Part shown: piece after piece, positions 1-64,000 of the stretch
How the letters are laid out: each line of letters opens with the position of its first letter
How positions within the stretch are numbered: position 1 is the stretch's first letter
From: a virus
Lineage: Duplodnaviria; Caudoviricetes
Strand: one strand, 5' to 3'
DNA: 64,000 bases
Virus record (IMG/VR): IMGVR_UViG_3300001528_000208
Location: 40,806-104,805 of that record
Program-made: the position numbers and the translations under genes
The notes under the pieces: generated by a model
What the model was told of the DNA's origin: nothing
Seen by the model: only the letters and a program-made list of their open reading frames with translations
Databases searched by the model: none

Positions 1-2
1 AC

Positions 3-1151
3 GAATTTCGATATTATAGGCGTAAAGAAAAGCGTCTTTCGAAAAAGATTAAACGATGCGAAGCTATCGGTGGAATAGATGGTGTATTTACATTTGGCGA
101 TTTATATAAATGCGGCAAAGCGTGCTGTAATGGCGTTCGGTGGAAGCATAGTGTGCAAAATTTCGAAATGCACTTGTTTTCAACTACGGTTAAATCGTTG
201 GCTGACGTAAAGAACGATAAATGGGAAAGCAACGAATATTTCAGATTTGTTTTAACGGAACGTGGTAAAACACGCGATATTGATGCGCCCAAAATTGTTG
301 ACAGGCAAATCCATAAAGCTATTACGCGAAACATTCTTTTGCCGTTATATACACCAATGATGATTTACAATAATGGGGCAAGTCAAAAAGGAAAGGGATT
401 CCACTTTAGCTCAAATGAACTGAAGAAAGATTTGCGTGAACATTTTAGGAAGTATGGTCGTGAAGGTTGGATACTTCTAATTGATTTCAAGAAATTTTTT
501 CCAAACGCAAAACACGCAAATATATACAATAATCATGAAGAATTAATTTTTGATGAAAGATTGCGTAGATTGTGTGATTATGTTGTTGGATTTAACAATA
601 ATTCTGGATTTGGTATGCCGCTTGGCGTAGAACCAAGTCAAGCGGAAATGATTTTCTTCCCATGGAAACTTGATTGCTATTTAACGTGCCAATGTGGATT
701 TAGTGGATGCGGTCACTATATGGATGACTATTATATTATAATACCGCCAACGATGAATCCGCATGATGTTCGTGCGAAAGTATTATCTTTTGCCGAATCG
801 CTTGGAATAAGAGTAAATCGCGATAAATCATACTTCGTTAAACTTACAAAATCGTTCCGATATTGTAAAATACGATATCGACTTACGGATACTGGTGCCG
901 TTAAAACACTTGGTAGTAGACCTGCTTATAGGCGAGCTGCAAGGAAAATTCGTGCATTTAAACGCATGGTGGACGAAGGCAAAATGAAATATGAGGATGT
1001 CTACTGTTCTATGAATTCTATAATATCGTATTTCGATAATTTCGACGACAATAACCGTTCTTTTAGATTGAAACGATTGTTTGTTAAAACGTTTGGATTT
1101 AAATATGACGACCTAATGACATTTAGAAGGAGGGATTTCTATAATGTATAA
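3..1151 (+). CDS. Reverse transcriptase, DGR type (5'-truncated by window edge)
   Basis: Frame open from position 3 (EFRYYRRKEKR...CCNGVRWKHSVQNFE); motifs LLIDFKKFFPN, GMPLGVEPSQ (DGR GxxxSQ signature) and YMDD; located in tail-fibre module. Confidence 0.9.
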   Translation, partial: EFRYYRRKEKRLSKKIKRCEAIGGIDGVFTFGDLYKCGKACCNGVRWKHSVQNFEMHLFSTTVKSLADVKNDKWESNEYFRFVLTERGKTRDIDAPKIVDRQIHKAITRNILLPLYTPMMIYNNGASQKGKGFHFSSNELKKDLREHFRKYGREGWILLIDFKKFFPNAKHANIYNNHEELIFDERLRRLCDYVVGFNNNSGFGMPLGVEPSQAEMIFFPWKLDCYLTCQCGFSGCGHYMDDYYIIIPPTMNPHDVRAKVLSFAESLGIRVNRDKSYFVKLTKSFRYCKIRYRLTDTGAVKTLGSRPAYRRAARKIRAFKRMVDEGKMKYEDVYCSMNSIISYFDNFDDNNRSFRLKRLFVKTFGFKYDDLMTFRRRDFYNV

Positions 1152-1455
1152 GCTGTTTTCTGACGGAAACTTTCTTGGTTATGCGGAAGAACTTAATTAT
1201 ATCAAGCGTAGTTCTAACGGATGTTTTATCCCCGCAAAAAGCGATGATGCTCAGGGCATTGCTTTTAAGTCTATTGCCTACAGTTTTGATGCCGGCAAAC
1301 TGAAGGGGTGTCCCAAGGTTGTTATTTCCGAAGTCGGTATTGATGAAATCAATGAACGCATCACTGCTGCGCGCGCAGACCTTGACTATGTTATGATGAT
1401 GACCGACACGGTTATCCCTGTTGACGAAACTTCTGTCGAGGAGGTGTCTGAATAA
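1144..1455 (+). CDS. Small tail-fibre-associated protein (XkdW-like)
   Basis: C-terminal RADLDYVMMM motif; directly upstream of an XkdX-like gene. Confidence 0.5.
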   Translation: MYKLFSDGNFLGYAEELNYIKRSSNGCFIPAKSDDAQGIAFKSIAYSFDAGKLKGCPKVVISEVGIDEINERITAARADLDYVMMMTDTVIPVDETSVEEVSE

Positions 1456-1598
1456 TGCACAGTCCCAAATTTGAACTTGTTAAGCGTTATTACGACGCTG
1501 GGTACTGGAACAAGGCTATGGTCATCAATGCTACCAAGTTCCCGAAGTCTAATCCGTGGATTACCACAGAAGAAGCTGCCGAAATTCTTGGCGAATAA
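1455..1598 (+). CDS. XkdX-family small protein (not in ORF track)
   Basis: Translates MHSPKFELVKRYYDAGYWNKAMVINATKFPKSNPWITTEEAAEILGE; RYY..G.W and WIT.EE..EI.G pattern; GAGGTG RBS. Confidence 0.8.
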   Translation: MHSPKFELVKRYYDAGYWNKAMVINATKFPKSNPWITTEEAAEILGE

Positions 1599-1615
1599 AT
1601 TTTTAAGGTGATAAT

Positions 1616-1945
1616 ATGAAAGTTTTGGATAATTTTATCTTTTTTAGTGAAGCGACTGCGGCTGGTGAAAGCAATGTTCTTTCCAACCCTAACCTTGGCT
1701 CACAGATTATTGTTCAGGCTGGTGGCACCGCGACCAACTTTGAAGTGCAGATTCTTGGTCAAGCCGACATCAATGCCGATTTTACGCCGCTTTCTTGTAT
1801 CAATATGACAAGCTTCGACGCGGATAGCAAGATTGCTGTTGCTGGCATTTATGCCGTTCCCGCCGATGGAATCTGCAAAATTAAGGCTGAAATTAAGTCC
1901 GTCGCAGGTGGCAATGTGACCGTGTTTGGAAGGCTGGGTGAGTAA
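1616..1945 (+). CDS. Hypothetical virion structural protein
   Basis: Beta-rich 109 aa ORF with RBS in structural operon. Confidence 0.5.
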   Translation: MKVLDNFIFFSEATAAGESNVLSNPNLGSQIIVQAGGTATNFEVQILGQADINADFTPLSCINMTSFDADSKIAVAGIYAVPADGICKIKAEIKSVAGGNVTVFGRLGE

Positions 1946-3133
1946 ATGGCGACTGATAATATAGCGCGCGGTTTAGCCGCGCACGCCCTGTCGGTTGCTG
2001 TTGCTGGCGGTGGCGACCACCCCGTTGAATCCGTAAACGGCAAAACCGGTAAGGTTAATCTTACCGCCGCAGATGTTGGCGCTGAACCCGTTGGTTCCGC
2101 CACTAAGTTCGTCATCAACCTGACCGAAGACGTCGAAAACGGCACTTATGCCGCCGACAAGACGTGGGCGCAGATTAAAGTCGCCTATGAAGGTGGAAAG
2201 GTTTTAGCTGTCCATATTGGAAGTAGCGAGTTGCCCATGATTAACGGACAGATTTCTGATGGCGCCGCTGGGTTCACGTTTGGTTACACCAATATCATTG
2301 CAGATGGAACCGCTGTTCACACGCGCGCAATTCACTACCTGTACACGGATTCTGTAGAAACTTGGGAAGACGCCGACGCAGAAGGCGAATATCTTCCTGT
2401 TTCTGGCGGCACTATGGCGGGCGCACTTCTTCTTGCTGCCGACCCCGTCTCTGATACTGGTGCTGCGACAAAGAAATACGTAGATGACCGTCGCTTCAAA
2501 GTGACATTCCAGCGCGACCCCGTCGCCGGTCTGAATGCCGACCATTCCTTTGCGGACATTTCTGCCGCTGTCACGGACAACAAAAACGTTGTTGCGGTAC
2601 TTGATAACAACGAATATCCGCTGACGTATGAATCTGAAAAGGTTCATGTTGATGGCGTTGCGCCGCTTTATATCGGTTCCACAATCGAAGCGTCTGGCAC
2701 TAATGGTGCGCGTCTGACTGGCACGACATCTGGCGATGCAGCCTTCGTGAAGGCAGACACGCAGGCGGATTACATTCCTGTTTATGTTGGTACGCCGACT
2801 GCGCCTAATCACGCCGTTAATCTGGCGTATCTTGCACAGGAAGTCAAAGACGATTCTGCCACCAAGAATCATGTTTCTGTTGCCAAGAATGCGGCAATCA
2901 CTATTGGGCTGACAGATGGCGTCTATTTTGTTTCCGCCTGTGATAGCATTCATCGCGGTCTTTCCGTGGTCTATATGTGCGGTTCCACTACTACCATTTC
3001 CGGTCTTAGTGGTATGGCTGGCTGGGAGGTTACCAAGGGTGGTGTTGACAACAGCCTTTATATTAACAACAAATCTGACGCAGCTGCACTCGAAGTCTAT
3101 ATTGTTGCTATTGGCGCTGGTTCTGCGTATTAA
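1946..3133 (+). CDS. Tail fibre/spike-like protein
   Basis: VESVNGKTGKVNLTAADVGA and ADPVSDTGAATKKYVD fibre repeat motifs. Confidence 0.7.
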   Translation: MATDNIARGLAAHALSVAVAGGGDHPVESVNGKTGKVNLTAADVGAEPVGSATKFVINLTEDVENGTYAADKTWAQIKVAYEGGKVLAVHIGSSELPMINGQISDGAAGFTFGYTNIIADGTAVHTRAIHYLYTDSVETWEDADAEGEYLPVSGGTMAGALLLAADPVSDTGAATKKYVDDRRFKVTFQRDPVAGLNADHSFADISAAVTDNKNVVAVLDNNEYPLTYESEKVHVDGVAPLYIGSTIEASGTNGARLTGTTSGDAAFVKADTQADYIPVYVGTPTAPNHAVNLAYLAQEVKDDSATKNHVSVAKNAAITIGLTDGVYFVSACDSIHRGLSVVYMCGSTTTISGLSGMAGWEVTKGGVDNSLYINNKSDAAALEVYIVAIGAGSAY

Positions 3134-3145
3134 GGTGGTGGTTAT

Positions 3146-3691
3146 GTGATTACATTTGATAATTGGGTAATCAAGAACGTTGGTTACCCGTTGGCAATGC
3201 AATACGACCACATGACGCGCGAACTGTATATTTCTGGCGACATCCCTGAAGGCTATACATGGGACGTTCTTTGCCGCTACAAGCGTGAATTAAATATCAT
3301 TCGGCTTGAAGCTGTTGATGGCGGCATTTCTACGCTGCTGACGAAACACGACCTTGCGAATAATGGAACTTATATTATTCAGTTGCGTGGCACCAAGGAT
3401 GGAACTGTGCGACACAGCAACGCGATTCAGGTCGAAGTGCCGAAGTCGCTTTCTGGTGATGACCAGTGGCCCCTTGTCCCAAGCGAATTTTCGCAGATGG
3501 AAGCGCGCATTAACGCGATTGCCAAAGAATCGGACGACTTGAACAACCATCCACCTAAGCCAGACCCGACTGGCTATTGGGATATTTGGAATCCCGAAAA
3601 GCAGGAATACGAACTTAGCGATATTCCCGTATCAAACGTTTCACCCATTTCCTACGACATCATTAGCGGCGGTGGCGCTGCGATTGATTAA
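3146..3691 (+). CDS. Baseplate/fibre-associated structural protein (BppU-like N-terminus)
   Basis: Context and QYDHMTREL...G.Y.IQLRG pattern. Confidence 0.4.
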   Translation: MITFDNWVIKNVGYPLAMQYDHMTRELYISGDIPEGYTWDVLCRYKRELNIIRLEAVDGGISTLLTKHDLANNGTYIIQLRGTKDGTVRHSNAIQVEVPKSLSGDDQWPLVPSEFSQMEARINAIAKESDDLNNHPPKPDPTGYWDIWNPEKQEYELSDIPVSNVSPISYDIISGGGAAID

Positions 3692-3710
3692 ACTATGATG
3701 GAGGTATAAT

Positions 3711-4766
3711 ATGGCAGACAAAGTTTTGAATGTCAGAATTCAACTTCGTCACGACACAGAAGCAAATTGGACTACGGTTGACCCCGTGCTTCTGGCTGGC
3801 GAAGCTGCTGTGACCCTTGATGGCGACAACAAGGGGAGAATTAAGATTGGCGACGGCACTTCCAAGTGGAGTGCGCTTGACTATCTTGGCGGCGAGGACA
3901 CCTTGCTCGCTAAGAGTGTTATGTTCGATAGCGACATGGTGTTCACCGAACAGTTTGGTAAGTATAAGCCGACTGGCGGCAAGGTCACTATCCCGTCCAA
4001 CAACAAGTCCCTGTATGAAGTTCTTATTGACGCTTATTCCGAAGATAAGAACCCGACCATTACCCAGCCCAGCATGACCATCTCCAGTTCTACTGCGAAG
4101 GCATACGAAGTTGGCACGAATGTTACGCCCGCTTATTCCAGTTCCTTCAACGCTGGTAGCTACGAATATGGCCCCAATCCGACTGGCGTTACCGCCACGA
4201 CCTATGCGGCGTCTAACAATAAGACGGATGAAACTGCCAGCACCGCAAGTGGTACGTTTGCCGAGTATCAGGTTGTCGATGGTTCCAACTACAACATCAC
4301 GCTTGCTATCACCTATGGCGACGGTGCTGTTCCCAAGACTGCACTTGGCGCCAATTATGATGCAGGCAAAATTGTCGGCAAGACTATCAGCAAGACCAGT
4401 TCCAACATCAGTGGCTATCGTAACAGCTTCTATGGCACGACCACCGATGTTGCTGCTGAAACTACCAGCGACGTTATTCGTGGTCTTTCTCAGAAGTCTA
4501 ACAAGGCGCTTGCTAATGGTAACACCTTTACCGTCAACATTCCCGTTGGTGCCCAGCGTGTTATTATTGCGTATCCCGCGACCCTGCGTGCTGTGACTTC
4601 CATTAAGGACGTTAACGGTCTGAATGCTGATATTACTTCCGCGTTTGCTTCTTCCACCGTTTCTGTTGCCGGCGCTAATGGCTATAGTCCGATTGAATAT
4701 CGCGTCTATACGCAGGACTATGCAAAGCCCAACGATACGGCTAACACCTATTCGGTGACTATCTAA
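3711..4766 (+). CDS. Mtd_N (hyaluronidase N-terminal-like) domain fibre protein
   Basis: RIQLRHDTEANW..DPVLLAGE...KIGDG..KWSAL.Y; Thr/Ser-rich beta body. Confidence 0.75.
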   Translation: MADKVLNVRIQLRHDTEANWTTVDPVLLAGEAAVTLDGDNKGRIKIGDGTSKWSALDYLGGEDTLLAKSVMFDSDMVFTEQFGKYKPTGGKVTIPSNNKSLYEVLIDAYSEDKNPTITQPSMTISSSTAKAYEVGTNVTPAYSSSFNAGSYEYGPNPTGVTATTYAASNNKTDETASTASGTFAEYQVVDGSNYNITLAITYGDGAVPKTALGANYDAGKIVGKTISKTSSNISGYRNSFYGTTTDVAAETTSDVIRGLSQKSNKALANGNTFTVNIPVGAQRVIIAYPATLRAVTSIKDVNGLNADITSAFASSTVSVAGANGYSPIEYRVYTQDYAKPNDTANTYSVTI

Positions 4767-4785
4767 GGAAGGGAGGACATATATA

Positions 4786-5199
4786 ATGGCTATTTCTAAT
4801 CTGCCCAAGCTTAACTTTAGTGTGCCGTTTGCAATGACTGCGGCACTTCCGCTTGAGTACAATGCGTATTTCGACAGCTATGATTCCGCTGTTGCCGCCG
4901 CCGCCACTGCGGACGTCCCCGGCAGCACTACTACGGTCTACTACTACGGTCAGAAGATTGTTGTTGTTGGCGAAACTTCTGCCGACCTGTACATCATTCA
5001 GCCCGACAAGACGCTGAAGGCCGCTGGTACTATTCCCATTGCGACCGATACGCTTCTTGGTGTTGTGAAGAGTTCCGCTGAAATCAATAAGATTGCCGTT
5101 GGCGCCGATGGCGTTATGTCCGTCAATACTATTTCCACCGATAAGCTTGAACAGGGTTCTGACACCATTGTTTGGAACGGTGGCGGCGCTTCCGTTTAA
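4786..5199 (+). CDS. Structural fibre-associated protein
   Basis: PIATDTLLGVVKSS...DGVMSV motif common in fibre proteins. Confidence 0.55.
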   Translation: MAISNLPKLNFSVPFAMTAALPLEYNAYFDSYDSAVAAAATADVPGSTTTVYYYGQKIVVVGETSADLYIIQPDKTLKAAGTIPIATDTLLGVVKSSAEINKIAVGADGVMSVNTISTDKLEQGSDTIVWNGGGASV

Positions 5200-5215
5200 T
5201 TGGAGGTAAACAAAC

Positions 5216-6004
5216 ATGGCTACTAAGAATTTTAATGCACGTATTTCGCTGAAGTACGACAGTTATGCAAATTGGCTTGCTAACGACCCTGTTCTTCTGG
5301 TGGGTGAAGTTGCTATTGCGACTATCCCCACCAAAAAGGATGGCATTGAGCAGGTTCCCGCCGTCATTATGAAGGTCGGCGATGGTACCAGCAAGTATAG
5401 CGAACTGTCGTTCGTCAGCGGTCTTGCTGCTGACATCTATGACTGGGCGAAGGCTGCTACGAAGCCCAGCTACACCGCCGACGAAATCAGCGGTCTTGAC
5501 ACCTATATTTCCGGTCAGATTCAGGACACTAATACCCAGTATCAGATTGTTGTTGACCAGACTAACCCGCGCAAGTTCCAGCTTCAGTCCCACGAAAAGG
5601 GCGTAACTGAATGGACTAATGTTGGCGACCCGATTGAGATTCCTGCCAGCACGCTGGTGACCGGTGACGATAACGGTACTGTTAAGTTCAATGGTACCGA
5701 TGTCGCTGTCAAGGGTCTTGGTTCTGCCGCTTATGCCAATACCGGCGCGTTTGATGCTGCCGGTGCCGCCGCCGACGTTCTTGGTAGTGATGCCGACACT
5801 GCTGGCGATGCTACCGTCTATGGTGCGAACAAGGCTGCTGCTGCTGCGCAGGCTAAGGCGGATACCAACGCTACTGAAATAGCCAAGAAGATTGACGCGA
5901 CTTCTGTCAGCGCCATTGGTAAGTCTGGCAACATCAATGATGCAATCCAGTCTACTGGCGACTACATCATCTTCAACTGCGGCACTTCTGACACTGTTAT
6001 CTGA
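5216..6004 (+). CDS. Mtd_N domain fibre protein
   Basis: ARISLKYDSYANW..NDPVLLVGE...KVGDGTSKYSEL. Confidence 0.75.
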   Translation: MATKNFNARISLKYDSYANWLANDPVLLVGEVAIATIPTKKDGIEQVPAVIMKVGDGTSKYSELSFVSGLAADIYDWAKAATKPSYTADEISGLDTYISGQIQDTNTQYQIVVDQTNPRKFQLQSHEKGVTEWTNVGDPIEIPASTLVTGDDNGTVKFNGTDVAVKGLGSAAYANTGAFDAAGAAADVLGSDADTAGDATVYGANKAAAAAQAKADTNATEIAKKIDATSVSAIGKSGNINDAIQSTGDYIIFNCGTSDTVI

Positions 6005-6016
6005 TTTTAACGGAAA

Positions 6017-6040
6017 GGGCGTCGTCGCTTGATGGCGCCC
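6017..6040 (+). terminator. GC-rich hairpin, probable terminator or processing site
   Basis: gggcgtcgtc-gctt-gatggcgccc. Confidence 0.5.
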
Positions 6041-6065
6041 TATTCCAAAGAAAGGAAGGGCTGTT

Positions 6066-6344
6066 ATGGCTACAAAAACCTATAACGCTCGCGTTCAAAA
6101 TAAGCGCGACACAAGCGCAAACTGGACTAAAAATGACCCAGTTCTTTTAGATGGTGAAATCATTATTGTTGATACGTCCGCAGGTGAAGTTCGGTATAAG
6201 GTTGGCGACGGAACAAAGAAATATTCGAAACTTCCGTTCACCGATGAAGTCATGCTGACCCTTATTTCCAGCAAGGCCGACGCCGTTCCCTATTCGCTTG
6301 TCAAGAATAGTGACAATAGTTTAAGTCTTGTTTGGGAGGAATAA
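6066..6344 (+). CDS. Stand-alone Mtd_N domain protein
   Basis: ARVQNKRDTSANWTKNDPVLLDGE...KVGDGTKKYSKLPF. Confidence 0.75.
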   Translation: MATKTYNARVQNKRDTSANWTKNDPVLLDGEIIIVDTSAGEVRYKVGDGTKKYSKLPFTDEVMLTLISSKADAVPYSLVKNSDNSLSLVWEE

Positions 6345-6347
6345 CAA

Positions 6348-6704
6348 ATGGCAACAACTACTATTGATTTGCTTAAGAATTCATCTTTCGAAGCGAAGAT
6401 GGATTTGCTGATTACTGCGCTTTCTGGTGGCGGTAGCAGCGGTGTTCCGAATGGCGCTATCATTATGTGGTCTGGTTCTGTTGCGACCATTCCCGATGGT
6501 TTTTCGCTGTGTAATGGTGAAAATGGAACGCCAGACCTTCGAAACCGATTTGTGATTGGTGCTGGCGGTTCTTACGCCGTTGGCGCAACTGGTGGCGGTT
6601 CTGCGACTACTTCGGTCGGCGATGTTGTTGCTGGCCCACAGGCGACCGTATCGACTTCCGCGCTTCCGCCGTACTACGCGCTTTGTTATATCATGAAGAC
6701 TTGA
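6348..6704 (+). CDS. Tail collar-like / short tail fibre domain protein
   Basis: VPNGAIIMWSG..IPDGFSLCNGENGTPDLRNRFVIGAG...LPPYYALCYIMK. Confidence 0.8.
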   Translation: MATTTIDLLKNSSFEAKMDLLITALSGGGSSGVPNGAIIMWSGSVATIPDGFSLCNGENGTPDLRNRFVIGAGGSYAVGATGGGSATTSVGDVVAGPQATVSTSALPPYYALCYIMKT

Positions 6705-6729
6705 CAAATGTTCAAGTCTGTGCTATAAT
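6701..6729 (+). promoter_or_regulatory. Consensus sigma-A promoter (one of ~27 similar)
   Basis: TTGACA-17 bp-TATAAT with extended TG. Confidence 0.85.
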
Positions 6730-6781
6730 ACAAACAATAGTGGTAGTCCACTGAAATTATATTTTGAAGGAGATTCTAAAC

Positions 6782-7264
6782 ATGGCTATTCTTACTCGTA
6801 TTGCTTCTGATGGTATGCCCATCGAAATGACTGACTGCACGATGGACAAGTCCCATACCAAGCTTGCCGTCATTGCGCCCACCTATAAGCGTTATCCCGA
6901 GCGCGCTGGCAAGACCATCACGGTTGACCCTTGCTGGGAAATTACCTATGACGACCGTGGCTACTTCGCTTCCATGAAGAACACTGCTGGCAAGGTTGCT
7001 GCGCCCAGACATAACTTCGCGTTTGTCAACGAAGCTGCTGGCGATGTTCAGGTTCCTGGCATGGGCACCTATTACAAGGATTGCACCGCGTCTTCCGACG
7101 ACGGCATCCTGTTCACCATCTATGATGGCGCGACCAACTTCGTCTGTCTGGCGAATGTCGTCACCAAGGAGGTCATTCCCAATGTTGGCGACCCCAGCGA
7201 CAAGAAGCACGTCGAATATATGTCTTCCTATGGCGAGGCATTCCTGAAGGCTTATCTGCACTAA
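6782..7264 (+). CDS. Moron-like hypothetical protein with own promoter and terminator
   Basis: AAGGAG RBS before ATG 6782; strong codon bias; flanked by promoter 6701 and terminator 7283. Confidence 0.75.
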   Translation: MAILTRIASDGMPIEMTDCTMDKSHTKLAVIAPTYKRYPERAGKTITVDPCWEITYDDRGYFASMKNTAGKVAAPRHNFAFVNEAAGDVQVPGMGTYYKDCTASSDDGILFTIYDGATNFVCLANVVTKEVIPNVGDPSDKKHVEYMSSYGEAFLKAYLH

Positions 7265-7282
7265 GGGTTAGACCAAAGTTCA

Positions 7283-7311
7283 AAAGAGGGGCGGTTCTTC
7301 CGCCCCTCTTT
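7283..7311 (+). terminator. Intrinsic terminator
   Basis: aaagaggggcgg-ttctt-ccgcccctcttt. Confidence 0.8.
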
Positions 7312-7330
7312 CTTATTTAGGAGGGTTCCC

Positions 7331-7618
7331 ATGAAGATTTCTACTATGAAAAAGTGGGGCATCCTGTCATGGGGTCTCACTATTATTATTTCTGCAATCA
7401 CCATGTATTCCGTGTTTAGCGGGAACGGCGATGCCAACATTCTGATGCAGATTTGCGCCCTTGCATGGGCTGACACTGGTGTGTTCACTGGCGCCTATGC
7501 GTTCAAAGAACGTGCAGAAAACAAGAAAAAGATTGCCGTTGGCATGGTAAAAGACTTGTCTGCTGAATACGGCATCGAAAACGTTGCGCCGCTGGTTCAG
7601 GCGATTATTCAGGATTAA
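7331..7618 (+). CDS. Two-TM membrane protein, holin-like
   Basis: Two hydrophobic segments; directly upstream of endolysin. Confidence 0.55.
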   Translation: MKISTMKKWGILSWGLTIIISAITMYSVFSGNGDANILMQICALAWADTGVFTGAYAFKERAENKKKIAVGMVKDLSAEYGIENVAPLVQAIIQD

Positions 7619-7627
7619 GGTGATGTC

Positions 7628-8341
7628 ATGGCGACAAAAGCTGAAATCGAAAAAGTAATCGCAACCGGTATGAAATATATCGGTACCACCAGCAAGAACA
7701 ACAATGTAATTTTTAATACGGAATATTACGGGCGCGAAGTTTCTGGCGCGGACTATGCGTGGTGCGTTGTGTTCCAGTGGTATATTTTTCGCGAAGCTGG
7801 GCTGGCGAAGCATTTCTTTAATGGCGCGAAAGTTGCTGGTTGTTCCGCCGCGCGTAAATATCATGAAGCTGTTGGTCAGGTGGTCTATGGCGACTATCAG
7901 CGCGGCGACCTTCTGCTGTTTGATTTTGACGGCAAGAAGAAGCGCACGCAGCATATCGGCATCTGCCTTGAAAATAACGGCAAGACTGTGAAATCGCTTG
8001 ATGGCAATACCAGCAGCAAAAGCGAAGATAACGGCGGAACGGTCAATATTCGCGAACGCGCCTTGAAGTATGTAACGTGCGCCATTCGCTGGTGGAAGGC
8101 GACGCCGTCGCGCACTTATGTTTCTACGTTTGCGCCAATCTTGAAGAACGGTGACGTAGGATACCCCGTAGACGTCCTACAGTACGCCCTGAAGGCGCGT
8201 GGCTACTATTCCGATAACTTAGACGGGTCTTTTGGAAACAACACTGTGGCGGCTGTGAAGGCGCTACAGAAGGCTTCTAAAATCGCGCAGACGGGCAAGA
8301 TGGATAAGAATACGTGGGAAAAATTATTGCGGGGTGATTAA
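7628..8341 (+). CDS. Endolysin, CHAP domain plus peptidoglycan-binding domain
   Basis: AWCVVF (catalytic Cys), QHIGI (His), DGNTS; C-terminal LDGSFGNNTVAAVKALQ. Confidence 0.88.
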   Translation: MATKAEIEKVIATGMKYIGTTSKNNNVIFNTEYYGREVSGADYAWCVVFQWYIFREAGLAKHFFNGAKVAGCSAARKYHEAVGQVVYGDYQRGDLLLFDFDGKKKRTQHIGICLENNGKTVKSLDGNTSSKSEDNGGTVNIRERALKYVTCAIRWWKATPSRTYVSTFAPILKNGDVGYPVDVLQYALKARGYYSDNLDGSFGNNTVAAVKALQKASKIAQTGKMDKNTWEKLLRGD

Positions 8342-8731
8342 ATGCTATCTATTATTATCGAAAATTTAGAACTGGTTGGCATTGCAATGGGGTTGTTCGT
8401 CGGTTCTGTTGCTGCCAACACGCTTCTTGGCTTATATAACAACATCAAGATTCTGATGCAGCCGTTTGATAAACAGCGTCTGATTGATACGGGGCTGAAA
8501 ACCGGCTGTCTTGTCGTCAGCATTATTCTGATGGTTTTGGTTGTCACGGTGATGCCCGTGTTCTGCAACAATGTTGGGTTCCCGATTCCTGACGAATACA
8601 TTGATGTTTTCAGCAATCTGACGATTATTGGCGCGGCTGTTATTCCGTCTTGTAAGTATCTGAAGGATGCTTATAACAAGCTGTGTAACATTTTCAACAA
8701 TATGAATAAAGCCTTGGCAAATCAGGCGTAA
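8342..8731 (+). CDS. Holin (three TM)
   Basis: Three hydrophobic helices after endolysin. Confidence 0.7.
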   Translation: MLSIIIENLELVGIAMGLFVGSVAANTLLGLYNNIKILMQPFDKQRLIDTGLKTGCLVVSIILMVLVVTVMPVFCNNVGFPIPDEYIDVFSNLTIIGAAVIPSCKYLKDAYNKLCNIFNNMNKALANQA

Positions 8732-8743
8732 GGAGGTATAATC

Positions 8744-9163
8744 ATGGCATATACGAAAACTGTATGGGTGAACAATCAGGCGCCTGCAATCAATGCGGAC
8801 AATCTGAACAAGATTGAACAGGGAATTTATGACACGGACGCGGGCGTTACCGCTGCGAATGGCAGAATTGACACGACCAATAGTAACGTGACGGCGCTGA
8901 CCACCGAAGTCGGCAAGAAGACCGTTAGTTACGCTATTCAGGTAACACTGACGTCGGCTGGTTGGTCTGGTGGTGCGCAGACGGTTAGCGCGGCGCACGT
9001 CACGGCGACGAATTCTGTTGTTGTGTCGCCGATTCCCGCTCATCAGGACGCTTATAGCACTGCGGGTATTCTTTGCACGGAACAGGCGGCTGGAACGTTG
9101 AAATTTACCTGCACTTCTGACCCGACTGCGAATATCACCGTCAACGTTTATATTGCTGAATAA
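8744..9163 (+). CDS. Tail fibre protein (short)
   Basis: YTKTVWVN..PAINADNLNKIEQGI N-terminal motif, coiled coil, beta C-terminus. Confidence 0.7.
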   Translation: MAYTKTVWVNNQAPAINADNLNKIEQGIYDTDAGVTAANGRIDTTNSNVTALTTEVGKKTVSYAIQVTLTSAGWSGGAQTVSAAHVTATNSVVVSPIPAHQDAYSTAGILCTEQAAGTLKFTCTSDPTANITVNVYIAE

Positions 9164-9175
9164 GGCGGTGGTCAT

Positions 9176-10207
9176 GTGATTTTTAACAGATATGCACGTG
9201 GCGGTGGTGGCGGTGGACTTGGCGCGTTGATTTACGTGACGGTCGAAGCTGGCAGTACCGTAACGGCAACCATGGGAACAATGACACGCAACGCCGTGTA
9301 TAGTCAAGGTGTTTATGTGATTGATATTCCCGCATTTGGCGATTGGGTTGTAACGGCAACAAAGGGCGCGAATACGGCAACGGCGACCGTTTCGGTGACG
9401 AAGGCGGGGATGTATGAAATCACGTTAAAGTATATTAGTGCGACGCTAAACGACAATGATTGGGCAACGATTTGCGATATTGCAGACGCAAATGAAGGCT
9501 CCAATTATTGGTCTATCGGAGACACGAAGCAAATCGTAATTAACGGTAAACTTTCCGACGGATTGACCCTATCAAACTATTCTACATGGGTTTACATTAT
9601 AGGCTTTGACCACAATTCGTCCGTTGAAGGCACGGGCATTGCGTTTCAGGGCTTCAAGACTGCGCAAACGGGCGGCATTGATGTGGCGTTGGTTGATAGT
9701 GGGATTGACTCTGCTAAAACCAGTGGTCAGTGGTTCAATATGAATAACGCATCCACGATAAGCACCGGTGGTTGGAAAGATAGTTTGATGAGAACTGTAA
9801 CGATTCCAGTTGTAAAGTCTGCTTTCCCGAATGACTTGATATCCGTTATTAAAAAGACTAATATTTACAGTGATAACACCGGTGGTGCAAGTGAAGCTGC
9901 ATCATATGTCACTGCTACGCAAGACGACCTATATCTTCTTGCTGAGTACGAAGCGTTTGGTACAAGAACTTATGCTAATACTGCCGAACAGAATTATCAG
10001 CAGCAATACGCCTACTACTCGTCTGGTAATAGTAGAATTAAATATCGCCACAATTCTACTGCAACTGGCGTGGTTTGGTGGGAACGTTCCGTTCGTGCAG
10101 CATATTCTGGATATTTCTGTAGTGTGGGGACTGCTGGAGATCCTTTTATTGGACAGGCGAGTACCGACCGTGGTCTTGCCCCGGCATTTAAAGTTGGGGG
10201 GGGGTAA
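9176..10207 (+). CDS. DUF6273-like C-type-lectin-fold receptor-binding protein, probable DGR target
   Basis: LNDNDWATI...WSIGDTK, IIGFDHN, GGWKDSLMR, LLAEYE, terminal WWERS...FCSV...GLAPAF variable-region-like segment. Confidence 0.8.
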   Translation: MIFNRYARGGGGGGLGALIYVTVEAGSTVTATMGTMTRNAVYSQGVYVIDIPAFGDWVVTATKGANTATATVSVTKAGMYEITLKYISATLNDNDWATICDIADANEGSNYWSIGDTKQIVINGKLSDGLTLSNYSTWVYIIGFDHNSSVEGTGIAFQGFKTAQTGGIDVALVDSGIDSAKTSGQWFNMNNASTISTGGWKDSLMRTVTIPVVKSAFPNDLISVIKKTNIYSDNTGGASEAASYVTATQDDLYLLAEYEAFGTRTYANTAEQNYQQQYAYYSSGNSRIKYRHNSTATGVVWWERSVRAAYSGYFCSVGTAGDPFIGQASTDRGLAPAFKVGGG

Positions 10208-10899
10208 CAACTAACCCTATTTCTGACCTGTCTGTTGGTGATTCGGTTTATATAAAGGAAGACGGAACCGATGTTGAATATCTGATTGTCCATAGGGGTA
10301 ATCCAGATTCTTCTGTGTATGATTCGTCTTGCGATGGAACGTGGTTGTTACGCAAGACAGTATTCCCGAATGTCGCTTGGAACGCTACAGCTTCGTCCAA
10401 CTGGACCACGTGCGACGTTATGAAGTGGTTGCGTGACACGTATCCATCTACTACCAATGTTTCGTCTATAATGAACACAGCAAAGGTACCATATATTGGA
10501 ACACAGATGAACCAGATTATTTCTGGGGCAAATGGAAACGCTGCCAAATGTTTCCTTCTTAGTAATGCTGAAGCTGGATTCCTGACCGACACAAACGCAA
10601 CGAAATCTTTGAATGTGTGTGGCGCCAAGCTTGATTATTTTGATGAAACATCAACCACTGTGGCATCCAGTAAGCGCATTGCCTATAGTTACACTAATGC
10701 ATCTACTGCTGTATCTTGGTGGTTGCGTACTCAGCCGCTGTCAAATCAAAGCAACGCAGAGTTTTGTGGCCTATATGGTGGCCATGGTCACGGCAGCGTG
10801 ACGTATACGTCTGCGATGGGACAGGTATTTGGCGTTCGTCCGTGCTTCATTGTTCCGAATGATACGCTAATCGACAGTAATCACAATATCGTCGTATAA
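10204..10899 (+). CDS. Second DUF6273-like domain with no canonical start before GTG 10315; in -1 frame relative to upstream gene across G9 tract
   Basis: Frame reads VTTNPISDLSVGDSVYIKEDGTDVEYLIVHRGNPDSSVYDSSCDGTWLLRK...WWLRT...GVRPCF; in-frame stop at 10189. Confidence 0.7.
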   Translation, partial: VTTNPISDLSVGDSVYIKEDGTDVEYLIVHRGNPDSSVYDSSCDGTWLLRKTVFPNVAWNATASSNWTTCDVMKWLRDTYPSTTNVSSIMNTAKVPYIGTQMNQIISGANGNAAKCFLLSNAEAGFLTDTNATKSLNVCGAKLDYFDETSTTVASSKRIAYSYTNASTAVSWWLRTQPLSNQSNAEFCGLYGGHGHGSVTYTSAMGQVFGVRPCFIVPNDTLIDSNHNIVV

Positions 10900-10995
10900 A
10901 GAATAACTTGACAAAAATCAAACCGTGCGCTATAATTAGGATAATCAAGGGCGGACAATCTTCGCCCTTGACGATTCTAATATGCGGAGGCAATC

Positions 10996-11346
10996 ATGCT
11001 AACGGTAACACTGCGAAACACATTTACAAAATTTGACGAAACGCGAATCGTGGCATCGTTTGAAGATGCGCGCGAATTCGTGTCGGACAAACTGCGCGAA
11101 ATGTTCAAGGCGACAACCGACGAACAGCAGCGCGAATATTGTCAGGACGTAATCGAACGCTTACACAAGGGCGTGCCGTCTTATGGGCGCGGCGTGGAAG
11201 ATTCGATTGCGTATGACATCGTTGACTATATGGATTGGAAGGAACATCAAGACAAGCAGGTCAACGGGCTGATTGAAACTATTCAGGAACTTACGCGGGA
11301 AATCGAAGAAAAGCGTAAGGAACTTGATGCTATACGGGGAACTTAA
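10996..11346 (+). CDS. Hypothetical protein (C-terminal coiled coil)
   Basis: GGAGG RBS; promoter at 10908. Confidence 0.7.
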   Translation: MLTVTLRNTFTKFDETRIVASFEDAREFVSDKLREMFKATTDEQQREYCQDVIERLHKGVPSYGRGVEDSIAYDIVDYMDWKEHQDKQVNGLIETIQELTREIEEKRKELDAIRGT

Positions 11347-11459
11347 CGGTTCCCCGTTTTTAGCGAAAACCTGTGTTTACAATTTGTTTACACTTAAACC
11401 CCTTGACAAAATATTGTTTGTGTGCTATAATGCAGATAATGTTGAAAGGAGGTGAATAA

Positions 11460-12551
11460 ATGGTAAACAGGTTTAAGACGGAGATTTTTCCAGACGAAAA
11501 TCAGCACAAGTTATTCCTTTATTTTTGTAACGAATATAGGGAAATGTGGAACTATACGGTTGAAAAATTTCGGGACAATTATCCTATTGTTTACAAGAAT
11601 GGAATTAAAGGATTCAAACCGTCTGATTTATTCAAGGAATCTAAGAACAAATGTTTGCAAAGAATAGCGGTTGGTGTTATAAAGAATTATGCCTTTGCAG
11701 TCAAAATGTTCAAGCTTGGTATTTGTAATAAGCCAAGATTTCATAAATATAACCCAAACAAACAATCATTCTATCTTGCGTGTCATAAGTTTGAAATAAC
11801 AAGACTTAGTGAAGATGAAGTGATTATTGGTAAAAATGGCGTTTTTCGATGGATTCGCCTTGACGTAGAAGTTATAAACAAATACGATATCAAAGAAATA
11901 CGTGAACCAGTGTTTTCTTATGAAAATGGCAGGTGGTATATCAGTGGTGCGTATAGGGTTGAAGCTGCACCGCGTCAAGGTCGCACAGAATTCATTGGTC
12001 TTGATTGGGGAATTAAGAATTTCATGACAACATCAGATGGTCAATTTATAAATTACCCGAAGTCTATAAAAAGGGAATATCAACGTGTCAAAGTTTTGCT
12101 TAAACATCTTAACAAAAAGCAAAAAGGTTCTCGAAATTATATTAAGATGATAAGAAAGTGCCATAAAGCGATTCGAAGAATTGAACATTTGAAGCACAAT
12201 TTTATAGAACAAGAAACGACAAGATTGTGTAGGCAAAACAATATTGCTGTTGAAAAATTTCCACCAACCACTTATAAAAGATTTAAATACGTTGAACGTG
12301 TTGCACCACGCGGAAGATTTGTTGTAAGACTTGCGCGAAAATGCGAAAAGTTTGGCACCGAGTTTATGGCTGTTCCGCCGCAATATACAAGCAGGATTTG
12401 TAGTTGCTGTGGTTTTCAAAAGAAAAGCCTTAAATTATCTGAACGTGTTTATAAGTGTGAAAACTGCGGAGTTGAAATTGACCGTGATGTAAATGCGGCG
12501 CGAAATATCGCCGCAATGGGTGTTCGCAGCATCCACAAGCCTATAGAATAG
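11460..12551 (+). CDS. tnpB: TnpB-family RNA-guided nuclease (divergent, no TnpA)
   Basis: RuvC-I GLDWG, RuvC-II IAVEK, Zn finger CSCCG...CENCG, RuvC-III DRDVNAARN; own promoter at 11403. Confidence 0.88.
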   Translation: MVNRFKTEIFPDENQHKLFLYFCNEYREMWNYTVEKFRDNYPIVYKNGIKGFKPSDLFKESKNKCLQRIAVGVIKNYAFAVKMFKLGICNKPRFHKYNPNKQSFYLACHKFEITRLSEDEVIIGKNGVFRWIRLDVEVINKYDIKEIREPVFSYENGRWYISGAYRVEAAPRQGRTEFIGLDWGIKNFMTTSDGQFINYPKSIKREYQRVKVLLKHLNKKQKGSRNYIKMIRKCHKAIRRIEHLKHNFIEQETTRLCRQNNIAVEKFPPTTYKRFKYVERVAPRGRFVVRLARKCEKFGTEFMAVPPQYTSRICSCCGFQKKSLKLSERVYKCENCGVEIDRDVNAARNIAAMGVRSIHKPIE

Positions 12552-12598
12552 GCGGCGAAAGCAATGCGAATAATTTCGATCAAAACAAATTTGTTTAT

Positions 12599-12627
12599 AA
12601 GGGTGTACATTTATCGTGTACACCCTT
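12599..12627 (+). terminator. Intrinsic terminator
   Basis: aagggtgtaca/tgtacaccctt then T-run. Confidence 0.75.
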
Positions 12628-12657
12628 TATTTTTTCACTAAAAGGAGGAAATAAAAA

Positions 12658-12891
12658 ATGTATGATGTAACTGTGTATGGGCGCGATGGGTGCCCACGAT
12701 GTTATTTCATCGCAACAAAGGTTAAACAACTAAAAAATGTGCATTTAACCGAAATCCATGACGATAACATCCTGAAAGAAATGTCTATTAAATATGGTAC
12801 AGATGAACTGCCGATGTCTGTGGTCGATGGGGAATTCTACGATTTTTTAAGGATGCGCGCATGGATTGATGATAGGAAGCGGGAGGAATAA
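12658..12891 (+). CDS. Glutaredoxin/NrdH-like redoxin
   Basis: VYGRDGCPRC, ELPMSVVDGE; upstream of nrdD. Confidence 0.75.
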   Translation: MYDVTVYGRDGCPRCYFIATKVKQLKNVHLTEIHDDNILKEMSIKYGTDELPMSVVDGEFYDFLRMRAWIDDRKREE

Positions 12892-12893
12892 TC

Positions 12894-15221
12894 TTGAATA
12901 TTAGCATCAATCTGGACAAAGATTTTAGCGAAAAATTTAATGAACTGCGTGAAAAATATGGCGATGAAATTGCAAAGCTGAATGGATTTTCCGACGAACA
13001 GCTTAGTTATACAGACTTCATTGATAACTTTGTTGATAAAAATACGGTGGCAGACGCCAGTATTGACGGCAATGCCAATGTTGGTGCAAAAGATATTTGT
13101 TCGCTTGATAGCGAAATGAATAAGCCACATAGCAAGTTGCTGTCCTTCAACAAGGTCTATTACGAAATGAAGAAAAAGTATGGCAAGGATATTGCTGATA
13201 GATGGTTAGAATACGAGTGGATCGGAAAATTTTACGCTCACGATTCCCCAAGTTTGTCGCAGAAAAGTTATTGTTTTGCGTATGACCTTGAAGGTTTGGT
13301 AAGTAAGGGGCTATATTTTGTTCCTAATTTCAATGGTCAGCCGCCTAAGCATCTTGTAACATACACTGATTTCGTTGGTGAATTTGTTTCTTATGCAAGC
13401 AATCGTTCTTCTGGCGCTTGTGGACTTCCCAGCTTCCTTGTATATTCGTTCTACTTCTGGAAGAAAGACGTAAAAGATGGCTACTATACTGGTACGCCTG
13501 AAAGATATCGCGACCAAGAGTTCCAAAGAATCACCTATAAGCTGAACCAGCCGTATTTGCGTGTTAATCAAAGCGCGTTTACAAACTTTTCTATTTTTGA
13601 TAGACCGTATTTCGAATCGCTTTTTGGATACAAAACATTTCCTGATGGTGAATTCATGATTGACTATATTGATGAATTTATGGAATATCAGAAGGCATTT
13701 ATGGAAGTTGTGTCAAAAATTCGCGAACAGAATATGATGACTTTCCCGGTGCTTTCATTTTGTCTTCTTCGTAAGAATGGAAAGTTTGTAGACGAAGATT
13801 TTGCGCGCTGGTGCTGTAAACACAACATGAAGTGGGCGGATTCCAACTTTTTCGTAAGCGAAGATGTCACATCCCTTTCAAACTGTTGTTTTAGCGGCAA
13901 CACAATGTTTATGACGACTGATGGCATCAGAAGATTTGATTCTTTTAAAGACGGCGATTCCATTGTCGTTCCGTGCATCAATGGTTCCAACAATAATGCA
14001 GTTGTCCATACTTATGGCGAACAAAGACTATTCCGCATCAAACTTTGCCGTAATGGAAAGCATAGAGATGTATTGACCACCAGAAATCACAGGTGGATTC
14101 TTGACGGAAATACGGAAACAAACTATCTTTCTGTTGGCGATGTGTTAGTTAAATCTGCGCATGATACAGATGATGGGAATTGGTCTGTTGTTGATATTGA
14201 AGATACTGGAATTGTAGAAACTGTTTGGTGTCTTGATGTCGAAAATGAACACAATTTCATTCTTGCGGACAACATTCCTTGTGGGAACTGCCGTCTTGTT
14301 TCTGATGTAAAGAATTTGGGCTATTTCAATTCTATTGGCGGGACCGCGCTTGAAGTCGGTTCTGTCAAGGTAAACACCATCAATCTTGCAAGAATCGCCT
14401 ATGAAACGAAATCTAAAGAAGATTATCTAAAGCAGCTTTCTGATGAAGTTGTTCTTTGCTTGCAGATGCTTGATGTGGTGCGCCACATTATCACGCGCAA
14501 TATCGAAAAAGGACTTCTGCCGAATTATTCTTATGGTCTTATGCACATGAAGTCTCAGTACAATACCATCGGCATCGTCGCCCTTTATGAAACCTTACAG
14601 GAGTTTGGTATGACGCACAAGGATAAACTTGGCTATGCGCATTACACCGACGAAGGTATCGAATTTGCAAAAGATATTCTTCATACCATTAACAAGGTAA
14701 AAGATGAATTTGTTGCCGACAAGGATTATTCTGCGAATCTGGAGCAGATTCCCGCCGAACGGGCGGCAAGCATTCTGATGCAGAAAGATATGGTTTTCTT
14801 CCCTGATGAAGCATACGACCTTCCGCTATATGGCAACCAGTGGATTCCGCTTGGTGTAAAGACCACGCTTGAAGAAAAGTGCAAGCTTAGTGCGATTCTT
14901 GATAAGGCGTGTAACGGTGGCAGTATTGCGCACATCAACATTGATGCACCGTTCAATAACTTTGACACGGCGTGGAATATGCTGAACTATGTCGCCGACA
15001 GTGGCGTCCCTTATTTCGCGTTCTGCACCAGAATTTCTGCCTGTGAAGAAAATCACGGATTCTATGGCGACAAGTGTCCTATTTGTGGCAAGCCGAAGGT
15101 TACGACTTATCAGCGCGTGGTTGGTTTCTTAACACCTGAAAAGACATATTCTAAGGAACGCAAGGCTGAATTTAAGATGCGCGACTGGTTTGACCTGAAC
15201 GCAATCTGTGATACATTATGA
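12894..15221 (+). CDS. nrdD: Anaerobic ribonucleoside-triphosphate reductase with mini-intein
   Basis: SNC/CRL active-site loop, GSVKVNTINL, IPAE, C-terminal Zn site CEENH...CPICG and glycyl radical motif RVVGFL. Confidence 0.93.
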   Translation: MNISINLDKDFSEKFNELREKYGDEIAKLNGFSDEQLSYTDFIDNFVDKNTVADASIDGNANVGAKDICSLDSEMNKPHSKLLSFNKVYYEMKKKYGKDIADRWLEYEWIGKFYAHDSPSLSQKSYCFAYDLEGLVSKGLYFVPNFNGQPPKHLVTYTDFVGEFVSYASNRSSGACGLPSFLVYSFYFWKKDVKDGYYTGTPERYRDQEFQRITYKLNQPYLRVNQSAFTNFSIFDRPYFESLFGYKTFPDGEFMIDYIDEFMEYQKAFMEVVSKIREQNMMTFPVLSFCLLRKNGKFVDEDFARWCCKHNMKWADSNFFVSEDVTSLSNCCFSGNTMFMTTDGIRRFDSFKDGDSIVVPCINGSNNNAVVHTYGEQRLFRIKLCRNGKHRDVLTTRNHRWILDGNTETNYLSVGDVLVKSAHDTDDGNWSVVDIEDTGIVETVWCLDVENEHNFILADNIPCGNCRLVSDVKNLGYFNSIGGTALEVGSVKVNTINLARIAYETKSKEDYLKQLSDEVVLCLQMLDVVRHIITRNIEKGLLPNYSYGLMHMKSQYNTIGIVALYETLQEFGMTHKDKLGYAHYTDEGIEFAKDILHTINKVKDEFVADKDYSANLEQIPAERAASILMQKDMVFFPDEAYDLPLYGNQWIPLGVKTTLEEKCKLSAILDKACNGGSIAHINIDAPFNNFDTAWNMLNYVADSGVPYFAFCTRISACEENHGFYGDKCPICGKPKVTTYQRVVGFLTPEKTYSKERKAEFKMRDWFDLNAICDTL
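13887..14288 (+). mobile_element. Mini-intein (134 aa) in NrdD
   Basis: Begins CFSGNT, block B TRNHRW, ends VWCLDVENEHNFILADNIPCGN followed by extein Cys; splits the CCRL motif. Confidence 0.88.
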
Positions 15222-15700
15222 AAGTAAAACAGGTTGTTATTGAAGATTTCGTAAATTATAAATATCCATCGTTGTTTATAGGAATTAGCACCTGCGATTT
15301 TAAGTGTTGCCGCGAAGGTGGCTTTGATAAATCTGTTTGTCAGAATAGCAAACTTGCCTTGGCGAAACCGATAGAACTAAGCAAAGATGAAATATTTGGC
15401 GCATTCGATGGTAACGGCATCACAGAATCTATTGTTGTTGGCGGGATGGAACCGATGCTTCAATTTGATGACGTTCTATCGCTGTTGAAATATTTCCGCG
15501 AACACGATCGTGATGCTGACTTCGTAATCTACACCGGCTATTATCGCTACGAAATCGAAGATAAAATTCAGAAGCTTGCAAAATATAAAAACGTGGTTGT
15601 CAAATTTGGACGCTATATTCCAAACCAAGAAAAACACTATGATAAAGTGCTTGGCGTGTGGCTGGCGTCCGACAATCAGTACGCCGAAAGGATAAGTTGA
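15218..15700 (+). CDS. nrdG: Anaerobic RNR activating radical-SAM enzyme
   Basis: CDFKC...CQN cluster motif, GGMEP, YTGY, LASDNQ. Confidence 0.9.
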   Translation: MKVKQVVIEDFVNYKYPSLFIGISTCDFKCCREGGFDKSVCQNSKLALAKPIELSKDEIFGAFDGNGITESIVVGGMEPMLQFDDVLSLLKYFREHDRDADFVIYTGYYRYEIEDKIQKLAKYKNVVVKFGRYIPNQEKHYDKVLGVWLASDNQYAERIS

Positions 15701-15879
15701 TGTTAAAAGTAAGGGTGAATCCCGACAAGGAAATTGTCAAAATGGTCACGGACTATCTTCGTGAACACGATGGCGAGTGTCCTTGTCAAATCGGACAAAA
15801 ATGTCAATGTAGTAAGTTTAAGCAGATGAATAGCGTTGGGCAATGTCATTGTATGCTATTCGAAAAATATGAAGGGTGA
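15700..15879 (+). CDS. Ferredoxin-thioredoxin reductase catalytic-subunit-like small protein
   Basis: NPD...CPC...CQC...CHCMLF Cys pattern. Confidence 0.6.
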   Translation: MLKVRVNPDKEIVKMVTDYLREHDGECPCQIGQKCQCSKFKQMNSVGQCHCMLFEKYEG

Positions 15880-16050
15880 AAATGAACAAAACATATTGCG
15901 ATATCTGTGGCAAAGAAATTGTCACGTTGCCAAACGTAACAGAAATGCGGTTTAGACAGGGTTCCAGCGCTTCTTACGAGTGTTGCGATAAGTGTTTTGA
16001 ACTTCTGTTTCGTATGGTTGAAACAATAAAAGACTTTAAGGAGAAATAAG

Positions 16051-16530
16051 ATGAAATTTGAACGTGTTTCTGCCGCCCAGTTTGCGGCTGATTGCGATGC
16101 TGCTGGCTTCGCTGTTGAATATGCCAACGTGGTGATGCCGCGTCGTGCAACAAAGGGTAGCGCGGGCTACGACATTTGCATCCCGTTTGATGTGGTTCTG
16201 GCGCCGCACACAAGTGCCAAGATTCCAACCGGTATCAGGTGTACCGGTATGCCAAGAAACGTCGTAATGACCATTTATATTCGTTCCAGCGTGGGTATTA
16301 AGCGCGGTGTGCGTTTTATGAACCTGCTTCCCGTTGTGGACAGTGACTACGCAGACAGTCCTAACGAAGGGCACATCTGGCTGGCGCTTTATAACGACAG
16401 CGATAAGGACGTCGAATTCGATGCTGGCGAACGAATTGCACAGGCGGTATTCACGCAGTATATTATCTGTGACGATGATGATGCTGTTGGCAAGCGCGAA
16501 GGCGGCATTGGTTCTACTGGAAGGGCTTGA
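16051..16530 (+). CDS. dut: Trimeric dUTPase
   Basis: SAGYD, RSSVG, VDSDY, ERIAQ, REGGIGSTG. Confidence 0.93.
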   Translation: MKFERVSAAQFAADCDAAGFAVEYANVVMPRRATKGSAGYDICIPFDVVLAPHTSAKIPTGIRCTGMPRNVVMTIYIRSSVGIKRGVRFMNLLPVVDSDYADSPNEGHIWLALYNDSDKDVEFDAGERIAQAVFTQYIICDDDDAVGKREGGIGSTGRA

Positions 16531-16576
16531 CAAGACCAAAACAATGTGTTATAATACAATATAGGAGGAAAGGTTA

Positions 16577-16777
16577 ATGACCGAACAGGAAATGCAAAAC
16601 AACAAGGTGGCAAATCGTACAAACGAACTTGAATATACATTTATTTGTAAGGATTGCGGTAAACCTACAACGATTAAGTTAGCCGAGGTGACCTACTGTC
16701 ATGACAACGGATTGCGTGTGACTGAACGTTGCAAGGAATGTCGCGATGCGAAAAATAGGCGATTTGCACAAATCTAA
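16577..16777 (+). CDS. Zinc-ribbon protein
   Basis: CKDCG...RCKECR. Confidence 0.7.
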   Translation: MTEQEMQNNKVANRTNELEYTFICKDCGKPTTIKLAEVTYCHDNGLRVTERCKECRDAKNRRFAQI

Positions 16778-16797
16778 AAAAAAGGAAAGAAAAATCT

Positions 16798-17370
16798 ATG
16801 GTAGTTGATAAAATTCCAGCAGAAGTAGTAAAAGACCTGATTCCACTGGTGAACAGCCTTGGCAATCTACCCAAGACTGCGACGGTAAAGTATGGCGCGA
16901 CCAACTTTTCTTACGTTCCGTTGGACGACATCATGGCAAAGATTAAGGCCGATGGCAACTTCGCATTTATGCAACCGATGGGCGTTTCCGAAGATGGGCG
17001 TACCTGTCTACAGTGCGTGCTTTATCACAAGTCTGGATTCCCGATTTCTTCTGATGCTTTTCCGCTTCCGATTAAGGACGGAATGAAGGCGCAAGACGTC
17101 GGCGCGGTTCTGACGTATTATCGTCGTTATAGCGCGTCGGCTTTCTTTGGCATTGCATCTGACGAAGACAACGATGGGCAGGCGCCTGAAATTGCATCGC
17201 CGAAGGAAAAGTGCGAAGACTGCGGTAAGGATATCGTCGGTTCGCATGGTTTGTCGCCCGAGAAGATTGTTGCTGGTAGTATGCGTGCTTATCACAAAAA
17301 GCTGTGTTTCGATTGTTCGATGAAGGCTAAGGCGGCAAAGGAAGCAGAAAAGAAAGAAGAGGTAAAGTAA
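16798..17370 (+). CDS. ERF-family single-strand annealing protein with C-terminal Zn finger
   Basis: YVPLDDI, QDVGAVLTYYRRYS..FFGIASDEDNDG. Confidence 0.85.
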   Translation: MVVDKIPAEVVKDLIPLVNSLGNLPKTATVKYGATNFSYVPLDDIMAKIKADGNFAFMQPMGVSEDGRTCLQCVLYHKSGFPISSDAFPLPIKDGMKAQDVGAVLTYYRRYSASAFFGIASDEDNDGQAPEIASPKEKCEDCGKDIVGSHGLSPEKIVAGSMRAYHKKLCFDCSMKAKAAKEAEKKEEVK

Positions 17371-17751
17371 ATGGCAATTTTTGCAACAAGTGATAGTTTT
17401 TGGACGTACTGGCGTACCACCGACCAGCAACAGAAGTACGCGACCTGCGTTTTTTCCACAAGCCGTAAGGATAAGCAGAATGGCGAATGGAAAAATTCGA
17501 ATTGGTCGTTCGTTAGGGTGGTTGGAAACGGTTTTGCAAAGCTTGCAGACCTGAACGAAAAAGATAAGATTACTAATGTTCGCTTTAGTCTTGAATGTGA
17601 ACCTTATACGGACAAAACTGGGCAGCGTGTGTTTCCTAAGTCGCCTCGGATGGTAATTTTTGATTTCGACTTCGCAGAAGTTGGTCGAAAGCCTGTTGGC
17701 CCTGCACCCGTTGACGAATACGACCCGGATGGTTCAGAACTTCCGTTCTAA
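17371..17751 (+). CDS. ssb: Single-stranded DNA-binding protein
   Basis: OB-like body, acidic tail ending ELPF; follows ERF. Confidence 0.75.
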   Translation: MAIFATSDSFWTYWRTTDQQQKYATCVFSTSRKDKQNGEWKNSNWSFVRVVGNGFAKLADLNEKDKITNVRFSLECEPYTDKTGQRVFPKSPRMVIFDFDFAEVGRKPVGPAPVDEYDPDGSELPF

Positions 17752-17758
17752 ATAACCT

Positions 17759-17793
17759 AATAGGAGTACGATTTAATTAGTCGTACTCCTATT
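17759..17793 (+). terminator. Intrinsic terminator
   Basis: aataggagtacga/tcgtactcctatt then T-run. Confidence 0.8.
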
Positions 17794-17807
17794 TTTTACC
17801 GAAAGGG

Positions 17808-19208
17808 GTGAATATTATCAAATTTGAAGAACTTTCCGACGTAAAATCTGAATCTGGTGTAGTCGCGTCGCTTATCGCCGAACCGAACTTTCTAAACTTC
17901 ATCGAAAATCTGAAAGGCGACGACTTTACCGACCGCGCAAACGGCGTAATCTATGATGCGATTTGTCGCCTGAAAGAACAGGACATTCAGCAGATTGACG
18001 CTTTCAATATCAACACGTCCATTTCTGGTGATGTGAAACTACAAAAGCGCGCAGAAGGTTGTCTTTCGCCCGATATCATCTCGCAGATTGTAGACAACGC
18101 GAAGTTTCTGGCGCGTGGCACGTCCGAAGAATTTGTGTTGTGCGTCAACAATGTGTTGGCGATGGCGTATAAGCGCAAGCTGTATCGCGACTTGAACGCG
18201 GCGCAAACCCGCGTGTTGTCGGCGAAATCTATCACAGATATTCAGCGCGATGTGTCTGATATTTTGGATAGCGCGGCGGATAACTATATCAACGGCGCAG
18301 ACATTCCCAAGATTGGCGACCAGCTTGACGAAATCATGCAGAAGATTGAAGCAAAGCAGGGCGCAGGGCGCGGATATGTATTTGAATGTGTCCCACAGTT
18401 GAACGACTATGTAACAATCGACAAGAATGAAATGTTGACGTTCTTGGCACCGATGAAAAGCGGCAAGTCAATCATGCTGATGGACACTGCGATTGATGTG
18501 ATTCGACAAGGCGGCAAGTGTATCTATCTCGACACAGAAATGACGGACGCGCTTTTTACACAGCGATTGATTGCATATTATTCGCAGGTGCCAGTCCAGC
18601 ATATCAGACGCGGCAACTATAGCGACGATGAACAGCGTCGTGTGGAATTGGCGCTTGAAAAAATCAAGGGGCTTGAATTGTATCACAAGTATATCCCGAT
18701 TTATACGTCTGATGAAATCTATGGTTATGTGAAAACAATGAAGCGTAAGTGTGGGTGCGACGTTCTTTTCTTCGATTATTTGAAACCGTCTGCATCTACG
18801 GATGCGTATGGCACTTATGCGGAACTTGGCAATCTTACAAATGTATTGAAGAACCGTATTGCTGGCGACCTTGATATGGCAGTCGTTTCTGCGTGTCAGG
18901 CGTCAAGAAATGGCGGAATCGCGGATTCTGTTCGTATCGCACAGTATAGTTCTGCTGTTATCAAGATGGAACGCAAGGATTATGCGGACTTCAAGGCGAA
19001 TGAAGCACAGGGCAACTATCGGTTTACAGTTCTTTATAATCGTCTTGGCGAACAGATGCAAGAAGGTGAACAGTGGATTGATGCAAACTTCTTTGGCAAC
19101 TACGCAAAGTTCCAAAGCTGTGAACAGCATATGCAAGAAGATATTTATGGCGAAATTCCGCAGGAAGCGGTAAAAAATGAAATTAAAGGAGAAAATAACA
19201 ATGGATAA
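17808..19208 (+). CDS. dnaB: Replicative DNA helicase, DnaB-like
   Basis: APMKSGKS Walker A, YLDTEM, FFDYL, ACQASR, IADSVRI. Confidence 0.88.
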   Translation: MNIIKFEELSDVKSESGVVASLIAEPNFLNFIENLKGDDFTDRANGVIYDAICRLKEQDIQQIDAFNINTSISGDVKLQKRAEGCLSPDIISQIVDNAKFLARGTSEEFVLCVNNVLAMAYKRKLYRDLNAAQTRVLSAKSITDIQRDVSDILDSAADNYINGADIPKIGDQLDEIMQKIEAKQGAGRGYVFECVPQLNDYVTIDKNEMLTFLAPMKSGKSIMLMDTAIDVIRQGGKCIYLDTEMTDALFTQRLIAYYSQVPVQHIRRGNYSDDEQRRVELALEKIKGLELYHKYIPIYTSDEIYGYVKTMKRKCGCDVLFFDYLKPSASTDAYGTYAELGNLTNVLKNRIAGDLDMAVVSACQASRNGGIADSVRIAQYSSAVIKMERKDYADFKANEAQGNYRFTVLYNRLGEQMQEGEQWIDANFFGNYAKFQSCEQHMQEDIYGEIPQEAVKNEIKGENNNG

Positions 19209-19440
19209 GAAGCTCAATAAGAATATTACGAAGGTCTATACTATCATTACTGGCGGTCTTTATCCCGACCCCGACACTGATGCCAGTTGGATTCTTGACG
19301 AATTCAACGAACTTTATGGCGTTCCCGCACAGCTTGCCCGCGACCTGCGTGACAAAATGGACGAAATCTTTGACGAATGCGACAGCGTTGAAGATTGCAA
19401 GGATGCGCTGGAAGCTTACTTTTACGATCTTTGGGCGTAA
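19201..19440 (+). CDS. Hypothetical acidic protein
   Basis: AAGGAG RBS, ATG 19201. Confidence 0.6.
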   Translation: MDKKLNKNITKVYTIITGGLYPDPDTDASWILDEFNELYGVPAQLARDLRDKMDEIFDECDSVEDCKDALEAYFYDLWA

Positions 19441-19463
19441 CTAAATAGGAAAGGATAAATAAT

Positions 19464-19736
19464 ATGATTAAGAATCTTAAGGAAACCATTACCGGCATGA
19501 CTTCCGCCAATCACGTTGACCGTCTGGTTGCTGAATTTGACCAGTTGCAGTTCCGCCTTGACAAGCTGTACGACGTGCTGAAAAAGTACGCCACGCACCA
19601 GCTTGACCATCCGCTTGATTGCGATATCAAAATTTTGCGACAGCAGGCTGACGCGATGGAAGTTTATCTTGATTGTCTTGCTGAACGTATCTGTAACTAC
19701 GAAGACTGCTGTGAGGACTGCGACCATGCAAACTGA
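19464..19736 (+). CDS. Conserved phage protein (crAss001_48-like)
   Basis: EFDQLQFRLDKL...DCDIKILRQQADAMEVYL pattern. Confidence 0.6.
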   Translation: MIKNLKETITGMTSANHVDRLVAEFDQLQFRLDKLYDVLKKYATHQLDHPLDCDIKILRQQADAMEVYLDCLAERICNYEDCCEDCDHAN

Positions 19737-20025
19737 AGGCTGGATTTGTCCGCGCTGTGGTCGTGTGAACGCACCATGGTTGGCGTGGTGTGGTTGCAGC
19801 AACATGGATGTTGTCTGTAACGGGACTGGTTCCACACAAGACCCGTGTACGATTGGTTTGCATGACTGGAAGCAAGTGGGATATCGTCCGTCCAAGAACA
19901 CATCGTCCGTTTGCACGGTCGAATATGAATGTTCGCGATGTGGCAAGCGTAAATTCATTGACACGCCAACTATCACGGCGACGTACAACGAAAAGGGCAT
20001 TAAGGATTTTGGCTTGACAAGCTAA
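19726..20025 (+). CDS. Zinc-finger protein
   Basis: GWICPRCGRVNAPW...CSRCG. Confidence 0.6.
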   Translation: MQTEGWICPRCGRVNAPWLAWCGCSNMDVVCNGTGSTQDPCTIGLHDWKQVGYRPSKNTSSVCTVEYECSRCGKRKFIDTPTITATYNEKGIKDFGLTS

Positions 20026-20062
20026 ACGGAATGTGATATAATAATCGAAAGGTGGTGTGGGC

Positions 20063-21004
20063 ATGGACGTTAAGAAGATTCGTGACAAGTTGGATATTGT
20101 TGATTATATCGGGCGTTATGCGGATTTGCAGACGCGCAACGGCGTAGAATTCTTCTGTTCATGCCCTTTCCACCGCGACGACAATCCGTCATTTTTTGTA
20201 AATCGTGAAAAGCAGCTTTTTCATTGCTATAGCTGTAATTCTTCTGGTGATATTCTGTCTTTTATTCAGAAATATCACAACGTTCCGTTTCGTGAAGCGG
20301 TGCAAATTCTTGAAATGGAAACTGGCGCAGAAATTATAGAAACGCCATGTTTCATCAAGGTTGCGGACGTGTTCCGCCCGAAGGAAAAGGCATTTGAACA
20401 ACGGCTTTTCCTTTTGGCAGATGCTATGGAAGCATTTCCACCGTCGCATGAAATCAAGGAATGGCTTGCAGAGGGGATTACAAAAGATGTTTTGACGCGA
20501 TATGACGTGCGTTATAATGCGGATAAAACGCGAATTATGTTTCCGATTTATGATGCGGACAACAGATTAGTTACGATTAAATATCGCAATTTGGTGGCAA
20601 AACCGAAATATTCATATGTGAACAAGCTTGGAAGAAAAGATTTTCTATATAATTTCGTTAACGCGCGCGATGCAATCGTCGGGCTAAATGAATGCATCGT
20701 TGTGGAAAGTGAAAAATCTGTGTTGAAGCTGGAAAGCTGGGGAATCCATAATTCCGTAGCAGCCGGTTCGCATGGACTGAAAGATGAAATTCAACTGCTG
20801 GTGAAATGTCCGTTTAATACGTTAATATTTGCGTATGATGAAGATGTGACGACGGAAGAAATCTATAAACAAAGTGAAATATTAAAACATTATAAATCGG
20901 TTTGGCGTATCCCTATGCGCGGTGTTGCGCCTAAAAATGCACCTGTGGATATGGGGTATGACAGATGGATAGAACTATACAACAAAAGAAAGAAGGTAGA
21001 ATGA
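20063..21004 (+). CDS. dnaG: DNA primase (CHC2 Zn finger plus TOPRIM)
   Basis: CPFHRDDNPSF...FHCYSC, IMFPIYD, VVESEKS, FAYDED. Confidence 0.9.
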   Translation: MDVKKIRDKLDIVDYIGRYADLQTRNGVEFFCSCPFHRDDNPSFFVNREKQLFHCYSCNSSGDILSFIQKYHNVPFREAVQILEMETGAEIIETPCFIKVADVFRPKEKAFEQRLFLLADAMEAFPPSHEIKEWLAEGITKDVLTRYDVRYNADKTRIMFPIYDADNRLVTIKYRNLVAKPKYSYVNKLGRKDFLYNFVNARDAIVGLNECIVVESEKSVLKLESWGIHNSVAAGSHGLKDEIQLLVKCPFNTLIFAYDEDVTTEEIYKQSEILKHYKSVWRIPMRGVAPKNAPVDMGYDRWIELYNKRKKVE

Positions 21005-21303
21005 TGAATGAAAAAGACTTTAAGGAATTTTATCATATTCGCGAAGCTACGTTTAAGGCGATTCACGAAGAACTGATGGAAGATAATTTCTGTAAATCAT
21101 ACGAAGGCACATTTGAATTGACTATCTGCTGGCCTGATTATTTTGAAGACGATACGGCAACAGCAGAACCAGAATATTACAAGTTGACTTTGCATTGTTA
21201 TGTGCTTGGCCCAGCGCGTCACTATGACTGGTGCGGCAGAACGCTTGCAGACGCGCTCAAACTGTGCAAGAGCGACCTTATAGATTGGGGTGTGAAACTA
21301 TGA
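21001..21303 (+). CDS. Hypothetical protein
   Basis: Coupled to primase stop. Confidence 0.6.
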   Translation: MMNEKDFKEFYHIREATFKAIHEELMEDNFCKSYEGTFELTICWPDYFEDDTATAEPEYYKLTLHCYVLGPARHYDWCGRTLADALKLCKSDLIDWGVKL

Positions 21304-21479
21304 ATTTTATCGGTGCGTTATTTGTGGTTTGTGCAATTTTCATGCTGATGGATGCGTCGTGTATCGTATACTTCATCCAACAGAAAGACTGGAATTATCT
21401 TGGCTGGTCGCTTATTATTTTCATGATGATTCTGTTCATCGTGTCTATGCTTGATGCAATTTCAAAGGGGCTGATTTGA
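21300..21479 (+). CDS. Small two-TM membrane protein
   Basis: Two hydrophobic segments. Confidence 0.55.
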   Translation: MNFIGALFVVCAIFMLMDASCIVYFIQQKDWNYLGWSLIIFMMILFIVSMLDAISKGLI

Positions 21480-21651
21480 TGTATAAGAACGGCGATGTTT
21501 ACCTGAATCCATGCTTCGGCGACCTTTGGTTTGTTGATGGCGATAAATTTCAGAAAATTAACTACGACTATTCGATTGACCTTGACGAACCCGAAGGATT
21601 TATTAAGGTTGGACATATCGACGGTGTAACAACCGTAGAAAGGAAATATTG

Positions 21652-22146
21652 ATGGCATTAGAGATTGAACGCAAGTTCTTAACTTCAGGCTTTCCCAATA
21701 TAAAGCCAGATTGTGAAATTTCTGTCGAAGGTAGTTATGTTGTTTCTGGAACGCCAGAAGTTCGTATCCGTCGCATGGAAATCCTGACCGGCGATTGGGA
21801 AGGCAAAGTCGATTACATGATGACCATAAAGGGTGACGGCGGTCTTACGCGCGCAGAAGTCAACCACTATATCAGCGAAAAGACATATCATGATTTGCTG
21901 GAATCGTTTCACCTGCCGACATTCCACAAATATTATCGCATTTACCACGTTGATGGTCGCGAAATCGAAATCTGTCATTGCGACGGTGGATTAAACGAAG
22001 ATTTCTACTACGCCGAAGTCGAATTTGATAACGAAGAAGAAGCAAAGGCATATATGTGGCCTTTTGGCGAAGCGAAAGACGTGACAAATAATCCATACTT
22101 TAAGATGAAAAATTTTTGGAGGCGAACCTATGCGGTGGACAAATAA
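21652..22146 (+). CDS. CYTH-domain (triphosphate tunnel) protein
   Basis: LEIERKFL, EVRIRR, YAEVEF, DVTNNPYF. Confidence 0.85.
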   Translation: MALEIERKFLTSGFPNIKPDCEISVEGSYVVSGTPEVRIRRMEILTGDWEGKVDYMMTIKGDGGLTRAEVNHYISEKTYHDLLESFHLPTFHKYYRIYHVDGREIEICHCDGGLNEDFYYAEVEFDNEEEAKAYMWPFGEAKDVTNNPYFKMKNFWRRTYAVDK

Positions 22147-23002
22147 GTTCGGTCTTCCACAATCAATCTATGATGCTGTTGCAAGGGATGATTATGACCA
22201 CGGAGATGCCTATAGCAGTACGGAACTGATAAAAGATCCATGTGAAATTCTTTTGTCGCGAAGGCATTTTGACGAACTGGAAGAAGATGTAAGTGATTCG
22301 TGGTACAGCGTTCTCGGTTCTGCCGTCCACAGCGTGATGGAACACACCAAGGAAGGCGAAAACGAAGTTCGTGAAGAACGACTGCACTATGAATTTCCAG
22401 AAGGTGCAATATCAGGAAAGTTTGACAGCCTTGATTTAACTGATGGAAATGAAGTGTTGCGCGATTATAAATGCACCAGCACATGGACGGCAATCTATGG
22501 TGATGGTGGAAAATACAAGAAGCAGCTTTCTGTATATCTCATGCTTATAGAAAAGACGCTAAACATCCGTTGTCGCCATGCGCAAATTATCCAGTTCTTC
22601 CGTGACCATTCTATGTCAAAAGCTAAATTCGACAAGTCTTATCCACAGTCACCCATTCGCGTAATCGACTACTATTTTACCGATGAAGATATCACGCAGA
22701 CCGAAGAAGATGTGCGCGCGAAACTGCGTGAAATCAACGCGCTGAAAGAAACGCCAGACGATGAACTTCCGCCATGTTCTGCTGAAAATCGCTGGGAAAC
22801 GCCTACGACCTATGCCGTCAAAAAGGATGGGCGCAAGTCTGCGTTGCGTGTTTTGCCGTCAAAAGAAGAAGCCGAAACATGGATGGAACTGAACGATGCA
22901 AAGGGTTGCTATATTGAAGAACGCAAAGGTGAAAGTAGAAAATGTATGAATTATTGTAAGGCGGCGCCATTCTGTCATTACTACTTGACAAATTGCATTT
23001 AA
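22130..23002 (+). CDS. Cas4-like PD-(D/E)XK exonuclease
   Basis: GSAVHSVME, ISGKFD...DYK, QLSVY, C-terminal C..YC....FC. Confidence 0.8.
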   Translation: MRWTNKFGLPQSIYDAVARDDYDHGDAYSSTELIKDPCEILLSRRHFDELEEDVSDSWYSVLGSAVHSVMEHTKEGENEVREERLHYEFPEGAISGKFDSLDLTDGNEVLRDYKCTSTWTAIYGDGGKYKKQLSVYLMLIEKTLNIRCRHAQIIQFFRDHSMSKAKFDKSYPQSPIRVIDYYFTDEDITQTEEDVRAKLREINALKETPDDELPPCSAENRWETPTTYAVKKDGRKSALRVLPSKEEAETWMELNDAKGCYIEERKGESRKCMNYCKAAPFCHYYLTNCI

Positions 23003-23032
23003 AATGTTAATATAATGTCGAGGTGATATTTT

Positions 23033-23708
23033 ATGACAGTGGATGAATACATGATTCTTCACAAATACATCTGTGGGAAATTCGGCGGATGTCGTGACTG
23101 CCCAATTAACGATTGGGTTCCGTGTGACATGGAGACGCCAGAAAAGGCAATGGTAAAATGTGCTCTAATCGCCTATGAAAAATATGGTAACGCCGGTATG
23201 CAGACGATGGGTGTTCTGTCGCGTTATTTGAAGGCGGTGATTGTTTGAATGATAAAGATTATGAACTGTTAAACAGTTTTATATGTTCGCGCTATGGTTC
23301 GTGCGATAATTGTCCGCTGAACAAATACGACGATTGTGATTTTGGGCCAACAAAACAGGAAATCGTGGAAATCGCAAGGGGATTATACGATTTGCCAAAC
23401 AATGATGAAATGTTCGGACTTACACACAAGGACGAAGAAAAGGTGCGAAAAATCCTTGAAAATTATCGAAAGGTGGCGATTGTGTGACAGCAGAAGATAT
23501 GAATGTTATACAAGCCATACTTTGCGATAGGGTTGATGAATGTAAGAATTGCCCACTTTTCAGAAGAAAAGGGAACGCTTGCTGGGGAAATTTTTCAGCA
23601 GAAGACGAGGATGATTTCCTTCGCATCGTCCCACTTGTTATCAAACTGACAAACAGCCCTGCCATTAAGAAGTATCTTGCCGGATTTCTGAAGGTAGGTG
23701 TGGTCTGA
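23033..23708 (+). CDS. Three tandem Cys-rich small proteins (23033-23248, 23245-23487, 23484-23708) ending AVIV, VAIV, VGVV
   Basis: Shared [IL]C-x5-C-x2-CP[LI]-x4-7-C pattern; overlapping stop/start codons. Confidence 0.7.
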
Positions 23709-23890
23709 TGTGCAAGTTCTGCGATTATGATTCCAACGACTGCACGATTTTTCAAGATGCTGTCGGCGACTGGTATCTTGACCATGAAACAGGCGAATGG
23801 GATATCTATGAAGACGAATTTGTCCACGATAGAATCTATATAAATTATTGTCCGTTCTGTGGGGAAAGGCTGAAGAAATGTGAAAAGTAG
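23708..23890 (+). CDS. Small Zn-ribbon protein
   Basis: MCKFC...INYCPFCGERL. Confidence 0.7.
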   Translation: MCKFCDYDSNDCTIFQDAVGDWYLDHETGEWDIYEDEFVHDRIYINYCPFCGERLKKCEK

Positions 23891-24761
23891 CAACTATACT
23901 GATATGACGGGATGGATAATGAAAGAACATGGCGTTCCTAATAGTAAACTAACGGTTTTAAGACGTGCAGAAAATAAAGGGCATCATATAATGTGGGAAT
24001 GTGTATGTGAATGTGGCAATGATATTGTTGCTGATGGCTATAACATAAAACACAACAAACTTTCTTGCGGTTGCGATAATCCATACTCATTTATTGATAT
24101 GACTGGCTGGGTGATGAAAGAACATGGTGTGCCAGAAAGCAAGCTTACCGTAATACGTTTGCATGAAAAGGGCAATTATAAACCAACAACATGGGAATGT
24201 TTATGTGAATGCGGTAATATTTGTATTAAGCCCGGTAATCGTATAAGATTTGGGAATGCTATTTCTTGCGGATGCATTAGTGCTGGAAATAAAAAACGGA
24301 AACATAAGACTGGAATTGTTGGGGAAGACTACAAAAAATTTTTAACAAGACACCTTAGAATAGTATGGTATGGCATGAAACAAAGATGTTACGATAAAGA
24401 ACATGGTAGTTATAAAAATTATGGAGGACGTGGAATATCGGTATGCAAGAACTGGTTAAACGATTCTCAAAGTTTTATAGATTGGGCTTTTAATACAGGT
24501 TATGCGCCCGGCTTAACCTTAGATAGAATAGATTGCAATGGAAACTACGACCCAGATAATTGCAGGTGGGCTACGGCAAAAGAACAGGGCAACAATAGAA
24601 GAACAAATTATTGTATAGAAATTGATGGCGTTATACACACTCTTCAAGAATGGTCTGACATTTCAGGGGTAAATAGAAGTACAATAAAGACCAGAATGGG
24701 TCAAGGAATGTCTGCAAAAGATGCAATTTTTAATCCCATAAATAATGGAGGTATATCATGA
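23880..24761 (+). CDS. HNH homing endonuclease with duplicated N-terminal Zn-binding domain
   Basis: Two DMTGW.MKEHGVP.SKLTV...WEC.CECGN repeats; W.GMKQRC, YGGRGI, LDRIDCNGNYDPDNCRWAT..EQ.NN. Confidence 0.85.
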   Translation: MKSSNYTDMTGWIMKEHGVPNSKLTVLRRAENKGHHIMWECVCECGNDIVADGYNIKHNKLSCGCDNPYSFIDMTGWVMKEHGVPESKLTVIRLHEKGNYKPTTWECLCECGNICIKPGNRIRFGNAISCGCISAGNKKRKHKTGIVGEDYKKFLTRHLRIVWYGMKQRCYDKEHGSYKNYGGRGISVCKNWLNDSQSFIDWAFNTGYAPGLTLDRIDCNGNYDPDNCRWATAKEQGNNRRTNYCIEIDGVIHTLQEWSDISGVNRSTIKTRMGQGMSAKDAIFNPINNGGIS

Positions 24762-25219
24762 AGTATATTTGTTCAAAAAGAATGAATATAAAAGCTATTT
24801 CTGGAGAAGTTAATTTTCGGGTTGGGACGGTGTTTAACTGTTCCAACGGGTTGATTACGCATAACGGGAAGGCTATTTGTTATGACCACAGTCAAAACGC
24901 ATACGATTATCTATCTTGTGATGATGATGGATTTGGAATTCGCCGCGGACAGCTTGTGCGTGATATTATGGGGCGCTTAAAAAAACGTGACGACAAGTAT
25001 CAGGAAAAATGGGATAGAATTTGGATGGATAAATCGCTTCAAAAATATAAAAGAATTGAATTTGCAGATTATTGGCTTTGGAATTATGATTTTTTTAATG
25101 CACCGATCGGCGAACTTGAATATATTCTTGCACGCGTGAAGGGCGAAGTAGAACCGCGAGACGGCGTTACAGAAGATTTTATGGACGAAGAAACGGTGGT
25201 TGAAGATGGCGACGACTGA
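24758..25219 (+). CDS. Conserved hypothetical phage protein
   Basis: SQNAYDY...DDDG..RG...DYWLWN.DFFNA. Confidence 0.6.
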   Translation: MKYICSKRMNIKAISGEVNFRVGTVFNCSNGLITHNGKAICYDHSQNAYDYLSCDDDGFGIRRGQLVRDIMGRLKKRDDKYQEKWDRIWMDKSLQKYKRIEFADYWLWNYDFFNAPIGELEYILARVKGEVEPRDGVTEDFMDEETVVEDGDD

Positions 25220-25609
25220 TTTCTATACAACTTTAGCGGATTTTGCGTGGATTACACCCAAAGATGTCATTACAACTTGGACTTTGCCAACGTGTGAAAT
25301 CTATAGCGAAACAGACTGGTGGCGGTCTGCTATGAAGGTATGGTGTAGGTCTGTAAAGCCAAGAACCGCAAAGGTGGTGTAGCTATGTTCAAGCTTGGAC
25401 AAATGGTCTGGTGTAAAGATAAGACAAATTGTGGCGGTGGTTATACAAGAACGACATATCATACGCCATGCGTTGTGTGCGATATACGGAAACAGAAAGA
25501 CGGCAAAATCACCGTTGCGCCATTTGAAAACAGCGAATATTTTGAATATTGTTATACGGTAGATGCAGACTTGTTTGAACCGATTCCGTCAGGGGCGAAG
25601 GTGGTGTGA
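25206..25609 (+). CDS. Two small AKVV-tagged proteins (25206-25382; 25385-25609, SH3/KOW-like)
   Basis: Both end AKVV; second begins MFKLGQMVWC. Confidence 0.65.
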
Positions 25610-25614
25610 TATGA

Positions 25615-28600
25615 TTGTTTAACCATTTACACGTTCACACTATGCTATCCCTTCTTGATTCATGCACGTCGTATAAAGACTATGTTGACAAAGCAAAAGA
25701 ATATGGACAGACGGCTATAGCGTTCACTGAACACGGAAATCTTTATAACCATCTGTCCAAAAAGCTTTATTGCGATAAAATGGGAATAAAGTTCATTTTT
25801 GGCGTCGAAGTGTATCTTACCAGACAACTTGAACCAAAAGTGCGTGACAATTATCACACGATTCTACTGGCAAAAAATCAAGAAGGAATGAAGGAAATCA
25901 ATCTTCTTGTCGCCCTGTCTACTAAAGACGACCACGTTTATTACAAGCCAAGAATCACGTTTGATGAATTTCTGAATATTTCTGACAACGTGATTACCCT
26001 TTCTGCTTGCCTGCAATCTCCACTAAATCGTCTCGACGAAAATGATGAATACTATATTAAGTTGTTGAACCGATACGATTTTTTAGAGGTTCAGCCGCAT
26101 GAAATGTCTGACGAACAGAAGGCATTTAACGAAAAGCTGGCGAAATTCTGTAAAGACTATAAGAAGAAATTGGTCGCAACAACAGACGTTCACAGCGTAA
26201 ACGATTATAAAGCTAAGTGTCGTAAGGTTCTTTTGAAGGCAAAGGATTTCCATTTCAAAGGCGACGATACAAACGGACTTGAAGAAAAGTTTAATCTTAC
26301 GTTCAAAACCGAAGAAGAAATGCGTGCCGAATTCAGGCGTCAAGGCGTTCTTACAGCAGAAGAAATTGAAGAAGCCATTCATAATACTGTTGTAATTGCG
26401 GATATGTGTGAAGATTTAGTTGTTGACAAATCTTTTAAGTATCCTAAAATTTCCGATAATGATGAAGAACTCTTCAAAAAGGCGATTAACGAAGGTTATT
26501 TGAAAAAGAAAAAAGCAGGATATATTTCTGGTGGCAAAAAATATCTTGATCAGATTCAAGAAGAATTTCGTGTTTTCAAAAAGTTAAACATGATGACGTT
26601 TATGTTATCAATGTCTCGTATTGTCAACTGGTGTAAGGATAATGGTATTCCTATGGGGCCATCTCGTGGTTCCGTCGCTGGAAGTTTGGTCGCGTATCTG
26701 TTAAATATTACAGAAGTTGATCCCATTCGTTGGAACACAATCTTTTCACGATTCGCAAATGAAAATCGACTCGAGTTGGGAGATATTGATGTTGACGCAC
26801 CCACGGATAGTCGTGACAGAATTTATCAACACATCTTTGAAGAATTTGGACAAGACAAATGTGCTTATGTACTTGCGCTTGGAACAATTTCTGAAAAGGC
26901 GACAATAGACGAAATTGGTCGTGCTTTCGATATTCCGCTTGACGAAGTATCTGAAATAAAGCGCCAATATGATATTGACCCTGAAAAAACAAAAGAAAAA
27001 TATCCTAAAATATTCTATTATTTTGATGGTCTTGTTGGAACAACAGTATCGCAATCCATTCATCCTGCGGGTGTGGTAATTTCGCCTATTACGCTTCCTG
27101 ATAATTATGGCGTTTTCTACAAGGACGGTATGCAAATTATCAACCTTGATATGGAAGATGTCCACGACAGTGGGTTGGTGAAATACGATATTCTTGCCTT
27201 GCGCAATGTGGATATTATTCGTGATACGTGCAGTCAAATTGGGATTCCATACCCGACAGTTGACACAATGGATTTTGAAGACAAAGCTGTGTGGGAAGAT
27301 ATGACTTCATCGCGCGTTGGCATTTTTGAATTTGAAAAACCATACGCAATGGATTTGTTGAAGAAGTACAACCCGTCCAAAATTTCTGATGTATCTATGA
27401 TAAATGCAGCGCTTCGTCCTTCTGGTGCATCATATCGTGACAGATTGGTAAATCATGAAATTAACAAGAACCCGTCAAAAGAGATTGATGATTTATTAGC
27501 TGATACGTCTGGATTTCTTCTCTACCAAGAGCAAATTATTGCGTTCCTACAGCATCTATGTGGATATTCTGGTTCAGAAGCTGACACTTGCCGTCGTATG
27601 ATTGCAAGAAAACATCCCGAAGAGCTTGAAGCTGAATTACCGAAAATTCTTGATGGTTACTGTAATCATTCAACGAAACCGCGCGAAGAAGCGGAAAAAG
27701 AAGCGCAAACATTTGTTCAGATTGTAAGCGATGCTTCGTCTTATATGTTTGGTAAAAATCATAGCGATGGCTATAGCATCGTCGCATATTATTGTGCATA
27801 TTATCGCTATCATTATCCCGGACAGTTTATCACAGCATACTTAAATACAGCAAACGGGCAGGAAGATATTCAAGATGGGACAGAACTTGCACGTCAGAAA
27901 AAAATCAGAATTACTGCGCCAAAATTCAGGAAGTCTATAGATAAGTATATCTACGATGCTGAAACAAACGAAATTCATAAGGGTATCAGTTCTATTAAGC
28001 ACATTTCTGCCGATTGTGCCGACCAACTTTATTCCATCCGTTTCATGGATTTTCCCACGTTCATTGACCTTCTTGTTTATCTACGCGAGAATACCACGGT
28101 TGACGCGCGCCAAATCAAGGTGCTGACCACCATTGGCTTCTTTAGCGAATTTGGCAAAAACAAGAAGCTGTTGGCTATTGTAGACAAATTCTTTGAACGC
28201 TACAAGAAAACGTATGTCGCCAAAACCAAGGTTGCGCGCATCGCTGAACTGAAAGCGTTCGAATCTTCCTTGCCAGACGAATATCTACCGCTGGTGCAAC
28301 GCATCGCAAGCGACCGCGAACTGCTTGGTTATGTGTCATTTACACAGCCAGAATTGCCTAAAAACTTCTGCTTCACATTGGCGATAGACGCCAAGTATAC
28401 GCCACGCGCTACTCTTTATTGTATCGCAACTGGAAAATCTATAGAGTGCAAAATAGACAAAAAAATCTATGGCAAACGCAAATTCAAAGCGGATGATGTG
28501 TTGTATTGCAAGAAATTCCAGAAGCGCCCGAACTGGCGGAAAACTGAAAACGGTTTTGAACAAACCGGAACGTATTGCGATTGTCTTGTAGACTACGATG

Positions 28601-28623
28601 TGGTCACTTCAAAGTTTGCTTGA
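25615..28623 (+). CDS. dnaE: DNA polymerase III alpha subunit (family C)
   Basis: PHP HLHVHT..SLLD, TEHGN; GPSRGSVAGSL, DIDVD, HPAGV, KYDIL, LYQEQI, FGKNHS. Confidence 0.95.
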   Translation: MFNHLHVHTMLSLLDSCTSYKDYVDKAKEYGQTAIAFTEHGNLYNHLSKKLYCDKMGIKFIFGVEVYLTRQLEPKVRDNYHTILLAKNQEGMKEINLLVALSTKDDHVYYKPRITFDEFLNISDNVITLSACLQSPLNRLDENDEYYIKLLNRYDFLEVQPHEMSDEQKAFNEKLAKFCKDYKKKLVATTDVHSVNDYKAKCRKVLLKAKDFHFKGDDTNGLEEKFNLTFKTEEEMRAEFRRQGVLTAEEIEEAIHNTVVIADMCEDLVVDKSFKYPKISDNDEELFKKAINEGYLKKKKAGYISGGKKYLDQIQEEFRVFKKLNMMTFMLSMSRIVNWCKDNGIPMGPSRGSVAGSLVAYLLNITEVDPIRWNTIFSRFANENRLELGDIDVDAPTDSRDRIYQHIFEEFGQDKCAYVLALGTISEKATIDEIGRAFDIPLDEVSEIKRQYDIDPEKTKEKYPKIFYYFDGLVGTTVSQSIHPAGVVISPITLPDNYGVFYKDGMQIINLDMEDVHDSGLVKYDILALRNVDIIRDTCSQIGIPYPTVDTMDFEDKAVWEDMTSSRVGIFEFEKPYAMDLLKKYNPSKISDVSMINAALRPSGASYRDRLVNHEINKNPSKEIDDLLADTSGFLLYQEQIIAFLQHLCGYSGSEADTCRRMIARKHPEELEAELPKILDGYCNHSTKPREEAEKEAQTFVQIVSDASSYMFGKNHSDGYSIVAYYCAYYRYHYPGQFITAYLNTANGQEDIQDGTELARQKKIRITAPKFRKSIDKYIYDAETNEIHKGISSIKHISADCADQLYSIRFMDFPTFIDLLVYLRENTTVDARQIKVLTTIGFFSEFGKNKKLLAIVDKFFERYKKTYVAKTKVARIAELKAFESSLPDEYLPLVQRIASDRELLGYVSFTQPELPKNFCFTLAIDAKYTPRATLYCIATGKSIECKIDKKIYGKRKFKADDVLYCKKFQKRPNWRKTENGFEQTGTYCDCLVDYDVVTSKFA

Positions 28624-28671
28624 CAAATGTTAAGGCGCATGATATAATACCATTAAAGGTGGTGAAGTGTC

Positions 28672-29712
28672 ATGCGTCTTGATAATGTTGGTGGCGCAGA
28701 TGTTTGTAGTTTCATTTGTGGCGGTTCAGCGTGTAATCGAAATTGTTGCATGAATCAAGTTTTGGGTCACTGTTATTCTATAGCGCCTGCTTGGAATGAA
28801 TTTCCAGAAAGGCGTGCGGAACTTTTGCGCGTCATGAAGTGGCGTATTGACCATGGCGAACGCACGCTGGCGCAAGCAAATGAAATTGGTGTTTATTTTG
28901 GTGCAAAGGTGGTGTAACTGTGACTTACGGAGAAATCAATATAGGCGACATTTTAATTGCCGACAGCGAAGACAGAACGTTCCGATATAAGGTTACGCAC
29001 AAGAACGACCGGGCGCGCATGGTTACAGTACAAACCATCGAAGAATACGACCGAAATCTGCAACGCCACGTCCCATATATCGGCGGTGCGTATTCTGTAT
29101 TTGCGGAAGACTTCTGTGGGAAGATTCAAAAGAAGGCGGTGGTATTATGACGATAGACGATTACAGATTGGAAGATATTCTATTTTCTACAGAAAATTCA
29201 AACTATGCCTTCATGGTTATTGCTATCGACTACGAACACAATCGTGTTAGATTATGTCCAAGCTATCGCCGAAATGGTAATAACATCGCCGACGCAAATG
29301 ACGGCATGCCATATTGGCGCGATGCGACCGCAAGTAATTTATACCTATTTAAGCGCGTAAGAAAGGTGGCGAAAATCGTATGAATTATTTGGATAAATAT
29401 AAAATAACAAACAAAAATTCAAAATTCTATGGTCGCTACGCTTGGATGATTGATTTGCCTGACGAAAATAACCGCGCTCGCTTTATAGTCGATAGCAACG
29501 TCAAGCTTCGCATGAAAATGTCGTCCGTTCAGTTTGTTTCACCGCGCTTTTCGGACGGTTATCGGTTTCGTGATATGGCGCTTGGTGTAGAATATGTTAT
29601 CACGCGAATCAACTGGTCGCATGACAGATATCGGGCAAAATATAAGGGCGCGCTTTGGGAAGTGGCATTTTATCCGTGGAACGTACCAGAACAAAGGGCG
29701 AAGGTGGTATAA
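28672..29712 (+). CDS. Four small tagged proteins (28672-28917, 28920-29150, 29147-29383, 29380-29712)
   Basis: End AKVV, AVVL, AKIV, AKVV; operon from promoter 28620. Confidence 0.65.
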
Positions 29713-29714
29713 CT

Positions 29715-30386
29715 ATGTGGACATATTATGGCACCAAGAAGAAAATTGCGAAATATTATCCATCGCCAATCCATGATAAAATCATAGAACCCTTTGCTGG
29801 CGCCGCACAATATTCACTTTTTGGCGAAAACTGGCAAAAGGAAGTCGTTCTTTACGACAAATATGATGTGATTGTAAAGATTTGGGAATATCTTATCGCC
29901 GCGAATCCACATGATATATTGTCACTTCCCGACATGAATGTTGGCGATAAGGTGGACGACCACACCGAACTTTGCGATGCGGAAAAATATCTTATCGGCT
30001 TTTGCATCAATAGCGGAAGCGCCAGTCCGAAAAAAACTGTGGCAAAATTCAACTGCTGGAATAGACAAAAGAAAGTTATCGCCGACAATATCTATAAGGT
30101 TAAGCATTGGAAAGTTCATCAATGCGACGGATATGAAGATATTCTGAACGAAACTGCGACTTGGTTTATTGACCCGCCCTATCAGTTTGGTGGACAATAT
30201 TACCGCCATTCCAACAAGAACATCGACTATCCTGCGCTTTCTGACTGGTGTCTTTCGCGCAACGGACAGCTTATTGTATGTGAAAATACGAAGGCTGATT
30301 GGCTTGATTTCAAGCCGCTTGTTGACTTAAAAGGTCAACTTCACAAGACAACCGAAGCAATTTTCTATAAGGAAGTGAATCCATGA
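29715..30386 (+). CDS. DNA adenine methyltransferase (orphan)
   Basis: YYGTKKK, IIEPFAGAA (motif I), FIDPPY (motif IV). Confidence 0.85.
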   Translation: MWTYYGTKKKIAKYYPSPIHDKIIEPFAGAAQYSLFGENWQKEVVLYDKYDVIVKIWEYLIAANPHDILSLPDMNVGDKVDDHTELCDAEKYLIGFCINSGSASPKKTVAKFNCWNRQKKVIADNIYKVKHWKVHQCDGYEDILNETATWFIDPPYQFGGQYYRHSNKNIDYPALSDWCLSRNGQLIVCENTKADWLDFKPLVDLKGQLHKTTEAIFYKEVNP

Positions 30387-31348
30387 AATATTATATTTCA
30401 AACGGCATCAAAATTATCGAATGTCACCCCGACGAAGTATCAATCGTCATGGTTGACAAAGCCAAGAAGAACATCGCAGATTCCACCTATGTGAATCTTG
30501 GTTTCTTCGCGGCTGGAACACAGAACGGTCAGAAGTACACCTATCCTGTTGGTGCCACCGTCTGTGATGTTGCTACTATTGGCGCAAAGACGCGCGAAAT
30601 CTGCGGGCAGAACGGCAAGTTCACCGATGGAAAATATACCTGCGATTTCTATGACCTGTGGGGCGAACAATATAATAGGTTCTATCACAAGGCTGTTGAT
30701 GTTTTTGCCATCGCCAACGGTAAACCCATCATCGAACGCATCGACCATCTGAAGCCAGAATATAGCTACTGCGCGGCTGGAATTGCTGTTATGAAGAACG
30801 GCGTTGCATCTGACTACCAGAAAGACGTGATTGGTTGTGGCTGGCAAGGCGGCGAAGTCTATAGCACCTATCACATTTTTGTGGGCTTGAAGCGCGGTTC
30901 TGACACAATCTACGTTATGGGCTTCCATACCAGTACCGGCAACATGATTACGTCCAAGGAAGCCTTCAAGAAATTCCACACCCTTGGTTTCACAGACGTG
31001 TTGAAATTTGACGGTGGCGGAAGCGAAATCATGCGCGTAGACGGCGCGATTAAACACGCCACGCTGGAAAATCGCAGGATTTCTACGGCGCTGGTGATTA
31101 AGCCCAAGGTAGACGGAAAGAACCCTTATCCCGTTCCGAAGCGCACCCTTGTTCGCGGCTGTACTGGCGACGATGTACGCTGGCTACAGTGGCAGTTGGT
31201 TTATTGCGGTTTTGACCCCAAGGGCATTGACGGTAGTTTTGGCGGTGGTTGTCTTGAAGCCGTTAAGGCGTATCAAAAGTCGCGTGGTCTCGCAGTCGAT
31301 GGTTCTGTTGGCCCTGCAACAAGGGCGAGTTTAATTGCGGAGGTGTAA
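30383..31348 (+). CDS. Phosphodiester-glycosidase (NAGPA)-like domain plus peptidoglycan-binding domain
   Basis: VNLGFF, LKFDGGGS; C-terminal GDDVRWLQWQL...IDGSFG...VDGSVGPAT. Confidence 0.7.
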   Translation: MKYYISNGIKIIECHPDEVSIVMVDKAKKNIADSTYVNLGFFAAGTQNGQKYTYPVGATVCDVATIGAKTREICGQNGKFTDGKYTCDFYDLWGEQYNRFYHKAVDVFAIANGKPIIERIDHLKPEYSYCAAGIAVMKNGVASDYQKDVIGCGWQGGEVYSTYHIFVGLKRGSDTIYVMGFHTSTGNMITSKEAFKKFHTLGFTDVLKFDGGGSEIMRVDGAIKHATLENRRISTALVIKPKVDGKNPYPVPKRTLVRGCTGDDVRWLQWQLVYCGFDPKGIDGSFGGGCLEAVKAYQKSRGLAVDGSVGPATRASLIAEV

Positions 31349-31350
31349 TT

Positions 31351-31554
31351 ATGACAAGGGTTGAAAAAATTTTTAATCGTCTTACATGGATTTGCATTGT
31401 TGCCGCCATTGTAAGCGGAATCTATGGCGCCACGCATGGCGAACAGCCGACGTGGCTTACAGTATTCCTGCTTGACGCTTTCGGCGTTATTGCCTACGGT
31501 GCTTACACATGGGCGCGCTATCTTTTAGAAAAGGATGATAGGGATGGAATGTAA
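31351..31554 (+). CDS. Small two-TM membrane protein
   Basis: GGAGG RBS, two hydrophobic segments. Confidence 0.6.
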   Translation: MTRVEKIFNRLTWICIVAAIVSGIYGATHGEQPTWLTVFLLDAFGVIAYGAYTWARYLLEKDDRDGM

Positions 31555-31754
31555 TCCCGCCTGCATCTATTTTCCCACAACCGAAACCGTAGTTTCAGAA
31601 GAAATCGTTGACGGTGTGAAGCATCGCAAGGTGATTCGCCGCTGTGCATTTGATTCCTATGTTATCAGAACATGGGATAATTGCCACAGACCCGAAGGCG
31701 CACTTCTGAAATGACTTGACAGAAGCCTGTTTTTGTGCTATACTATCAGTATAA

Positions 31755-33003
31755 CATGAAATCAAAGATATCCGCTATGCTTTAGCATAGTCGGCAAAAG
31801 AAAGAGAACTATATCGGAAAGGAAGTGATTGTAGATATGTTGATTGCCTACAAATATAGAATGTATCCAAATGAAGAACAGAAAACTTATTTTTCAAAAT
31901 GCTTCGGTTGCGTCAGATTTATCTACAATCGTATGCTTGCTGATAAAATCGAGTTTTACAATAAGACAAAACAAAACCTGAAAAATACGCCAGCCCAATA
32001 TAAAGACGAATTTCCATGGCTTCGAGAAGTCGATGCGCAAGCGTTGTCAAATGCTCAGATGAATTTACGGACAGCGTACAACAACTTCTTCAAGCGACCA
32101 GAAGTTGGGTTCCCAAAATTCAAAAGTAAGAAAACGCGATATGATTCTTATACTACAAATCAAGCCAATATCCGCGTGACAGAACGACACATTAACCTTC
32201 CGAAAATTGGACTTGTCAGGATTAAGAAACACAGGAATTTTTTTGGAACAATCAAACACGCTACCATTACAAGAACGCCATCGGGAAAATATTATGTTTC
32301 GGTTCTTGTTGAACAAGAAGATATTCCAAAGAAAATTCCATGTGATTCTGAACTTGGAATAGATTTGGGAATCAAGGGGTTCGCAACCACTTCTGATGGC
32401 AAAGTGATTGAAAATCCGAAATACTTGAAAAAATCAGAAAAGAAACTGCGGAAGTTGCAGAAAGACTTGTCTCGTTGTAAAAAAGGAAGTAAAAATCGAG
32501 ATAAATGTAGAATTAAAGTTGCACGTTGTCACGAGAAAATAACGAATCAACGCAAGGACTTTCTAAACAAACTTTCAAAAAGACTGATTGATGAAAACCA
32601 AGTCATATGTCTGGAAACATTGAAAGTTAAGAATATGATGAAAAATCATAAACTCGCTAAGTCTATTGCTGATGTATCATGGTCAGAATTTGTACGACAA
32701 CTGGAATACAAAGCAAACTGGTACGGAAGAGAAATTGTGAAAATTGATTCGTGGTATCCAAGTTCGCAGTTGTGTAGTAAATGCGGATACAAAAATACAG
32801 AAATAAAGGATTTGTCTGTTAGAGAATGGGTGTGTCCGCAATGTGGAACTGTTCACGATAGAGACATTAACGCTGCAATAAATATTCTTAATGAAGGATT
32901 GAGAATAAGAACCGTAGGAACTACGGGGATAGCCTAAGTAAACTTGTCTCGTTAGAGATATTGATTAGGAAGCACCGGTGCTTTATCATCGTGTGTAGTT
33001 CAC
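31755..33003 (+). mobile_element. IS200/IS605-family (IS1341-like) TnpB-only element
   Basis: Left-end hairpin ccgctatgc-ttta-gcatagtcgg; right end ...GTAGTTCAC; removing it restores a hairpin in the flanks. Confidence 0.7.
31837..32937 (+). CDS. tnpB: TnpB RNA-guided endonuclease
   Basis: [29 protein letters not shown]...[15 protein letters not shown]; D-E-D triad intact. Confidence 0.93.
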
Positions 33004-33044
33004 CATGAGACAGGCTTCTTTTTAGCCGATTTTAGGGGTACGTT

Positions 33045-33566
33045 ATGGAATGGGTGAACATTGACGGTTATAAATACGTCTATCAAATCAACACTGAAGG
33101 TCAAGTGCGTTGGCTTGATGCATACGGCATCGCGCATATCGTGCGTCCATATACTGCTGGACAGAAGCGCACACGAATTACAATGACACGCGCAGATGGC
33201 GTGAAAATTTCTGTGGCTGTTGTGAATTTGATGGCAGACGCTTTCATGGGTGGACGTCTGGAAGGATACAATATTATCCATAAGAACGGTTGTAAATACG
33301 ACAACCGACTGTCGAATCTACAGTTTGCCACCAAAGAAGAAACCGCGCAAATGTCTGCCAGCAACAGGCGTAAGCCCGTGCTTAAAATGTTGTATGACCG
33401 CACGATTGTTGACATTTATCCGTCAGCGACCAAAGCGGCAAAGGCAAACTATATCAGCCTAACAGTTATGTGTGGGCTATGCAAAGGAAATTTTGAAGAT
33501 TCTTGCCGTGTTGACGGCTTCTATTACCAATATGAAAATCTTGAAAGGGGCGAACATCGTGGATAA
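33045..33566 (+). CDS. NUMOD4-HNH homing endonuclease-like protein
   Basis: W..IDGY...YQINTEGQVR; IHKNGCKYDNRLSNL; C-terminal YPSATKAA. Confidence 0.75.
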   Translation: MEWVNIDGYKYVYQINTEGQVRWLDAYGIAHIVRPYTAGQKRTRITMTRADGVKISVAVVNLMADAFMGGRLEGYNIIHKNGCKYDNRLSNLQFATKEETAQMSASNRRKPVLKMLYDRTIVDIYPSATKAAKANYISLTVMCGLCKGNFEDSCRVDGFYYQYENLERGEHRG

Positions 33567-33794
33567 TATTTGGAACGTTGTTTATAAGCTTCGTCGCGCA
33601 CATTTCAACAAGAAATTATGTCGTGAAGCTGCTGACGTAATCGAAAATCTGGCGCGTGAACGCGACTATCACATGGAATTGCACAAGGACGCAAGAGCAG
33701 AATGTGAAGCGATACTTGCCGACATTGTGCGGTTGCAGAACGAATTGGCAGATGCTACGAAATATATAAAAGACCATTTTTAAGGCGGTGCGGC

Positions 33795-34340
33795 ATGGCA
33801 ATTTTCTATATTTCTGACACGCATTTTGGGCACAAGAACGTTCTGAAATATGACAATCGCCCATATTTCACCGTAACCGAAATGGACGCCGACCTTATCA
33901 AGCGCTGGAATGATGCTGTGAAGCCGACCGATACTGTTTACCATCTTGGTGATTTTTCATGGTATAAGCCAGCGGAAGAAAGCGCGATTCTTCAACAGTT
34001 GAATGGCGAAAAGATTCTGATTCGCGGCAATCACGATTATAAGCCGACTGCCGAATGGAAAGATATTTTACCGTTTGCTGAAATTGTTGATAACGGTCGC
34101 CACGTCATTCTGTCGCATTTTCCCCTCGCGTCTTATAAAAACATGACGCACGGATATTGTCATCTGTATGGACACGTCCACAATTCATTTGAAGATGGAT
34201 TGTTTGACGCATATCGCCGTGCTTGGGAAAAGCATTATGAAAAGCAGATGCGGTCTTTTAACGTGGGTTGCATGAATCCGTTGATGGATTATATGCCGCG
34301 AACGCTGGACGAAATCTGCGACTTCTGCGGATGGACTTGA
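33795..34340 (+). CDS. Calcineurin-like metallophosphoesterase
   Basis: SDTHFGH, LGDF, GNHD, LSHFP, HLYGHVH, NVG. Confidence 0.9.
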   Translation: MAIFYISDTHFGHKNVLKYDNRPYFTVTEMDADLIKRWNDAVKPTDTVYHLGDFSWYKPAEESAILQQLNGEKILIRGNHDYKPTAEWKDILPFAEIVDNGRHVILSHFPLASYKNMTHGYCHLYGHVHNSFEDGLFDAYRRAWEKHYEKQMRSFNVGCMNPLMDYMPRTLDEICDFCGWT

Positions 34341-34390
34341 CAATAACTTTAATTTGTGCTAATATAATAGCATAAGGATGGTGGACAAAA

Positions 34391-36355
34391 ATGAACGACT
34401 TTGACAAGGCTCTTGATTTTATTCGGAATCACTACTTTTCAATCCTTGTGTTCAACAAGGGTACAAAAGAACTATATGAACGTATCTGTAAAAGGTATGA
34501 TGCCGTGCGTGTTGAATACGACGATGCTGTCGGGCTTAGGTTTGGTCTCTATAGGTACGCTGGATATTCAATTTATCCTGCACGATGCTATGAAATTTCC
34601 GACGGCAGAGGATATTACGACGGTCAGTGGTATTCCGTTCTGTCGTTCGATAGGCGTCCGACGGCAAAGGTGGTGTAACTATGTTCAAAGTCGGTCAAGT
34701 TGTTTGGTGTAAGAAAAGGTATCAATACAGCGTTACAAATTATCACGTCAAATGCAGGGTGGTTAAAACGTCTGCAACCTGCGCCATTCGCGTTCGTGTT
34801 ATGGAAGGTCATTATTCTGGCAACGAATATCCCGTAGACGGAAGCTATTTTGAATTGGTGCAAAAGAAGGCGGTGGTTGTATGAAATTCTCGGATTTTCG
34901 CAAGGGCGACCTTGTGTTTTCTGATGGGAACAAGGGGCGCGTCTGGACTGTTGTAGAAACATCCGCCGTCGGCGTAAGGCTGCTTTGCACACATTTCCGC
35001 GAAGGTGATAAGGTCGGTGAAAAGCTGGGTAAATTCAGCACCTGCGAACCGACTTGGTTCACAGGAAATCCAAAGATTCTTCATGTCGTTTCGCGTTCTG
35101 CAAGGGTAATATAATATGGCAAGACTGAAAGCTGAAAAACTGATTCCCGCCTGTCCTATCTGTGGCAACAATATGCAGGTGGAATATAGCGCCAACATGA
35201 ACCAGATTGCTGGAACTGCCGATTGGCATTTGGATTTTGCACCACGCATTAAAATGTGCGCAGACTGTAACAAATCGCTGGTGGAAACTGTGAACAAGTG
35301 GTTCAAAAAGCAGGATAAAACCGGATTTTATCGTAAGAAGTGGGTGAAAACATGAACTTTAACATTGGCGATGTCGTCTGGTGCATCGACCCAACCAATA
35401 ACGGCGGACGTTATCCAATCACCCACTATCATCGTCCTTGCGAAGTTGTGCAAGTCAGAAAAGAAGAAATTCGCGTCAAAGTTCTTGGCGAATGTGATTA
35501 CGGCGTCAAGAATCTTGAATTTTGGGTTGACAGAAAGCTGTTTCAGCGTGTAGAATCGAAGGCGAAGGTGATTTGATGAATCTTCGTGAAGAAATCGGCG
35601 GCGTCAGGCTGAACTGGCAAAAACTTGACGGCATCAATGATATAAAAACGATTCCGTTTATAAATTTTTCCGAAGTCGTTGTGCTTGTCGAATCAGACAA
35701 TGATGCCGTGTCTTTTCTTAGAAAAATCGACAAAATATACTGGCATGGCAACTACCTGTGGTTTAATCAAGATGGTGAATATGCTGGATGGGATAGTGAC
35801 CTTGACTGGTATCCATCCGAAGATGAAAAATGGGAAACGATTGGAACGTTCTATATTCCCGAAAGAAAGGCGGCGAAAGTTTTATGAAATACTACTGTAA
35901 CGTTTATCCGCGCGATGGTCGCGACCTTACCTATGTTCACGAAATGGTTAATGGCAAGGTCGTAACCGACCTTGAAAACATCAACGTTGGCGAACGTGGT
36001 TATATCCGTCCTGCTAATGGTGGCGGCGTTCACACGTCCACAATTCAGGAAGTGGATTATCTGTGCGATGGCGATATTCGCATTGTAACGCGCAACAGTA
36101 TCTATGAACTCACAAGGATGGGTGACGACGATGCGCCTTGAGTGGCTTGATAGGAAGGGCGACCGCACGTTCGTAGGTAATGCTGATAACGTAGACCAAG
36201 CGTTGGACATGATTGGCGACTGGTGTAAAGAACACGATTTTCAGTCGTTCTATGTGCGGTGGTGCGAATTTTCAGACCATTATTGGTTCGATTACGGATC
36301 GCACACCTGCTTCTTTGAACTTGCAAAAGGTCTTGACAAAGCGCAAGTTGTGTGA
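34391..36355 (+). CDS. Operon of eight small proteins; six tagged (34391, 34681, 34881, 35352, 35573, 36131) and two untagged (35116, 35884)
   Basis: Tagged ends AKVV, AVVV, ARVI, AKVI, AKVL, AQVV; promoter 34337. Confidence 0.65.
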
Positions 36356-36375
36356 TATTATAATGTCATAGCACA

Positions 36376-36647
36376 AATCGGCGTGTGTTTGGTGGAATAG
36401 CTGGTGACACCTAAAATAACCCAGCGACCAGCCTGAAAGGGCATTGACACTGGCGCGTTCCAAGGGGCGCGTTAAGCCAAAACCGGTATTTTGTGGCAAC
36501 AAACAAGGGTTTCCTCCGGTATATAAGGTGGTGCGAAATCATCCCATCTAAAATTACTATACTGATGGGCATTGTTGCGAACGGCAATAGCGGATACGGA
36601 TGTTTGATGGGGCGTCAAGCCGTATAGCGATTAAACCCCTGCCGATT
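36376..36647 (+). ncRNA. Candidate structured ncRNA A (~270 nt)
   Basis: Own promoter (36333/36356); closing stem aatcggc/gccgatt followed by T-run; several internal hairpins; 41-nt module shared with ncRNA B. Confidence 0.7.
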
Positions 36648-36667
36648 CTATTTTTTAGGTGGTCAAT

Positions 36668-37603
36668 ATGGCTAAGAAATTTTTTGCATCATTCGAATCA
36701 GTTCCAAACGATTTCGCCGCAGCTAAACTGCGCCTTGGCGAATTTGGTGTGATTCGCGCCAATGGTAATCGCTACAACGTCCTGCCCGTTAAGGACAAGA
36801 CGCCGCTGGATGTTGGCGACAGCGTGTTTACCCGCGCTGGTGGCAATTATGGCATCTACGATATTATTGCGATTGACGACCGCTGGTTTTCTGTTGGCAA
36901 AGGCGACAAGAAAAAGGGTCGCGTTGTGCGTGCTGATATCTATGGGAAGGTGGTCTAATGAGAAACTATCCAGCTAAGGTTGGCGACCTGCTAAAATATG
37001 GTTCGACCATATATCGCGTTGTTGGCGTGAATGAATATGGGCGTGTCGATGTGCGACGTGCGTATGTGTTTTCAGGCAAAAATCCTGTTAAAAGCGATGG
37101 TGAACTTATACCAGATATTACTGTAACTGCTTTTGACCGTCGGTTTTTCATTTCTGCGAAGGTGATATAATGACAAGGGGATATAAACCTAAAGTCGGAC
37201 ATTTCTTGTGGTATTGTGGTCACATATACCGCATCTTAAAGGTACATGACGACAACAACCATGTTGACGTTCTGCATCATAGTTATAAGACTGTCGCTGG
37301 AAATTTCGTAAAGGTAAGCGATGATGTTCCACTGACATATATAACAGCAGATTCTTTTGAAAAGCGATTTATTCCGTCAGCAAGGGTGGTTTGACTATGA
37401 AATTCAGGGTTGGTCAGCTTGTTTGGTGCAATACCACCGGACAGTATGTTCAGACGGATTATCACGTCAAGTGTATTGTAACGAACGTTTTAAGAAACGA
37501 CTACATTACCGTGCGTATTACCGAAGGAAGATACGCTGGAAACGAATGGGATGTCGAAACCATTTTCTTTGAACTGGTGCAAAACCGCGCAAAAATTATC
37601 TAA
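36668..37603 (+). CDS. Four small SH3/KOW-like tagged proteins (36668, 36958, 37170, 37397)
   Basis: End GKVV, AKVI, ARVV, AKII; VG[DHQ] motif near strand starts. Confidence 0.65.
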
Positions 37604-37620
37604 GCAATAAGGAGTACAAC

Positions 37621-38169
37621 ATGAAAGACATCAAGAAGCTTTTCCTTTGGATGTGCGTCTGCTGGACGTTTATTTCTACTGTCATGCCACTTTTGGCACC
37701 AGTAGAAGAAGAACCTGTTAAAGTGCTGGTGCGAACAGAATTGTTTCACCACACTGATTATGTAGAAGTCTACGTCGAACCGACGCCATATTTCTTTGTG
37801 ACGTCAACCGAACGCGAAATGCTGGCACGTCTATTATGGACGGAAGCGCGTGGTGAATCCATGGAATGTCAGCGCGCCGTTGTAAGCGTAGTGTTTAATC
37901 GCGTGAAGTCCGACGATTTCCCCAACAGCATCGAAGAAGTTGTCAAGCAGAATAGTGGTGGCGTTCCACAGTTTGATTTAGGCAATAAACTTGGAAATGT
38001 GACACCGAATGAAATGCAATACGAGGCGGTGGATTATGTCATTTGTAATGGATGCACAGTGCCTGATTGGGTGTGCTATTTCCGCAGTCGCCATCATTTT
38101 AATTGGCGAGGGTACACACCTTATGCGCAAATTGATAGGACATATTTCGGCGGTTACGAATGGGCTTGA
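37621..38169 (+). CDS. SleB-like cell wall hydrolase with N-terminal membrane anchor
   Basis: LARLLWTEARGES...AVVSVVFNRV...FPNSIEEVVKQ..QF. Confidence 0.85.
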   Translation: MKDIKKLFLWMCVCWTFISTVMPLLAPVEEEPVKVLVRTELFHHTDYVEVYVEPTPYFFVTSTEREMLARLLWTEARGESMECQRAVVSVVFNRVKSDDFPNSIEEVVKQNSGGVPQFDLGNKLGNVTPNEMQYEAVDYVICNGCTVPDWVCYFRSRHHFNWRGYTPYAQIDRTYFGGYEWA

Positions 38170-38236
38170 CAAAATATAAACAGCGTGCTATTATATATAA
38201 TACAGCGGCAAACCCGCTTATTGAGGAGGACGAAAA

Positions 38237-38464
38237 ATGAAAAAGGACTGTTTCGGCTGTAACGGCATGGGCGGATGTTCCGTTCTTTCTGGCGATCCAA
38301 CTTGTGATGTGTGCCATTTCTATGCGACACGCGAACAGGTTGATGCGGCAAGGGCGGATGCAGACGCAAGGCTTGACGCCAAGGGTCTACGCAGAACGAT
38401 TGTGGTGCGCAACGATGTGCAAATCATGACCGTTGTTCCGATTAAGAAGGAGGTGCTGGCATGA
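38237..38464 (+). CDS. Small Cys-rich protein
   Basis: DCFG...CSVL...C..CHFY. Confidence 0.6.
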   Translation: MKKDCFGCNGMGGCSVLSGDPTCDVCHFYATREQVDAARADADARLDAKGLRRTIVVRNDVQIMTVVPIKKEVLA

Positions 38465-39036
38465 TTTCGTATCGCGGAACTGAACCCGATATCAAGATGT
38501 CACAGGCGGTGTACAATGAACTGCGCAAATATGCAGTTGCCAGTTCGACGAGGATGATGGCTATTTTCCTGAAGATTGACAAGGACGGTAGCACATATCG
38601 CGTTAAGGAAATCTATATTCCCGAACAGAACTGTAACACGGCGCATTGCATTATTGCAGATGCGGAACTTCGTAAGCTGGGTGCAGAATATATCGGTCTT
38701 TGTCGCACTGGTCATGGCACAAAGCTTGACTTTTCAAAAGACGATGTTGAACTGTTTGACAAGTCTTTCCTTGGCGTGGAAGATTACGTCTGTATGAATT
38801 TCACGCTGGGTGGCAATATGTCGGCAGACATTGTTGTTGGCGACCTGACCTTTGAAGATGTTCGCATCATGGTGATGCCGGAGTTCAAGAAGGAAGAACT
38901 GGATGCTGCGCGGGATTATGTCGATGATCGTGTCAAGGATTGGACGTATAAGGATGGCTATACTGCCCGTGAACGCGGTAATTATGTCCCGACGCCGCTA
39001 TTGACCGAACGCATCGGTTGGCGGGACGTTGTTTGA
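38461..39036 (+). CDS. JAB/MPN-like protein, apparently lacking HxH metal ligands
   Basis: YRVKEIYIPEQ and FSKDD resemble prokaryotic JAB; HSH replaced by RTGH. Confidence 0.35.
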   Translation: MISYRGTEPDIKMSQAVYNELRKYAVASSTRMMAIFLKIDKDGSTYRVKEIYIPEQNCNTAHCIIADAELRKLGAEYIGLCRTGHGTKLDFSKDDVELFDKSFLGVEDYVCMNFTLGGNMSADIVVGDLTFEDVRIMVMPEFKKEELDAARDYVDDRVKDWTYKDGYTARERGNYVPTPLLTERIGWRDVV

Positions 39037-39234
39037 AGGAAGGTTGTGAAATGGATTGGCGTTTAAGGGTGAAAAGATTGTCCATTCGCCACGAATGTGC
39101 GAATATTTGTTGGCGCATGGCGGAAAGCTGTTAAAAACAAAGCGCGACCTGAAAGATGTAACAAGAAAAATCTACATATTCGACGAAAAATCCATCAATG
39201 GGATTATCGGCGGGTATAAGAAAGAAGGAGTACG

Positions 39235-40212
39235 ATGAACAAGGAAGGTTTTAAGAAACTTTGTCTGCCGGTCAAAGAAGATTTGCTTGCGTGGCTTTAT
39301 CAGCAGTTAAGCGAATATTATGGGCTGGCGAACACGGTCAACGGTGGCGACTATCTGTTTTTCAGCGGCAACTGCCCGACAATGCTTTGTGCGCATCTTG
39401 ATACGGTGCATAAGCGTCAGCCGACCAAGATTGTCGATGATGGTAACAAGGTAAGTTCGCCCATGGGAATTGGCGGTGACGACCGCTGTGGCGTCTATTC
39501 CGTTCTTGCTGTGTTGAAGGCAACGGAAGAAAGCGGCAAGCGTCCGTATCTGTTTTTCAGCACGGATGAAGAAGTCGGCGGCGCGTCTACGAAGCGTGCG
39601 GCGCAGGATATCAAGGGTCGTGTAGCTGGCGTCGGCTACATGATTCAGATTGACCGTCGTGGCAAGCAGGATTCGGTCTATTATAAGTGCGACAACAAGC
39701 AGTTCAAGAAGTTCATTGACGAACACGGCTTTGTCGAAGCAAGCGGTTCGTTTACGGACATCTGCAATTTGTCACCCGTGTTTGACCTTGCAAGTGTCAA
39801 TCTGTCGTGCGGCTATTATAGCGAACATCATCCCGAAGAGTATGTTATCTATACAGAATTGCAGGATACAATCGACAAGGTGGTGCAGATTATCGCCGAC
39901 ACCAAGGACGACATTATCTATCCGTATTGTGAAGCGAAGCCGAAGCCAACGCAGAATTACTATGGCAATAAAGGGTCGCACTTTTGGTCGAAATACTATA
40001 CGAAGGGTGACGAAGTTTTCACGAAGTACGGTTCCAGCGCCGTCTACAAGAAGCCGAATTACAGCAACCCAATTTCTGGCGTATATCTGCCCGCTTATCA
40101 TTCGTTCATTGTGCTGGACGTCAAGGATGATTTTATCCAGATTGAATACAATGGCGAAAAAGTGTGGTCTACGTCTTGGAATTTTCAGCCTGACTACGAC
40201 AGCCTGTATTGA
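39235..40212 (+). CDS. M20/M28-family zinc peptidase
   Basis: LCAHLDTVH, GGDDRCG, DEEVGG, QIDRRG, GSFTDI, NLSCGYY.EH. Confidence 0.85.
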   Translation: MNKEGFKKLCLPVKEDLLAWLYQQLSEYYGLANTVNGGDYLFFSGNCPTMLCAHLDTVHKRQPTKIVDDGNKVSSPMGIGGDDRCGVYSVLAVLKATEESGKRPYLFFSTDEEVGGASTKRAAQDIKGRVAGVGYMIQIDRRGKQDSVYYKCDNKQFKKFIDEHGFVEASGSFTDICNLSPVFDLASVNLSCGYYSEHHPEEYVIYTELQDTIDKVVQIIADTKDDIIYPYCEAKPKPTQNYYGNKGSHFWSKYYTKGDEVFTKYGSSAVYKKPNYSNPISGVYLPAYHSFIVLDVKDDFIQIEYNGEKVWSTSWNFQPDYDSLY

Positions 40213-40244
40213 CAAAAACCAAAACGTGTGATATTATAATGGCA

Positions 40245-40700
40245 ACGGTTGAAACGTAGGCTTAGAAGCAGCCATCGTCTAAGGAGTTTATCGCGGGGCG
40301 AGTCTTGACGGTCTTTGTGCCGTGGGAAGTATCTGCTATTGCAATCATATAGAATGATATTTCTTGACCGCCTATGATTGCCGTGGATAATTTGGCGTAG
40401 TAGCACATCAACCGCATGGTGGAATGGCGGGTGACACCTAAAATAACCTCGCCACCATATCCCACAAGTTCCGCAATCGGGGCAGAGTGTAAAATGCGAA
40501 AGCACACTTGGAAGGAAAGCCGTGGGATTAACAGCGCCCATTGAAATCCGTGCGAATATTATTAACATGGTAGAATCGCCTATCTGCAACGCCGCCACAA
40601 CAACGTGGATGGCTATGCGTTAGGGCTACCGGCTAAACCGTCATTTCAAGACGGTAAGGATTAGCTGTTGCGAACCGCGAAAGTGGGATAGCGGGAAGCA
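40245..40700 (+). ncRNA. Candidate structured ncRNA B (~450 nt) with a 23S rRNA L11-binding-domain-like 5' module
   Basis: Own promoter (40209/40232); cggttga/tcaaccg helix enclosing GTAGGCTTAGAAGCAGCCATC and GCGTAGTAGC; no credible ORF; ends at next promoter. Confidence 0.75.
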
Positions 40701-40747
40701 CTTGACAAAATGTAAAGTGTGTGTTATTATAATAACATAAAGCAAAT

Positions 40748-40823
40748 GGCCCCGTGGTCAAGTGGTCTAAGACTCCGCCCTTTCAAGGCGGCAACGGCAG
40801 TCCGAATCTGCTCGGGGCTACCA
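40748..40823 (+). tRNA. tRNA-Glu(UUC)
   Basis: Cloverleaf, ccgcc-CTTTCAA-ggcgg anticodon arm, encoded CCA; T-loop TCCGAAT. Confidence 0.9.
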
Positions 40824-40975
40824 GATTGTGAAATTCAAGCGGCGAAAGCCAAGCCACCGTTACAGCCGGTATTGACAAAATCCAAAATGTGTGCTATATT
40901 ATTATCATGGTGTGAACAGGTTGGTCGCCTGTGAACATAAATTCAAAATTTTGAAAGTAAGAAAGGAAAAAGACT

Positions 40976-41362
40976 ATGATTCGTAATTTCAGAGACATCG
41001 ACGCCGGTAGCATCATCATCTCCAAGAAGGGCAAGCAGTACATCGTTTTGACCGACGGTGAAAACAACAAGGGCCTGTTCGACAAGAACGGCGTTTGGAG
41101 CCGCGTCAACTACGACACGCTGACCTTCGGCAAGAACGACAGCGGCGAAGTCAAGGAAGTCAAGCAGTTCCGCACTCTTCCTGCCCTTGATCGCATCAGT
41201 GAGGCGGTGAAGTACCAGTACACCAGCCGCACCGCCTGTGCGCCGCTGACTACGGTTTACACCGCCGAGCCCGCCGAGGTCACTGCCGCCCGCAAGGCGC
41301 TTGCTGACGCTCAGGCTGCCGCTGACCGTGCCCGTGCCGTCATGGCTGCCTACGGTTTCTAA
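40976..41362 (+). CDS. Hypothetical protein with strong codon bias between tRNAs
   Basis: Own promoter 40872, AAGGA RBS, hairpin 41382-41405. Confidence 0.75.
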   Translation: MIRNFRDIDAGSIIISKKGKQYIVLTDGENNKGLFDKNGVWSRVNYDTLTFGKNDSGEVKEVKQFRTLPALDRISEAVKYQYTSRTACAPLTTVYTAEPAEVTAARKALADAQAAADRARAVMAAYGF

Positions 41363-41412
41363 GCCGTAGAAATTCCCCAGCGGGAAGTGGCGTAAGCCAC
41401 TTCCCTATATAT

Positions 41413-41488
41413 GGCGCACTCGTCTAAAGTTAGGATGCCGCCTTCTCACGGCGGAGATAGAAGTTGCAATTCCTTCTGTGCGTCACCA
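41413..41488 (+). tRNA. tRNA-Glu(CUC), atypical T-loop
   Basis: ggcgcac/gtgcgtc acceptor, ccgcc-TTCTCAC-ggcgg, CCA end; 9-nt T-loop TTGCAATTC. Confidence 0.75.
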
Positions 41489-41592
41489 AGGCGTAGAAAT
41501 ACGCCTTTTTCTATGGGTGTTGACAAAAACAAAATATAGTGCTATTATAATAGCATAGGCAAGCAAAACATAAAACATTAAAACGGAGGTCT

Positions 41593-43143
41593 ATGAAAAT
41601 GGCAGAGATTGTCAAAAAGGTTGAGTGTAAGGAAGATGCGTGGTCGAACGTTCCGCCGCATCTTCGCGGCATTCAGGATGGCGACGTTCTGGTTATCAAT
41701 CGCTTTGAAAGTGGCAAGCGGTATCCCGAGGAACTTCTTTGGTGCAAGGGTCTGTTTCTTCTTGCTGATGATTATATGCGTTGGCAGTTTGACAGTCCCG
41801 ATGGCATCGCGCTGACTATCAATGACGAAATTCCCGCCGAGCGTCAGGCGCTTGTTCGTGAAAACGGTTTCGATGGTGATTTCAAGGTTGGCTTTGATGC
41901 CGTGGTTTTCCCTGAAAACCTCTCGTTCCGTGACAAGGAACCCGAAGTCGAAGCTGAAAAGCCCGCCATGAAAAACTATAGCATCCATCATGACGTGCAG
42001 GATGAAGATATCATCAAGGAAATGATGGGCAAGGTCGATAAAGAAAGGTTTCGCAAACTTTGCCAAGTCGCTGTCGGCAATGGCAAAAAGACTTCTAACG
42101 AAGCCATCGACATTCTTCTGCGCAAGTGGGCAGAAGCGAAGTACGATTACTACGTCGCTTTCGGGCATCAGTTGATTATCCGCACGCCCATCGAATATAC
42201 CATGGATGCGAACGAAATGCGTCCGATGGTCTATGACCTGTATAAGACATGGCCTCAGTATGCCGCGTCTATCGACAAGGTTGTTGAATCTGGCGGTCGT
42301 GATGGCATCGACTACTTCACGAAGAACGAAATGCCGAAGTGTGATTTCTTCAAGACCTATGCCCCCGACGTTTATAAGAAGGGCATGAAGATTTCCAAGT
42401 TCTTCAGCCAGCTTTTCAAGAACGAAAAGTTCGACATCGACTTCAGCAAGGTCATGCAGAATCGCATGATTAAGGGCTTCGTCTGCATCAGCATTGACCC
42501 GTATGACTTCATGACTTCGGGTACGAATATGCACGGCTGGTCTACCTGCCAGAAGCTGTACGGTTCTATGAACTATGGTACAGTCCAGTGGATTTGGGAC
42601 CCGAACGCGCTGATTGCGTATCGCGACAACGGCAAGACATATCTGTATGACCGCATCGTGGCGAAGCAGGACGGCGAACGCGACGAATATACGTTCGGTA
42701 AGAACCAGTTCGAGGGCAATTCCAAGTCTTGGCGTCAGATTATCAACGGCGACCGCATGAACTGCACGTTCCTGTTTGGTCGTGAATATCCCCAGCACAA
42801 GGACATCGAAGTTGTGTCTGAAAAGGCGCGTGAACTGCTGGAAAACACCATCGGTTCCTATATCGGCGTGACCGATTGGGATAACTATGGCGATTTGAAG
42901 CGGATTCACAGCGAAAAGTATTTCGGTAACAAGCCCGTGTACGCTGACGTGACGAACCATCACTACAGCGACATCCACGAGTGGGAATCCTTGAAGCGTT
43001 CTTATCCCGAAATTAAGAAGGCTTTGGTTTCCCCGCACAACACGGATATGTCCAAGGTGCAGGTGACTGCCGGCGGCAAGCTGTACTGCCTTTGCTGTGG
43101 CAAGGAAATCAAGAACAACGCCGTGTTCGATAATTGTCAGTGA
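41593..43143 (+). CDS. Large hypothetical phage protein (paralog of 43247)
   Basis: KW.EAK...FGH, KG...ISIDPYDF..S.TN.H.W.TC, WRQII, C-terminal CLCCG. Confidence 0.75.
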   Translation: MKMAEIVKKVECKEDAWSNVPPHLRGIQDGDVLVINRFESGKRYPEELLWCKGLFLLADDYMRWQFDSPDGIALTINDEIPAERQALVRENGFDGDFKVGFDAVVFPENLSFRDKEPEVEAEKPAMKNYSIHHDVQDEDIIKEMMGKVDKERFRKLCQVAVGNGKKTSNEAIDILLRKWAEAKYDYYVAFGHQLIIRTPIEYTMDANEMRPMVYDLYKTWPQYAASIDKVVESGGRDGIDYFTKNEMPKCDFFKTYAPDVYKKGMKISKFFSQLFKNEKFDIDFSKVMQNRMIKGFVCISIDPYDFMTSGTNMHGWSTCQKLYGSMNYGTVQWIWDPNALIAYRDNGKTYLYDRIVAKQDGERDEYTFGKNQFEGNSKSWRQIINGDRMNCTFLFGREYPQHKDIEVVSEKARELLENTIGSYIGVTDWDNYGDLKRIHSEKYFGNKPVYADVTNHHYSDIHEWESLKRSYPEIKKALVSPHNTDMSKVQVTAGGKLYCLCCGKEIKNNAVFDNCQ

Positions 43144-43246
43144 CCTCCGTTTGAAGATTGGGGTGGGTGTAGTCACCCACCCTTTTCTTCTTGACAAAAT
43201 AACTTTTTAGCGCTATAATATAAGTACAATAAGGTAAAAGGAGTAC

Positions 43247-44329
43247 ATGGCAATGGCTGTTTCTTCGGAAATTAAAAAGGAAATGCTGGCGGCGGTCGAT
43301 AAGAAAGCGTTCATGGAAGCCGTCAGAATCACTGCTGAAATTGACGTGAAAACAATTTCGCGCAAGCAGGTGAATGAATATCTGCGTCAATGGGTTGATG
43401 CAAAGGCGTGGATGTTTGAACTGTTCGGGCATAAGACGCGCTTGATTCGAGAAGTCGAAATTCCCGCAGACAACGAAACGATGCGGTCTAATATTGAAGA
43501 ACTTTGCCGCAAGTATCCGCAGTATGCGGCGACCATTAGCGAACTGCGAACGGAAGATTTCTGCGAAGGCGTTATTAACAGAACAACAAGCAAGACGCTG
43601 ACGTGGCTGTTTCCCCGCGTCTATCGCAAGGGCGCAAAGACGTCTAAGGTTCTGTCAAAGATTCTAAACGACTACGACTTCGATGTGGAACTGTCAAAGG
43701 TTTTGCAGAACAATATGGTCAAGGGTCGCGCAATCGTCAGTATTGACCCTGTGGATATGGTCATGCTGTCCACTAACACGCACAAGTGGGGCAGTTGTAT
43801 GTCCATTCTGTATGACCGCAACGACCGCACACAGAATCGTGGTGGCTTTAATAAGGTCGGCGGATTTTCTTTGATGCGCGATGATTGTACTACCGTCGCA
43901 TATCTTGACCACAATAAGACAGCCGTGTTTGCGAACGATTTCGGTTCATTTGAATGGACGGATATGATTTTCCGTCAGTTGCTGACCATTGACAAGAACG
44001 ACCTGACCAACGTGGTCTATGGTCATTATAACGGTACGCCCAGCGATGCAATTCGTGACGTTTGGGGCGAAATGCTTCGCGAAGTTATGGGTGGCGAAAA
44101 TTGGACGATGAATGATACGGGCTATTATGGATTCCATAAGCAATGTGCAGGGTTCTATTATGACACCATGAATACACATTGGTACGGTTCGTCTAAGCCT
44201 AAAGACCGTACAATCGGTGTAAAACAGCTTTTCTGTGTCTGCTGTGGAAAGAAATTTGAACGTCTACATCAATATAAGAACTGGTTATCCTGTTCGGATG
44301 GTTGCAAGACCAAGGAGGACAAAAAATGA
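43247..44329 (+). CDS. Hypothetical phage protein (paralog of 41593)
   Basis: QW.DAK...FGH, KG...VSIDPVD...STN.H.W.SC, FRQLL, CVCCG. Confidence 0.75.
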   Translation: MAMAVSSEIKKEMLAAVDKKAFMEAVRITAEIDVKTISRKQVNEYLRQWVDAKAWMFELFGHKTRLIREVEIPADNETMRSNIEELCRKYPQYAATISELRTEDFCEGVINRTTSKTLTWLFPRVYRKGAKTSKVLSKILNDYDFDVELSKVLQNNMVKGRAIVSIDPVDMVMLSTNTHKWGSCMSILYDRNDRTQNRGGFNKVGGFSLMRDDCTTVAYLDHNKTAVFANDFGSFEWTDMIFRQLLTIDKNDLTNVVYGHYNGTPSDAIRDVWGEMLREVMGGENWTMNDTGYYGFHKQCAGFYYDTMNTHWYGSSKPKDRTIGVKQLFCVCCGKKFERLHQYKNWLSCSDGCKTKEDKK

Positions 44330-44973
44330 AAAATGTGATTCTTTTTTCTACGCATTGCGCCGACAAGCGCCTGAACAATCGCGTGAACGACTGGCTGAAT
44401 AAGCACGGCAAGAATCGTCGCATTGCTGTTATCCCGTCCTATTGGCAGGCGACCACCCGCGAGTATCCGCCCTACTTCGCCGCCAAGATGGGCTTTGAAG
44501 AATACATCATTTGCCCTGTTGGCGAAAACTTCGACAAGAAGTGCTGGGAATATGCGTTGGAAAGCGACGCAATCCTTTTAGAAGGAGGGAACACGTTTGT
44601 CGAATGGACTATGATTCATTTCCGTGGTCTTGATAATGACTTGCGCAAGTTCGCCAATCGCGGTATCCTGATGGGCATTTCTGCCGGTTCGCACATCATC
44701 AGCCCAACCATCGACCTTGCATCTGTTGCTGACGACAACTATCTTTGTCTTGCTGGCGACGAACTGAACAGCCTTTGTCTTACCGATTTTCTTGTAAAGC
44801 CGCACGCTGGCGGGTGGATGGAACACAAGGCGCTGTTCCGCAACTATGCGACCAAGTACAACAAGCCGGTTTTTATGATTGATGAAGGTCAGGCGGTGTG
44901 GGTTTGCGACCACGGCGTCCGCGAATATGGCGGGCATATCACAAAATTCTTACCATACAAGGACGGTGCGTGA
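44326..44973 (+). CDS. Peptidase S51 (dipeptidase E / class I GATase-like)
   Basis: DAILLEGGNT, GISAGS nucleophile elbow, VKPH, IDEG. Confidence 0.8.
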   Translation: MKNVILFSTHCADKRLNNRVNDWLNKHGKNRRIAVIPSYWQATTREYPPYFAAKMGFEEYIICPVGENFDKKCWEYALESDAILLEGGNTFVEWTMIHFRGLDNDLRKFANRGILMGISAGSHIISPTIDLASVADDNYLCLAGDELNSLCLTDFLVKPHAGGWMEHKALFRNYATKYNKPVFMIDEGQAVWVCDHGVREYGGHITKFLPYKDGA

Positions 44974-47142
44974 TGGAAATTGCTTGTTCCTGTGACATTG
45001 TGCGCAACAATAATCCAAAATCTAACCGCTTCGGTCAGTGTGGGATTGTCTTGACAACATCGACCGCGTGTGCTTATGTCAATTATCAAGATGGCAAAAC
45101 CGTTTATTGCGCCGTCAAAAATTTTGTGCTTGTTAAGCACTTTGAACTTCGTGAAAAGATAGGCAACGAAGCTGTTTTTGCCCGTACATATTGGGGGAGT
45201 CTTGAATTTATTGATGAATACGGTCGCAGAAGACGCCTTAGCCGTGATGAAATGTGGAAGTTGGCGCAGAAATATATCCGTCGCGCCGCCGTGGTGGTTT
45301 GACAAATCATCAACTTTCTGCTATTATAATATAGGTGATGAAAATGAACAGAATTAAAATCGGCGACAAGGTTCTAATCAAAGGCAATTCACGAATCCAC
45401 CACAGCCTGCTTGTTCCATCTATTGCAGAAGTTATCGGTATGGATGCTGTCAGTTTCAATGTTTTTGGGCATGACATCAATGGCAGGACATATAGCCAGT
45501 GGATTTCACCCATTGATATTGAACTGGTAAGAAAGGCGGTGATTGTATGACGCGCGAAGAAAAGAATCAGCACGTTGAGTTTATGAATGACGCGCTTTGC
45601 GACCTTTGTTCCACCTATCAGGATTGCACTTGTGACGGCTGTGAATTTGCGCGCTACATTTCCGTCAACGGTCGTGCCGGCACAATCATTTCTTCCACCG
45701 ACATGGGCGACTGGATTGATATGGCGGTGTATATCGAAGGCATTATTTGCCAAGTCATGATGGCTGACGGGAAGCCTGTCGCTATCTGTGATGACGTCGG
45801 TCTTGTCCGCCTTGGTGATGCCAAAGCAAGCGACGTGGCTGATTTCGCAAGCAATTATGCTGAATTTGACGAAAACGAATGGAACGATTCTTTGCCGTGC
45901 TGGTGGAATGATTCGTTTGGATGTTGGGAAGAGGTAATCGAAAATGCCGGTAAATGATTACAATATAGACCGTCTAACCGGAAGAATCTGCGAAGAATTT
46001 ATGTCTTGCGAAGATTGTCCGCTTTATCCCCACAAATATCCAACACAAGAACGTATCGAACAGGGCGACCCGACTTTTTGGTGCGATGATGCGTCTTGGA
46101 AAGATGCTGAAATTTCTGCCACGCTTGCATTTCAAGATTTGCTGAAAAATCATCCCGAACTTCGCAAAAAATTTACCGCAGAAGATATCCGCGAAATTGG
46201 CGTTATGAAAGGGACAATCTTATGAAATACGATGGCGAATATCTGCGCGGTTTCATTTGCCGTAATTATATGTGCGACCTTTGCCCACTGACCAATAGCG
46301 ACGATTGTTATTATCGCTGTCGCAAAAACACGCCCGCGACAAGCGAACTTTTGAAAGCTGTTGGAACCTACATGAACACAAAGACACCCGCACAGCGTAA
46401 ACAATGCAGTCGTGTTAACGCCATTATGGCGAAATATATAAAGGCGGTGGTGCTGTGATGGAAAAGATTTTATATACCTGCCCATTAGGTTTTTTAATCG
46501 CATTATTTATCCCTGTCGCTGTCCTTTTTGTAGGCGCGGTTCGCGAAGCCTATGTTTCCACAAAGAAAGCAATACAAAAGAATCGCCTTAAAAAGTTTAT
46601 TAAAGACAATGAACAAAAAGCTGTCCCCTGCCATTGTGGTGGTCATGCGTATATTGAACACCGCTTCGGTGAATTTTACCACATCGGATGCACGGGTTGT
46701 GTTACCGGCTTCACGGACGAAGATATTCCAAAACTTGTCAAGATGTGGAACGACGTCCAAAGCCTTAAAGCTGGCGATTATGTTGACGCAGGTGTTTTTA
46801 AGGGGCGCGTTCAATCAATATCTTGCGGCGAAGCCTATGTTTATGCAGATGTCTATAACACCTATGTCGAAGTTCCGCTGTCCTATTTGAAGAAAATCAG
46901 ACCGTCGTCTGCAAAGGTGGTGTAGTATGAAAACTGGAACCGCGCGTCAAGGTATGCGCGTCAGAATCATCGGCAATCACAATAACCACGGATTTAAAAT
47001 TGGCAAAGTGGTAACGCTTCTGGAAAAGGCGTGGTACCCGCCTGACGACCGTGGTTATTCGTTCTATGTAAGATATAGAAAGGGTGTTTTACACAGCGTT
47101 CGTGAAATTGACATAGTGCCGGTCAACGCCACCGTGGTATAG
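44973..47142 (+). CDS. Seven small proteins; six tagged (44973, 45338, 45944, 46222, 46458, 46927) and 45547 untagged
   Basis: Tagged ends AVVV, AVIV, GTIL, AVVL, AKVV, ATVV. Confidence 0.65.
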
Positions 47143-47201
47143 CTTGACAAGTCAACTTTTTGATGGTACAATATAAGCATGATAAGGAAAGGGGTACTAC
47201 C

Positions 47202-47537
47202 ATGAAAAATTTTCGCACAAGAAATTCCATCATCCTGTTCTTCGGTATCGCGCTAATTGTTGTTGTAGCTATTGCGTCCACTTCATGCGTGAAAAATGAC
47301 CCGCAACCGTCAGTTGACAACCTGTATCCGCACGTTGCCGTGGTTGTCGATACCGACGAAGTTGACGACAGTGTTTATTTATGCGACTTTAACGGCGAAC
47401 TTTGGAAGTTCTACGGTGTCGAGGACTGGATGGTTGGCGATATCGCCGCCATGATTATGGACGACCGTGGAACGCCTGAAATTGCTGGCGACAGAATTGT
47501 TTCAGTTCGCTATTGTGGCAGTATTGCCGTGGGGTGA
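47202..47537 (+). CDS. Membrane-anchored protein or lipoprotein
   Basis: Hydrophobic N-terminus followed by STSC; promoter 47144. Confidence 0.6.
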   Translation: MKNFRTRNSIILFFGIALIVVVAIASTSCVKNDPQPSVDNLYPHVAVVVDTDEVDDSVYLCDFNGELWKFYGVEDWMVGDIAAMIMDDRGTPEIAGDRIVSVRYCGSIAVG

Positions 47538-47541
47538 AATT

Positions 47542-47793
47542 ATGAATAAAGAAGATATTGCATATCACTTCAAACGCGCCGGTTGCCGTGTGCCCGGATT
47601 TGGAAATGGATGCCACACTTGTCCAATTCGCAAGAAACTTGGGCGGTGTTGTTCGTATGACAAACACGACGAAACCATTAACGTCGGCAAACTTCTATAT
47701 CACACGGATAAGAAATACCGCGAAAGCATAAACACCGAAATCAAAGAACATCCAGATTTTCGACCGTATGTATGCGGTTGTCGAATCGTCTAA
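47542..47793 (+). CDS. Cys-rich small tagged protein
   Basis: C..CPI motif; ends CRIV. Confidence 0.6.
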   Translation: MNKEDIAYHFKRAGCRVPGFGNGCHTCPIRKKLGRCCSYDKHDETINVGKLLYHTDKKYRESINTEIKEHPDFRPYVCGCRIV

Positions 47794-47812
47794 AAAAGAA
47801 AGGAAGAAAACT

Positions 47813-48430
47813 ATGAATCTGAAAGAATCTTTCCGCTATGCGTCCTACCTTGAAACCCTTGCATCCAACGCTTCTGGAAATCTGCGTCTTTCCACACACG
47901 CCCTGACCACAACCAAAATCCATCGCAAGTCTGCTGTTGACCCCGAAGCCAAGGACATTACTGAAACCGTTGACAACGGCGATTTCGTTGCGAATAACGA
48001 CCTTATCCGCTTCTTGCAGTTCGTTATCGCCGAACGCGACAAGCTGGGCAAGGCAATCACCGCCGCGAAGAATAACTGCGGCTTTGACATTGACAATGCG
48101 GTCGCCGTAAACAAGATGCGTCAGCGCGTTGCCGATGATATCAAGCGTATGCTGTCCTATAAGGCAAGCAAGACCAAGAATATCGCCAATGGCTATCGTT
48201 TCAACGTGGCTGGCGACCAGACTTCCTATCGCTACGAAGTGGAAATCGTCGACGAAGAAAACTTTGACCGCAAGGCGTCTAAGGCTGTCATGACCGCCAT
48301 GCTGGAAGAATCTGATGCGACTTCTGCTGAAATTGACCGTGTTCTTGTCACGACCAACGTTGACTTCATGCCGCATTTTAGTGTGAATGACAGTTTCGAC
48401 GATGCTGTTGAATCGTACTTAAAAATGTAA
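47813..48430 (+). CDS. DIP1984-like helical protein
   Basis: MNLKESFRY N-terminus, helical hairpin pattern, ends SAEIDRVLVTTNV; AAGGA RBS; strong codon bias. Confidence 0.55.
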   Translation: MNLKESFRYASYLETLASNASGNLRLSTHALTTTKIHRKSAVDPEAKDITETVDNGDFVANNDLIRFLQFVIAERDKLGKAITAAKNNCGFDIDNAVAVNKMRQRVADDIKRMLSYKASKTKNIANGYRFNVAGDQTSYRYEVEIVDEENFDRKASKAVMTAMLEESDATSAEIDRVLVTTNVDFMPHFSVNDSFDDAVESYLKM

Positions 48431-48431
48431 A

Positions 48432-48883
48432 GCGGGTTTTGCCCGCTTGCTTCTGGTGGTAAATTAGCGCGAAACTACACGAAACGCCTGCAAACGCGCA
48501 GTTTGTAGCACCATAGCGATATGGTCGCTTGTAGAAGTTTGATATGCCACTTAAAATTTTTAAGTGGCGTGGATAATATATACTAAAACAATCAAAGCCT
48601 TTCTGGCTTGCTGAAGGTCGCTTCGCATAACGACATTCACCTAACACAATTACCTGATTCCATTATCCATAAACACGAAACACCACCTGTCGGACGGAAC
48701 ATTTATCGCGTAATCACGCAAAGCACCGACCGTCTTGGCATCCTCTGGGCTAATTACCCAGCTCCAATGCTTAATGGATGAAATTGGTAAGTGCAAATTA
48801 CCATCTATCAATGCCGATTTATTCGGCACTATTTTCGTGTTCTTTCTGCGGCTTCTTGCCGCCAGAAGCAAACGGGTAAACGC
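48432..48883 (+). ncRNA. Candidate structured ncRNA C (~450 nt)
   Basis: Ends pair over ~45 nt (48438-48484 with 48832-48880) with G-U wobbles on + strand; internal hairpins; no credible ORF. Confidence 0.65.
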
Positions 48884-48903
48884 CAACTTTAGTGAGGTGT
48901 AAT

Positions 48904-50719
48904 ATGAACATAAATGCAATCAAAGGTGTTATCAGAGAAAATCCGCGCGTCATACTATATTTCGGTTCTGATTGCGAATCGTTCATTGCTGTCACTAAGG
49001 CAACAGGCGGATTTATCCCAGCCCACATAAAAGGTTACACTGAACTTTGCCTATTGTATGCTAATGGCAAATATGATGGTTTCAACCGTGATGGTAGCAT
49101 CGAGTTTTTCAAGATGGATTTTTCTACCAAGACTGCATATTATAAACGTTGGGTCGGACTTAATCGCGACCAAGAAGATGAATGGTTGCTGGTGGACTTG
49201 TCTCACGAAAGAAGGGCGCGAATTGTATGAATTGGATTCGAATAACAGCCAAAAGTCAAAAAGACATTCGCGTTGGTGATTTCGTCAGGACGATATATTT
49301 CAGTAACACCCTATATAAAGTTCTTTCAATCGAATATGTCGATGATGAAATGTATCTTATGGTTGGCGTTTCTGATAAACATGGCGCAGTGGACGAAAGA
49401 TGTATTTACGCCCGTCAACACATAAAATATTTTGGCACCTATTCACCACAGAACAGAAAAGCGCAGGTGATTTGATGGATTTTCATGTTGGTCAAAAAGT
49501 TATCATAGACAGCGACGATACCGAGTATCTTGAAGACCGTGCTGTTGATAATGGCATGGTCGGTGTAGTCATTCACATTTATGAAGGCAGACGCTTCCCA
49601 ATCAAGATAAAGGTTGATAGCCACATCGCGCCTGTCGAATGTTGCTTCAAGCCGGACGAACTGAAACCCGCGCCCGACTGTGCAAAAATTATTTAGACGC
49701 CGAAAGGCGTCTTTTCTTTTGCAAAAATATTGACAAATTGTGAACAAAATGTTACAATATTATTACAATAAGAAAGGCGGTGTGCAAATGAAACCAAAAA
49801 TCTTTCGCTGGTTCGTCTACAAATACGAAAACGGCAAGTTCAGCGTCAGCACAATGCACCAGTCACAGAACGCGGCGAATATTTGCGCAGGCGACGCGAT
49901 TGATGATATTTGCGAAGCGCATGGCTATAAGCGCAGGTTCAACGACACGGGTGAAGTTCAGGCATATATCGCGTCCGATGGCGATAAAATCGTCACAGCG
50001 CGACTGGTAAAGCGGGTGTTCTAATGAATTATCTTTATAGGGTTAATCAGCGCGTTCGGATTGTAGACAATACTGCAATCCATCACTACGCCCCACTTGG
50101 GCAGGTTGCAAAAATAAAAAGTCTTACATCGTGGGGCAACAGGGAAGCATATATTGTCACCTGTAAAACAACAAACGGAAAACCTGCACAGGTAATTATC
50201 GAGCACGACCTGCGTCCAGCGGGTGCGGAGGTGGTGTAACATGAATATTCCCGACAGTAATGCGCTTGATGCAATCACGGATTGCCTTTGCAGGGTATAT
50301 CGCGCAGAAAAAGGCGGCGTCGGTTGTCTTGATTGTCCGTTGCATAAAATAAAAACCAGACATGGTGGCACCATTTGTTCGCTTTATGTTGGTAATGACG
50401 AAGAAAGACTGGAACTTTTGCAAGCCTGCATTAAGCACGGCAACGCAACTATATTCAAAGATTTGTCGCCAGAATATAAACAATTTGTGACAAGGACGGT
50501 GACAGTAGTATGAATGAATTTCATGTTGGACAAAAGGTGAAAATCGTTGGGAACACACACGAAATTCATTACGCAATTATCCCGCAGATTGGCGAAATCG
50601 TCCGTGCGGGATACCGCGATTGCCGCGTAAAATGTAAAACAATAAATAGTGGTAATAACACGACCACGCAAACAATTTACACTTGCGACTTGCGCCCAAT
50701 CGGTGCTGAAATAATTTAA
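48904..50719 (+). CDS. Small proteins; six tagged (48904, 49227, 49475, 50024, 50241, 50510) and 49788 untagged
   Basis: Tagged ends ARIV, AQVI, AKII, AEVV, VTVV, AEII. Confidence 0.65.
49730..49760 (+). promoter_or_regulatory. Promoter with embedded palindromic operator, identical 31-bp copy at 51674-51704
   Basis: ttgacaaattgtgaacaaaatgttacaatat at both sites. Confidence 0.75.
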
Positions 50720-50734
50720 TGGAGGACTAAAAAA

Positions 50735-51479
50735 ATGACTGTATCAAATCAAATCATCGCGGTTCTTGATGCCATCTGCGAAAAATTCGGCATCGTAATC
50801 GACTGGACGGCAAGCAACATCATGCCGTATCTGCAAGACCTGTGTAAACGCATCATCACCTATGAAATTGCCACTTCTGTCGCATGGATTATTTTGCAAG
50901 TCGTCGTCGTTCTTCTTGCATTTTACATCCGCAACAAGAAAATCAAACCACTTTCGGAAGAAGAAGGCGACAACTATTTCTTAGTTATCGCCACTGTTGC
51001 CTGCGTTATCATCGCCGCAATCGCCCTTATTATTGTTTGTGTTCAGGTGGTTGATATTATCAAGGCGTTGACTATTCCCGAAATCACGATTTACAAGTTC
51101 GCCAAACCGTTTCTGAAAGGCGGGTGCTAACATGACCATTCTTGAAATTCTATTCATTCTTCTGCTGGTGCTTATCTTCCTGTGGTTTATGGTCAACATC
51201 TTTGACTTCACCAAGATTTCGCTTAATGCGAAAACAGCGCGTCGCCTTGGCGATTTAAGTATCAAGCTGAACGATTGGGACGAACAGCGACAGGCGTATG
51301 GCGCGTTAAACTCAAGAATCCATGCCGATGCAAGCATGGGAATGAAATGCACCAAGACATACGTCAAGCGTGAATATGCCGACCTTTTTGAAAAGCGATT
51401 AACGCGGCGCGGTTTTCAGGTTGAACAGGATGATTACTACGCATTTTCGTCCCAAATTAGACTTATTATATCGTGGTGA
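50735..51479 (+). CDS. Two membrane proteins (50735-51130, 51132-51479)
   Basis: TM segments; terminator at 51480-51506. Confidence 0.65.
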
Positions 51480-51945
51480 AGGCGGGATAAACCCGCCTTC
51501 TTTTTTGTTGTTTACAAAATAGTCACAATTTCCAAATCGCGCATAAATGCGTTCTAAGCGCGTTTAAGATAGGGTGCATACTTTTACCACCGCGCGCCTA
51601 AAAGCGCGTACAGCGCGTTCTACGGGCATTTATAGCGGTTTTATCGCGTCCGGTCGGGTAAATCGCGCAAGGCTTGACAAATTGTGAACAAAATGTTACA
51701 ATATGGGTACAACAGGGAAGATAGCATCTTCAATTTATCTGTTGTTGGAGTACAATATGAACACGATTGATTATGAATATAGCCAGTATCTTCTGCGCTA
51801 CGGTAAATTCATCACTGATGATTTTGTAGGTAACGCGCGAATCAGAATTATCCGCGCACCATTCAGCGGACTGCGGTATCATAAGATGGTGAACGGCGAA
51901 GTGGTGAAACTGGTCAATTTAACTTCGGCAGAATAAGGTGAAACT

Positions 51946-53489
51946 ATGGATAGAAATATTGTTCTGGAAATTGAGCAGGCATTCTGCGACCATTATAATA
52001 CAAACTGCGATAGGTGTCCAATTAGCAAATACAAAATAGCGGAAGATTTGGCGATGTGTCACTATGCCTTTAACAAGGAATCTACTGAAGAACAAGTGAA
52101 TATATTCGTCAACCTTGCGCGTTGGCATTGGAATCACAAGTGGACGCAGGAACTTAGCAATAAGGCAAGAAGAATTATTGGAATAAGGGCGAAGGTGGTT
52201 TGAATGAAGGTTAAGAAGGGCGACCGTGTGAAAATTGTTGCCAACCACAGCGGACACCAATTCAAGATTGGAACCGTTGTTGAAATTCGCAGCGGGGACA
52301 AAGGCGGTCTTTCTGCTTGGGAACCAAACCATAAACACATGAACCACGGACACGGCGGTTTCTGGTGGATTCGCGAAAATGATTTTATTCCGACAAAGGT
52401 GACGATACTATGACGACCGAACAGATTTTACAAAAGATTAAGCGTAGAATACGAACCTTAATTTATTTTGGCGACAATATCGCACAATTTCAGGAAGTTG
52501 CCGAAGCGATTTATCCTGACTATGCCGACAGGCTTATGGAACAAATCAGCGAATATAATGATGGAACAGAATTTCAACTTGTGCTTCGCACTTTTCATGG
52601 TAGATTCGACGGCTGGAACGTTGAAGATAGCTTGGAATGTTATCGCATACATCTTGAACGGGACACATGCGCCCATAGATATGGTGCGTTTATTAACGCG
52701 ACGAAGGTAAAACGGGCGGTGATACTGTGACAACACAACAAATTATATCTGCAACCAAGAAATGTTATTCGACTGTGATTTACTTCGGCAAGGATATGGA
52801 ACAGTTTCGCGAAATTCTGCCACGACTTAAATACGTTCGCGGCTATACATACGATGGCATCCTAAGAAACTTAGACGCCTACATTGCTGATGGTGGCAAA
52901 ATCGACCTTGTTATTCGCACGGTTGGCGGGTACTTTGATGGCTGGAATTGTTCCAAAAGCGTCGGATTCTACAATATTAACTTTGACACAGGAACCTGTC
53001 GTCTTACAAACACCACGGTGATTGACGCCAGCAGAAGGACGGTGAAAATTCTATGACTAAACGCGAAGCAGCAACCAGCATTATATGCTACTGGAATAAT
53101 TGTCGTAGGGATTGTCCGCTGTGGAACCACGCGCGCAACAGTTGTTCTTGCGAGTTTTATTCTGTCGCGGAATTGCTTAGGATTGCACGCAAGGAATATG
53201 CGCGGAAATCAAGCGATGTAAGGTGTGGCAAAGAATATCGGCAGATGGTGGAAAATGAGTGGAAGAAGATTGGCGGTGCAATAATTCTATGATGTTGAAA
53301 GTCGGGGAGACCGTCAAAATCGACGTGGATATGGCAGAACGCTTCAACGTTTCGTTCATTGCTACAGTAAAACAGGTGGATGAAAACGATAAAGATTTCA
53401 CATATCTATTACGTTTGTCTGACGGAAGAGATATCTGGTTTATGAATGAAGATGTGATACCGGCAAAAGCATTATCAAAAGTCGTCTAA
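51946..53489 (+). CDS. Six consecutive tagged small proteins (51946, 52204, 52410, 52727, 53053, 53289)
   Basis: End AKVV, VTIL, AVIL, VKIL, AIIL, SKVV. Confidence 0.65.
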
Positions 53490-53569
53490 CGCTTGACAAA
53501 ACCATTGTAATTTGCTATTATATCATTAGCGGCGGGGAAGTCCCCAATCTATGCCGCGCGGAGTACATT

Positions 53570-54744
53570 ATGAAAATTGTAACTTTTGGCGAAATCAAGA
53601 ACGGCAATTACATTTTCGATGTTGTCGAATTTGATGAAGCCGACGCAAAAATCACCAACGGATTCAGACCAACAGAAGATGGCACCGAACCATATCCCAC
53701 GCTTCGCATCACAAAATATAGGGTGGTCGGTCAGATTTCTGCCGAAGAAGTGCCTGTGGACAATCGCATGGAATGTGGCGTAACGCTGGTTCGCGGCGCG
53801 ATGGAAAGCGTCACCTTTACTTGTTTTAGAATGGCGGTGTAAGGATGTATTATATTAAGTTTGACTGTTCTGGCAATGCCACAATCTATGAATTTGAAAA
53901 GAAAATGCACGCCATTTGTGGAACATTTGTTCTTGTGAATCGCCTTGTTTCATCAGAGACTGGGTGCGCATCTGAACTTCTGCCGAAACGCGGAATTGTG
54001 CCCGTATCCGACAAAACAGAAACCGTCAACTTCGCCAGCGTCGAATATAACATCGAAGGCTGGTGTGGACTTTACGGTGAAGGATTTGATGGTTCTACGT
54101 CTATCGCGAATTACAAGCTGAATGATATGACACCCGCCAAAAAGACGGATAAGATGTTTACAGTCGTACACGAGCCCATTGGTGTCTATCGCTTCACTCC
54201 TCCAATCGCGTATTTTGCGGAAAGATTAAGGTGACATTATGAGTTATGCAGAACACATGGCGGCGCTGTATCGCCAAGGCACAATTATCAACCAGAAGCA
54301 TCGCATCAACGAAAACGGCGAAGCTGTTACGATGTTCACAATCCGCATGAACCACGTCTACGACAATCTGACGTCGGGCTACTGTGACGGTCTTTACCAT
54401 GTAACAACGGTCAACGGTAGGTTTGCTGGCGCCAAGCGCGTCTATGTGTAAAGGAGTATAATATGATTCAATTTATTATCGCCGTTCTGGCGCTTATCCT
54501 TCTTTACTGCATCGTTTTATGGCTTGTCGGCATCGTTGAAAACGCCGACGAAAAAACAGTCATGTGCCTGCGGACGTTCTACCGTCTGCTGAAAAACAAC
54601 AAGGTGTTTGACATTGATATGTTGTCTGGTATTGGCTACTATAATCAAGGTGGCTACCGCGATTGGGTCATGCCGCGCTGGTCTTGGTATCCGATTTTCG
54701 TCGCATTCCTTATTGGTAGCGCTTTTCACAAGGATGTAATTTGA
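53570..54744 (+). CDS. Four untagged small hypothetical proteins (53570, 53845, 54239, 54463)
   Basis: Operon from promoter 53493. Confidence 0.6.
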
Positions 54745-54860
54745 TATGCAGGCGCGGTGGAATAATTTTTCACCGCGCTTGACAATTTTATATAGGCGTG
54801 CTATACTATAATTACAGCAGGAAAGGGAAGCCTTTAATTTATCTGCTGTCGGGGTACATC

Positions 54861-55878
54861 ATGGATATTATTGCCGCTTACAATCGCGCGCCAGCACAGA
54901 CGGTGTGCGATGTCTACAAGAAACCATCTGTTGCAAAGAAAACCATCGAGCGCATGATTCTGCAAGAAATGAAAGGCTGCAATGGCTGGGGTTACAAGGT
55001 GATTTATCATACCTGTCAGCATTTTACCGCTGGATATTTATACGCCAATGGTTATACTGGCGAAATCGTTCTGCGCGTTCATAAACCGCATTACACGACT
55101 GACATGGAATGGCATCGTACCGATGCAACGGTGGTTTAACTATGAAAGATAGAATTTTTAATAAGGCGCTGTGGGCGTGTTGCAAAATGTCCGGCGGTGT
55201 CACCTGCAACGGCTGTCCATTGTTAAAACTGAAAATTGGCGAAAACGGTATGCCGAATTTTCTATGTTTATCGCATCACGACCCGACGCATAAGGCGGCA
55301 GAAGCGGCGATTGAACAGGTCGTAAAAGAAAATCCAAAGGCGTTTCCCGAAGAAGTTGTGCGGGCAATTATCAGACAGGCGAAGGTGGTGTGACATGAAA
55401 TATAGCAGAAGAACGATATTGTTTGACTGCGCGTGTTTTCAACGTGACTGTAGCACCTGCAAGTTAGCCGATGTCGGCTGTGGTGACGCACCAACAGAAT
55501 TGCTGGCAGAAGAAGCGCGTAAGCACTATCTGCAAGTGAAGAATGGCGGCGACTGGGAATATTATGACGAAATAATGTCGCTTAACTTCGGGAAAGATTA
55601 TGCCAAAGAATTTATGCTGGTAAAAGCAAGGGTGGTATAGCATGAACAAACGCCTGATATTTGAAGCGGCGTGTCTTAGACGACAATGCGGGGATTGCCC
55701 ACTTGGTGTATACGGCTGTAGTTTGGCGCCAGTGGATATGCTGTTAGAAGAAGCGCGTAAGCATTATGCGAACATGAAAAATGGCACAGGGTTTGCTGGC
55801 TACGACAGAGTGCTGACAAAAGAACATGGCGAAGGCTACGCCAAAGAATTTATGACAACAAAGGCGAAGGTGATATGA
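54861..55878 (+). CDS. Four tagged small proteins (54861, 55142, 55395, 55642); last three Cys-rich
   Basis: End ATVV, AKVV, ARVV, AKVI; 55395 and 55642 are close paralogs (EEARKHY...YAKEFM). Confidence 0.65.
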
Positions 55879-55879
55879 C

Positions 55880-57320
55880 GTGAACAACATTGTAAGCAAC
55901 CCATATTACGCGCCAGCCGTTATGTGCGTATTGGCATTGGCGTTTGCAAGTTTTATCTTCAAGTTCGTATGCGTCATGCTTGGTCGAAAAACACCAAAAA
56001 TTATGAAGCACATTAACATCGCGATTGTTGTTGTATATTCCGTCCTTATAATGCCGCTTATCATTCTTATTTTTGATTGTCTATCTGAAAGGGGTACAAT
56101 ATGATTAACATTGATGAAATTCGCAACATTCAGCAGGATGGCATTGATTCTGAAAATGCAAAGAAAGCCGCAGAACGCGGCGATGGAAGTTGGACTGCCG
56201 ACCGTGAAATATGGGAAGCAAAAGGTGGATATGACTGGGCATTCTTAAAGCGTTATTTTGAAGGTATAGGATTCTTTGTCTCGATGACATACGATGAATA
56301 TGATTACGTCTGTTTCGTGGTCGCGTGGGACGAAAAAGAAATTAGAAGACTGCGCGATAATGAAATTCTTTTTGAAAAAGTGGATAGCTATGACTGGACA
56401 AGAAGCAAATTTTACAACAAGCTGAAACGACTATTGACAAAACGTGCATAATATGCTATTATAATTATAGCGACAAGAAGGGGACTTCTAATTTAGGTCG
56501 CGGGAGTACAATCATGGAACACATTTCTACTTTGAACGCTGGCGTGTTCACCAGCATGGCAAAGCGTCTGAATCTGGACGTTAGCCCATATCATTCCGCG
56601 CATGGGTACATCGGCAACATCTGCAAGAATGGTTACGCCGTTCATCTGCACGATTCCACGGACGTTCGTGCGTTCAAGGGCGTCACGATTAACAAGATTC
56701 CGTCCCTTAGCATCAATGTGGTGCGTTTCGTTGACGGTAAAAGGACGGACGAACACAACATCGACGTCTGGGAATATAGCGATATTTCCAAAGCGATTGC
56801 CGAAGTGAAAAGCATCGTCGGCTGAACAAACAGGGCGGGTGGACGAAAGTTTGCCCGCCATTGTTAATAAAATGTTCACAAAGTGTTTACAACCAGTTCA
56901 TGACTAAATTGAAAGGGTGTGCTATAATATGGGTATTGGCGGGAAACCGCGATATTAAATAAAGGACGGTAAACAAATATGGTATTCAAAGATTTAGAAA
57001 TCGCGCCGAAATTCAAGATGCTTGACGGGACATATAGTGAAAAATGTCTTAAATTTATTTGGGAAGATTCCTATAGAAATCCAGCCGCAATGGTATTATA
57101 CTATGATATTCTTCATTCAATGTCGCCAGCAGAAAGAAAGAACGGATACTGCGTAAGACAGGTAGATGAATACGAAGCGTACCGAATCTATGACACTTTT
57201 GAAGATTTAAGAGAATATATTACCATTATTTTTGGTAAAAAGGCTGATGGAAAATGCGAAATTATGATTTCATTTCCATATGAAACTTTTGGTGCCATTC
57301 GTTTTGCAAACGATAAGTAA
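55880..57320 (+). CDS. Four untagged hypothetical proteins (55880 membrane, 56101, 56514, 56979)
   Basis: RBS and promoter at 56434. Confidence 0.55.
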
Positions 57321-57340
57321 AATATAACATGGGGTACAAC

Positions 57341-57520
57341 ATGGATTACATTAAAATTTTTAATCCAAAACAAGCCGCGTTCTACATAACGCGCGGCGTT
57401 CGCTGTGTAGACGTTTACTACACGGATAAATTTATATGGGTGTTTCGACTTGATGATACAAAAGCCGCGTGGGAAGAATGGAAAACTGGCGGTGTGAAAG
57501 TCGAAGGTTTTAGATATTAA
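57341..57520 (+). CDS. Small DUF5659-like putative DNA-binding protein
   Basis: IFNPKQAAFYI..GV.....KFIWVF...TK.AWEEW. Confidence 0.45.
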   Translation: MDYIKIFNPKQAAFYITRGVRCVDVYYTDKFIWVFRLDDTKAAWEEWKTGGVKVEGFRY

Positions 57521-57521
57521 A

Positions 57522-58241
57522 TTGGAGTGTGTGGTTATGGGTAGAGCATTATTCCGTTACGAAAAGGGACTTCCTAAGTTTGATGAAATCGACAGGCGTG
57601 GATTTATTACTGGCGAAAATCGCGCATCGTCTTCTGCGTTCAGGCGCATCGCAAACGACTATAGTCTTACTTGCGCCTGTGTATATCAATTCTTGTTTTG
57701 GCACGCCGACAACGAATCTGGCGAAGCGACAGTTACAGCAGACCAAGTTAAACGCGAAATTACAATTAACAGGGAAACCGCTGGACATTGTTTTGACCTA
57801 CTTACAATGGTCGGATTCATCGACTGCATCCAGAAGGGCAACAGCAACGTAAGTACAGGCGAAAAGCGCGCAAGCATCTATAAGATAAACAATGTCGATA
57901 TCGTGACAGGAAAGCCAACAGGAAGATATAATCCCTACCCTGACTACGAAAAAGAACATGAAAAAATTCAGGCGAAGTTCGCCACCAATATTCCAATAAA
58001 TGAAGAACGGTTAAAAGCAGCAACGCGCGATATTAACGGCAACAAGGCTCAGGGGCTGAATCAAATAGAAGGCATAACAGAACGCGAAATCAATATAGCA
58101 AAACAACACTACGTTGACCGCCTTAAACAGCAGTACAATGGCAAGGATAAAAGCGCAATGGTTCGTGACCTTTTGAAGATGCGCAATATGATGGAATATT
58201 ATCCACAGTTTGACGGAATACTCACCGACTACGGTGTCTAA
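57522..58241 (+). CDS. Winged-helix protein, putative replication initiator/origin-binding protein
   Basis: VY.FL.WHADNESGEA...INRETA..CFDLL..VGFI...RASIYKI; abuts repeat-rich intergenic region. Confidence 0.5.
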   Translation: MECVVMGRALFRYEKGLPKFDEIDRRGFITGENRASSSAFRRIANDYSLTCACVYQFLFWHADNESGEATVTADQVKREITINRETAGHCFDLLTMVGFIDCIQKGNSNVSTGEKRASIYKINNVDIVTGKPTGRYNPYPDYEKEHEKIQAKFATNIPINEERLKAATRDINGNKAQGLNQIEGITEREINIAKQHYVDRLKQQYNGKDKSAMVRDLLKMRNMMEYYPQFDGILTDYGV

Positions 58242-58800
58242 CCATTAGACATGGATTTTCACCAATATTGCCGTTCATGTCTAAAGAATCGACATATCCC
58301 ATGTCGAAAGATTAGACGCTTTTCTTATATAGTTCTCTTATATATTTATTTACCCCTTCTATTATATATAAGCAAAGTGTATAAAGATTCGACATGAACG
58401 TTTAATTGAACATAAAGTTACGGTGTCGAATTATTCGACATACGGGGATTAGTGTGTTGGCGGTAACATAATTTTCAACAGCAAGTGAAATGTAACTTCG
58501 TTCTGACATATTGGTGGGCAAAACTGAAAAATCAAGACGGGGTAATGCTATCGCATATAAACCAACAGAATAATCTATAGGGAGGATAGAAGATACAAAA
58601 AGACGATAGTATTTTTGTTGGCAATGGTATACAGGTGTCTACCAAATCGTGAATAATCTATGGGAAAATCTATGGGTCTTGAAAAGAAACTAAAATATTT
58701 ATCTTAATTTTCTGTAATTATAAGCAAAAAGAAGAAAATCTACAAGAAAATAGACAATTTTCTATGAAATAACAAGAAATAATGAAAAATTCTTGACAAT
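58234..58800. repeat. Putative replication origin: alternating TT(A/C)GACA(T/C)-like repeats then AT-rich tract
   Basis: Copies at 58234, 58244, 58276, 58288, 58300, 58311, 58387, 58423, 58433; AATCTA repeats 58570-58745. Confidence 0.55.
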
Positions 58801-58895
58801 TTCGCATAATTATGCTAATATAATACTAACGAAAGGAAGAAGACTTTTCTTCTTCTGGTGATGCAACTGCTGGTTGACAAAAGGAGTACAACAAT

Positions 58896-59434
58896 ATGAA
58901 GTTTCGTATGCTGCTGGTCTATCAAGACGGTCAAGCGACTGTCAGTACATTTAATCTACGCAATACTGCCATGATGGTGTTCAACAGTACATCTACGCAG
59001 AAGCGCATAACCTATGGCGAAGTGCTGGACATGGCTACTGGTGATGTGATTGCCGAAGTTCATCGTAGCTACCAATTCAAGCCGAACACCCATCACAAGT
59101 GACGCGCATACATATTATATATATAAGGAGTGCTAATATGATTTACAATGCTGCTGACAAGACCGACGTGATGGTGCTTAACCTGTATCATGCAGGCTTC
59201 CCTGTTAGGCGTAATGCTGCTGGCAATGTTGCCGTGAAGATTACTGGCTGGTGGAAAGACATCCCGCAGGACATTGCTGAATGTCAGCATGTGTCTATAA
59301 GGCGCAGGAACGCGTTCAGACGGCGTTTGAAGTGGCAGGAGGTAACCTGTGATGGTGAAGATTCTAAGCGCGTTAGGGTGCCTTGTGAGCGCATTTTCGG
59401 GCGGTTATATTCTTCGCATTGCACCCACGAATGA
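58896..59434 (+). CDS. Two small hypothetical proteins (58896-59102; ~59138-59434)
   Basis: AAGGAG RBSs; promoter 58793. Confidence 0.55.
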
Positions 59435-60245
59435 CCCTGTTATCTGGCTTGTGGCGTTCCTGTTTGGCTGTGCGTTCATGTGCTTTTGGTCGGAACTGAT
59501 TAGGGACTGAACGGCGGGGAATATACTATATATATAATGTATATAGCTATTCCTTCTGCTGCTGCTGAAAGCCGCCATCAACTTTTTCGCAATACAATAT
59601 AGGTATAGATGCGGCTTCAATCGGTTTTGACCTTCAACTTTCAGGCGTGACAATATAGGCGCCGACCATCAACTTTTTGGCGCTGGAATATAGGGGCGAC
59701 GGCGGGAAAATCCGGCGGTCAGGTGGTCTGGAACATTCGGAATGTTCGGAACGTTTGGAATGTACCATACGTTTGGTTCGTCATACTGCTGAAAATTTTC
59801 GTTATTCGTATTTTTCAATCAAAATGCGAAATGCTTGACTAATTGTAAAGTATATGATATACTTATAATAGACGCAAGGGATAGAAGCCTTGCTAATGGC
59901 AGGCGCTGGACACGGAACGCGGAAACGCTTTTATATATAATGTATAGGCAAGGGCTGAAAAAATTTTTCAGAAATTTTGAAAAAAGGTATTGACAATCCT
60001 TTTGCGGTGTGCTACTATGTGTACAACGAAAGGAAAAACAAAGGCGCAAGCGAAAAATCGCCGCACAAGTCAGACGCGCGAACACAAGCGAAACGCGCGT
60101 GCGGTGTGTACCTCGAAAAGTGAATCCCTATTGCAAGCCGAACGCGCAAGCGGTGAAATGTGCATGAAGCGCGTCAAGCAAGCGTGACGGCGAAACGATA
60201 GGGCAAACATATCAACAAAATTAAAATTGAAAAGGGGAACAAAAA

Positions 60246-61376
60246 ATGAAAATCGAAACGAACGGTTACAGCGTAGAAATGACTACCGCTAAGACGGTAG
60301 CGGAAGCAATGGACAAACTTCCCGTTTTCCAATCCATTCGCGGCGCGGAACAGTGGAACGCAGACAAGCGCGCGAAGCTGATTGCAGACATCCTCGCGGG
60401 CTACTATGTGCCGCCTATCGCATACGGCTATGTGACGGACGAGGACGGCAACAAGACGCTTGCAATCATGGACGGACAGCAACGCGGAAACGCAATTCGC
60501 GAAGCGGTGGCAGACGGCAGACTTTCGCCCGATACGGAAATTTTAATCAGTATTGACAAGCTCCGCGCGGGCGAAGAGCTTTTCCGTGTGCTTAATATCG
60601 GCGTTCCCGTGGGTAGCGCCCTTGTTACGGCGGTGGCTCTTAATGGCAACGCGGGCAAGGCGCTTTTGGCTATCGCAAGTCATGCGGCGTTGTCGTATAT
60701 CCCATGGTCTGCAATCCAGACGGGACGCACGGAAAAGGCGGCGTTTGCGGCGTCTCTGCTTGCCATTGCAAGCGGCTGGGCGAATCCCGAAAGCAGTACC
60801 AAAATGACGGAGGCATGGCTGAACGAACACAGCGAAGAGATCATTGCAGACAATCAGACTGCCGCGCTTGCTATGTGCGACAAAATCGCCGAAGCCCTGA
60901 AGCCATACGCAGAAGCGGCAGATGGTGAAAACAAGAAGCGTGCAAAGGTGGCGCGGCGTGTTCTTGGCGGCGTTCGCAAAAAGAACAACTGGATTACACT
61001 TTGCCAGCTCGTCAAAGACGATATCGACGCAAGCGACGCAGTAGCCCTTTTTGCGGACAGTGAGACGTGGTGCAAGGCAGACAACGATAACAAGGCATAC
61101 GGCAAAGGCAAATATCGCCGCACAAGCATTGACGGCAAGGGTGGACGTATCAAAGAGTGGTCTGCTATCCCCATGGGCGGCGGCAGTAGCGGCAATGCAA
61201 CGGACGCGGCAAAGCGTCTTGACGCGGCATTATTCTTTATCGTGGACGGCGGAGACTTTCAGCGGAATCCCTATGCAGAGCTGGACGCGGACGAAAGGCA
61301 GGCGAAGAAAGCGGACAAGGCGGCGGCAGGCGTTGACGGTGATACACTTGCGGCGCTGATGGGTGGCGCGGTATGA
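60246..61376 (+). CDS. DUF262 (ParB/GmrS-like) domain protein
   Basis: QW....RAKLIADILAGYYVPPI...IMDGQQR..AI...ELFRVLNIG. Confidence 0.7.
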   Translation: MKIETNGYSVEMTTAKTVAEAMDKLPVFQSIRGAEQWNADKRAKLIADILAGYYVPPIAYGYVTDEDGNKTLAIMDGQQRGNAIREAVADGRLSPDTEILISIDKLRAGEELFRVLNIGVPVGSALVTAVALNGNAGKALLAIASHAALSYIPWSAIQTGRTEKAAFAASLLAIASGWANPESSTKMTEAWLNEHSEEIIADNQTAALAMCDKIAEALKPYAEAADGENKKRAKVARRVLGGVRKKNNWITLCQLVKDDIDASDAVALFADSETWCKADNDNKAYGKGKYRRTSIDGKGGRIKEWSAIPMGGGSSGNATDAAKRLDAALFFIVDGGDFQRNPYAELDADERQAKKADKAAAGVDGDTLAALMGGAV

Positions 61377-61693
61377 CGGGCGCGGCGATATTCCCGCAGG
61401 GCATGACGGCGGAAGAACGGCAGACAGTAGCAAGTGCTATGCTGTGCGAGTGGTACGGCATCACGGCAGGCAAGGCAGGCGCAAGCATAACAGCAACGTA
61501 TAACGGCATGACGATAACCGGGCGCAGTAAGGCTGTTGACGTGCTACAATATCGCATAGCGCAATACAGCACATTCCCGTCAATGTTTGTTTTGTTCGTC
61601 AATCGGCACAAAGGGGACGGCGGTATTTTTGACAAGTTATACAAGCACTTGCAAGACGTGTTCCCGCACGAGTTAGACAAAATGACGGCGTGA
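61373..61693 (+). CDS. Hypothetical protein
   Basis: Coupled to DUF262 gene. Confidence 0.55.
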   Translation: MTGAAIFPQGMTAEERQTVASAMLCEWYGITAGKAGASITATYNGMTITGRSKAVDVLQYRIAQYSTFPSMFVLFVNRHKGDGGIFDKLYKHLQDVFPHELDKMTA

Positions 61694-61864
61694 ATTTTGT
61701 GCAATCCGTACATTGTAAATCGTCTTTCGATTTGATATAATCAGTATATCAAATCGGGGGAGGTGCTACAATGGATAGGGACGCAATCAGGGATACGCTC
61801 CGCGCGGTGCTTGTGCTTGCTATCTTTGCGTTAATACTATATCTTGACAGGGCATGACGCACGG

Positions 61865-61895
61865 AAAAAGGGACTGCAAAAAGCAGTCCCTTTTT
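61865..61895. terminator. Bidirectional terminator at strand convergence
   Basis: aaaaagggactgc-aaaaa-gcagtcccttttt. Confidence 0.75.
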
Positions 61896-62220
61896 CTTTT
61901 GCTTGCGTGTGCATATTTATGCAAGTATGGTGTATATGCAAAATCGTGTATTTTTATGCAGGGTGGGGCGGTTATGGAAAAAGTGTTGCATTTGCAACAG
62001 GGGATGGGATGGGGTAATTTTTTTCACACACTGGGGTCAACATCTTTCATCGGGTTTATGCCATCTGCTTCAAGTATACTTCGTCAATTTCTTTTATCAT
62101 CGGCCTCCACTGCCCTTCTTCGTCCTTCCAATCATTTGTTTCCACTTCAAACCAAACCGGTTCGCCCTGTTCATCGAAACGCCCAATGATAATCTTCATC
62201 GCCATAGGGGGGGGTGGGTT

Positions 62221-62823
62221 TTAGTGTCCATCCCCGCAATTCCTTTCTTCCACGAACAGTTCCTCGAGTATGCGCGGCTTATATTCCCGCTTGTCCATTC
62301 CCGCGATTCTTTTAAGCGTCGTTCCGTCAATCAGCCCTTCGAAGCCGCTGTCGATGATGATGTTGCAAATCGCAATCTGGTCTTTGCGTAGGCGCCGCTC
62401 AAGCCGCGTTTCATGTAGCATCCGATAAAGGCGATAGCCCTGCGCCGCATTAAGCGAATAAAATTCCGCCGCGTGTTCGATATCCAGTAACGCCGCATCT
62501 GCACGCGCCAGTTCTGCCTGTGCGTGTTCGCGCATACGGAAGACTTTTCGCAATAGCGTCTGTATGCCCAGCACGCTTGTCTTGATGTCGTCCAAGCAGT
62601 CTTCGTCAAGGTATTCGTCAAAGTCAATGTCAGTGTAGCGCTCGCGGTCTGTTGCTTCCTGAATGGCATAGCCGATGTTCTTGAACGACTTCGACAAGTT
62701 CGCATAGAAGTTTTCGGCTTTGTTTCGTTCCGAAAACTTTAGCGCCGATTCAGGACTTGAGACCGTGGTTACACCGCGCTCGTCTTGCTGTATGTAGCCC
62801 GCGCCGTTTGTGATAAGCCACAC
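62221..62823 (-). CDS. Hypothetical protein with coiled coil
   Basis: DIEHAAEFYSLNAAQGYRLY...RR..KD...REYKPRIL.ELF; GGAGG RBS. Confidence 0.65.
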   Translation of the reverse strand: MWLITNGAGYIQQDERGVTTVSSPESALKFSERNKAENFYANLSKSFKNIGYAIQEATDRERYTDIDFDEYLDEDCLDDIKTSVLGIQTLLRKVFRMREHAQAELARADAALLDIEHAAEFYSLNAAQGYRLYRMLHETRLERRLRKDQIAICNIIIDSGFEGLIDGTTLKRIAGMDKREYKPRILEELFVEERNCGDGH

Positions 62824-63215
62824 GCGCGATTCCTCCTTTACTTTCTGCCGAATCTTTCCATATCCATTTGATTCGCCTTCATAATATTTTCATGAACCTT
62901 CATGTCTTTTTCACAGGCGCGAAAGAACAAAATCGGAACAATGATAAAAACCAAAACCATTCCCATATCTGCACTTCCAATCAGCGGCAACTACGGCGGA
63001 TAGCCTTCTTAGCGCCGCAATAGGCACCGTAGCTTGCCGCGCGCGACTGTGACTTGTTGTAGCCGTTCGGGAAGAAAATGGCGTTGATAAACAGGCAGAA
63101 GATAAGTTCAATCATTTTTATTTCCTCTTTTCGTTTTTATTGGGCGGGGCTGTTGCCAGCCCCTTTCCCTATCGTAGTTATATAATAACACACATTTTGC
63201 TTTTTGTCAAGTCTT

Positions 63216-63935
63216 TTAGTAAAAGTTTAGTTCGTCCGCTTTTGTTGAAATCCAGCCACGGTGATTTGTCTTCAGTTCGCAAATCGCCGCCTTTTCTTCG
63301 CCTTTGAAGTGTTTGATATACTGTTCGAAGCCACTTGCGTAACGACTGGAACCGCGAAGGTCGCATTGTCCGGTGTGACCAATCACAATCACCTTGCAGT
63401 TGTCAGAACAACGAGTAAGCACCTTTTTAAGTTCATCAACGGTTCCGTTTTGTGACTCTTCCACTATAACCACCTTGTTTTCGAAGTTGGTGCCACGAAG
63501 AAATGTGCTGGTCAGAAGCTTGATGTAGCCGTCGCCATTCTTTAGGTTCACAAGACTTTCGTCGTTTACGACGTGCATCGGGTCAAGGTTGCACTTAATA
63601 ATCGCCTGATTGATGGGTTCAAAGTAGACTTCGCTTTTCTCGGTAATCGAACCCGGTAGATAGCCCTGTCTGTTTTCTTCGCAAGGGAACATAATTACGA
63701 TGATTCCATCATAGCGACCATATTCGTACATCATGTTTGCTGTACCAACCGCGACTGTGGTCTTGCCCGTGCCAGCGCGTGCATTGCAAAACACAATCAG
63801 CTTGTCTTTATCCCAAATCGCATCACGGAAAGCTTCTTGTTCAGGGTCAAGAACCATTCCATAAAACGGATGGTCTTTAAGCGTATCAGGACAATCCTTC
63901 TTATGCGTAGTCGTTGGTGTCTTTCTTGCCGCCAT
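63216..63935 (-). CDS. phoH: PhoH-family ATPase
   Basis: ARAGTGKT, GYLPG, FLRGTNF, IVEESQN, LTR...IGHTGQCD. Confidence 0.9.
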   Translation of the reverse strand: MAARKTPTTTHKKDCPDTLKDHPFYGMVLDPEQEAFRDAIWDKDKLIVFCNARAGTGKTTVAVGTANMMYEYGRYDGIIVIMFPCEENRQGYLPGSITEKSEVYFEPINQAIIKCNLDPMHVVNDESLVNLKNGDGYIKLLTSTFLRGTNFENKVVIVEESQNGTVDELKKVLTRCSDNCKVIVIGHTGQCDLRGSSRYASGFEQYIKHFKGEEKAAICELKTNHRGWISTKADELNFY

Positions 63936-64000
63936 AGCGATTCTCCTTAGATGATTTCGTCCACGCTTTCGATAATCTTATCGGCGACGCCGCGTGCAAT

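Follow-up and report, generated by a model that had tools for sequence, protein, structure and literature searches.

A run of nine guanines (G9; 10196-10204, plus strand) that encodes a Gly-Gly-Gly linker between two domains is probably a hypermutable poly-G contingency tract in a surface protein of a gut phage, and the sequenced record probably holds the gene in its one-domain state. The window analysed here is the whole stretch of 64,000 nucleotides, corresponding to bases 40806-104805 of a 104,805-bp virus record (~98% complete according to CheckV); the host of this uncultured gut phage is probably a Firmicute. Near-identical public sequences of relatives differ in tract length at precisely this junction, as slipped-strand variation would have it. 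The second reading frame behind the tract is real coding sequence that is unable to start on its own, and the second domains behind out-of-frame (OFF) alleles appear, from codon alignments, to be still under purifying selection. We infer slippage as the cause, a reversible and selected switch, and an influence on binding or host range. The words 'receptor-binding' and 'host-range dial', which the initial annotation had used for this DUF6273 protein and its tract, name presumptive roles.

The upstream gene (ORF 1, P0001; 9176-10207, plus strand) starts with GTG and encodes 343 aa, consisting of a beta-rich N-terminal part and a first DUF6273 (C-type-lectin-like) domain. It is a paralogue of the target of the diversity-generating retroelement (DGR) in the same phage. 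Over the tract it reads TTT AAA GTT GGG GGG GGG TAA, with the stop codon at 10205-10207, and the protein ends in AFKV-GGG-stop, just as had been read initially. The -1 frame is closed upstream of the tract by a TAA (10189-10191, plus strand) and stays open from there as far as 10899, with the translation S W G G V T T N P I S D L S V G D S V Y I K E D G...; its 231 codons with 0 internal stops (10204-10899, plus strand) encode a second DUF6273 domain (P0002). No ATG, GTG or TTG occurs in this frame between the stop at 10189 and a GTG at 10315, which agrees with the initial annotation. The tract lengths that join the frames here are G7 and G10, and the fusions have 573 aa (G7) and 574 aa (G10); a -1 slip on G GGG GGG yields the same product as G10, so that the fusion of about 575 aa proposed earlier was correct for all three routes. 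The junction peptide predicted for the two-domain product is AFKVGGGVTTNPISDL. Directly behind the run, TAACAACTAA (10205-10214, plus strand) contains stops for both out-of-frame states, TAA 10205-10207 for G9 and TAA 10212-10214 for G8 or G11. Every OFF length is therefore terminated 0-3 codons past the tract, and the stops are placed likewise in relatives (TAGTAACTAA).

The tract is exceptional for this genome. A first-order Markov model predicts 0.09 G/C runs of at least 9 per genome, against the G9 observed, and all the other G/C runs in the 104.8-kb genome are 5 or shorter, apart from one G8. GGG is the rarest glycine codon (9.3% of Gly codons), and it is used in none of the 12 other runs of at least three Gly codons in long ORFs, the Gly6 in the N-terminal part of the same protein included. 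The G8 (62207-62214), the window's other long run, is intergenic on the gene strand; the closest complete relative, G001, has G7 plus C in its place.

Both frames lie in one predicted transcription unit. A promoter-like site (TTGGCA-17-TATAAT, 11/12 matches; 8714-8742, plus strand) heads a unit of 8744-9163 and 9176-10899, which ends where a perfect promoter (TTGACA-17-TATAAT; 10908-10936, plus strand) serves the next gene; neither a promoter nor a terminator was predicted between the two frames. Because the tail-fibre and lysis block has this gene at its end, a role of the DUF6273 protein at the virion surface, in binding to the host or to mucus, is plausible.

Both halves scored above the Pfam gathering cut-off for DUF6273 (PF19789; 23.5 bits), the first with 36.1 bits (E 7.6e-09) and the second with 69.7 bits (E 3.6e-19), and in PHROGs they fall in phrog_37900 and phrog_10993 ('Hoc-like'). 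The proposal that the -1 frame encodes a second DUF6273-like domain was thus confirmed. In the literature (PMC10743442, PMC11792537), DUF6273 is described as C-type-lectin-like and as carrying DGR variable regions C-terminally. For the second domain, tblastn against GenBank phages found only relatives of 32-38% identity, such as those in Faecalibacterium phages annotated as 'Hoc-like', blastn of 8700-11400 against the same phages gave 0 matches, the domain had no match in the viral collection, and no PDB entry was matched by sequence. The AlphaFold2 model of the domain had pLDDT 89.6 and pTM 0.89, and its top fold match in the PDB was a DUF6273 domain as well, namely the one at the N-terminus of the Thomasclavelia ramosa IgA peptidase (9qa6).

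The first canonical start codon of the second frame, GTG (10315-10317, plus strand), corresponds to residue 42 of P0002 and lies past two beta-strands of the model (residues 18-23 and 26-36, pLDDT 96-98); a public gene call (P0123, 184 aa) begins still later, at TTG 10345. Among 1.84 billion representatives searched, over 100 homologues were found whose alignments start at residue ~8-10 of P0002. When 48 standalone homologues were aligned with it, G16, G36 and P38 were invariant and V15, V19, G25 and V33 almost so. The Pfam envelope opens 6 residues past the GTG. However, both the homologue alignments and the AlphaFold model set the onset of the conserved fold ~32 residues ahead of it, and for this reason the early statement that the GTG lies well inside the domain stands.

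Relatives of the protein commonly carry both halves in one frame. In at least 20 homologues a single ORF of 506-565 aa is collinear with both halves, and P0087, P0088, P0091, P0094, P0095, P0098, P0100, P0113, P0116 and P0119 are fused proteins of 549-562 aa; P0087 is 58% identical to P0001 and 45% to P0002. The proteins closely related to P0001 (74-79% identical, encoded on contigs of 100-116 kb) fall into several classes of C-terminal architecture. One-domain proteins of 339 aa end in AFKV-stop or AFKI-stop. Fusions through a glycine linker lead either into DUF6273 (549-559 aa, GG(G)V.TKP...) or into an unrelated module (506-527 aa, GG-AKYTP[VL]EYI...), while other forms have a proline-rich linker (561-565 aa, GSNPPPQP...) or a tandem duplication (~600 aa, GTTPIFPTL...). 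A truncated class of 335-377 aa ends in GGG-stop, GGGSN-stop, GGLSTRLLNIS... or GGPSTHPLNI....

The tails GGLSTRLLNIS... and GGPSTHPLNI... result from reading the AKYTP module in a frame shifted by one base, and frameshifted forms with the AKYTP[VL]EYI module are found in P0376 and P0331. The ending AFKVGGG-stop is found in six clusters of the tally, in the window and in P0319, which was outside the tally filter. A single cluster at 90% identity joins P0088 and P0502 (552 and 555 aa, ...AFKVGGVVTKP...) with P0501 and P0503 (337 aa, ...AFKVGGGSN-stop), and domain 1 is 98% identical between them; P0503 and P0496 (211 aa) are encoded on the same 1887-bp contig. P0491 (170 aa, from a 108.7-kb contig) is a second-domain fragment with 100% identity to the corresponding domain of the intact P0095. 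In P0383, P0495 and P0497 a second-frame ORF runs across the tract as ...SKW-GG(G)-V..., and since no other state permits such reading they represent out-of-frame alleles. Among cluster representatives with GG-type junctions ~19 were fused and ~10 out of frame, and OFF alleles thus make up about one third of the G-tract alleles over three downstream modules, most of these protein-level OFF forms being known from protein sequence alone. At least three modules are attached to the poly-G joint, namely two kinds of DUF6273 and the unrelated 'AKYTP.EYI' domain. No fused relative with the exact second domain of the window was found, the best match being P0379 (67% identity), which was called as a short ORF.

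At the DNA level, the comparison with related genomes that had been suggested as a check revealed a tract of G8 in frame and of G9 out of frame at the same junction. Three loci from metagenomes (L069, L070 copy 1 and L073) have GT-G8-TAGTAACTAA and are in frame. In L070 copy 2 the tract is G9 and out of frame; its 337-aa ORF ends in GGGSN-stop, and the second domain follows in the +1 frame. The flanks of this copy are identical to those of L069 and the sole indel is one G. Some of the OFF examples lie on contigs of low coverage, L070 (about 6x) among them. In L071, the positional orthologue with the same next gene as in the window, an intact protein of 562 aa is encoded with a Pro-rich linker. 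A pattern search for the exact junction gave no match in the viral collection, and a looser pattern returned only L172 and L173, which were unrelated and non-coding.

The correction needed to restore the frame is -1 in the window and +1 in L070 copy 2, opposite signs such as random slippage would give. Homologues do not share a frameshift requirement, as no shift is needed in the orthologues and the one needed by the other OFF allele is +1. The heptamer G GGG GGG at 10198-10204 fits X XXY YYZ in the zero frame, but only formally. No frameshift-stimulating RNA structure was found downstream of the tract in 10190-10300, where 194 of 200 shuffles folded at least as well (z = +1.71). The initial annotation had left the choice between slipped-strand phase variation and frameshifting. 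Length variation among near-identical sequences speaks for the former, whereas the lack of RNA structure, the in-frame orthologues and the opposite shifts speak against a programmed frameshift. In the codon alignment, dN/dS of the second domain was 0.20-0.32 between OFF and ON (in-frame) alleles, compared to 0.11-0.32 in ON-ON pairs.

The initial annotation had also placed the switch on top of DGR hypermutation, and this part did not hold. The DGR reverse transcriptase starts 90 nt before the window (window -90 to 1151, genome 40715-41956, plus strand). The DGR is complete in this genome: its target paralogue lies at genome positions 38766-39782, an Avd-like ORF at 39840-40394 and the template repeat (TR) at ~40440-40562, upstream of the window. 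The active variable region (VR) is in that other paralogue (genome 39649-39771) and has 17 A-to-N differences from the TR over ~123 nt. Of 61 positions compared with the TR, only 41 were identical in the 3' end of P0001, and 10 of the 20 mismatches fell on non-A bases; the end of P0002 did not match the TR at all; this comparison ruled out both 3' ends as VRs of the TR of the genome. No TR-like repeat was found within the window.

True DGR targets in the relatives end in AFKV-stop or AFKI-stop, followed by TGACGAAGTC... and GCGCGCGAAAGCGCGC, in which a flank is conserved and a GC hairpin is closed by a GAAA loop. On the 3' side of P0001 this IMH-type flank and the hairpin are absent, and G9 and the second domain are found there instead. 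Because the stop, the flank and the hairpin have been replaced in this way, the region at 10067-10192 (plus strand), in which the VR scaffold WWERS..FC.V..G.AP.FKV is kept and the TR of the same genome is no longer matched, is a fossil VR. It is hypervariable among the relatives, with dN/dS of 0.65 compared to 0.11 for the rest. The description of the protein as DGR-type with a probable variable region was therefore right about the scaffold and the paralogy with a DGR target, but the VR is a fossil and the DGR serves the other paralogue. A fused junction had been expected in G001 (107,954 bp, with terminal repeats). Instead, its positional orthologue is a one-domain gene with the DGR-type 3' flank.

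We suggest the following mechanism. The protein would be a virion surface paralogue of the DGR target, of the tail-fibre or adhesin type. Replication slippage may alter the G run by one base or more. At in-frame lengths (G7 or G10 here) a protein of ~574 aa would be made, in which the second lectin-like domain would be displayed C-terminal to the first. At out-of-frame lengths translation would meet a stop 0-3 codons past the run and give the one-domain protein of 343 aa, a product that would resemble the natural one-domain paralogues ending in AFKV-stop. If slippage moves the tract between these states, a phage population would mix particles with and without the distal lectin domain.

It is possible that the record contains a homopolymer error in its consensus and that the true phage has G10 (or G7) and an intact two-domain protein of 574 aa, but we consider this unlikely. 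Long G runs are prone to such errors, the fused form is the usual architecture in the relatives, and a single base is enough to recover a frame that has no other flaw in its 231 codons; the G9 of the record might also conceal a mixed population. However, assemblers give the majority path, no other gene in the genome seemed to be broken at a homopolymer (there are just two G/C runs longer than 5), and the same out-of-frame state is seen again in related phages, in several assemblies made independently, with contigs of 85-109 kb among them. Even if the record were in error, the tract would be polymorphic in the family anyway. It also appears unlikely that the tract is a non-adaptive hot spot, at which an ordinary loss-of-function frameshift has removed domain 2 and decay has set in without any use as a switch. 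Non-adaptive mutation would produce recurrent frameshifts too, one-domain forms (84 of 138) are more frequent than any other form in the family, and short stable tails such as AFKVGSN-stop and SFKVGNNN-stop resemble contracted tracts that were fixed out of frame. Against this, a pure-G tract has been retained in diverged relatives despite the codon bias, both alternative frames are stopped right past the tract in the window and in relatives, domain 2 is intact and constrained where the tract in front of it is OFF, and the OFF share of about one third extends across three modules.

Recoding, either by a -1 ribosomal slip at the stop codon or by stuttering of RNA polymerase, would make the 343-aa and the 574-aa proteins from one template with a fixed G9. 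This would account for the continuing constraint on domain 2, and a slippery heptamer with a stop directly after it, which gives the G10 product on slipping, is what such a model asks for. Nevertheless, recoding is quite improbable, because the downstream RNA is less structured than its shuffles, the orthologues are in frame and have no need for it, and the opposite signs of the shifts in the window and in L070 copy 2 do not fit it. Efficient transcriptional slippage in bacteria is documented mainly on A/T runs. Least probable is that the second ORF is translated by itself from GTG 10315, TTG 10345 or a near-cognate codon such as ATT 10219, with the G run as a mimic of a Shine-Dalgarno sequence. 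The public gene call from TTG 10345 (P0123) and the common occurrence of standalone one-domain DUF6273 proteins of 220-275 aa would agree with it. But all standalone homologues include the region before residue 42 with its three invariant residues, the model has two core beta-strands there, ATT 10219 is 14 nt past the G run and beyond normal spacing, and a promoter is absent between the frames.

The contingency tract is the preferred reading. A wider version of it, that in a family of ~105-kb human-gut phages poly-G is the standard slippage-prone joint, at the C-terminal end of a DGR-type lectin domain, for at least three C-terminal modules, and that the populations continually make particles with and without the distal module, is more tentative and falls somewhat short of probable. 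If it is true, these phages would have two independent layers of diversification, in which the DGR tunes the binding face of the paralogue and the tract adds an extra domain in an all-or-none manner, and the shared joint may ease the exchange of modules by recombination.

Programmed frameshifts give isoforms of structural genes in other phages, G/GT in lambda and 10A/10B in T7. The likeness is that one locus encodes a short protein and a version with a C-terminal extension; in lambda and T7 the template is fixed, the slippery site conserved and the ratio fixed, whereas here the orthologues are in frame and the tract length varies. In bacteria, phase-variable homopolymers of poly-G and poly-C contingency genes join or split ORFs in Campylobacter (for C. 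jejuni, PMC10877375), Neisseria and Haemophilus. They share with the present case the slipped-strand mechanism, as proposed here, and the ON/OFF logic of the frame; here the tract is virus-borne and a C-terminal binding domain is toggled, rather than the expression of a whole gene. Hypermutable poly-G tracts in genes of Campylobacter phages have been described by Sorensen et al. (2021, Cell Rep 35:109214), as cited in PMC10877375 and PMC12823448. In the account given by these citing papers, they have in common with our case a poly-G tract in a structural or receptor-binding-type gene, slippage and phenotypically mixed populations, which are presumed here. They differ in that our gene belongs to the DUF6273 lectin-like family and to a gut phage whose host is probably a Firmicute, that the case is so far known from DNA and protein sequences only, and that the OFF state retains a plausible one-domain protein because the tract sits in the linker between the domains.

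Contingency loci have been reported in T2/T4 and other phages (Gomez, Barrick and Waters 2025, bioRxiv 10.1101/2025.10.21.683753). There, as is suggested here, simple-sequence repeats in ORFs undergo reversible frameshifts by polymerase slippage, with heterogeneity that serves bet-hedging. Those loci comprise many short repeats in all gene classes and were detected at the read level, whereas our genome has two long G runs, one of which is at a conserved domain joint that is common to at least three C-terminal modules in the relatives. The invertible tail-fibre segments of phages Mu and P1 (van de Putte 1980, as cited in PMC12823448) are similar, as outlined in the citing paper, in that a stochastic switch at the DNA level acts on the C-terminal ligand-binding part of a virion protein. 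In Mu and P1 a recombinase performs site-specific inversion between two alternative C-termini; here slippage would gain or lose a single domain. DGR targets with variable domains of the DUF6273 or C-type-lectin-like kind include Mtd of Bordetella phage BPP-1. Others have been reported in Faecalibacterium phages (PMC11792537) and as tentaclins (PMC10743442). Domain 1 resembles these in being paralogous to the active target of the phage and in having a VR scaffold at the C-terminus of DUF6273, but the TR match, the 3' flank and the hairpin are missing, and diversification, if any, would come from switching a domain ON and OFF and not from adenine mutagenesis.

As a kind, the poly-G switch is thus already known in phage genes according to the cited accounts (PMC10877375, PMC12823448, bioRxiv 10.1101/2025.10.21.683753). 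What is new here is the protein family, the placement in a linker, by which a domain and not the gene is toggled, the use of one joint for at least three modules, and the presence of a DGR in a paralogue. To our knowledge, experimental demonstration of poly-G switching in phage genes is limited to very few systems. Our reading would add uncultured human-gut phages of an abundant family, as well as DUF6273 lectin-like proteins of the DGR-target type, with a different use of the tract, in which a domain is gained or lost and no gene is knocked out. It would also be a warning for annotation, as 'split' DUF6273 genes and short ORFs of 170-230 aa behind G runs may be one gene in two states. In another lineage of gut phages, represented by L050 and L093, three consecutive genes have G runs 12-15 codons past the start; the lengths of the runs differ between L050 and L093, and one of the three genes is split in L050.

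A single 23-kb contig among the relatives (locus L070) carries a tandem pair of two-domain paralogues, at 3001-4680 and 5112-6801, with a small 'MAYTKTVW' gene between them. The G run of the first paralogue has eight bases and is in frame, and that of the second has nine bases and is out of frame. In another relative, we found a C7 run (CCACCCCCCCAG) within the codons for an alternative linker, GSNPPPQP (L071:3970-4010), and locus L072 has the same arrangement. Some relatives therefore have poly-C at the same domain joint.

The DUF6273 genes of further relatives have a conserved C-tract of 7-9 bases upstream or in their 5' part, which lies about 110 nt before the start of the match and reads as G on the minus strand. 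Its length is 8 in loci L009, L010, L012, L095 and L133, 9 in L096 and 7 in L148. In two records from a different gut-phage lineage, L050 and L093, there is a G run in each of three consecutive genes, 12-15 codons past the start (L050:3334, 3695 and 4840; L093:2337, 2697 and 3843), and the three genes have similar N-termini, M.I.G[DE]....P...GGG. The run lengths in L050 and L093, respectively, are 10 and 7 in the first gene, 8 and 9 in the second, and 8 and 7 in the third, which is intact in L093 and split at the tract in L050.

Apart from the G9 tract, the genome studied here has just one long G/C run, a G8 at window 62207-62214, which is C8 on the gene strand. On one side of it lies the stop of a 200-aa ORF on the minus strand (62823..62221), and on the other side a 49-aa ORF has its ATG at 62205. 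At the matching spot in G001, the closest complete relative, the run is G7 and the next base is C, so that the length differs by one base.

In G001, both DUF6273 paralogues have the AFKV-stop ending and share their 3' flank and the hairpin GCGCGCGAAAGCGCGC, as seen in loci L176 (G001:104000-107954, reverse strand) and L177. Because of these shared features, G001 is likely to carry a pair of DGR targets that lie about 11 kb from each other, and one of the two is far from the cassette. In many unrelated contigs, a GC hairpin with a GAAA loop lies just past the stop of one-domain DUF6273 genes (L001, L002, L075, L076, L092, L094, L133-L135, L142, L147 and L170), and this hairpin is a conserved 3' signature of DGR targets.

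In four proteins (P0274, P0282, P0368 and P0377), the C-terminal 165-185 aa or so form an alternative module starting AKYTP[VL]EYI..TGTQYIDTG, for which Pfam gave no match.

Directly after the G-tract gene unit, a 363-aa ORF (window 11460-12551) matches the transposase phrog_506 (E 9e-66) and has its own perfect promoter in front. The window contains over 20 near-perfect TTGACA-17-TATAAT promoters, scattered across 6700-58839, which surfaced as the direct-repeat families D1-D5.

Follow-up and report, generated by a model that had tools for sequence, protein, structure and literature searches.

A shared C-terminal tail on small phage proteins

In the window, the last 64 kb of the 104,805 bp genome of an uncultured phage, 42 small proteins carry the same C-terminal tail, [AGSCV]-x-[VI]-[VIL]-stop, a peptide kept by selection and portable across unrelated folds. 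The phage belongs to a clade with genomes of about 105 kb, whose hosts are probably gut Clostridia (Firmicutes). Genes were called coupled when a downstream start lay within 10 nt and uncoupled when none did; the relative is G001, a phage of 108 kb. The tagged ORFs and the putative promoters of their arrays are as follows:

23033..23248, +, 71 aa, 4-Cys helical family, tail AVIV, TTGA overlap with next start
23245..23487, +, 80 aa, 4-Cys helical family (AF2 model), tail VAIV
23484..23708, +, 74 aa, 4-Cys family, tail VGVV
25206..25382, +, 58 aa, tail AKVV (GCA AAG GTG GTG TAG CT ATG)
25385..25609, +, 74 aa, SH3-like family, tail AKVV
28672..28917, +, 81 aa, Cys-rich, tail AKVV
28920..29150, +, 76 aa, tail AVVL
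29147..29383, +, 78 aa, tail AKIV, Shine-Dalgarno (SD) sequence (AAGGTGGCG) one codon upstream of the tail
29380..29712, +, 110 aa, tail AKVV
34391..34678, +, 95 aa, tail AKVV
34681..34884, +, 67 aa, SH3-like barrel (AF2 pLDDT 86), tail AVVV predicted unstructured
34881..35114, +, 77 aa, tail ARVI
35352..35576, +, 74 aa, SH3-like family, tail AKVI
35576..35887, +, 103 aa, tail AKVL, non-SD codons (GCG AAA GTT TTA)
36131..36355, +, 74 aa, phrog_1174/2773 family, tail AQVV, uncoupled; Staphylococcus phage homologue without tail
36668..36958, +, 96 aa, tail GKVV
36958..37170, +, 70 aa, tail AKVI
37170..37394, +, 74 aa, tail ARVV
37397..37603, +, 68 aa, SH3-like family, tail AKII, uncoupled (GCA AAA ATT ATC)
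44973..45302, +, 109 aa, tail AVVV, uncoupled, -35 box overlapped by stop (GTT TGA CA)
45344..45550, +, 68 aa, SH3-like superfamily, tail AVIV
45944..46225, +, 93 aa, 4-Cys family, tail GTIL, three synonymous changes in the relative
46222..46458, +, 78 aa, 4-Cys family, tail AVVL
46458..46925, +, 155 aa, hydrophobic N-terminal segment, tail AKVV
46927..47142, +, 71 aa, SH3-like superfamily, tail ATVV, uncoupled, four synonymous changes in the relative
47542..47793, +, 83 aa, 4-Cys family, tail CRIV, uncoupled
48904..49230, +, 108 aa, third family, tail ARIV; AKVV and another junction in the relative
49227..49475, +, 82 aa, tail AQVI
49475..49696, +, 73 aa, SH3-like superfamily, tail AKII, then terminator
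50024..50239, +, 71 aa, SH3-like superfamily, tail AEVV
50241..50513, +, 90 aa, 4-Cys family, tail VTVV
50510..50719, +, 69 aa, SH3-like superfamily, tail AEII, uncoupled
51946..52203, +, 85 aa, 4-Cys family, tail AKVV
52204..52413, +, 69 aa, SH3-like superfamily, tail VTIL; AKVV and another junction type in the relative
52410..52730, +, 106 aa, third family, tail AVIL
52727..53056, +, 109 aa, third family, tail VKIL
53053..53292, +, 79 aa, 4-Cys family, tail AIIL; AKVL and uncoupled in the relative
53289..53489, +, 66 aa, tail SKVV, uncoupled (TCA AAA GTC GTC)
54861..55139, +, 92 aa, tail ATVV
55142..55393, +, 83 aa, 4-Cys family, tail AKVV
55395..55640, +, 81 aa, 4-Cys family, tail ARVV
55642..55878, +, 78 aa, 4-Cys family, tail AKVI
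22985..54807, +, about 15 near-consensus sigma-A-type promoters (TTGACA, 17 nt, TGnTATTAT) heading small-gene arrays, predicted from consensus scans

All 42 stops and tails listed in the initial annotation were borne out. They represent 42 of the 68 small proteins of the 23–56 kb stretch, and because the pattern is matched by 1.09% of the internal 4-mers of the same proteins, the binomial probability of this number is about 1e-64. Outside the stretch none of 53 genes, 24 of them coupled, carried the tag. A scan of ORFs of at least 50 aa on both strands of the whole genome found the pattern at the end of 43 of 313 + strand ORFs and of 3 of 310 minus-strand ORFs; the 42 real tagged ORFs were all located at 23033–55878 of the window, the first 63 kb of the genome being free of them. 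The term phage-wide, used at first, was thus too broad: the tag is limited to small-gene arrays, which look early rather than late, and the structural and replication genes lack it. The first hexamers of the predicted promoters were at positions 22985, 28620, 31716, 34337, 36333, 38166 and 40209, and further at 43191, 45299, 47144, 49730, 51674, 53493 and 54779. The large proteins of the stretch (>160 aa) were all untagged (0/14). The exclusion of membrane-anchored proteins did not hold, as the tagged 155 aa protein at 46458–46925 has a hydrophobic N-terminal segment; membrane anchoring therefore does not exclude the tag.

Alanine occupied position -4 in 33 of the 42 tails, position -3 was most often K (18), V (7), T (5) or R (5), position -2 was V (28) or I (14), and position -1 was V (26), L (8) or I (8). 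With positions -5 and -6 rich in K and R, the consensus is [KR]-x-A-[KVTR]-[VI]-[VIL]-COOH.

The tail on unrelated folds

When the tails were removed, profile comparison joined 12, 10 and 3 window proteins into three groups and left about 15 further groups unlinked, about 18 groups in all; the earlier count of at least three unrelated families agrees with this, and paralogy does not account for the tail. As judged from homologues, the tail is an add-on to the bodies, distant members of two families being without it. In the 4-Cys family search 29 of the 40 matches were tagged, and distant homologues, including multi-repeat proteins, were not. The Staphylococcus phage protein Romulus_058, 42% identical to 36131–36355, ends in EGGTNG. 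Among metagenomic homologues of one SH3-like family, 117 of 120 were tagged (AVVL, GKII, AKVV, ARVV and others).

AlphaFold2 gave two different folds, an SH3-like barrel (34681..34884) and a 4-Cys four-helix protein (23245..23487), and the tail lay outside the last secondary-structure element in both. The last strand of the barrel ended at residue 59 of 67, with a pLDDT <50 for residues 64–67, and residues 78–80 of the helical protein also had a pLDDT <50. The alignments were shallow (11 and 21 rows), so these ends are weak evidence that the last 3–4 residues are unstructured in both folds. The position of the tail bears on the idea that the hydrophobic residues form a beta-strand at the terminus, completing the folds or zipping homo- or hetero-oligomers. 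Beta-branched residues favour strands, many carriers are small beta-barrels, and their first strand, F-K-V-G-Q-V-V, could pair with the tail. We nevertheless consider this quite improbable: the modelled tails stand beyond the last element at low confidence, an all-helical fold carries the same tail, and the distant homologues match the fold without it.

Overlap with the Shine-Dalgarno sequence

The observation that tail codons double as the SD of the next gene was confirmed, nine tails being encoded by AAGGTGGTG or a one-off variant. A next start lay within 10 nt of 34 of the 42 tagged genes, and an SD-like 9-mer was present inside the last 3–5 codons of these, 5 nt ahead of that start, the codons being GCN AAG GTG GTG or AAG GCG GTG ATT GTA. 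In this phage GTG was used 21 of 28 times at position -2, compared to 23% genome-wide. Over five genomes, coupled tails used AAG for Lys in 24 of 29 cases and GTG for Val(-2) in 38 of 46; uncoupled tails used AAA in 6 of 6 and GTG in 3 of 9, the peptide pattern being unchanged, and non-SD codons, GTY and ATY among them, were found in 17 uncoupled tails.

Such an SD embedded in the 3' end of the upstream gene, with codons that follow it, is a known arrangement, but ordinary translational coupling fixes no peptide. In the region, 34 of the 50 small coupled genes were tagged, compared to 0/30 elsewhere (coupled genes outside the arrays, plus large ones inside them). The untagged coupled genes have their SDs in the same place and frame but end variously, for example in KEVLA, KEVNP or KEGVR. 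The tag also persisted without coupling, as had been claimed: splitting the enrichment by coupling left 8 of the 18 uncoupled small genes of the window tagged (p ~8e-12). The SD overlap is real but accounts only for the codon choice of the tail.

The variant AAGGTGGTG also precedes 20063 and 28672, where it lies in true leaders, so the tail could have begun as an SD by-product. It might even have stayed one: a strong Firmicute-type SD, AAGG(T/C)GGTG(AT), reads in frame as K-V-V or K-A-V-I, and gene duplication would have spread a functionless peptide whose uncoupled copies have not yet decayed. The frequent coupling, the excess of GTG, the leader copies and the many paralogues among the tagged genes fit this explanation. 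The absence of the tag from the other coupled genes does not, and an SD specifies neither Ala at -4 nor V/I/L at -1 at ATGA-overlap junctions.

Conservation among related phages

The tail pattern was kept in all 32 orthologue pairs compared with G001, at a mean body identity of 68.7% (some 41–56%). Synonymous divergence was near saturation (pS 0.66) and the bodies of the tagged proteins were under purifying selection (dN/dS 0.18). The tail codons showed 28 synonymous changes in 128; in one ATVV tail, GCCACCGTGGTA became GCGACGGTAGTT with the peptide unchanged. The pattern also survived switches of junction type, KVTIL being replaced by AKVV, and a coupled AIIL by an uncoupled AKVL. Single tail positions were identical in 23–29 of 32 pairs compared to 17–25 for neighbouring positions, a modest excess, and it is the residue class, rather than the exact residue, that the tail conserves. 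In the seven uncoupled pairs, positions -4, -2 and -1 were identical in 21 of 21 cases. Between orthologues the nucleotides differ but the peptide is retained, and uncoupled tails are kept with non-SD codons; selection on the peptide, suspected at the outset, is thereby upheld.

These data largely contradict the by-product explanation, which we regard as unlikely, since uncoupled tails with non-SD codons have been kept in five genomes at this divergence. Two remote Firmicute-type phages sharing the polymerase (G002 and G003) likewise showed no tag enrichment, with background counts only.

Identity to the relative jumped between neighbouring genes from 41% to 99%, a sign that genes have been exchanged in mosaic fashion at their borders. 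Together with recurring junctions such as GCAAAGGTGGTGTAxCTATG, this could suggest that tail codons, stop and start provide the microhomology by which related phages swap cassettes of small genes. Conservation of nucleotides would then be predicted, but the peptide is conserved instead, through synonymous change and different junction types, and the uncoupled tails have no nucleotide motif in common; this explanation has very little probability.

A proposed common recognition handle

We propose, with about even confidence, that the selected, portable tail is a common handle; among possible readers, a ClpX-type AAA+ unfoldase or protease of the host is the leading candidate. About 40 small proteins with unrelated folds, encoded in arrays behind what appear to be strong host-type promoters, would present it as a flexible, free end to one common partner. 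With such a reader, the lifetime of the early proteins would be short and synchronised; alternatively, the tagged proteins would deliver to the machine or compete for it. Several phage early proteins are protease substrates (lambda O, N and CII; MuA), and Parsell, Silber and Sauer reportedly found in 1990 that non-polar C-termini destabilise proteins in bacteria.

ClpX is preferred because the basic-basic-Ala-hydrophobic end resembles the C-terminal ClpX signal of MuA. The C-terminus of MuA, RRKKAI, is a ClpX C-motif-2 degron (PMC5143411, PMC12723719). Both are free, unstructured phage C-termini with basic residues, Ala and a hydrophobic last residue, that of MuA being read by a host AAA+ unfoldase, and QKKAVVV, RRAAVVV, RKVAKIV and ERKAAKVL are tails of this general form. 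By this analogy the tail is possibly a degradation tag. However, Ala is at -2 in MuA and at -4 here, followed by two or three V/I/L, and the MuA signal is on one protein rather than about 40. We know of no ClpX motif of A-x-V-V form documented for Firmicutes, the host group here. The ssrA tag and further non-polar degrons at C-termini (ClpX C-motif 1, Tsp/Ctp and FtsH substrates) are likewise short, free and non-polar, and act as portable signals on unrelated proteins. SsrA differs in being added co-translationally by tmRNA, whereas the tail is genome-encoded, and in the candidate host group ssrA tags end in AYAA, LAAA or YAFA, not A-x-V-V.

A selected, exposed and portable tail would fit equally well with docking: the small proteins would be localised, not degraded, by plugging into one non-proteolytic phage or host scaffold, for example a replication/transcription factory, the procapsid or some membrane complex. 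Hub-binding by C-terminal peptides is an established principle (clamp-binding motifs, SSB tails), and one carrier, 46458–46925, is membrane-anchored. Like the tail, beta-clamp motifs, T4 gp45-binding tails and the SSB tip are short ends on unrelated proteins, but their carriers are replication enzymes, not small uncharacterised proteins, and the tail is unrelated to QL[SD]LF or DDDIPF. No candidate hub was found among the phage proteins examined, nor did the scanned proteins include a PDZ, a Clp or anything else recognisable as a tail binder; the large proteins of the region (paralogues of 514 and 360 aa, and proteins of 191 and 205 aa) had no informative family or atlas match. Four to six residues also offer little specificity for a dedicated hub, and we consider docking possible but doubtful. 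Its packaging version is further opposed by the arrays themselves, which look early rather than late.

Distribution of the C-Terminal Tail

The 42 stops and tails listed in the initial annotation were all correct. Genome-wide, 43 of the 313 plus-strand ORFs of at least 50 aa ended in [AGSCV]-x-[VI]-[VIL], compared to 3 of 310 minus-strand ORFs, and the real tagged cases all fell within a single region:

23033–55878, + strand: arrays with the 42 small tagged ORFs, named here by stop position

On the basis of the curated gene table, 42 of the 68 small proteins in this region were tagged (p about 1e-64 against a background of 1.09%, the frequency of the pattern at internal positions of the same proteins). 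None of the 14 proteins longer than 160 aa in the region and none of the 53 genes outside it carried the tail. Counting back from the C-terminus, position −4 was Ala in 33 of the 42 tails, −3 was K, V, T or R, −2 was V or I, and −1 was V, L or I, with an enrichment in K/R at −5 (19/42) and −6 (15/42). Our literature search found no paper in which dozens of early proteins of a phage share a uniform tail.

The untagged genes among the arrays encoded homing-type HNH and PD-(D/E)XK nucleases, a methyltransferase, a metallophosphatase, a SleB-type hydrolase, a PG-binding amidase-like protein and two peptidases:

39235–40212: M42/M20-like peptidase (phrog_4191 'peptidase'), untagged
44326–44973: S51 peptidase (PepE/cyanophycinase family, E 1e-18), untagged

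Overlap of the Tail Codons with the Shine-Dalgarno Site

Two junction types covered most tails. In the first, the stop overlapped the next start as ATGA, GTGA or TTGA (AAG GCG GTG ATT GTA TGA, giving a K-A-V-I-V end); in the second, the stop was followed by 1–2 nt and ATG (GCA AAG GTG GTG TAx, giving an A-K-V-V end). In both, the 9-mer AAGG(T/C)GGTG was located 5 nt before the next start and paired with the Firmicute anti-Shine-Dalgarno sequence save for one central mismatch, which bears out the earlier proposal that the tail codons double as the Shine-Dalgarno (SD) site of the next gene. Because of this second function, Val at −2 was written GTG in 21 of 28 tails, compared to 23% of the Val codons genome-wide. 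The SD variant, with a central T where the canonical sequence has A, was also observed in non-coding leaders that immediately follow consensus promoters:

3134–3145: non-coding leader with AAAGGTGGTG
20034–20062: non-coding leader with AAAGGTGGTG, preceding the gene at 20063
28640–28671: non-coding leader with AAAGGTGGTG, preceding the gene at 28672

The variant thus does not follow from the peptide alone, and the presence of the same SD in these leaders led us to reject the idea that the peptide imposes the T in AAGGTGGTG. The structural genes mostly showed GGAGG-type SD sites.

The tail might conversely be a by-product of translational coupling, the SD read in frame yielding the peptide. Tails would then be expected only where a downstream start needs an SD. 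Among the small genes of the region, 34 of the 50 coupled ones (next start within 10 nt of the stop) were tagged, but so were 8 of the 18 uncoupled ones (p about 8e-12), so that the prediction failed and the enrichment persisted in the test that the initial annotation had proposed, on genes with no coupled downstream start. The coupled genes elsewhere and the large coupled genes were tagged in 0 of 30 cases (Fisher 1e-10), and untagged coupled genes had the SD in the same place and frame with ends such as KEVLA, KEVNP and KEGVR. Coupling is neither necessary nor sufficient for the tail. Codon usage was compared in the window and four related loci. In coupled tails (n = 64), Lys was AAG in 24 of 29 cases and Val(−2) was GTG in 38 of 46; in uncoupled tails (n = 17), Lys was AAA in 6 of 6 and Val(−2) was GTG in 3 of 9, with the peptide pattern unchanged. 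These 17 tails, from five genomes and written with non-SD codons, also speak against a by-product of coupling, which we consider rather unlikely. The SD specifies neither Ala at −4 nor, in overlap junctions, the hydrophobic last residue. What sets this case apart is that the tail codons serve systematically as an SD site as well: a selected peptide overlapping the ribosome-binding site of the next gene makes a clean natural example of dual coding.

Conservation in Related Phages

A complete IMG/VR genome of 107,954 bp (G001) and several ENA and Logan contigs of 92–112 kb were syntenic with the phage of the window and had the same tails. The claim that selection acts on the peptide agreed with the comparison of orthologues: in end-aligned pairs the pattern was kept in 32 of 32, with a mean body identity of 68.7% (41–56% in some pairs), despite 28 synonymous changes in the 128 tail codons compared. 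Another 74 codons were identical and 26 were changed non-synonymously, nearly all of these changes staying within the pattern. Synonymous changes between orthologues included GCCACCGTGGTA versus GCGACGGTAGTT for ATVV and GGGACAATCTTA versus GGAACTATATTA for GTIL. At 52413, a KVTIL end with an ATGA overlap corresponded in a relative to AKVV-TAA-C-ATG, the junction type being switched and the pattern kept; at 53292, the coupled AIIL corresponded to AKVL (GCG AAA GTC CTA) with no downstream partner. In seven uncoupled orthologue pairs, positions −4, −2 and −1 were identical in 21 of 21 comparisons, at a synonymous divergence of 0.66. The possibility that the shared ends represent a recombination boundary appears to us very remote. 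The bodies of the tagged proteins were under purifying selection (dN/dS 0.18), and the tagged ORFs are therefore real genes.

Two remote phages with polymerases 47–49% identical, G002 (99 kb) and G003 (94 kb), had tail counts at background, and shared too few genes for phylogenetic profiling to be useful. In a scan of 2.9 million IMG/VR contigs, the typical junction was present in more than one copy only in G001; the other 24 contigs had one match each, which fits SD junctions that arise now and then. For one SH3-like family, 117 of the 120 homologues from the clade were tagged, the variants including AVVL (32), GKII (27), AKVV (13) and ARVV (11). In a diverged lineage (locus L029), Gly was often found at −4 in place of Ala, and some orthologous tails, at 1408–1614 and 4268–4483 of that locus, were one residue off the pattern (KGVIK, GRVM). 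It is possible, from these sequences, that the tail has shifted at the level of the lineage.

Bodies of the Tagged Proteins

BLAST grouped the tagged proteins of two genomes into about 25 clusters. Profile–profile comparison of the proteins of the window, run after cutting the last 8 residues, gave a 4-Cys family (12 members), an SH3-like group (10), a family of 106–109 aa (3) and about 15 further unlinked groups, in line with the at least three unrelated body families initially noticed. Pfam and PHROGs returned almost nothing for the 42 proteins, the sole match being that of 36131–36355 to phrog_1174/2773, with the function unassigned there.

The 4-Cys proteins (70–93 aa) had invariant C14, C20, C23, C31 and P24, with the signature C-x5-7-C-x2-C-P-[LI]-x7-20-C:

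23033–23708, + strand: 4-Cys family
45944–46458, + strand: 4-Cys family
47542–47793, + strand: 4-Cys family
50241–50513, + strand: 4-Cys family
51946–52203, + strand: 4-Cys family
53053–53292, + strand: 4-Cys family
55142–55878, + strand: 4-Cys family

The module is probably metal-binding. The AlphaFold2 model of one member was four-helical (pLDDT 77), residues 78–80 falling below a pLDDT of 50, and showed no convincing match in PDB and BFVD (Foldseek) or in a wide VIA-align search (best Z 4.7). A profile search of 1.84 billion representatives gave 40 matches, 29 of them tagged; the most distant ones had no tail and included proteins of 268–595 aa made of 3–5 tandem repeats.

The model of an SH3-like protein (67 aa) was a five-stranded barrel (pLDDT 85.6), a fold clearly different from that of the 4-Cys protein; the last strand of the barrel stopped at residue 59, and the closing AVVV had a pLDDT below 50. 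Foldseek aligned this model with Spt5/NusG KOW, Fyn/Lyn SH3 and Tudor domains (TM 0.6–0.73, at an E of only about 1e-2). About 10 tagged bodies are thus predicted to be SH3/KOW/Tudor-like small beta-barrels, a likeness at the level of the fold only, with no Pfam match. Homodimer prediction for the SH3-like protein, run without controls, scored 0.02, a value that carries no weight on binding in either direction. We regard a structural or oligomerisation role of the tail as highly unlikely.

For 36131–36355, a word-index protein search found two near relatives only, and tblastn against GenBank phages found a homologue in Staphylococcus phage Romulus (42% identity). The alignment ended at F-F-K-L-L-K, after which the Romulus protein has its own end, EGGTNG, and the window protein goes on with GLDKAQVV. 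As judged from such alignments, the tail is an add-on to the bodies.

Possible Readers of the Tail

The analyses show that the tail is a portable and exposed peptide under selection at the C-terminus, and that its codons are shared with the ribosome-binding site downstream. We propose that one partner would read it at the free carboxy-terminus. Terminal signals read by one partner are of a known kind, including degrons, clamp-binding peptides and secretion signals; non-polar C-termini in general destabilise bacterial proteins, and proteases act on many early proteins of phages. By analogy, the tail would be a common handle, most likely a degron-type signal, a reading that we hold with as much doubt as confidence. 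The C-terminal ClpX tag of MuA, RRKKAI, is a C-motif-2 degron of a phage protein (PMC5143411, PMC12723719). It is the closest documented signal and shares its basic–Ala–hydrophobic form with QKKAVVV, RRAAVVV, RKVAKIV and ERKAAKVL, but the register differs, Ala being at −2 in MuA and at −4 here. Mimicry of ssrA (C-motif 1) was rejected: the tails end in V/I-V/I/L, versus AYAA, LAAA and YAFA for the tmRNA tags of the five genomes with the closest TnpB relatives (mostly Lachnospiraceae and other Clostridia), which stand in for a putative host.

A non-proteolytic docking tag seems less probable, though it deserves some weight. Compared with PDZ ligands, P0 was always V/I/L and P−2 (position −3) was K in 18 tails, V in 7, T in 5 and R in 5, so that most tails fit neither class I (S/T-x-hydrophobic) nor class II (hydrophobic-x-hydrophobic); a scan of phage proteins found no PDZ protein. 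The beta-clamp-binding motif (QL[SD]LF, QLxLxL-type) was rejected, the tails having no Gln or Leu/Phe pattern. No reader was recognisable among the larger phage proteins, and nothing ties the S51 peptidase, the M42/M20-like peptidase or the SleB-type hydrolase to the tail. Midway through the tagged arrays, the two peptidases flank two large paralogues (514 and 360 aa), for which searches of Pfam, PHROGs, PDB sequences and the ESM Atlas returned nothing informative.

If one partner reads the tail, about 40% of the early-array genes of the phage would depend for their fate on a single short peptide, which would provide an experimental handle (tag swaps, pull-downs, half-lives) on dozens of opaque small proteins. 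A degron would add a new, compact signal to the few C-terminal ones defined in Clostridia and other Firmicutes, and would show a phage timing a whole effector class with one signal. It is conceivable, but in our opinion unlikely, that the arrays form a library of small domains of varied type (SH3-like, 4-Cys and others), each binding a different host or defence protein, with the common handle delivering target and binder to one host machine such as a Clp-type protease. Such a library would amount to a natural set of adaptors for targeted degradation, encoded in the genome, with the handle built into the translation signals of the operons.

Promoters and Genome Context

Consensus scans placed about 15 near-consensus extended −10 promoters (TTGACA, 17 nt, TGnTATTAT) at the head of the tagged-gene arrays, and about 18 near-perfect ones on the plus strand between 20 and 55 kb; a few arrays ended in terminators. 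Several −35 boxes overlapped the TGA that ends the gene before them (xxT TGA CA), so that the end of one gene and the promoter that follows have bases in common:

28620, 34337, 38166, 40209, 45299 and others: −35 boxes overlapping a TGA stop

From these consensus scans, the arrays look early and transcribed by the host polymerase.

The virus record is 104,805 bp long, the window being its final 64 kb, with nearly all ORFs on the plus strand. It encodes a DnaE-type polymerase III alpha, DnaB, an intein-bearing NrdD, many small ORFs and two TnpB:

11460–12551: TnpB (IS605 OrfB / Cas12f-like)
31837–32937: TnpB (IS605 OrfB / Cas12f-like)

The polymerase shared 35–43% identity with its counterparts from Clostridioides, Bacillus and uncultured gut phages, and a near-identity DNA search of GenBank phages gave no match. 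The TnpB at 31837 was 99.5% identical to the G001 copy, compared to 76–90% for the adjoining genes, a difference suggesting that the element moved recently. Among cellular sequences, those nearest to this TnpB (73–75%) were in MAGs of Lachnospiraceae and other gut Clostridia. The host is probably a gut Firmicute, the guess of Lachnospiraceae or other gut Clostridia resting on TnpB similarity only.

Other features were observed in the window and in a relative (locus L031):

12894–15221: NrdD, anaerobic ribonucleotide reductase with an intein-like insert
60309–61376: GmrSD N-terminal (DUF262)-like protein near the right genome end, 50% identical to the counterpart in a relative
L031 2978–7992: DnaE polymerase gene split by an intein and a LAGLIDADG gene
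40748–40823: tRNA-Glu
41414–41484: second, weak tRNA-like match

The last two lie in a 1.4 kb segment (40212–41593) with few convincing ORFs and at least 5 consensus promoters, which may be a small-RNA region.

Follow-up and report, generated by a model that had tools for sequence, protein, structure and literature searches.

What are the two non-coding loci, here named RNA A and RNA B, that lie on the plus strand of an uncultured phage genome of 104.8 kb, each behind a near-consensus promoter, and why do both carry the same 41-nt element? The stretch of DNA analysed, referred to as the window, comprises 64 kb of this genome, and the relatives used for comparison are a small sample of the lineage, about ten phage variants, all of them metagenomic. 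Transcription is estimated to start near 36368 for RNA A and near 40244 for RNA B, giving RNAs of about 290 and 460 nt (Table 1). A previous reading of the sequence alone, made without database searches, had proposed two separately promoted structured RNAs, and the presence of a promoter at each locus agrees with this. The host is probably a Firmicute, as judged solely by the style of the promoters and ribosome-binding sites.

Table 1. Features of the RNA A and RNA B loci, in window positions
Feature	Position	Strand	Basis or remark
RNA A promoter	36333-36361	+	TTGACA, 17 nt, TATTAT, TG extension; kept in all homologues
RNA A 5' leader	36368-36389	+	Dispensable; a 17-nt deletion takes it out in two relatives
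Module copy A	36390-36430	+	Predicted H-type pseudoknot, comparison of copies; stem 1, 36391-36394 with 36408-36411; stem 2, 36400-36404 with 36421-36425; ACCA, 36427-36430
P2	36431-36442	+	GNRA-capped hairpin right after ACCA; closing pair covaries, G-C to A-U
P3	36451-36474	+	10-bp hairpin with many G-U pairs; first helix of RNA A body
P4	36482-36520	+	Hairpin in two parts, RNA A body
P5	36534-36579	+	Long hairpin; conserved ttgttgcg in 3' strand
P6	36580-36586 with 36640-36646	+	Encloses P7; at least four different complementary versions
P7	36594-36599 with 36620-36625	+	Four pair types; tip hairpin 36604-36618 with G-rich loop
U-rich tail	36647-36657	+	Without canonical terminator; next ORF from 36668
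RNA B promoter	40209-40237	+	TTGACA-17-TATTAT with TG extension
Predicted mimic of 23S GTPase-associated centre	40246-40414	+	LSU-model match, word identity, family covariation; closing stem, 40246-40252 with 40408-40414; helix 43 copy, 40254-40278; insert, 40288-40394; helix 44 loop region, 40395-40407
Module copy B	40417-40457	+	Predicted H-type pseudoknot, 2 nt past closing stem of mimic; stem 1, 40418-40421 with 40435-40438; stem 2, 40427-40431 with 40448-40452; ACCA, 40454-40457
RNA B variable hairpin	40459-40528	+	70 nt here, 46 and 16 nt in relatives; closing stem kept
RNA B conserved body (type 1)	40529-40701	+	Conserved in relatives
tRNA-Glu promoter	40702-40730	+	Own promoter
tRNA-Glu(UUC) gene	40748-40823	+	tRNA gene prediction

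The 41-nt element, or module, occurs once in each RNA. Copies A and B are identical at 36 of 41 positions, including an identical 16-nt loop, and this 16-mer is found exactly twice in the window and twice in the whole genome, always on the plus strand. The sequence-only reading had described a modular RNA family with a common covarying module, its loops invariant and its stems bearing compensatory changes, and this description was borne out among 15 distinct copies from related contigs, where the stems covary and the loops (GAAU, UGA and UAAAAUAAC) are almost invariant. A model built from the module, of the kind it had suggested as a check, gave every copy 58-71 bits, and nothing else in some 1.2 Mb of phage DNA exceeded 15 bits; the resemblance exceeds chance. 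Stem 1 appears in three Watson-Crick versions (GGUG/CACC, GGCG/CGCC and AGCG/CGCU), corresponding to two or three evolutionary events, and stem 2 in five, with pairing in 135 of 135 stem cells. Comparison of the copies thus shows the predicted fold to be an H-type pseudoknot and not a plain hairpin. A rival outer stem was discarded, its pairing being broken in variant copies.

At the 3' end of the module, the pseudoknot is followed by one free nucleotide and then by ACCA, which is invariant in 15 of 15 copies, even in those without its possible 5' partner. A U is found at -1 in 14 of the 15 copies, with a purine at +1, and the module closes with a discriminator A and CCA. In syntenic loci of related phages, the RNA A body is preceded by other heads that also end in ACCA: tRNA-Ile(UAU) (L220:1892-1965) or tRNA-Met (L222:3058-3133), both directly before the body, or a degenerate tRNA (L218:3142-3230) matched end to end by the tRNA model with 23.7 bits and ending before P2; in more distant relatives, plain tRNA genes occupy the same intergenic slots. 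Because real or degenerate tRNAs with ACCA take its place, we infer that the module is a tRNA surrogate imitating the acceptor end through the U at -1, the purine at +1, the discriminator A and CCA. A cloverleaf tRNA was rejected, since the module is without D, anticodon and T arms, and neither copy was matched by the tRNA model (RF00005) or ARAGORN.

Bacterial RNase P cuts H-type pseudoknots carrying a 3' RCCA in loop 1 in vitro, in an RCCA-dependent manner and best with U at -1, and the tRNA-like structures of TYMV are RNase P substrates as well (PMC12710915). By analogy, the module is probably a substrate of this enzyme: imitation of the acceptor end would lead to its recognition by host RNase P and perhaps by further tRNA-handling factors, with predicted cuts in loop 1 between 36398 and 36399 in copy A, and between 40425 and 40426 in copy B. 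Such a cut would free the rRNA mimic at the head of RNA B or trim the leader, and the bodies would acquire defined, stable ends. As ACCA is internal in the predicted primary transcripts and not 3'-terminal, mimicry of the aminoacylation type would require a cut at ACCA and is otherwise excluded. The stacked stems amount to 9-10 bp, compared with 12 in the acceptor/T arm of tRNA, and the replacement of heads could reflect recombination at promoter-proximal RNA slots instead of functional equivalence. Further, imitation of an acceptor end does not call for near-invariant loops, and their constancy speaks for a fold or partner of greater specificity.

Another reading, which we judge unlikely, takes the module as a specific aptamer or a protein-binding handle, whose partner would be a small ligand or a protein of phage or host, and as unrelated to tRNAs, which would have reached its position because these promoter-proximal slots gather RNA genes by recombination. 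Near-invariance of L1, L2 and L3 in the 15 copies while the stems covary is what a recognised three-dimensional shape usually leaves behind; the A-rich loop 3 crosses stem 1, as it typically does in H-type pseudoknots that bind ligands; moreover, the module is confined to one phage lineage. However, no Rfam riboswitch or pseudoknot family matched it at E up to 10, no conserved RNA-binding gene was found nearby, and the constancy of ACCA, the U(-1)/R(+1) pattern and the three tRNA-type heads at one body junction would be left unexplained.

RNA A, headed by the putative tRNA surrogate, contains eight helices, with covariation in seven. In its alignment, 97% of the cells are paired and 14 pairs have changed on both sides, which none of 500 shuffles reached. 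The P3 loop is UNCG-like in most homologues; the base of P5 is less certain, because the sequence never varies there; and the 5' leader of RNA A also precedes the B-slot module in contig L222. Several shared or paired motifs had been listed previously, and their letters are all in place, except that one start had been given as 40667 and lies at 40666. The order tgttgcgaac and then atagcgg is indeed common to both RNAs, with tgttgcgaac at 36573 and 40666. The word gtgcgaa is also present in both (36531 and 40550), but it is not conserved: RNA A homologues read differently at that site, and therefore its sharing is probably due to chance. The proposed closing helix aatcggc/gccgatt (36376 and 36641) was abandoned, as its pairing is not conserved and covariation favours P6.

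The tip hairpin of P7 had been compared with the ribosomal P loop for its loop TGGGGCG. Both hairpin and loop exist, but the exact heptamer is limited to one sublineage of three closely related homologues (the window, L148 and L155). We consider it improbable that this loop (36608-36614) is an imitation of the 23S P loop onto which the CCA of a head or a tRNA docks, a role that would make RNA A a ribosome-site mimic too. Consistent with such docking, close versions of the heptamer occur in L218, L222 and L220, no homologue lacks the GG core, every head has ACCA at its end, and RNA B shows that the phage copies rRNA sites. Against it, the loop is different in five of ten homologues, RNA A has no match to the LSU model and shares words with E. 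coli rRNA at chance level only, and in RNAalifold the CC pairs with a different invariant GG, located before P7; a contact of 2-3 bp lies outside the reach of covariation, ACCA being invariant.

At the second locus, RNA B opens with 170 nt that model match, word identity and covariation show to be, in predicted structure, a copy of 23S helices 42-44 (the uL11/GTPase-associated centre) that closes on itself. The LSU model is matched with E = 0.0018 at model positions 1098-1143 only, and the helix 43 copy is identical to E. coli 23S 1062-1079 at 18 of 18 nt. Like the uL11/thiostrepton site of E. coli 23S (1051-1108), the mimic has these 18 nt, A1067 and A1095; it contains stem pairs 1057-1059 with 1079-1081, keeps them through a compensatory change at 1058-1080 (C-G here), and has the UAAGGAGU variant of the junction, with C1082/G1086. 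Unlike 23S, it lies outside rRNA genes, has an A at 1061 and its own closing stem, and carries 107 extra nt within the 5' strand of helix 44. It is not a 23S rRNA gene (RF02541), given that only 1098-1143 match and other E. coli rRNA words are at chance level.

The helix 43 18-mer is carried by more than 118 viral contigs, in none of them as part of an rRNA gene, and contig comparisons show the mimic to belong to a widespread predicted phage RNA family, usually abutting tRNA genes. Among 90 distinct members, the 1058-1080 pair (G-C in 34, U-A in 30, A-U in 17 and C-G in 8), 1082/1086 and the closing stem covary. This stem is fully paired here (7/7), as in 50 of the 90 members, compared with a mean of about 3.6 for random partners, and a compensatory change from U-A to C-G is found in L151. 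The helix 44 loop motif lies 118 nt downstream here, within a family range of 11-361 nt. A same-strand tRNA starts at most 30 nt downstream in 27 of 87 members, and a tRNA ends at most 30 nt upstream in 25 of 87. The stretch 40246-40414 holds the structural traits of the family, including the insert between 1090 and 1091, and the element adjoining it is the module, a putative tRNA surrogate; unlike the family norm, the mimic starts here at its own promoter and is joined by a 2-nt linker to a pseudoknot-headed RNA, with the tRNA-Glu gene beginning 334 nt past its end. Searches of the literature and Rfam revealed no paper and no family for phage RNAs that mimic the GTPase-associated centre. This copy of the uL11-binding domain is the main feature of RNA B and was absent from the sequence-only reading.

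RNA B had also been placed directly upstream of tRNA-Glu; the tRNA-Glu(UUC) gene is there, although its own promoter lies in between. A hairpin of the RNA B body (40638-40654) resembles the tRNA-Glu anticodon arm. Besides the tRNA-Glu gene, the tRNA searches gave only a weak match at 41414-41484. On the opposite strand, an open frame of 134 codons spans RNA B in the window, in line with the view that the repeats are DNA sites or unrecognised protein-coding genes. We give this view next to no credence: in L151, despite about 85% DNA identity, the frame is in another phase and encodes an unrelated protein; indels of 2, 17, 28 and 55 nt, not multiples of three, are tolerated across the loci; and G-U pairs together with strand-specific compensatory changes indicate selection on the plus-strand RNA.

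It is also highly improbable that both elements are cis-acting 5' leaders (attenuator, riboswitch-like or put-type antitermination) for downstream genes. Both begin right past promoters, and neither is followed by a canonical terminator; a U-rich tract and a ribosome-binding site lie 3' of RNA A, 9 nt of this site are complementary to the module loop in the window, and RNAalifold allows the module to form a long helix with 36443-36465 instead. Nevertheless, the gene downstream of RNA A is of at least four kinds among homologues, the 9-nt complementarity is missing in relatives, and another promoter and a tRNA come after RNA B. The alternative helix is without double compensatory changes and impossible in tRNA-headed forms, where P3 stays a local hairpin, and the rRNA mimics form a family of independent RNAs located among tRNAs. 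Known riboswitch and leader classes (T-box, preQ1, SAM-II and others; Rfam 15) were rejected, the best unrelated E being above 0.03, with scores far under the gathering scores.

Almost all possible combinations of mimic, module and the two kinds of B body are found within the lineage: the mimic alone (L226), the mimic with the module and body 1 or body 2, and the module with a body but no mimic (L143, L161, L221 and L222). The explanation that we favour, to which we give an even chance as a whole, is that each locus encodes a stable structured RNA, transcribed early by means of a strong host-type promoter in a small lineage of about 105-kb phages, each RNA being a chain of self-contained pieces that include a tRNA-surrogate module and, in RNA B, the rRNA mimic. 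The phage thus seems to build stable RNAs out of interchangeable imitations of translation parts. The ribosome- or tRNA-related character proposed previously is upheld on different grounds, namely an ACCA pseudoknot swapped with tRNAs and a copy of the 23S uL11 domain. More tentatively, the released pieces might act off the ribosome as imitations of translation components, with the mimic serving as a decoy that uL11, or a factor or toxin recognising this site, would bind. In a broader version, which we regard as rather doubtful, the lineage would put together imitations of the translation apparatus made of RNA alone, drawing on exchangeable parts: a factor-binding centre of rRNA, a pseudoknot in place of the tRNA acceptor end, and conserved bodies. 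Host factors that recognise tRNA ends and the GTPase centre, among them RNase P, uL11 and stringent-response or defence nucleases, would be trapped or redirected by these RNAs, and the G-rich loop or GG element of a body may dock ACCA like the ribosomal P loop or the P15 loop of RNase P. In that case, the RNAs would make up a new class, serving phage take-over or counter-defence. Should the module prove to be a tRNA surrogate, no pseudoknot-type tRNA-like element would have been reported before it from a DNA phage, and it would exemplify, in nature, RNase P-style punctuation that releases RNAs other than tRNAs. The mimic being present, absent, alone or fused in one lineage provides natural deletion and fusion variants for functional tests, and at least three new structured RNA families with covariation support (the RNA A body and the two B bodies) lie in phage DNA usually dismissed as intergenic.

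GOLLD (RF01998) and ROOL (RF03087) are large ornate RNAs, often of phages or prophages, located beside tRNA genes and possibly co-transcribed with them (PMC5737381). The sequence-only reading had found the context reminiscent of them; kinship was not sustained by the Rfam search it had proposed, which gave no match at gathering score or at E up to 10; the likeness is one of tRNA-linked context only, and RNA A and RNA B are much smaller than these RNAs (581 and about 800 nt) and built of swappable pieces. The module has the topology of TYMV-type tRNA-like structures and of artificial RNase P pseudoknot substrates, the 3' strand being followed by a discriminator purine and CCA, although no Rfam family of tRNA-like structures matched it. 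Unlike the TYMV type, it is found in a DNA phage and away from a genome 3' end, its ACCA is internal, it has no T, D or anticodon arm, its loops are sequence-invariant, and genuine tRNAs stand in its place in relatives. Among non-tRNA RNAs, the stable RNAs C and D of the phage T4 tRNA cluster and the RNase P-processed mascRNA/MALAT1 are transcribed with tRNAs or tRNA-like elements and owe their ends to tRNA-processing enzymes; the likeness is by description, and the present RNAs differ in having a pseudoknot for the tRNA-like element and an rRNA mimic as one partner. Finally, the leaders of ribosomal-protein operons (L10, L1) reproduce an r-protein binding site outside the ribosome, as cis-regulators of r-protein genes. 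No uL11 gene was found in the phage; its mimic likewise copies an rRNA site off the ribosome but, unlike those leaders, is a free-standing domain.

The element shared by RNA A and RNA B, the two non-coding RNAs of the window, is a 41-nt module (the head), and its copies there are 88% identical with an identical 16-nt loop; all strings given in the sequence-only reading are found in the window. This loop occurs twice in the whole genome, both times on the + strand. An exact-loop scan of IMG/VR found one sister phage, a pattern scan of metagenomes added ten contigs from this phage lineage, and the peptidase gene that precedes RNA B led, through its homologues, to nine more syntenic contigs, with 15 distinct module copies in total. 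Thirteen further matches to the loop 16-mer, and all 13 matches in 185,579 prokaryote genomes, were without stems and were discarded as chance, and IMG/VR scans with a degenerate loop and with an RNA A motif returned chance matches only. All true copies scored 58-71 bits against a module model, whereas no score above 15 bits was obtained in the 117 other loci bearing the rRNA mimic described below; thus, the module is restricted to this phage lineage.

The covariation noted earlier between two copies holds across all 15, and the pattern shows the module to be a pseudoknot. The inner stem exists in five compensating versions, module positions 2-5 and 19-22 covary (GGUG/CACC, GGCG/CGCC, AGCG/CGCU), and in both stems 135/135 cells are paired, with 5 of the 9 pairs altered on both sides and slid controls giving 0-1. 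The outer stem implied by the sequence-only reading (positions 1-4 with 38-41, tggt/acca) is broken in variants. A long alternative helix, in which the module would pair with sequence farther 3′, was also considered; it displayed no doubly compensated pairs and cannot form in the RNAs headed by a tRNA. The 3′ side of stem 2 is followed by one freely varying nucleotide and then by ACCA, invariant in 15/15 copies even where its possible 5′ partner is lost; the stem leading to ACCA has a purine at its first position and a U before that position. The module loops are almost invariant among the 15 copies, which suggests an additional specific partner.

The swapping of heads and bodies among related phages (contigs with L-numbers) is the most informative result, and the table lists the arrangements found in the two intergenic slots. 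The decayed tRNA of L218 gives a full-length tRNA-model match (23.7 bits), with an Ile-UAU-type anticodon loop and an ACCA end. Further, in relatives with just 46-54% peptidase identity, these slots hold ordinary tRNA genes and the module is absent. A reading of the module as a specific aptamer or protein handle would account for its invariant loops, but for neither the ACCA nor the replacement by tRNAs.

Features of the window and of related phage contigs, and composition of the RNA A and RNA B slots
Feature	Genome	Position
RNA A (~290 nt)	window	~36368-36657 (+)
Module of RNA A	window	36390-36430
RNA B	window	40246-40701 (+)
rRNA mimic of RNA B	window	40246-40414
Mimic A equivalent to E. coli 23S U1061	window	40258
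Module of RNA B	window	40417-40457
Anticodon-arm look-alike	window	40638-40654
Seven-promoter cluster	window	~35527-41548 (+)
Four small ORFs	window	36668-37603
Weak tRNA-like gene	window	41414-41484
Terminator-like hairpin	window	41488-41507
GAAA-hairpin motif	window; L218; L221; L143; L222	40826-40870; 3097-3138; 6208-6247; 6850-6890; 2990-3050
IS605 OrfB/TnpB-type gene	L220	2482-3630
RNA ligase family protein	L222	532-1170
GGDEF protein	L223	639-1082
RNA A slot: leader + module + P2 + body	window, five others	
RNA A slot: module + P2 + body	L148, L155	
RNA A slot: module + P2 only	L221	
RNA A slot: tRNA-Ile(UAU) + body	L220	
RNA A slot: tRNA-Met + body	L222	
RNA A slot: decayed tRNA + P2 + body	L218	
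RNA B slot: rRNA mimic alone	L226	
RNA B slot: mimic + module + body 1	window, L155	
RNA B slot: mimic + module + body 2	L151, L218	
RNA B slot: module + body 1	L143, L161, L221	
RNA B slot: leader + module + body 2	L222	
RNA B slot: nothing	L220	

The alignment of eight RNA A homologues displayed eight helices with 97% of cells paired and 14 pairs with double changes, a level of pairing reached by 0/500 shuffles (slid controls, 0-4), which shows that RNA A is structured. With more distant homologues added, P3 was resolved as a 10-bp hairpin, the complementary strands of P6 took four or more distinct forms, and P7 displayed four pair types. A protein-coding or DNA-site element is excluded as a reading of these RNAs, given the strand-specific compensation, the G-U pairs, the indels and an antisense frame that is not conserved. 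Some details proposed earlier for RNA A fared differently: the closing stem aatcggc/gccgatt is not conserved, its 5′ half being deleted in two relatives and its 3′ half pairing as P6, and the gtgcgaa motif is likewise not conserved among homologues, which do conserve ttgttgcg. The heptamer TGGGGCG, likened to the 23S P-loop, does form the P7 tip loop, but in the sublineage of the window only; three other homologues have close variants of it, and five have G-rich loops that differ from it.

RNA B begins with a copy of rRNA that the sequence-only reading overlooked. Searched alone against Rfam, this RNA matched bacterial LSU rRNA at model positions 1098-1143 (E = 0.0018), and BLAST against E. 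coli rRNA gave one significant match, 18/18 nt with 23S 1062-1079 (helix 43 loop and upper stem); other words shared between the region and E. coli 16S, 23S and 5S were at chance level. The helix 43 18-mer is present in more than 118 IMG/VR contigs, and among the matches listed none is an rRNA gene and 113/120 occurrences have the helix 44 loop motif 11-361 nt downstream. Covariation was computed on 90 distinct members among these listed matches: pair 1058-1080 is G-C in 34, U-A in 30, A-U in 17 and C-G in 8; positions 1082/1086 are mainly U/A (41) or C/G (25); and a 7-bp closing stem, with 75 different 5′ strands, pairs completely in 50/90, where random partners would form a mean of ~3.6 of the 7 possible pairs. 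In L151, the closing stem carries a U-A to C-G change. Since RNA B combines the rRNA match with all these family features, its first 170 nt belong to a widespread phage family copying the uL11-binding GTPase-associated centre (23S helices 42-44), of which we found no published description in the literature; the window member has a 107-nt insert. The position equivalent to 23S U1061 is A in the window, and U in 48, A in 26, G in 13 and C in 3 of the family among the matches listed. In the 58-nt uL11-binding RNA taken by itself, U1061A is known to make the tertiary fold more stable. Analogy and the setting of the family make it most likely that the mimic imitates the uL11/factor site away from the ribosome. 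Among the listed matches, 27/87 members have a same-strand tRNA that starts no more than 30 nt after the closing stem, and 25/87 have a same-strand tRNA that ends no more than 30 nt before it; in the window, the module starts 2 nt after this stem.

The window covers the right-hand 64 kb of an IMG/VR virus record that spans 104.8 kb and is rated 98% complete, without a close relative among 50,697 phage records, where BLASTN of 36300-40900 matched only a 50-nt tRNA piece. A search of sequencing runs listed no RNA dataset with this sequence, and DNA datasets with small shares (0.05-0.07) of its words. Seven strong, near-consensus sigma-70-type promoters (TTGACA, 17-18 nt, TATTAT or similar; TG extension in six) are clustered in ~6 kb with short ORFs between them and almost no terminators, which suggests early transcription of this region by the host polymerase; five further promoters of this type occur elsewhere in the window. 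Both non-coding stretches start a few bases 3′ of a promoter. RNA B was described as directly upstream of tRNA-Glu(UUC); the tRNA does come after it, but has its own promoter. It is unlikely that the RNAs are cis-regulatory leaders, since downstream genes differ among relatives and, in the case of RNA B, what comes next is a promoter and a tRNA. Pfam and PHROGs searches of ten neighbouring ORFs recognised a SleB-type hydrolase and an M42/M28-like peptidase and nothing else, and genes for uL11, a CCA-adding enzyme, an RNA ligase and RelA/SpoT are all absent from the phage. Four successive small ORFs (68-96 aa) that resemble one another in ribosome-binding site and start context matched no Pfam or PHROG family, and this set varies among related phages. 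The relatives carry an RNA ligase family protein (L222), a GGDEF protein (L223) and, by Pfam, a TnpB-type gene inserted near the RNA A body (L220).

Several tRNA-like features were also observed in this region. A weak second tRNA-like gene (29.8 bits with the Rfam tRNA model; CUC in the anticodon loop; no encoded CCA) received no ARAGORN call, and directly 3′ of it lies a terminator-like hairpin, the one clean example in the region; in L143, true tRNA-Glu(CUC) and tRNA-Glu(UUC) genes are adjacent. A ~45-nt motif with a GAAA-capped hairpin adjoins tRNA or tRNA-like genes in the lineage, 3′ of tRNA-Glu in the window and 5′ of the decayed tRNA in L218, and may be a processing or spacer element. 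Within RNA B, a hairpin with 5 bp and a 7-nt loop, in which UUC takes the place of the anticodon, looks like the anticodon arm of the neighbouring tRNA-Glu (compared with the window tRNA-Glu, p ~0.03 for the window copy and shuffle p ≤0.003 for the L143 and L161 copies); in relatives 18/20 nt match and the similarity spans tRNA positions 5-59. The loop is different in L221, and the resemblance is therefore given no weight here.

Bacterial RNase P cleaves H-type pseudoknots in loop 1 given a 3′ RCCA, with U preferred at −1, and its substrates include plant viral tRNA-like ends that contain a pseudoknot (PMC12710915). From this precedent, the tRNA positions that the module occupies, its A-CCA end and its U/purine pattern, we infer that the module is a tRNA surrogate, by which tRNA-processing enzymes would punctuate the RNA A and RNA B transcripts, where ACCA is internal; the rRNA mimic, head and bodies would be separate working RNAs.

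Taken together, the finding first made from sequence is real, partly for reasons other than those stated. What is new is the pseudoknot head and its replacement by tRNAs in relatives, the RNA A body with its support from covariation, and a set of natural variants in which the parts are fused, separate or missing. Rfam searches of the whole region and of each RNA (gathering score and E = 10) returned tRNA, the local LSU match and noise only (e.g., IMES-2, 17.5 bits). The resemblance to ROOL and GOLLD is limited to the phage and tRNA context (PMC5737381), neither Rfam model matching. The closest described counterpart of the module is the pseudoknotted acceptor arm of the TYMV-type tRNA-like structure, which has the same topology and RCCA, whereas the module is without the rest of the tRNA shape and the terminal position; for the first domain of RNA B, the closest is 23S helices 42-44 itself.

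Follow-up and report, generated by a model that had tools for sequence, protein, structure and literature searches.

A copy of the uL11-binding domain of 23S rRNA, maintained by selection, in predicted non-coding RNAs of large phages

Introduction

Imitation of tRNAs and of antitoxin RNAs is known from viruses. The GTPase-associated center (GAC) of 23S rRNA is among the best-studied RNA-protein modules, and its ligands include uL11, thiopeptides, EF-G, RelA, and Tre23. A 58-nt fragment of 23S rRNA (E. coli positions 1051-1108) suffices for tight binding of uL11 and of thiopeptides. The L10 leader (RF00557) is an off-ribosome RNA that imitates a ribosomal protein's site on 23S rRNA, namely the uL10-binding part of the same region. 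Such leaders are cis-acting 5' UTRs of the cognate bacterial genes, and they resemble rRNA only loosely. ROOL and GOLLD are structured RNAs that often lie close to tRNA genes in phages or prophages; we know of no report of rRNA mimicry in either. In phage T4, the same-strand tRNA cluster includes the stable-RNA genes rnaC and rnaD (species 1 and 2 RNAs). Also, the pseudo-ToxI of phage PhiTE is a phage RNA that imitates a host RNA and neutralizes a host protein (PMC3475682).

Here we describe a phage RNA that imitates a universal ribosomal domain, whereas the RNA of PhiTE copies the antitoxin RNA of one abortive-infection system. In contrast to the leaders of ribosomal protein genes, it copies the uL11 domain almost literally, and it lies beside tRNA genes with no ribosomal protein gene. 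ROOL and GOLLD are much larger. T4 rnaC and rnaD lack the GAC motif and are positional analogues, not homologs: in the tRNA region of T4, R1, the model that we used to search for the family, reaches no more than 7.3 bits.

The RNA was noticed in a first-pass annotation of a 64,000-nt stretch of viral DNA (the window). That annotation had found one real element. It had overlooked that the element belongs to a very large family in tRNA clusters and that a second RNA is encoded on the same transcription unit.

Results

The locus and its promoter

The window is the right-hand part of an IMG/VR virus record of 104,805 bp, which is estimated to be 98% complete. The phage is remotely related to phages of Clostridioides and Bacillus (35-43% identity in Pol III alpha). 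Metagenome runs from pig gut, manure, and wastewater share at most 0.21 of the window's words, and we do not claim a habitat on that basis. The phage genome also encodes two TnpB-like proteins (ORFs at 11460-12551 and 31825-32937, with OrfB_IS605 plus a Cas12f1-like TNB domain), the anaerobic ribonucleotide reductase NrdD (12894-15221), which has a weak internal match to an intein-splicing domain (28.4 bits; the Pfam cut-off is 35.8), and a protein with the N-terminal domain of GmrSD-type restriction endonucleases (60246-61376).

The element is preceded by a promoter on the plus strand, with TTGACA at 40209-40214, a 17-nt spacer that includes TG at 40229-40230, and TATTAT at 40232-40237. The first-pass annotation had the motifs and coordinates of this promoter right; it is a strong, near-consensus one (11/12, with TG). 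Transcription is predicted to start at about 40244, and the promoter is kept in the nearest relative (locus L055). Six near-identical promoters on the plus strand (at 36333, 38166, 40209, 40702, 40872, and 41520) lie inside 5 kb, between 36.3 and 41.5 kb. These have the form TTGACA-17-TG-n-TATTAT or TATATT, each with 11/12, and their targets are short genes and non-coding RNAs.

A gene for tRNA-Glu(UUC) is at 40748-40823, on the same (plus) strand as the element and with its own promoter at 40702-40730. It begins 330 nt downstream of the element, which is looser than the spacing of 100 nt or less that is typical of the family. Farther downstream, a tRNA-like sequence at 41414-41484 scores 29.8 bits, right at the Rfam threshold, and ARAGORN makes no call there. 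The sole site in the region that resembles an intrinsic terminator comes after it (41488-41507). We rejected two antisense ORFs (40194-40598 and 40262-40507) as genes: neither has a match in Pfam, and there are indels of 1, 6, and 22 nt in L055.

Anatomy of the RNA

The RNA occupies 40242-40418 on the plus strand (177 nt). R1 matches it with 95.3 bits (E = 9e-25, model positions 1-155) and finds no other copy in the 105-kb genome. It is a self-closed copy of the tip of H42, H43, and H44 (E. coli 1049-1110) that is split between U1090 and G1091. As the reference for comparison, we used 1051-1108 of rrlH from E. coli MG1655; the E. coli sequence that the first-pass annotation had given was right.

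A closing stem of 7 bp, which had been recognized at the outset, is formed by 40246-40252 (cggttga) and 40408-40414 (tcaaccg). Its 5' arm replaces the H42 tip at E. coli 1049-1055, and its 3' arm corresponds to 1104-1110. In L055, a change from A to G in the 3' arm gives a G-U pair and is compatible with pairing. The stem encloses the equivalent of 1056-1090, starting with the H43 copy at 40254-40278 (1057-1081), in which U1060 is at 40257, A1061 is at 40258, and A1067 is at 40264. Within H43, 40259-40276 is identical to 1062-1079, as claimed. This 18-mer has a single exact match in the window, and just 0.02 matches are expected even with up to 3 mismatches.

The H43 copy is followed by a CUAAG turn at 40279-40283 (1082-1086), which is closed by C1082-G1086, and by GAGU at 40284-40287 (1087-1090). 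G1087 pairs with C1102 (40406) and U1090 pairs with A1101 (40405), while A1088 (40285) makes a tertiary contact with U1060. The differences from E. coli that had been listed for this part of the RNA (C1058-G1080, C1082-G1086, and A1061) are all present.

The insert between U1090 and G1091 is 103 nt long (40288-40390). Its basal helix pairs uuaucgcgg (40288-40296) with ccguggauaa (40381-40390) and leads to a predicted three-way junction. An insert of about 100 nt with this helix had been described, but it sits inside H44 (at 1090/1091) and not between H43 and H44. The sequence of the insert is lineage-specific, and besides the window it is found only in L055. Neither of the two motifs that recur in the inserts of other members (SRL-like or GGUAAG, see below) is present, and the insert and the downstream RNA contain no further rRNA-like pieces beyond short chance words. 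Downstream of the insert are a UUUG linker at 40391-40394, which is a signature of the family that rRNA lacks, and the H44 hairpin, GCGUAGUAGC, followed by ACA (40395-40407; E. coli 1091-1100 and 1101-1103). The A1067 and A1095 loops had been said to be kept. Both adenines are indeed there (A1095 is at 40399), but the H44 loop reads GUAGUA, which is A1096G relative to E. coli, so it is not identical.

Overall, the RNA shares with the GAC of 23S rRNA (1051-1108) the identical stretch at 1062-1079, the same helices, the 1082:1086 closing pair, the tertiary partners U1060-A1088 and C1072/(C1092-G1099), and A1067 and A1095. It differs in its insert and UUUG at 1090/1091, in A1101 (with the U1090-A1101 pair), in A1096G, and in A1061. 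Also, the GAC of rRNA continues into H42, whereas the phage RNA is free-standing and is closed by an arbitrary helix.

Energy-based folding prefers another fold (minimum free energy of -50.8 kcal/mol, versus -45.6 with the GAC pairs imposed), and there is no thermodynamic support for the element (z-score of -0.01). The free rRNA domain likewise depends on Mg2+ and on tertiary contacts for its folding.

Comparison to known families

The bacterial LSU model from Rfam matches 40254-40292 (model positions 1098-1143; 23 bits, E = 2e-6), and this is the only such place in the 105-kb genome. The element does not qualify as LSU rRNA (RF02541), as the threshold is 50 bits and there are no surrounding rRNA domains. 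Conversely, R1 gives 52.5 bits to the genuine 23S rRNA of E. coli (1045-1114) after deletion of the insert. Because each model matches the other's targets, the resemblance to the GAC is statistical in both directions and goes beyond a visual likeness.

The first-pass annotation had named LSU rRNA, ROOL, GOLLD, and the L10 leader as the Rfam families to compare, and only LSU gave a match, below threshold. Otherwise, no family in Rfam 15 matched the window's RNA or four other members, whether we applied the gathering threshold or allowed E values up to 10. This rules out ROOL and GOLLD. It also rules out the L10 leader, and what lies downstream is a non-coding RNA and a tRNA, not a ribosomal protein gene. 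We regard a hit to IMES-2 (RF02035; 17.5 bits versus 54.7, E = 0.14) as a chance match, as it runs across two modules (40341-40455).

In the full-text literature, we found no description of the family, and we found the core sequence in one paper only, which reports an NMR study of the complex between L11 and rRNA. The element goes unmentioned in the genome paper for Pseudomonas phage pf16, whose genome contains a member. As far as we could establish, the family has not been described before, which agrees with the initial view that the RNA has no named family.

A family with conserved pairing

The exact 18-mer from H43 is found in at least 118 contigs of IMG/VR. Among the contigs listed, similarity to E. 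coli 23S rRNA spans 18-55 nt and ends at or near 1088. In 113 of the 118 contigs listed, a matching 3' half (UUGGCGUARNAGCACA) lies 26-367 nt downstream, and the bases after it are complementary to those that precede the 5' half. A second scan of IMG/VR, with the 3' half only, gave 88 new loci, and a search with the covariance model identified a complete, insert-bearing element in 81 of these. In total, we collected 146 distinct full members; the family is defined by R1, a model that is backed by covariation.

We tested for covariation in two alignments. Alignment A3 contains 50 sequences; A5 contains 74 distinct sequences that were retrieved through the 3' half only and aligned to the model. 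In A3, 86.5% of cells are paired, versus 65.6% after shuffling, with a score of 0.538 versus 0.156. In A5, 87.7% of cells are paired, versus 63.5%, with a score of 0.549 versus 0.143. In both cases, 0/500 shuffles reached the observed score, and controls in which the pairing was slid scored at most 0.19 (A3) or 0.16 (A5). The covariation that the first-pass annotation had proposed to look for among homologs is therefore present in both alignments.

Many individual pairs change in a compensatory way. Pair 1058:1080 is UA in 54 sequences, GC in 50, AU in 28, and CG in 8; pair 1057:1081 is AU in 113 and CG in 16; and pair 1082:1086 is UA in 63, CG in 45, and AU in 11 (in A5, UA in 29, CG in 22, and AU in 8). 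The inner pairs of H43 also covary in A5 (1062:1076 is GC in 57, UA in 3, and AU in 2; 1064:1074 is CG in 64 and AU in 4). The closing stem (1051-1055:1104-1108) is 86-97% canonical and uses four of four pair types, and double changes are seen across the family at all five basal pairs of the insert helix.

The tertiary core, on the other hand, is near-invariant. This includes U1060/A1088 (kept in 50/50), C1072 with C1092-G1099, G1093.A1098, A1077, G1059-C1079, G1087-C1102 (G-C in 71/71), and the purine-A at 1056.1103. The U1090-A1101 pair is U-A in 69/69. The UUUG columns are at least 90% conserved in A3, and in the members that were retrieved by the H43 18-mer, the last three positions of the linker are U in 88/90, U in 83/90, and G in 79/90. 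Across the family, selection keeps the secondary structure of the uL11 domain of 23S rRNA along with the known nucleotides of its tertiary core.

The insertion site at 1090/1091, the UUUG, and the A1101-U1090 pair are derived features, and they point to a single origin, after which purifying selection acted for a long time. Members share a further derived feature that rRNA lacks, a closing stem that takes the place of H42. The window's RNA is a regular member: it has the self-closing helix at 1055:1104 (within the full-length match to R1), the H43 copy with the 1082:1086 turn and GAGU (40254-40287), the insert helix, UUUG, GCGUARNAGC loop, and ACA (40288-40407), and a same-strand tRNA neighbor (tRNA-Glu).

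The inserts vary, and 28 of the 146 members share a recurrent type, with GGGAC at the 5' base and CACCCCG..GGUAAGG..CCC near the 3' base. Examples are the members from phage pf16 (L342:2490-2686) and from Aeromonas phage 4_4572 (L343:2487-2778). In seven members (L130, L153, L162, L185, L186, L192, and L212), the 3' strand of H43 is broken after about position 1078, instead of or besides the break at 1090/1091. These members score 53-71 bits with R1, which suggests a second insertion architecture.

Carriers, and the question of captured rRNA

Two cultured phages carry the RNA, as confirmed with R1: Pseudomonas phage pf16 (T4-like; 96 bits) and Aeromonas phage 4_4572 (103 kb; 93 bits). In pf16 (KU873925), the element is at about 29.4-29.6 kb, between tRNA-Asn and tRNA-Pro. 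GenBank has no annotation there, or at the corresponding place in 4_4572. These carriers surfaced only when we used a 42-nt query for BLAST at E up to 10; with the 551-nt region as the query, BLAST against 50,697 phage records gave no match at E = 1e-5. Additional IMG/VR records score 82-89 bits with R1. In bacterial genomes, a 17-nt pattern for the 3' half matched mostly by chance, as 102 of 120 matches lacked the 5' half. The 18 genuine copies in bacterial assemblies are rare and are mostly on MAG contigs that are labelled as being from several bacterial phyla.

Of the 146 members, 75 have a tRNA gene within 100 nt and 96 have one within 1 kb, and it is on the same strand in every case. We found no tRNA in the fetched locus for 36 members. 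No protein family is a conserved neighbor: even the best cluster occurs at only 13 of the 146 loci. Judging from sequence, the family is present in many unrelated large phages, inside putative transcription units with promoters and tRNA genes.

Among 49 large carrier genomes, none encodes uL11 (PF00298) or RelA/SpoT, and three have a hit to bL12 above the cut-off. Since carriers lack uL11 and RelA/SpoT of their own, any such partner would be the host's.

Could the RNA instead be an autoregulatory site like the leaders of rplJ or rplK, or a functionless piece of captured rRNA, or an assembly chimera? Imitation of rRNA by mRNA leaders is a known principle, and one phage record does contain an uninterrupted, rRNA-like GAC stretch (Paenibacillus phage Pd_22F, MZ092003; L344:2367-2436). 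This stretch has rRNA-like flanks and sits in a gap of 1.7 kb for which the record has no annotation. It is not a family member, and it may have been captured from the rRNA of a host or have arisen as an artefact of assembly. For the family itself, a leader would need a ribosomal protein gene downstream, and there is none; nor did a leader family from Rfam match, and of the 49 carrier genomes, none has a uL11 gene and few have a bL12 hit, as described above. As for chimeras, rRNA flanks are absent from all 118 contigs listed for the 18-mer, no rRNA context was found in about 200 phage contigs in all, and most loci from the second scan proved to be complete members. The original remark that there was no other rRNA context is borne out by this, as well as by the phage's own genome. 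Furthermore, covariation in two alignments and the shared derived features show that the family is neither decayed rRNA nor a host rRNA chimera, which upholds the proposal of a selected structural mimic. We give almost no credence to a leader or a captured fragment.

Two other observations concern rRNA in assemblies. On whether a mimic follows the rRNA variant of its own host, the one usable case is Clostridiaceae strain 9, in which the mimic (L226) did not match the 23S fragments (L334 and L338), but that assembly contains two types of 23S rRNA. And over 40246-40293, coverage by Logan contigs (pig-gut and wastewater runs) stems from rRNA or from other members of the family.

A second non-coding RNA downstream

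Immediately downstream, 40415-40700 (plus strand) is a second conserved non-coding RNA. It is a repeat, it is conserved above the level of the flanking gene, and its z-score is -2.8. Its hairpin at 40417-40459 has an invariant 17-nt loop, UGACACCUAAAAUAACC. A paralog is at 36362-36665, directly behind the promoter at 36333, and each unit is about 290 nt. Both units start with a covarying hairpin with the UGACACCUAAAAUAACC loop and have UGUUGCGAAC...AGCGG in common near the 3' end. They have no match in Rfam at the gathering threshold. The loop is found in only two other contigs of IMG/VR. One is IMGVR_UViG_3300012344_000001, a close relative that has two copies (L055 and L346); the other is the contig of L345. 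In L055, the non-coding region is far better kept than the adjacent gene.

We found no terminator between the mimic RNA and 40415-40700. The first-pass annotation had the end of the element about right (40414-40418), but the transcript probably runs on from the mimic through 40415-40700, which is probably a separate RNA after processing. In a 116-nt contig from pig gut, 40239 is joined to 40417, and 29 unrelated letters replace the 177-nt element. This weakly suggests that there is a relative that lacks exactly this module, and that the module is a removable unit.

These observations raise the alternative that the element acts in cis, for processing, for stability, or as a folding spacer of a polycistronic transcript of tRNAs and non-coding RNAs, with no target in trans. 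It would explain why half of the members have a same-strand tRNA gene within 100 nt, and why the window's member lies ahead of another non-coding RNA and a tRNA-Glu with no terminator between. The pig-gut contig, which joins the promoter to the downstream RNA, is weakly in favor as well. However, a spacer has no need for some 45 rRNA nucleotides, including the bases that make tertiary contacts, to be near-exact across hundreds of phages, and the members with no tRNA in the fetched locus do not fit. We therefore consider a purely cis role to be very unlikely.

The factor-facing loops and SRL-like hairpins

The loops that face the translation factors are looser than the core: of the 146 members, 10 have G in place of A1067, positions 1068 and 1070 are variable, and either purine is found at 1096. 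At 1097, the members retrieved by H43 have U (42), C (34), or A (13). That the loops are freer than the core fits a constraint on the fold and on the surface for uL11, and less on the full ribosomal function.

In three members with long inserts (311-361 nt; L040, L069, and L181), the insert contains an SRL-like hairpin, AGUAC-GNRA-GGA, flanked by a stem. Based on shuffled sequences, just 0.075 of the 146 members would be expected to have one.

The SRL is the second half of the factor-binding site, and A1067 and A1095, which face the factors, are kept in 92-95% of members. So, the RNA could directly engage EF-G, EF-Tu, IF2, RF3, or RelA and alter their availability or activity. Oligonucleotides of the thiostrepton domain and of the SRL reportedly bind EF-G in vitro (this is attributed to work by Munishkin and Wool from 1997). 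Nevertheless, we think that this is unlikely: the SRL-like motif is present in just 3 of 146 members and absent from the window's, A1067G and the relaxed H44 loop are not expected of a factor site, and isolated rRNA fragments bind factors weakly compared to ribosomes.

The SRL is also the other classic target of ribotoxins, and phage tRNA arrays, in which the element is found, are thought to offset attack on host tRNAs. This points to another potential role, as a decoy: a free copy of the GAC, with or without uL11, might soak up a toxin from the host or a competitor (an ADP-ribosyltransferase or a nuclease) and spare ribosomes for phage mRNA. We know of no anti-phage defense system that targets the GAC, which counts against this idea. 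A toxin that modifies the GAC does exist, as Tre23 ADP-ribosylates H44 at 1095-1098 (PMC8661411). Yet position 1097, within this stretch, varies freely across the family. Defense toxins are also patchy in their distribution, unlike the RNA, which persists in phages whose hosts differ widely. There is, moreover, no SRL-like motif in the member from the window. We view the decoy as a minority possibility, to be taken seriously.

Discussion

Our preferred explanation, in which we have about as much confidence as doubt, is that the product of 40242-40418 is a non-coding RNA of the phage that is made from its own promoter and acts in trans, capturing host uL11 and becoming an off-ribosome copy of the base of the ribosomal stalk. 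The phage RNA would fold like the free 58-nt domain of rRNA, and from this likeness we infer that it would capture the host's uL11 in the infected cell. With host uL11 bound, the mimic would be an off-ribosome version of the stalk base, and the resulting ribonucleoprotein would titrate a universal host component that reads the GAC site, with uL11 itself as the first candidate. Loss of uL11 from ribosomes would be predicted to blunt the activation of RelA. Transcription beside tRNA genes might allow tRNA-processing enzymes to release a stable RNA.

We favor a universal host target because the family is associated with many hosts, because none of the partners that we searched for is encoded by the carriers, and because the fold and the uL11 surface are held more tightly than the H44 loop is. 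Four points argue against the capture of uL11. First, energy-based folding does not favor the GAC fold. Second, the insert of 26-367 nt in H44 could disturb the fold or the side that faces the N-terminal domain of uL11. Third, the H44 loop is unlike that of rRNA, with A1096G in the window's member and 1097 free across the family. Fourth, the removal of uL11 from ribosomes that are already assembled is putative on the time scale of one infection cycle.

More broadly, there is roughly an even chance that phages use the GAC mimic, in some cases together with an SRL-like loop, to steer the stringent response via uL11 and RelA, to steer translational GTPases, or to absorb attacks that are directed at the ribosome. 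The known ligands of the GAC mean that clear biochemical tests are available. Because there are members in cultured phages of tractable hosts (pf16 of P. putida and Aeromonas phage 4_4572), genetics should also be possible.

We found no earlier description of a trans-acting viral copy of a functional domain of rRNA. With any of these uses, the RNAs would represent a new class of RNA mimicry by viruses, directed at the ribosome itself. If they do sequester uL11, or act as a decoy for a ligand of the GAC, then phages would have a new route for controlling the translation or the stress signaling of their hosts, and a role could be assigned to part of the non-tRNA genes that are so far unexplained in the tRNA arrays of phages.
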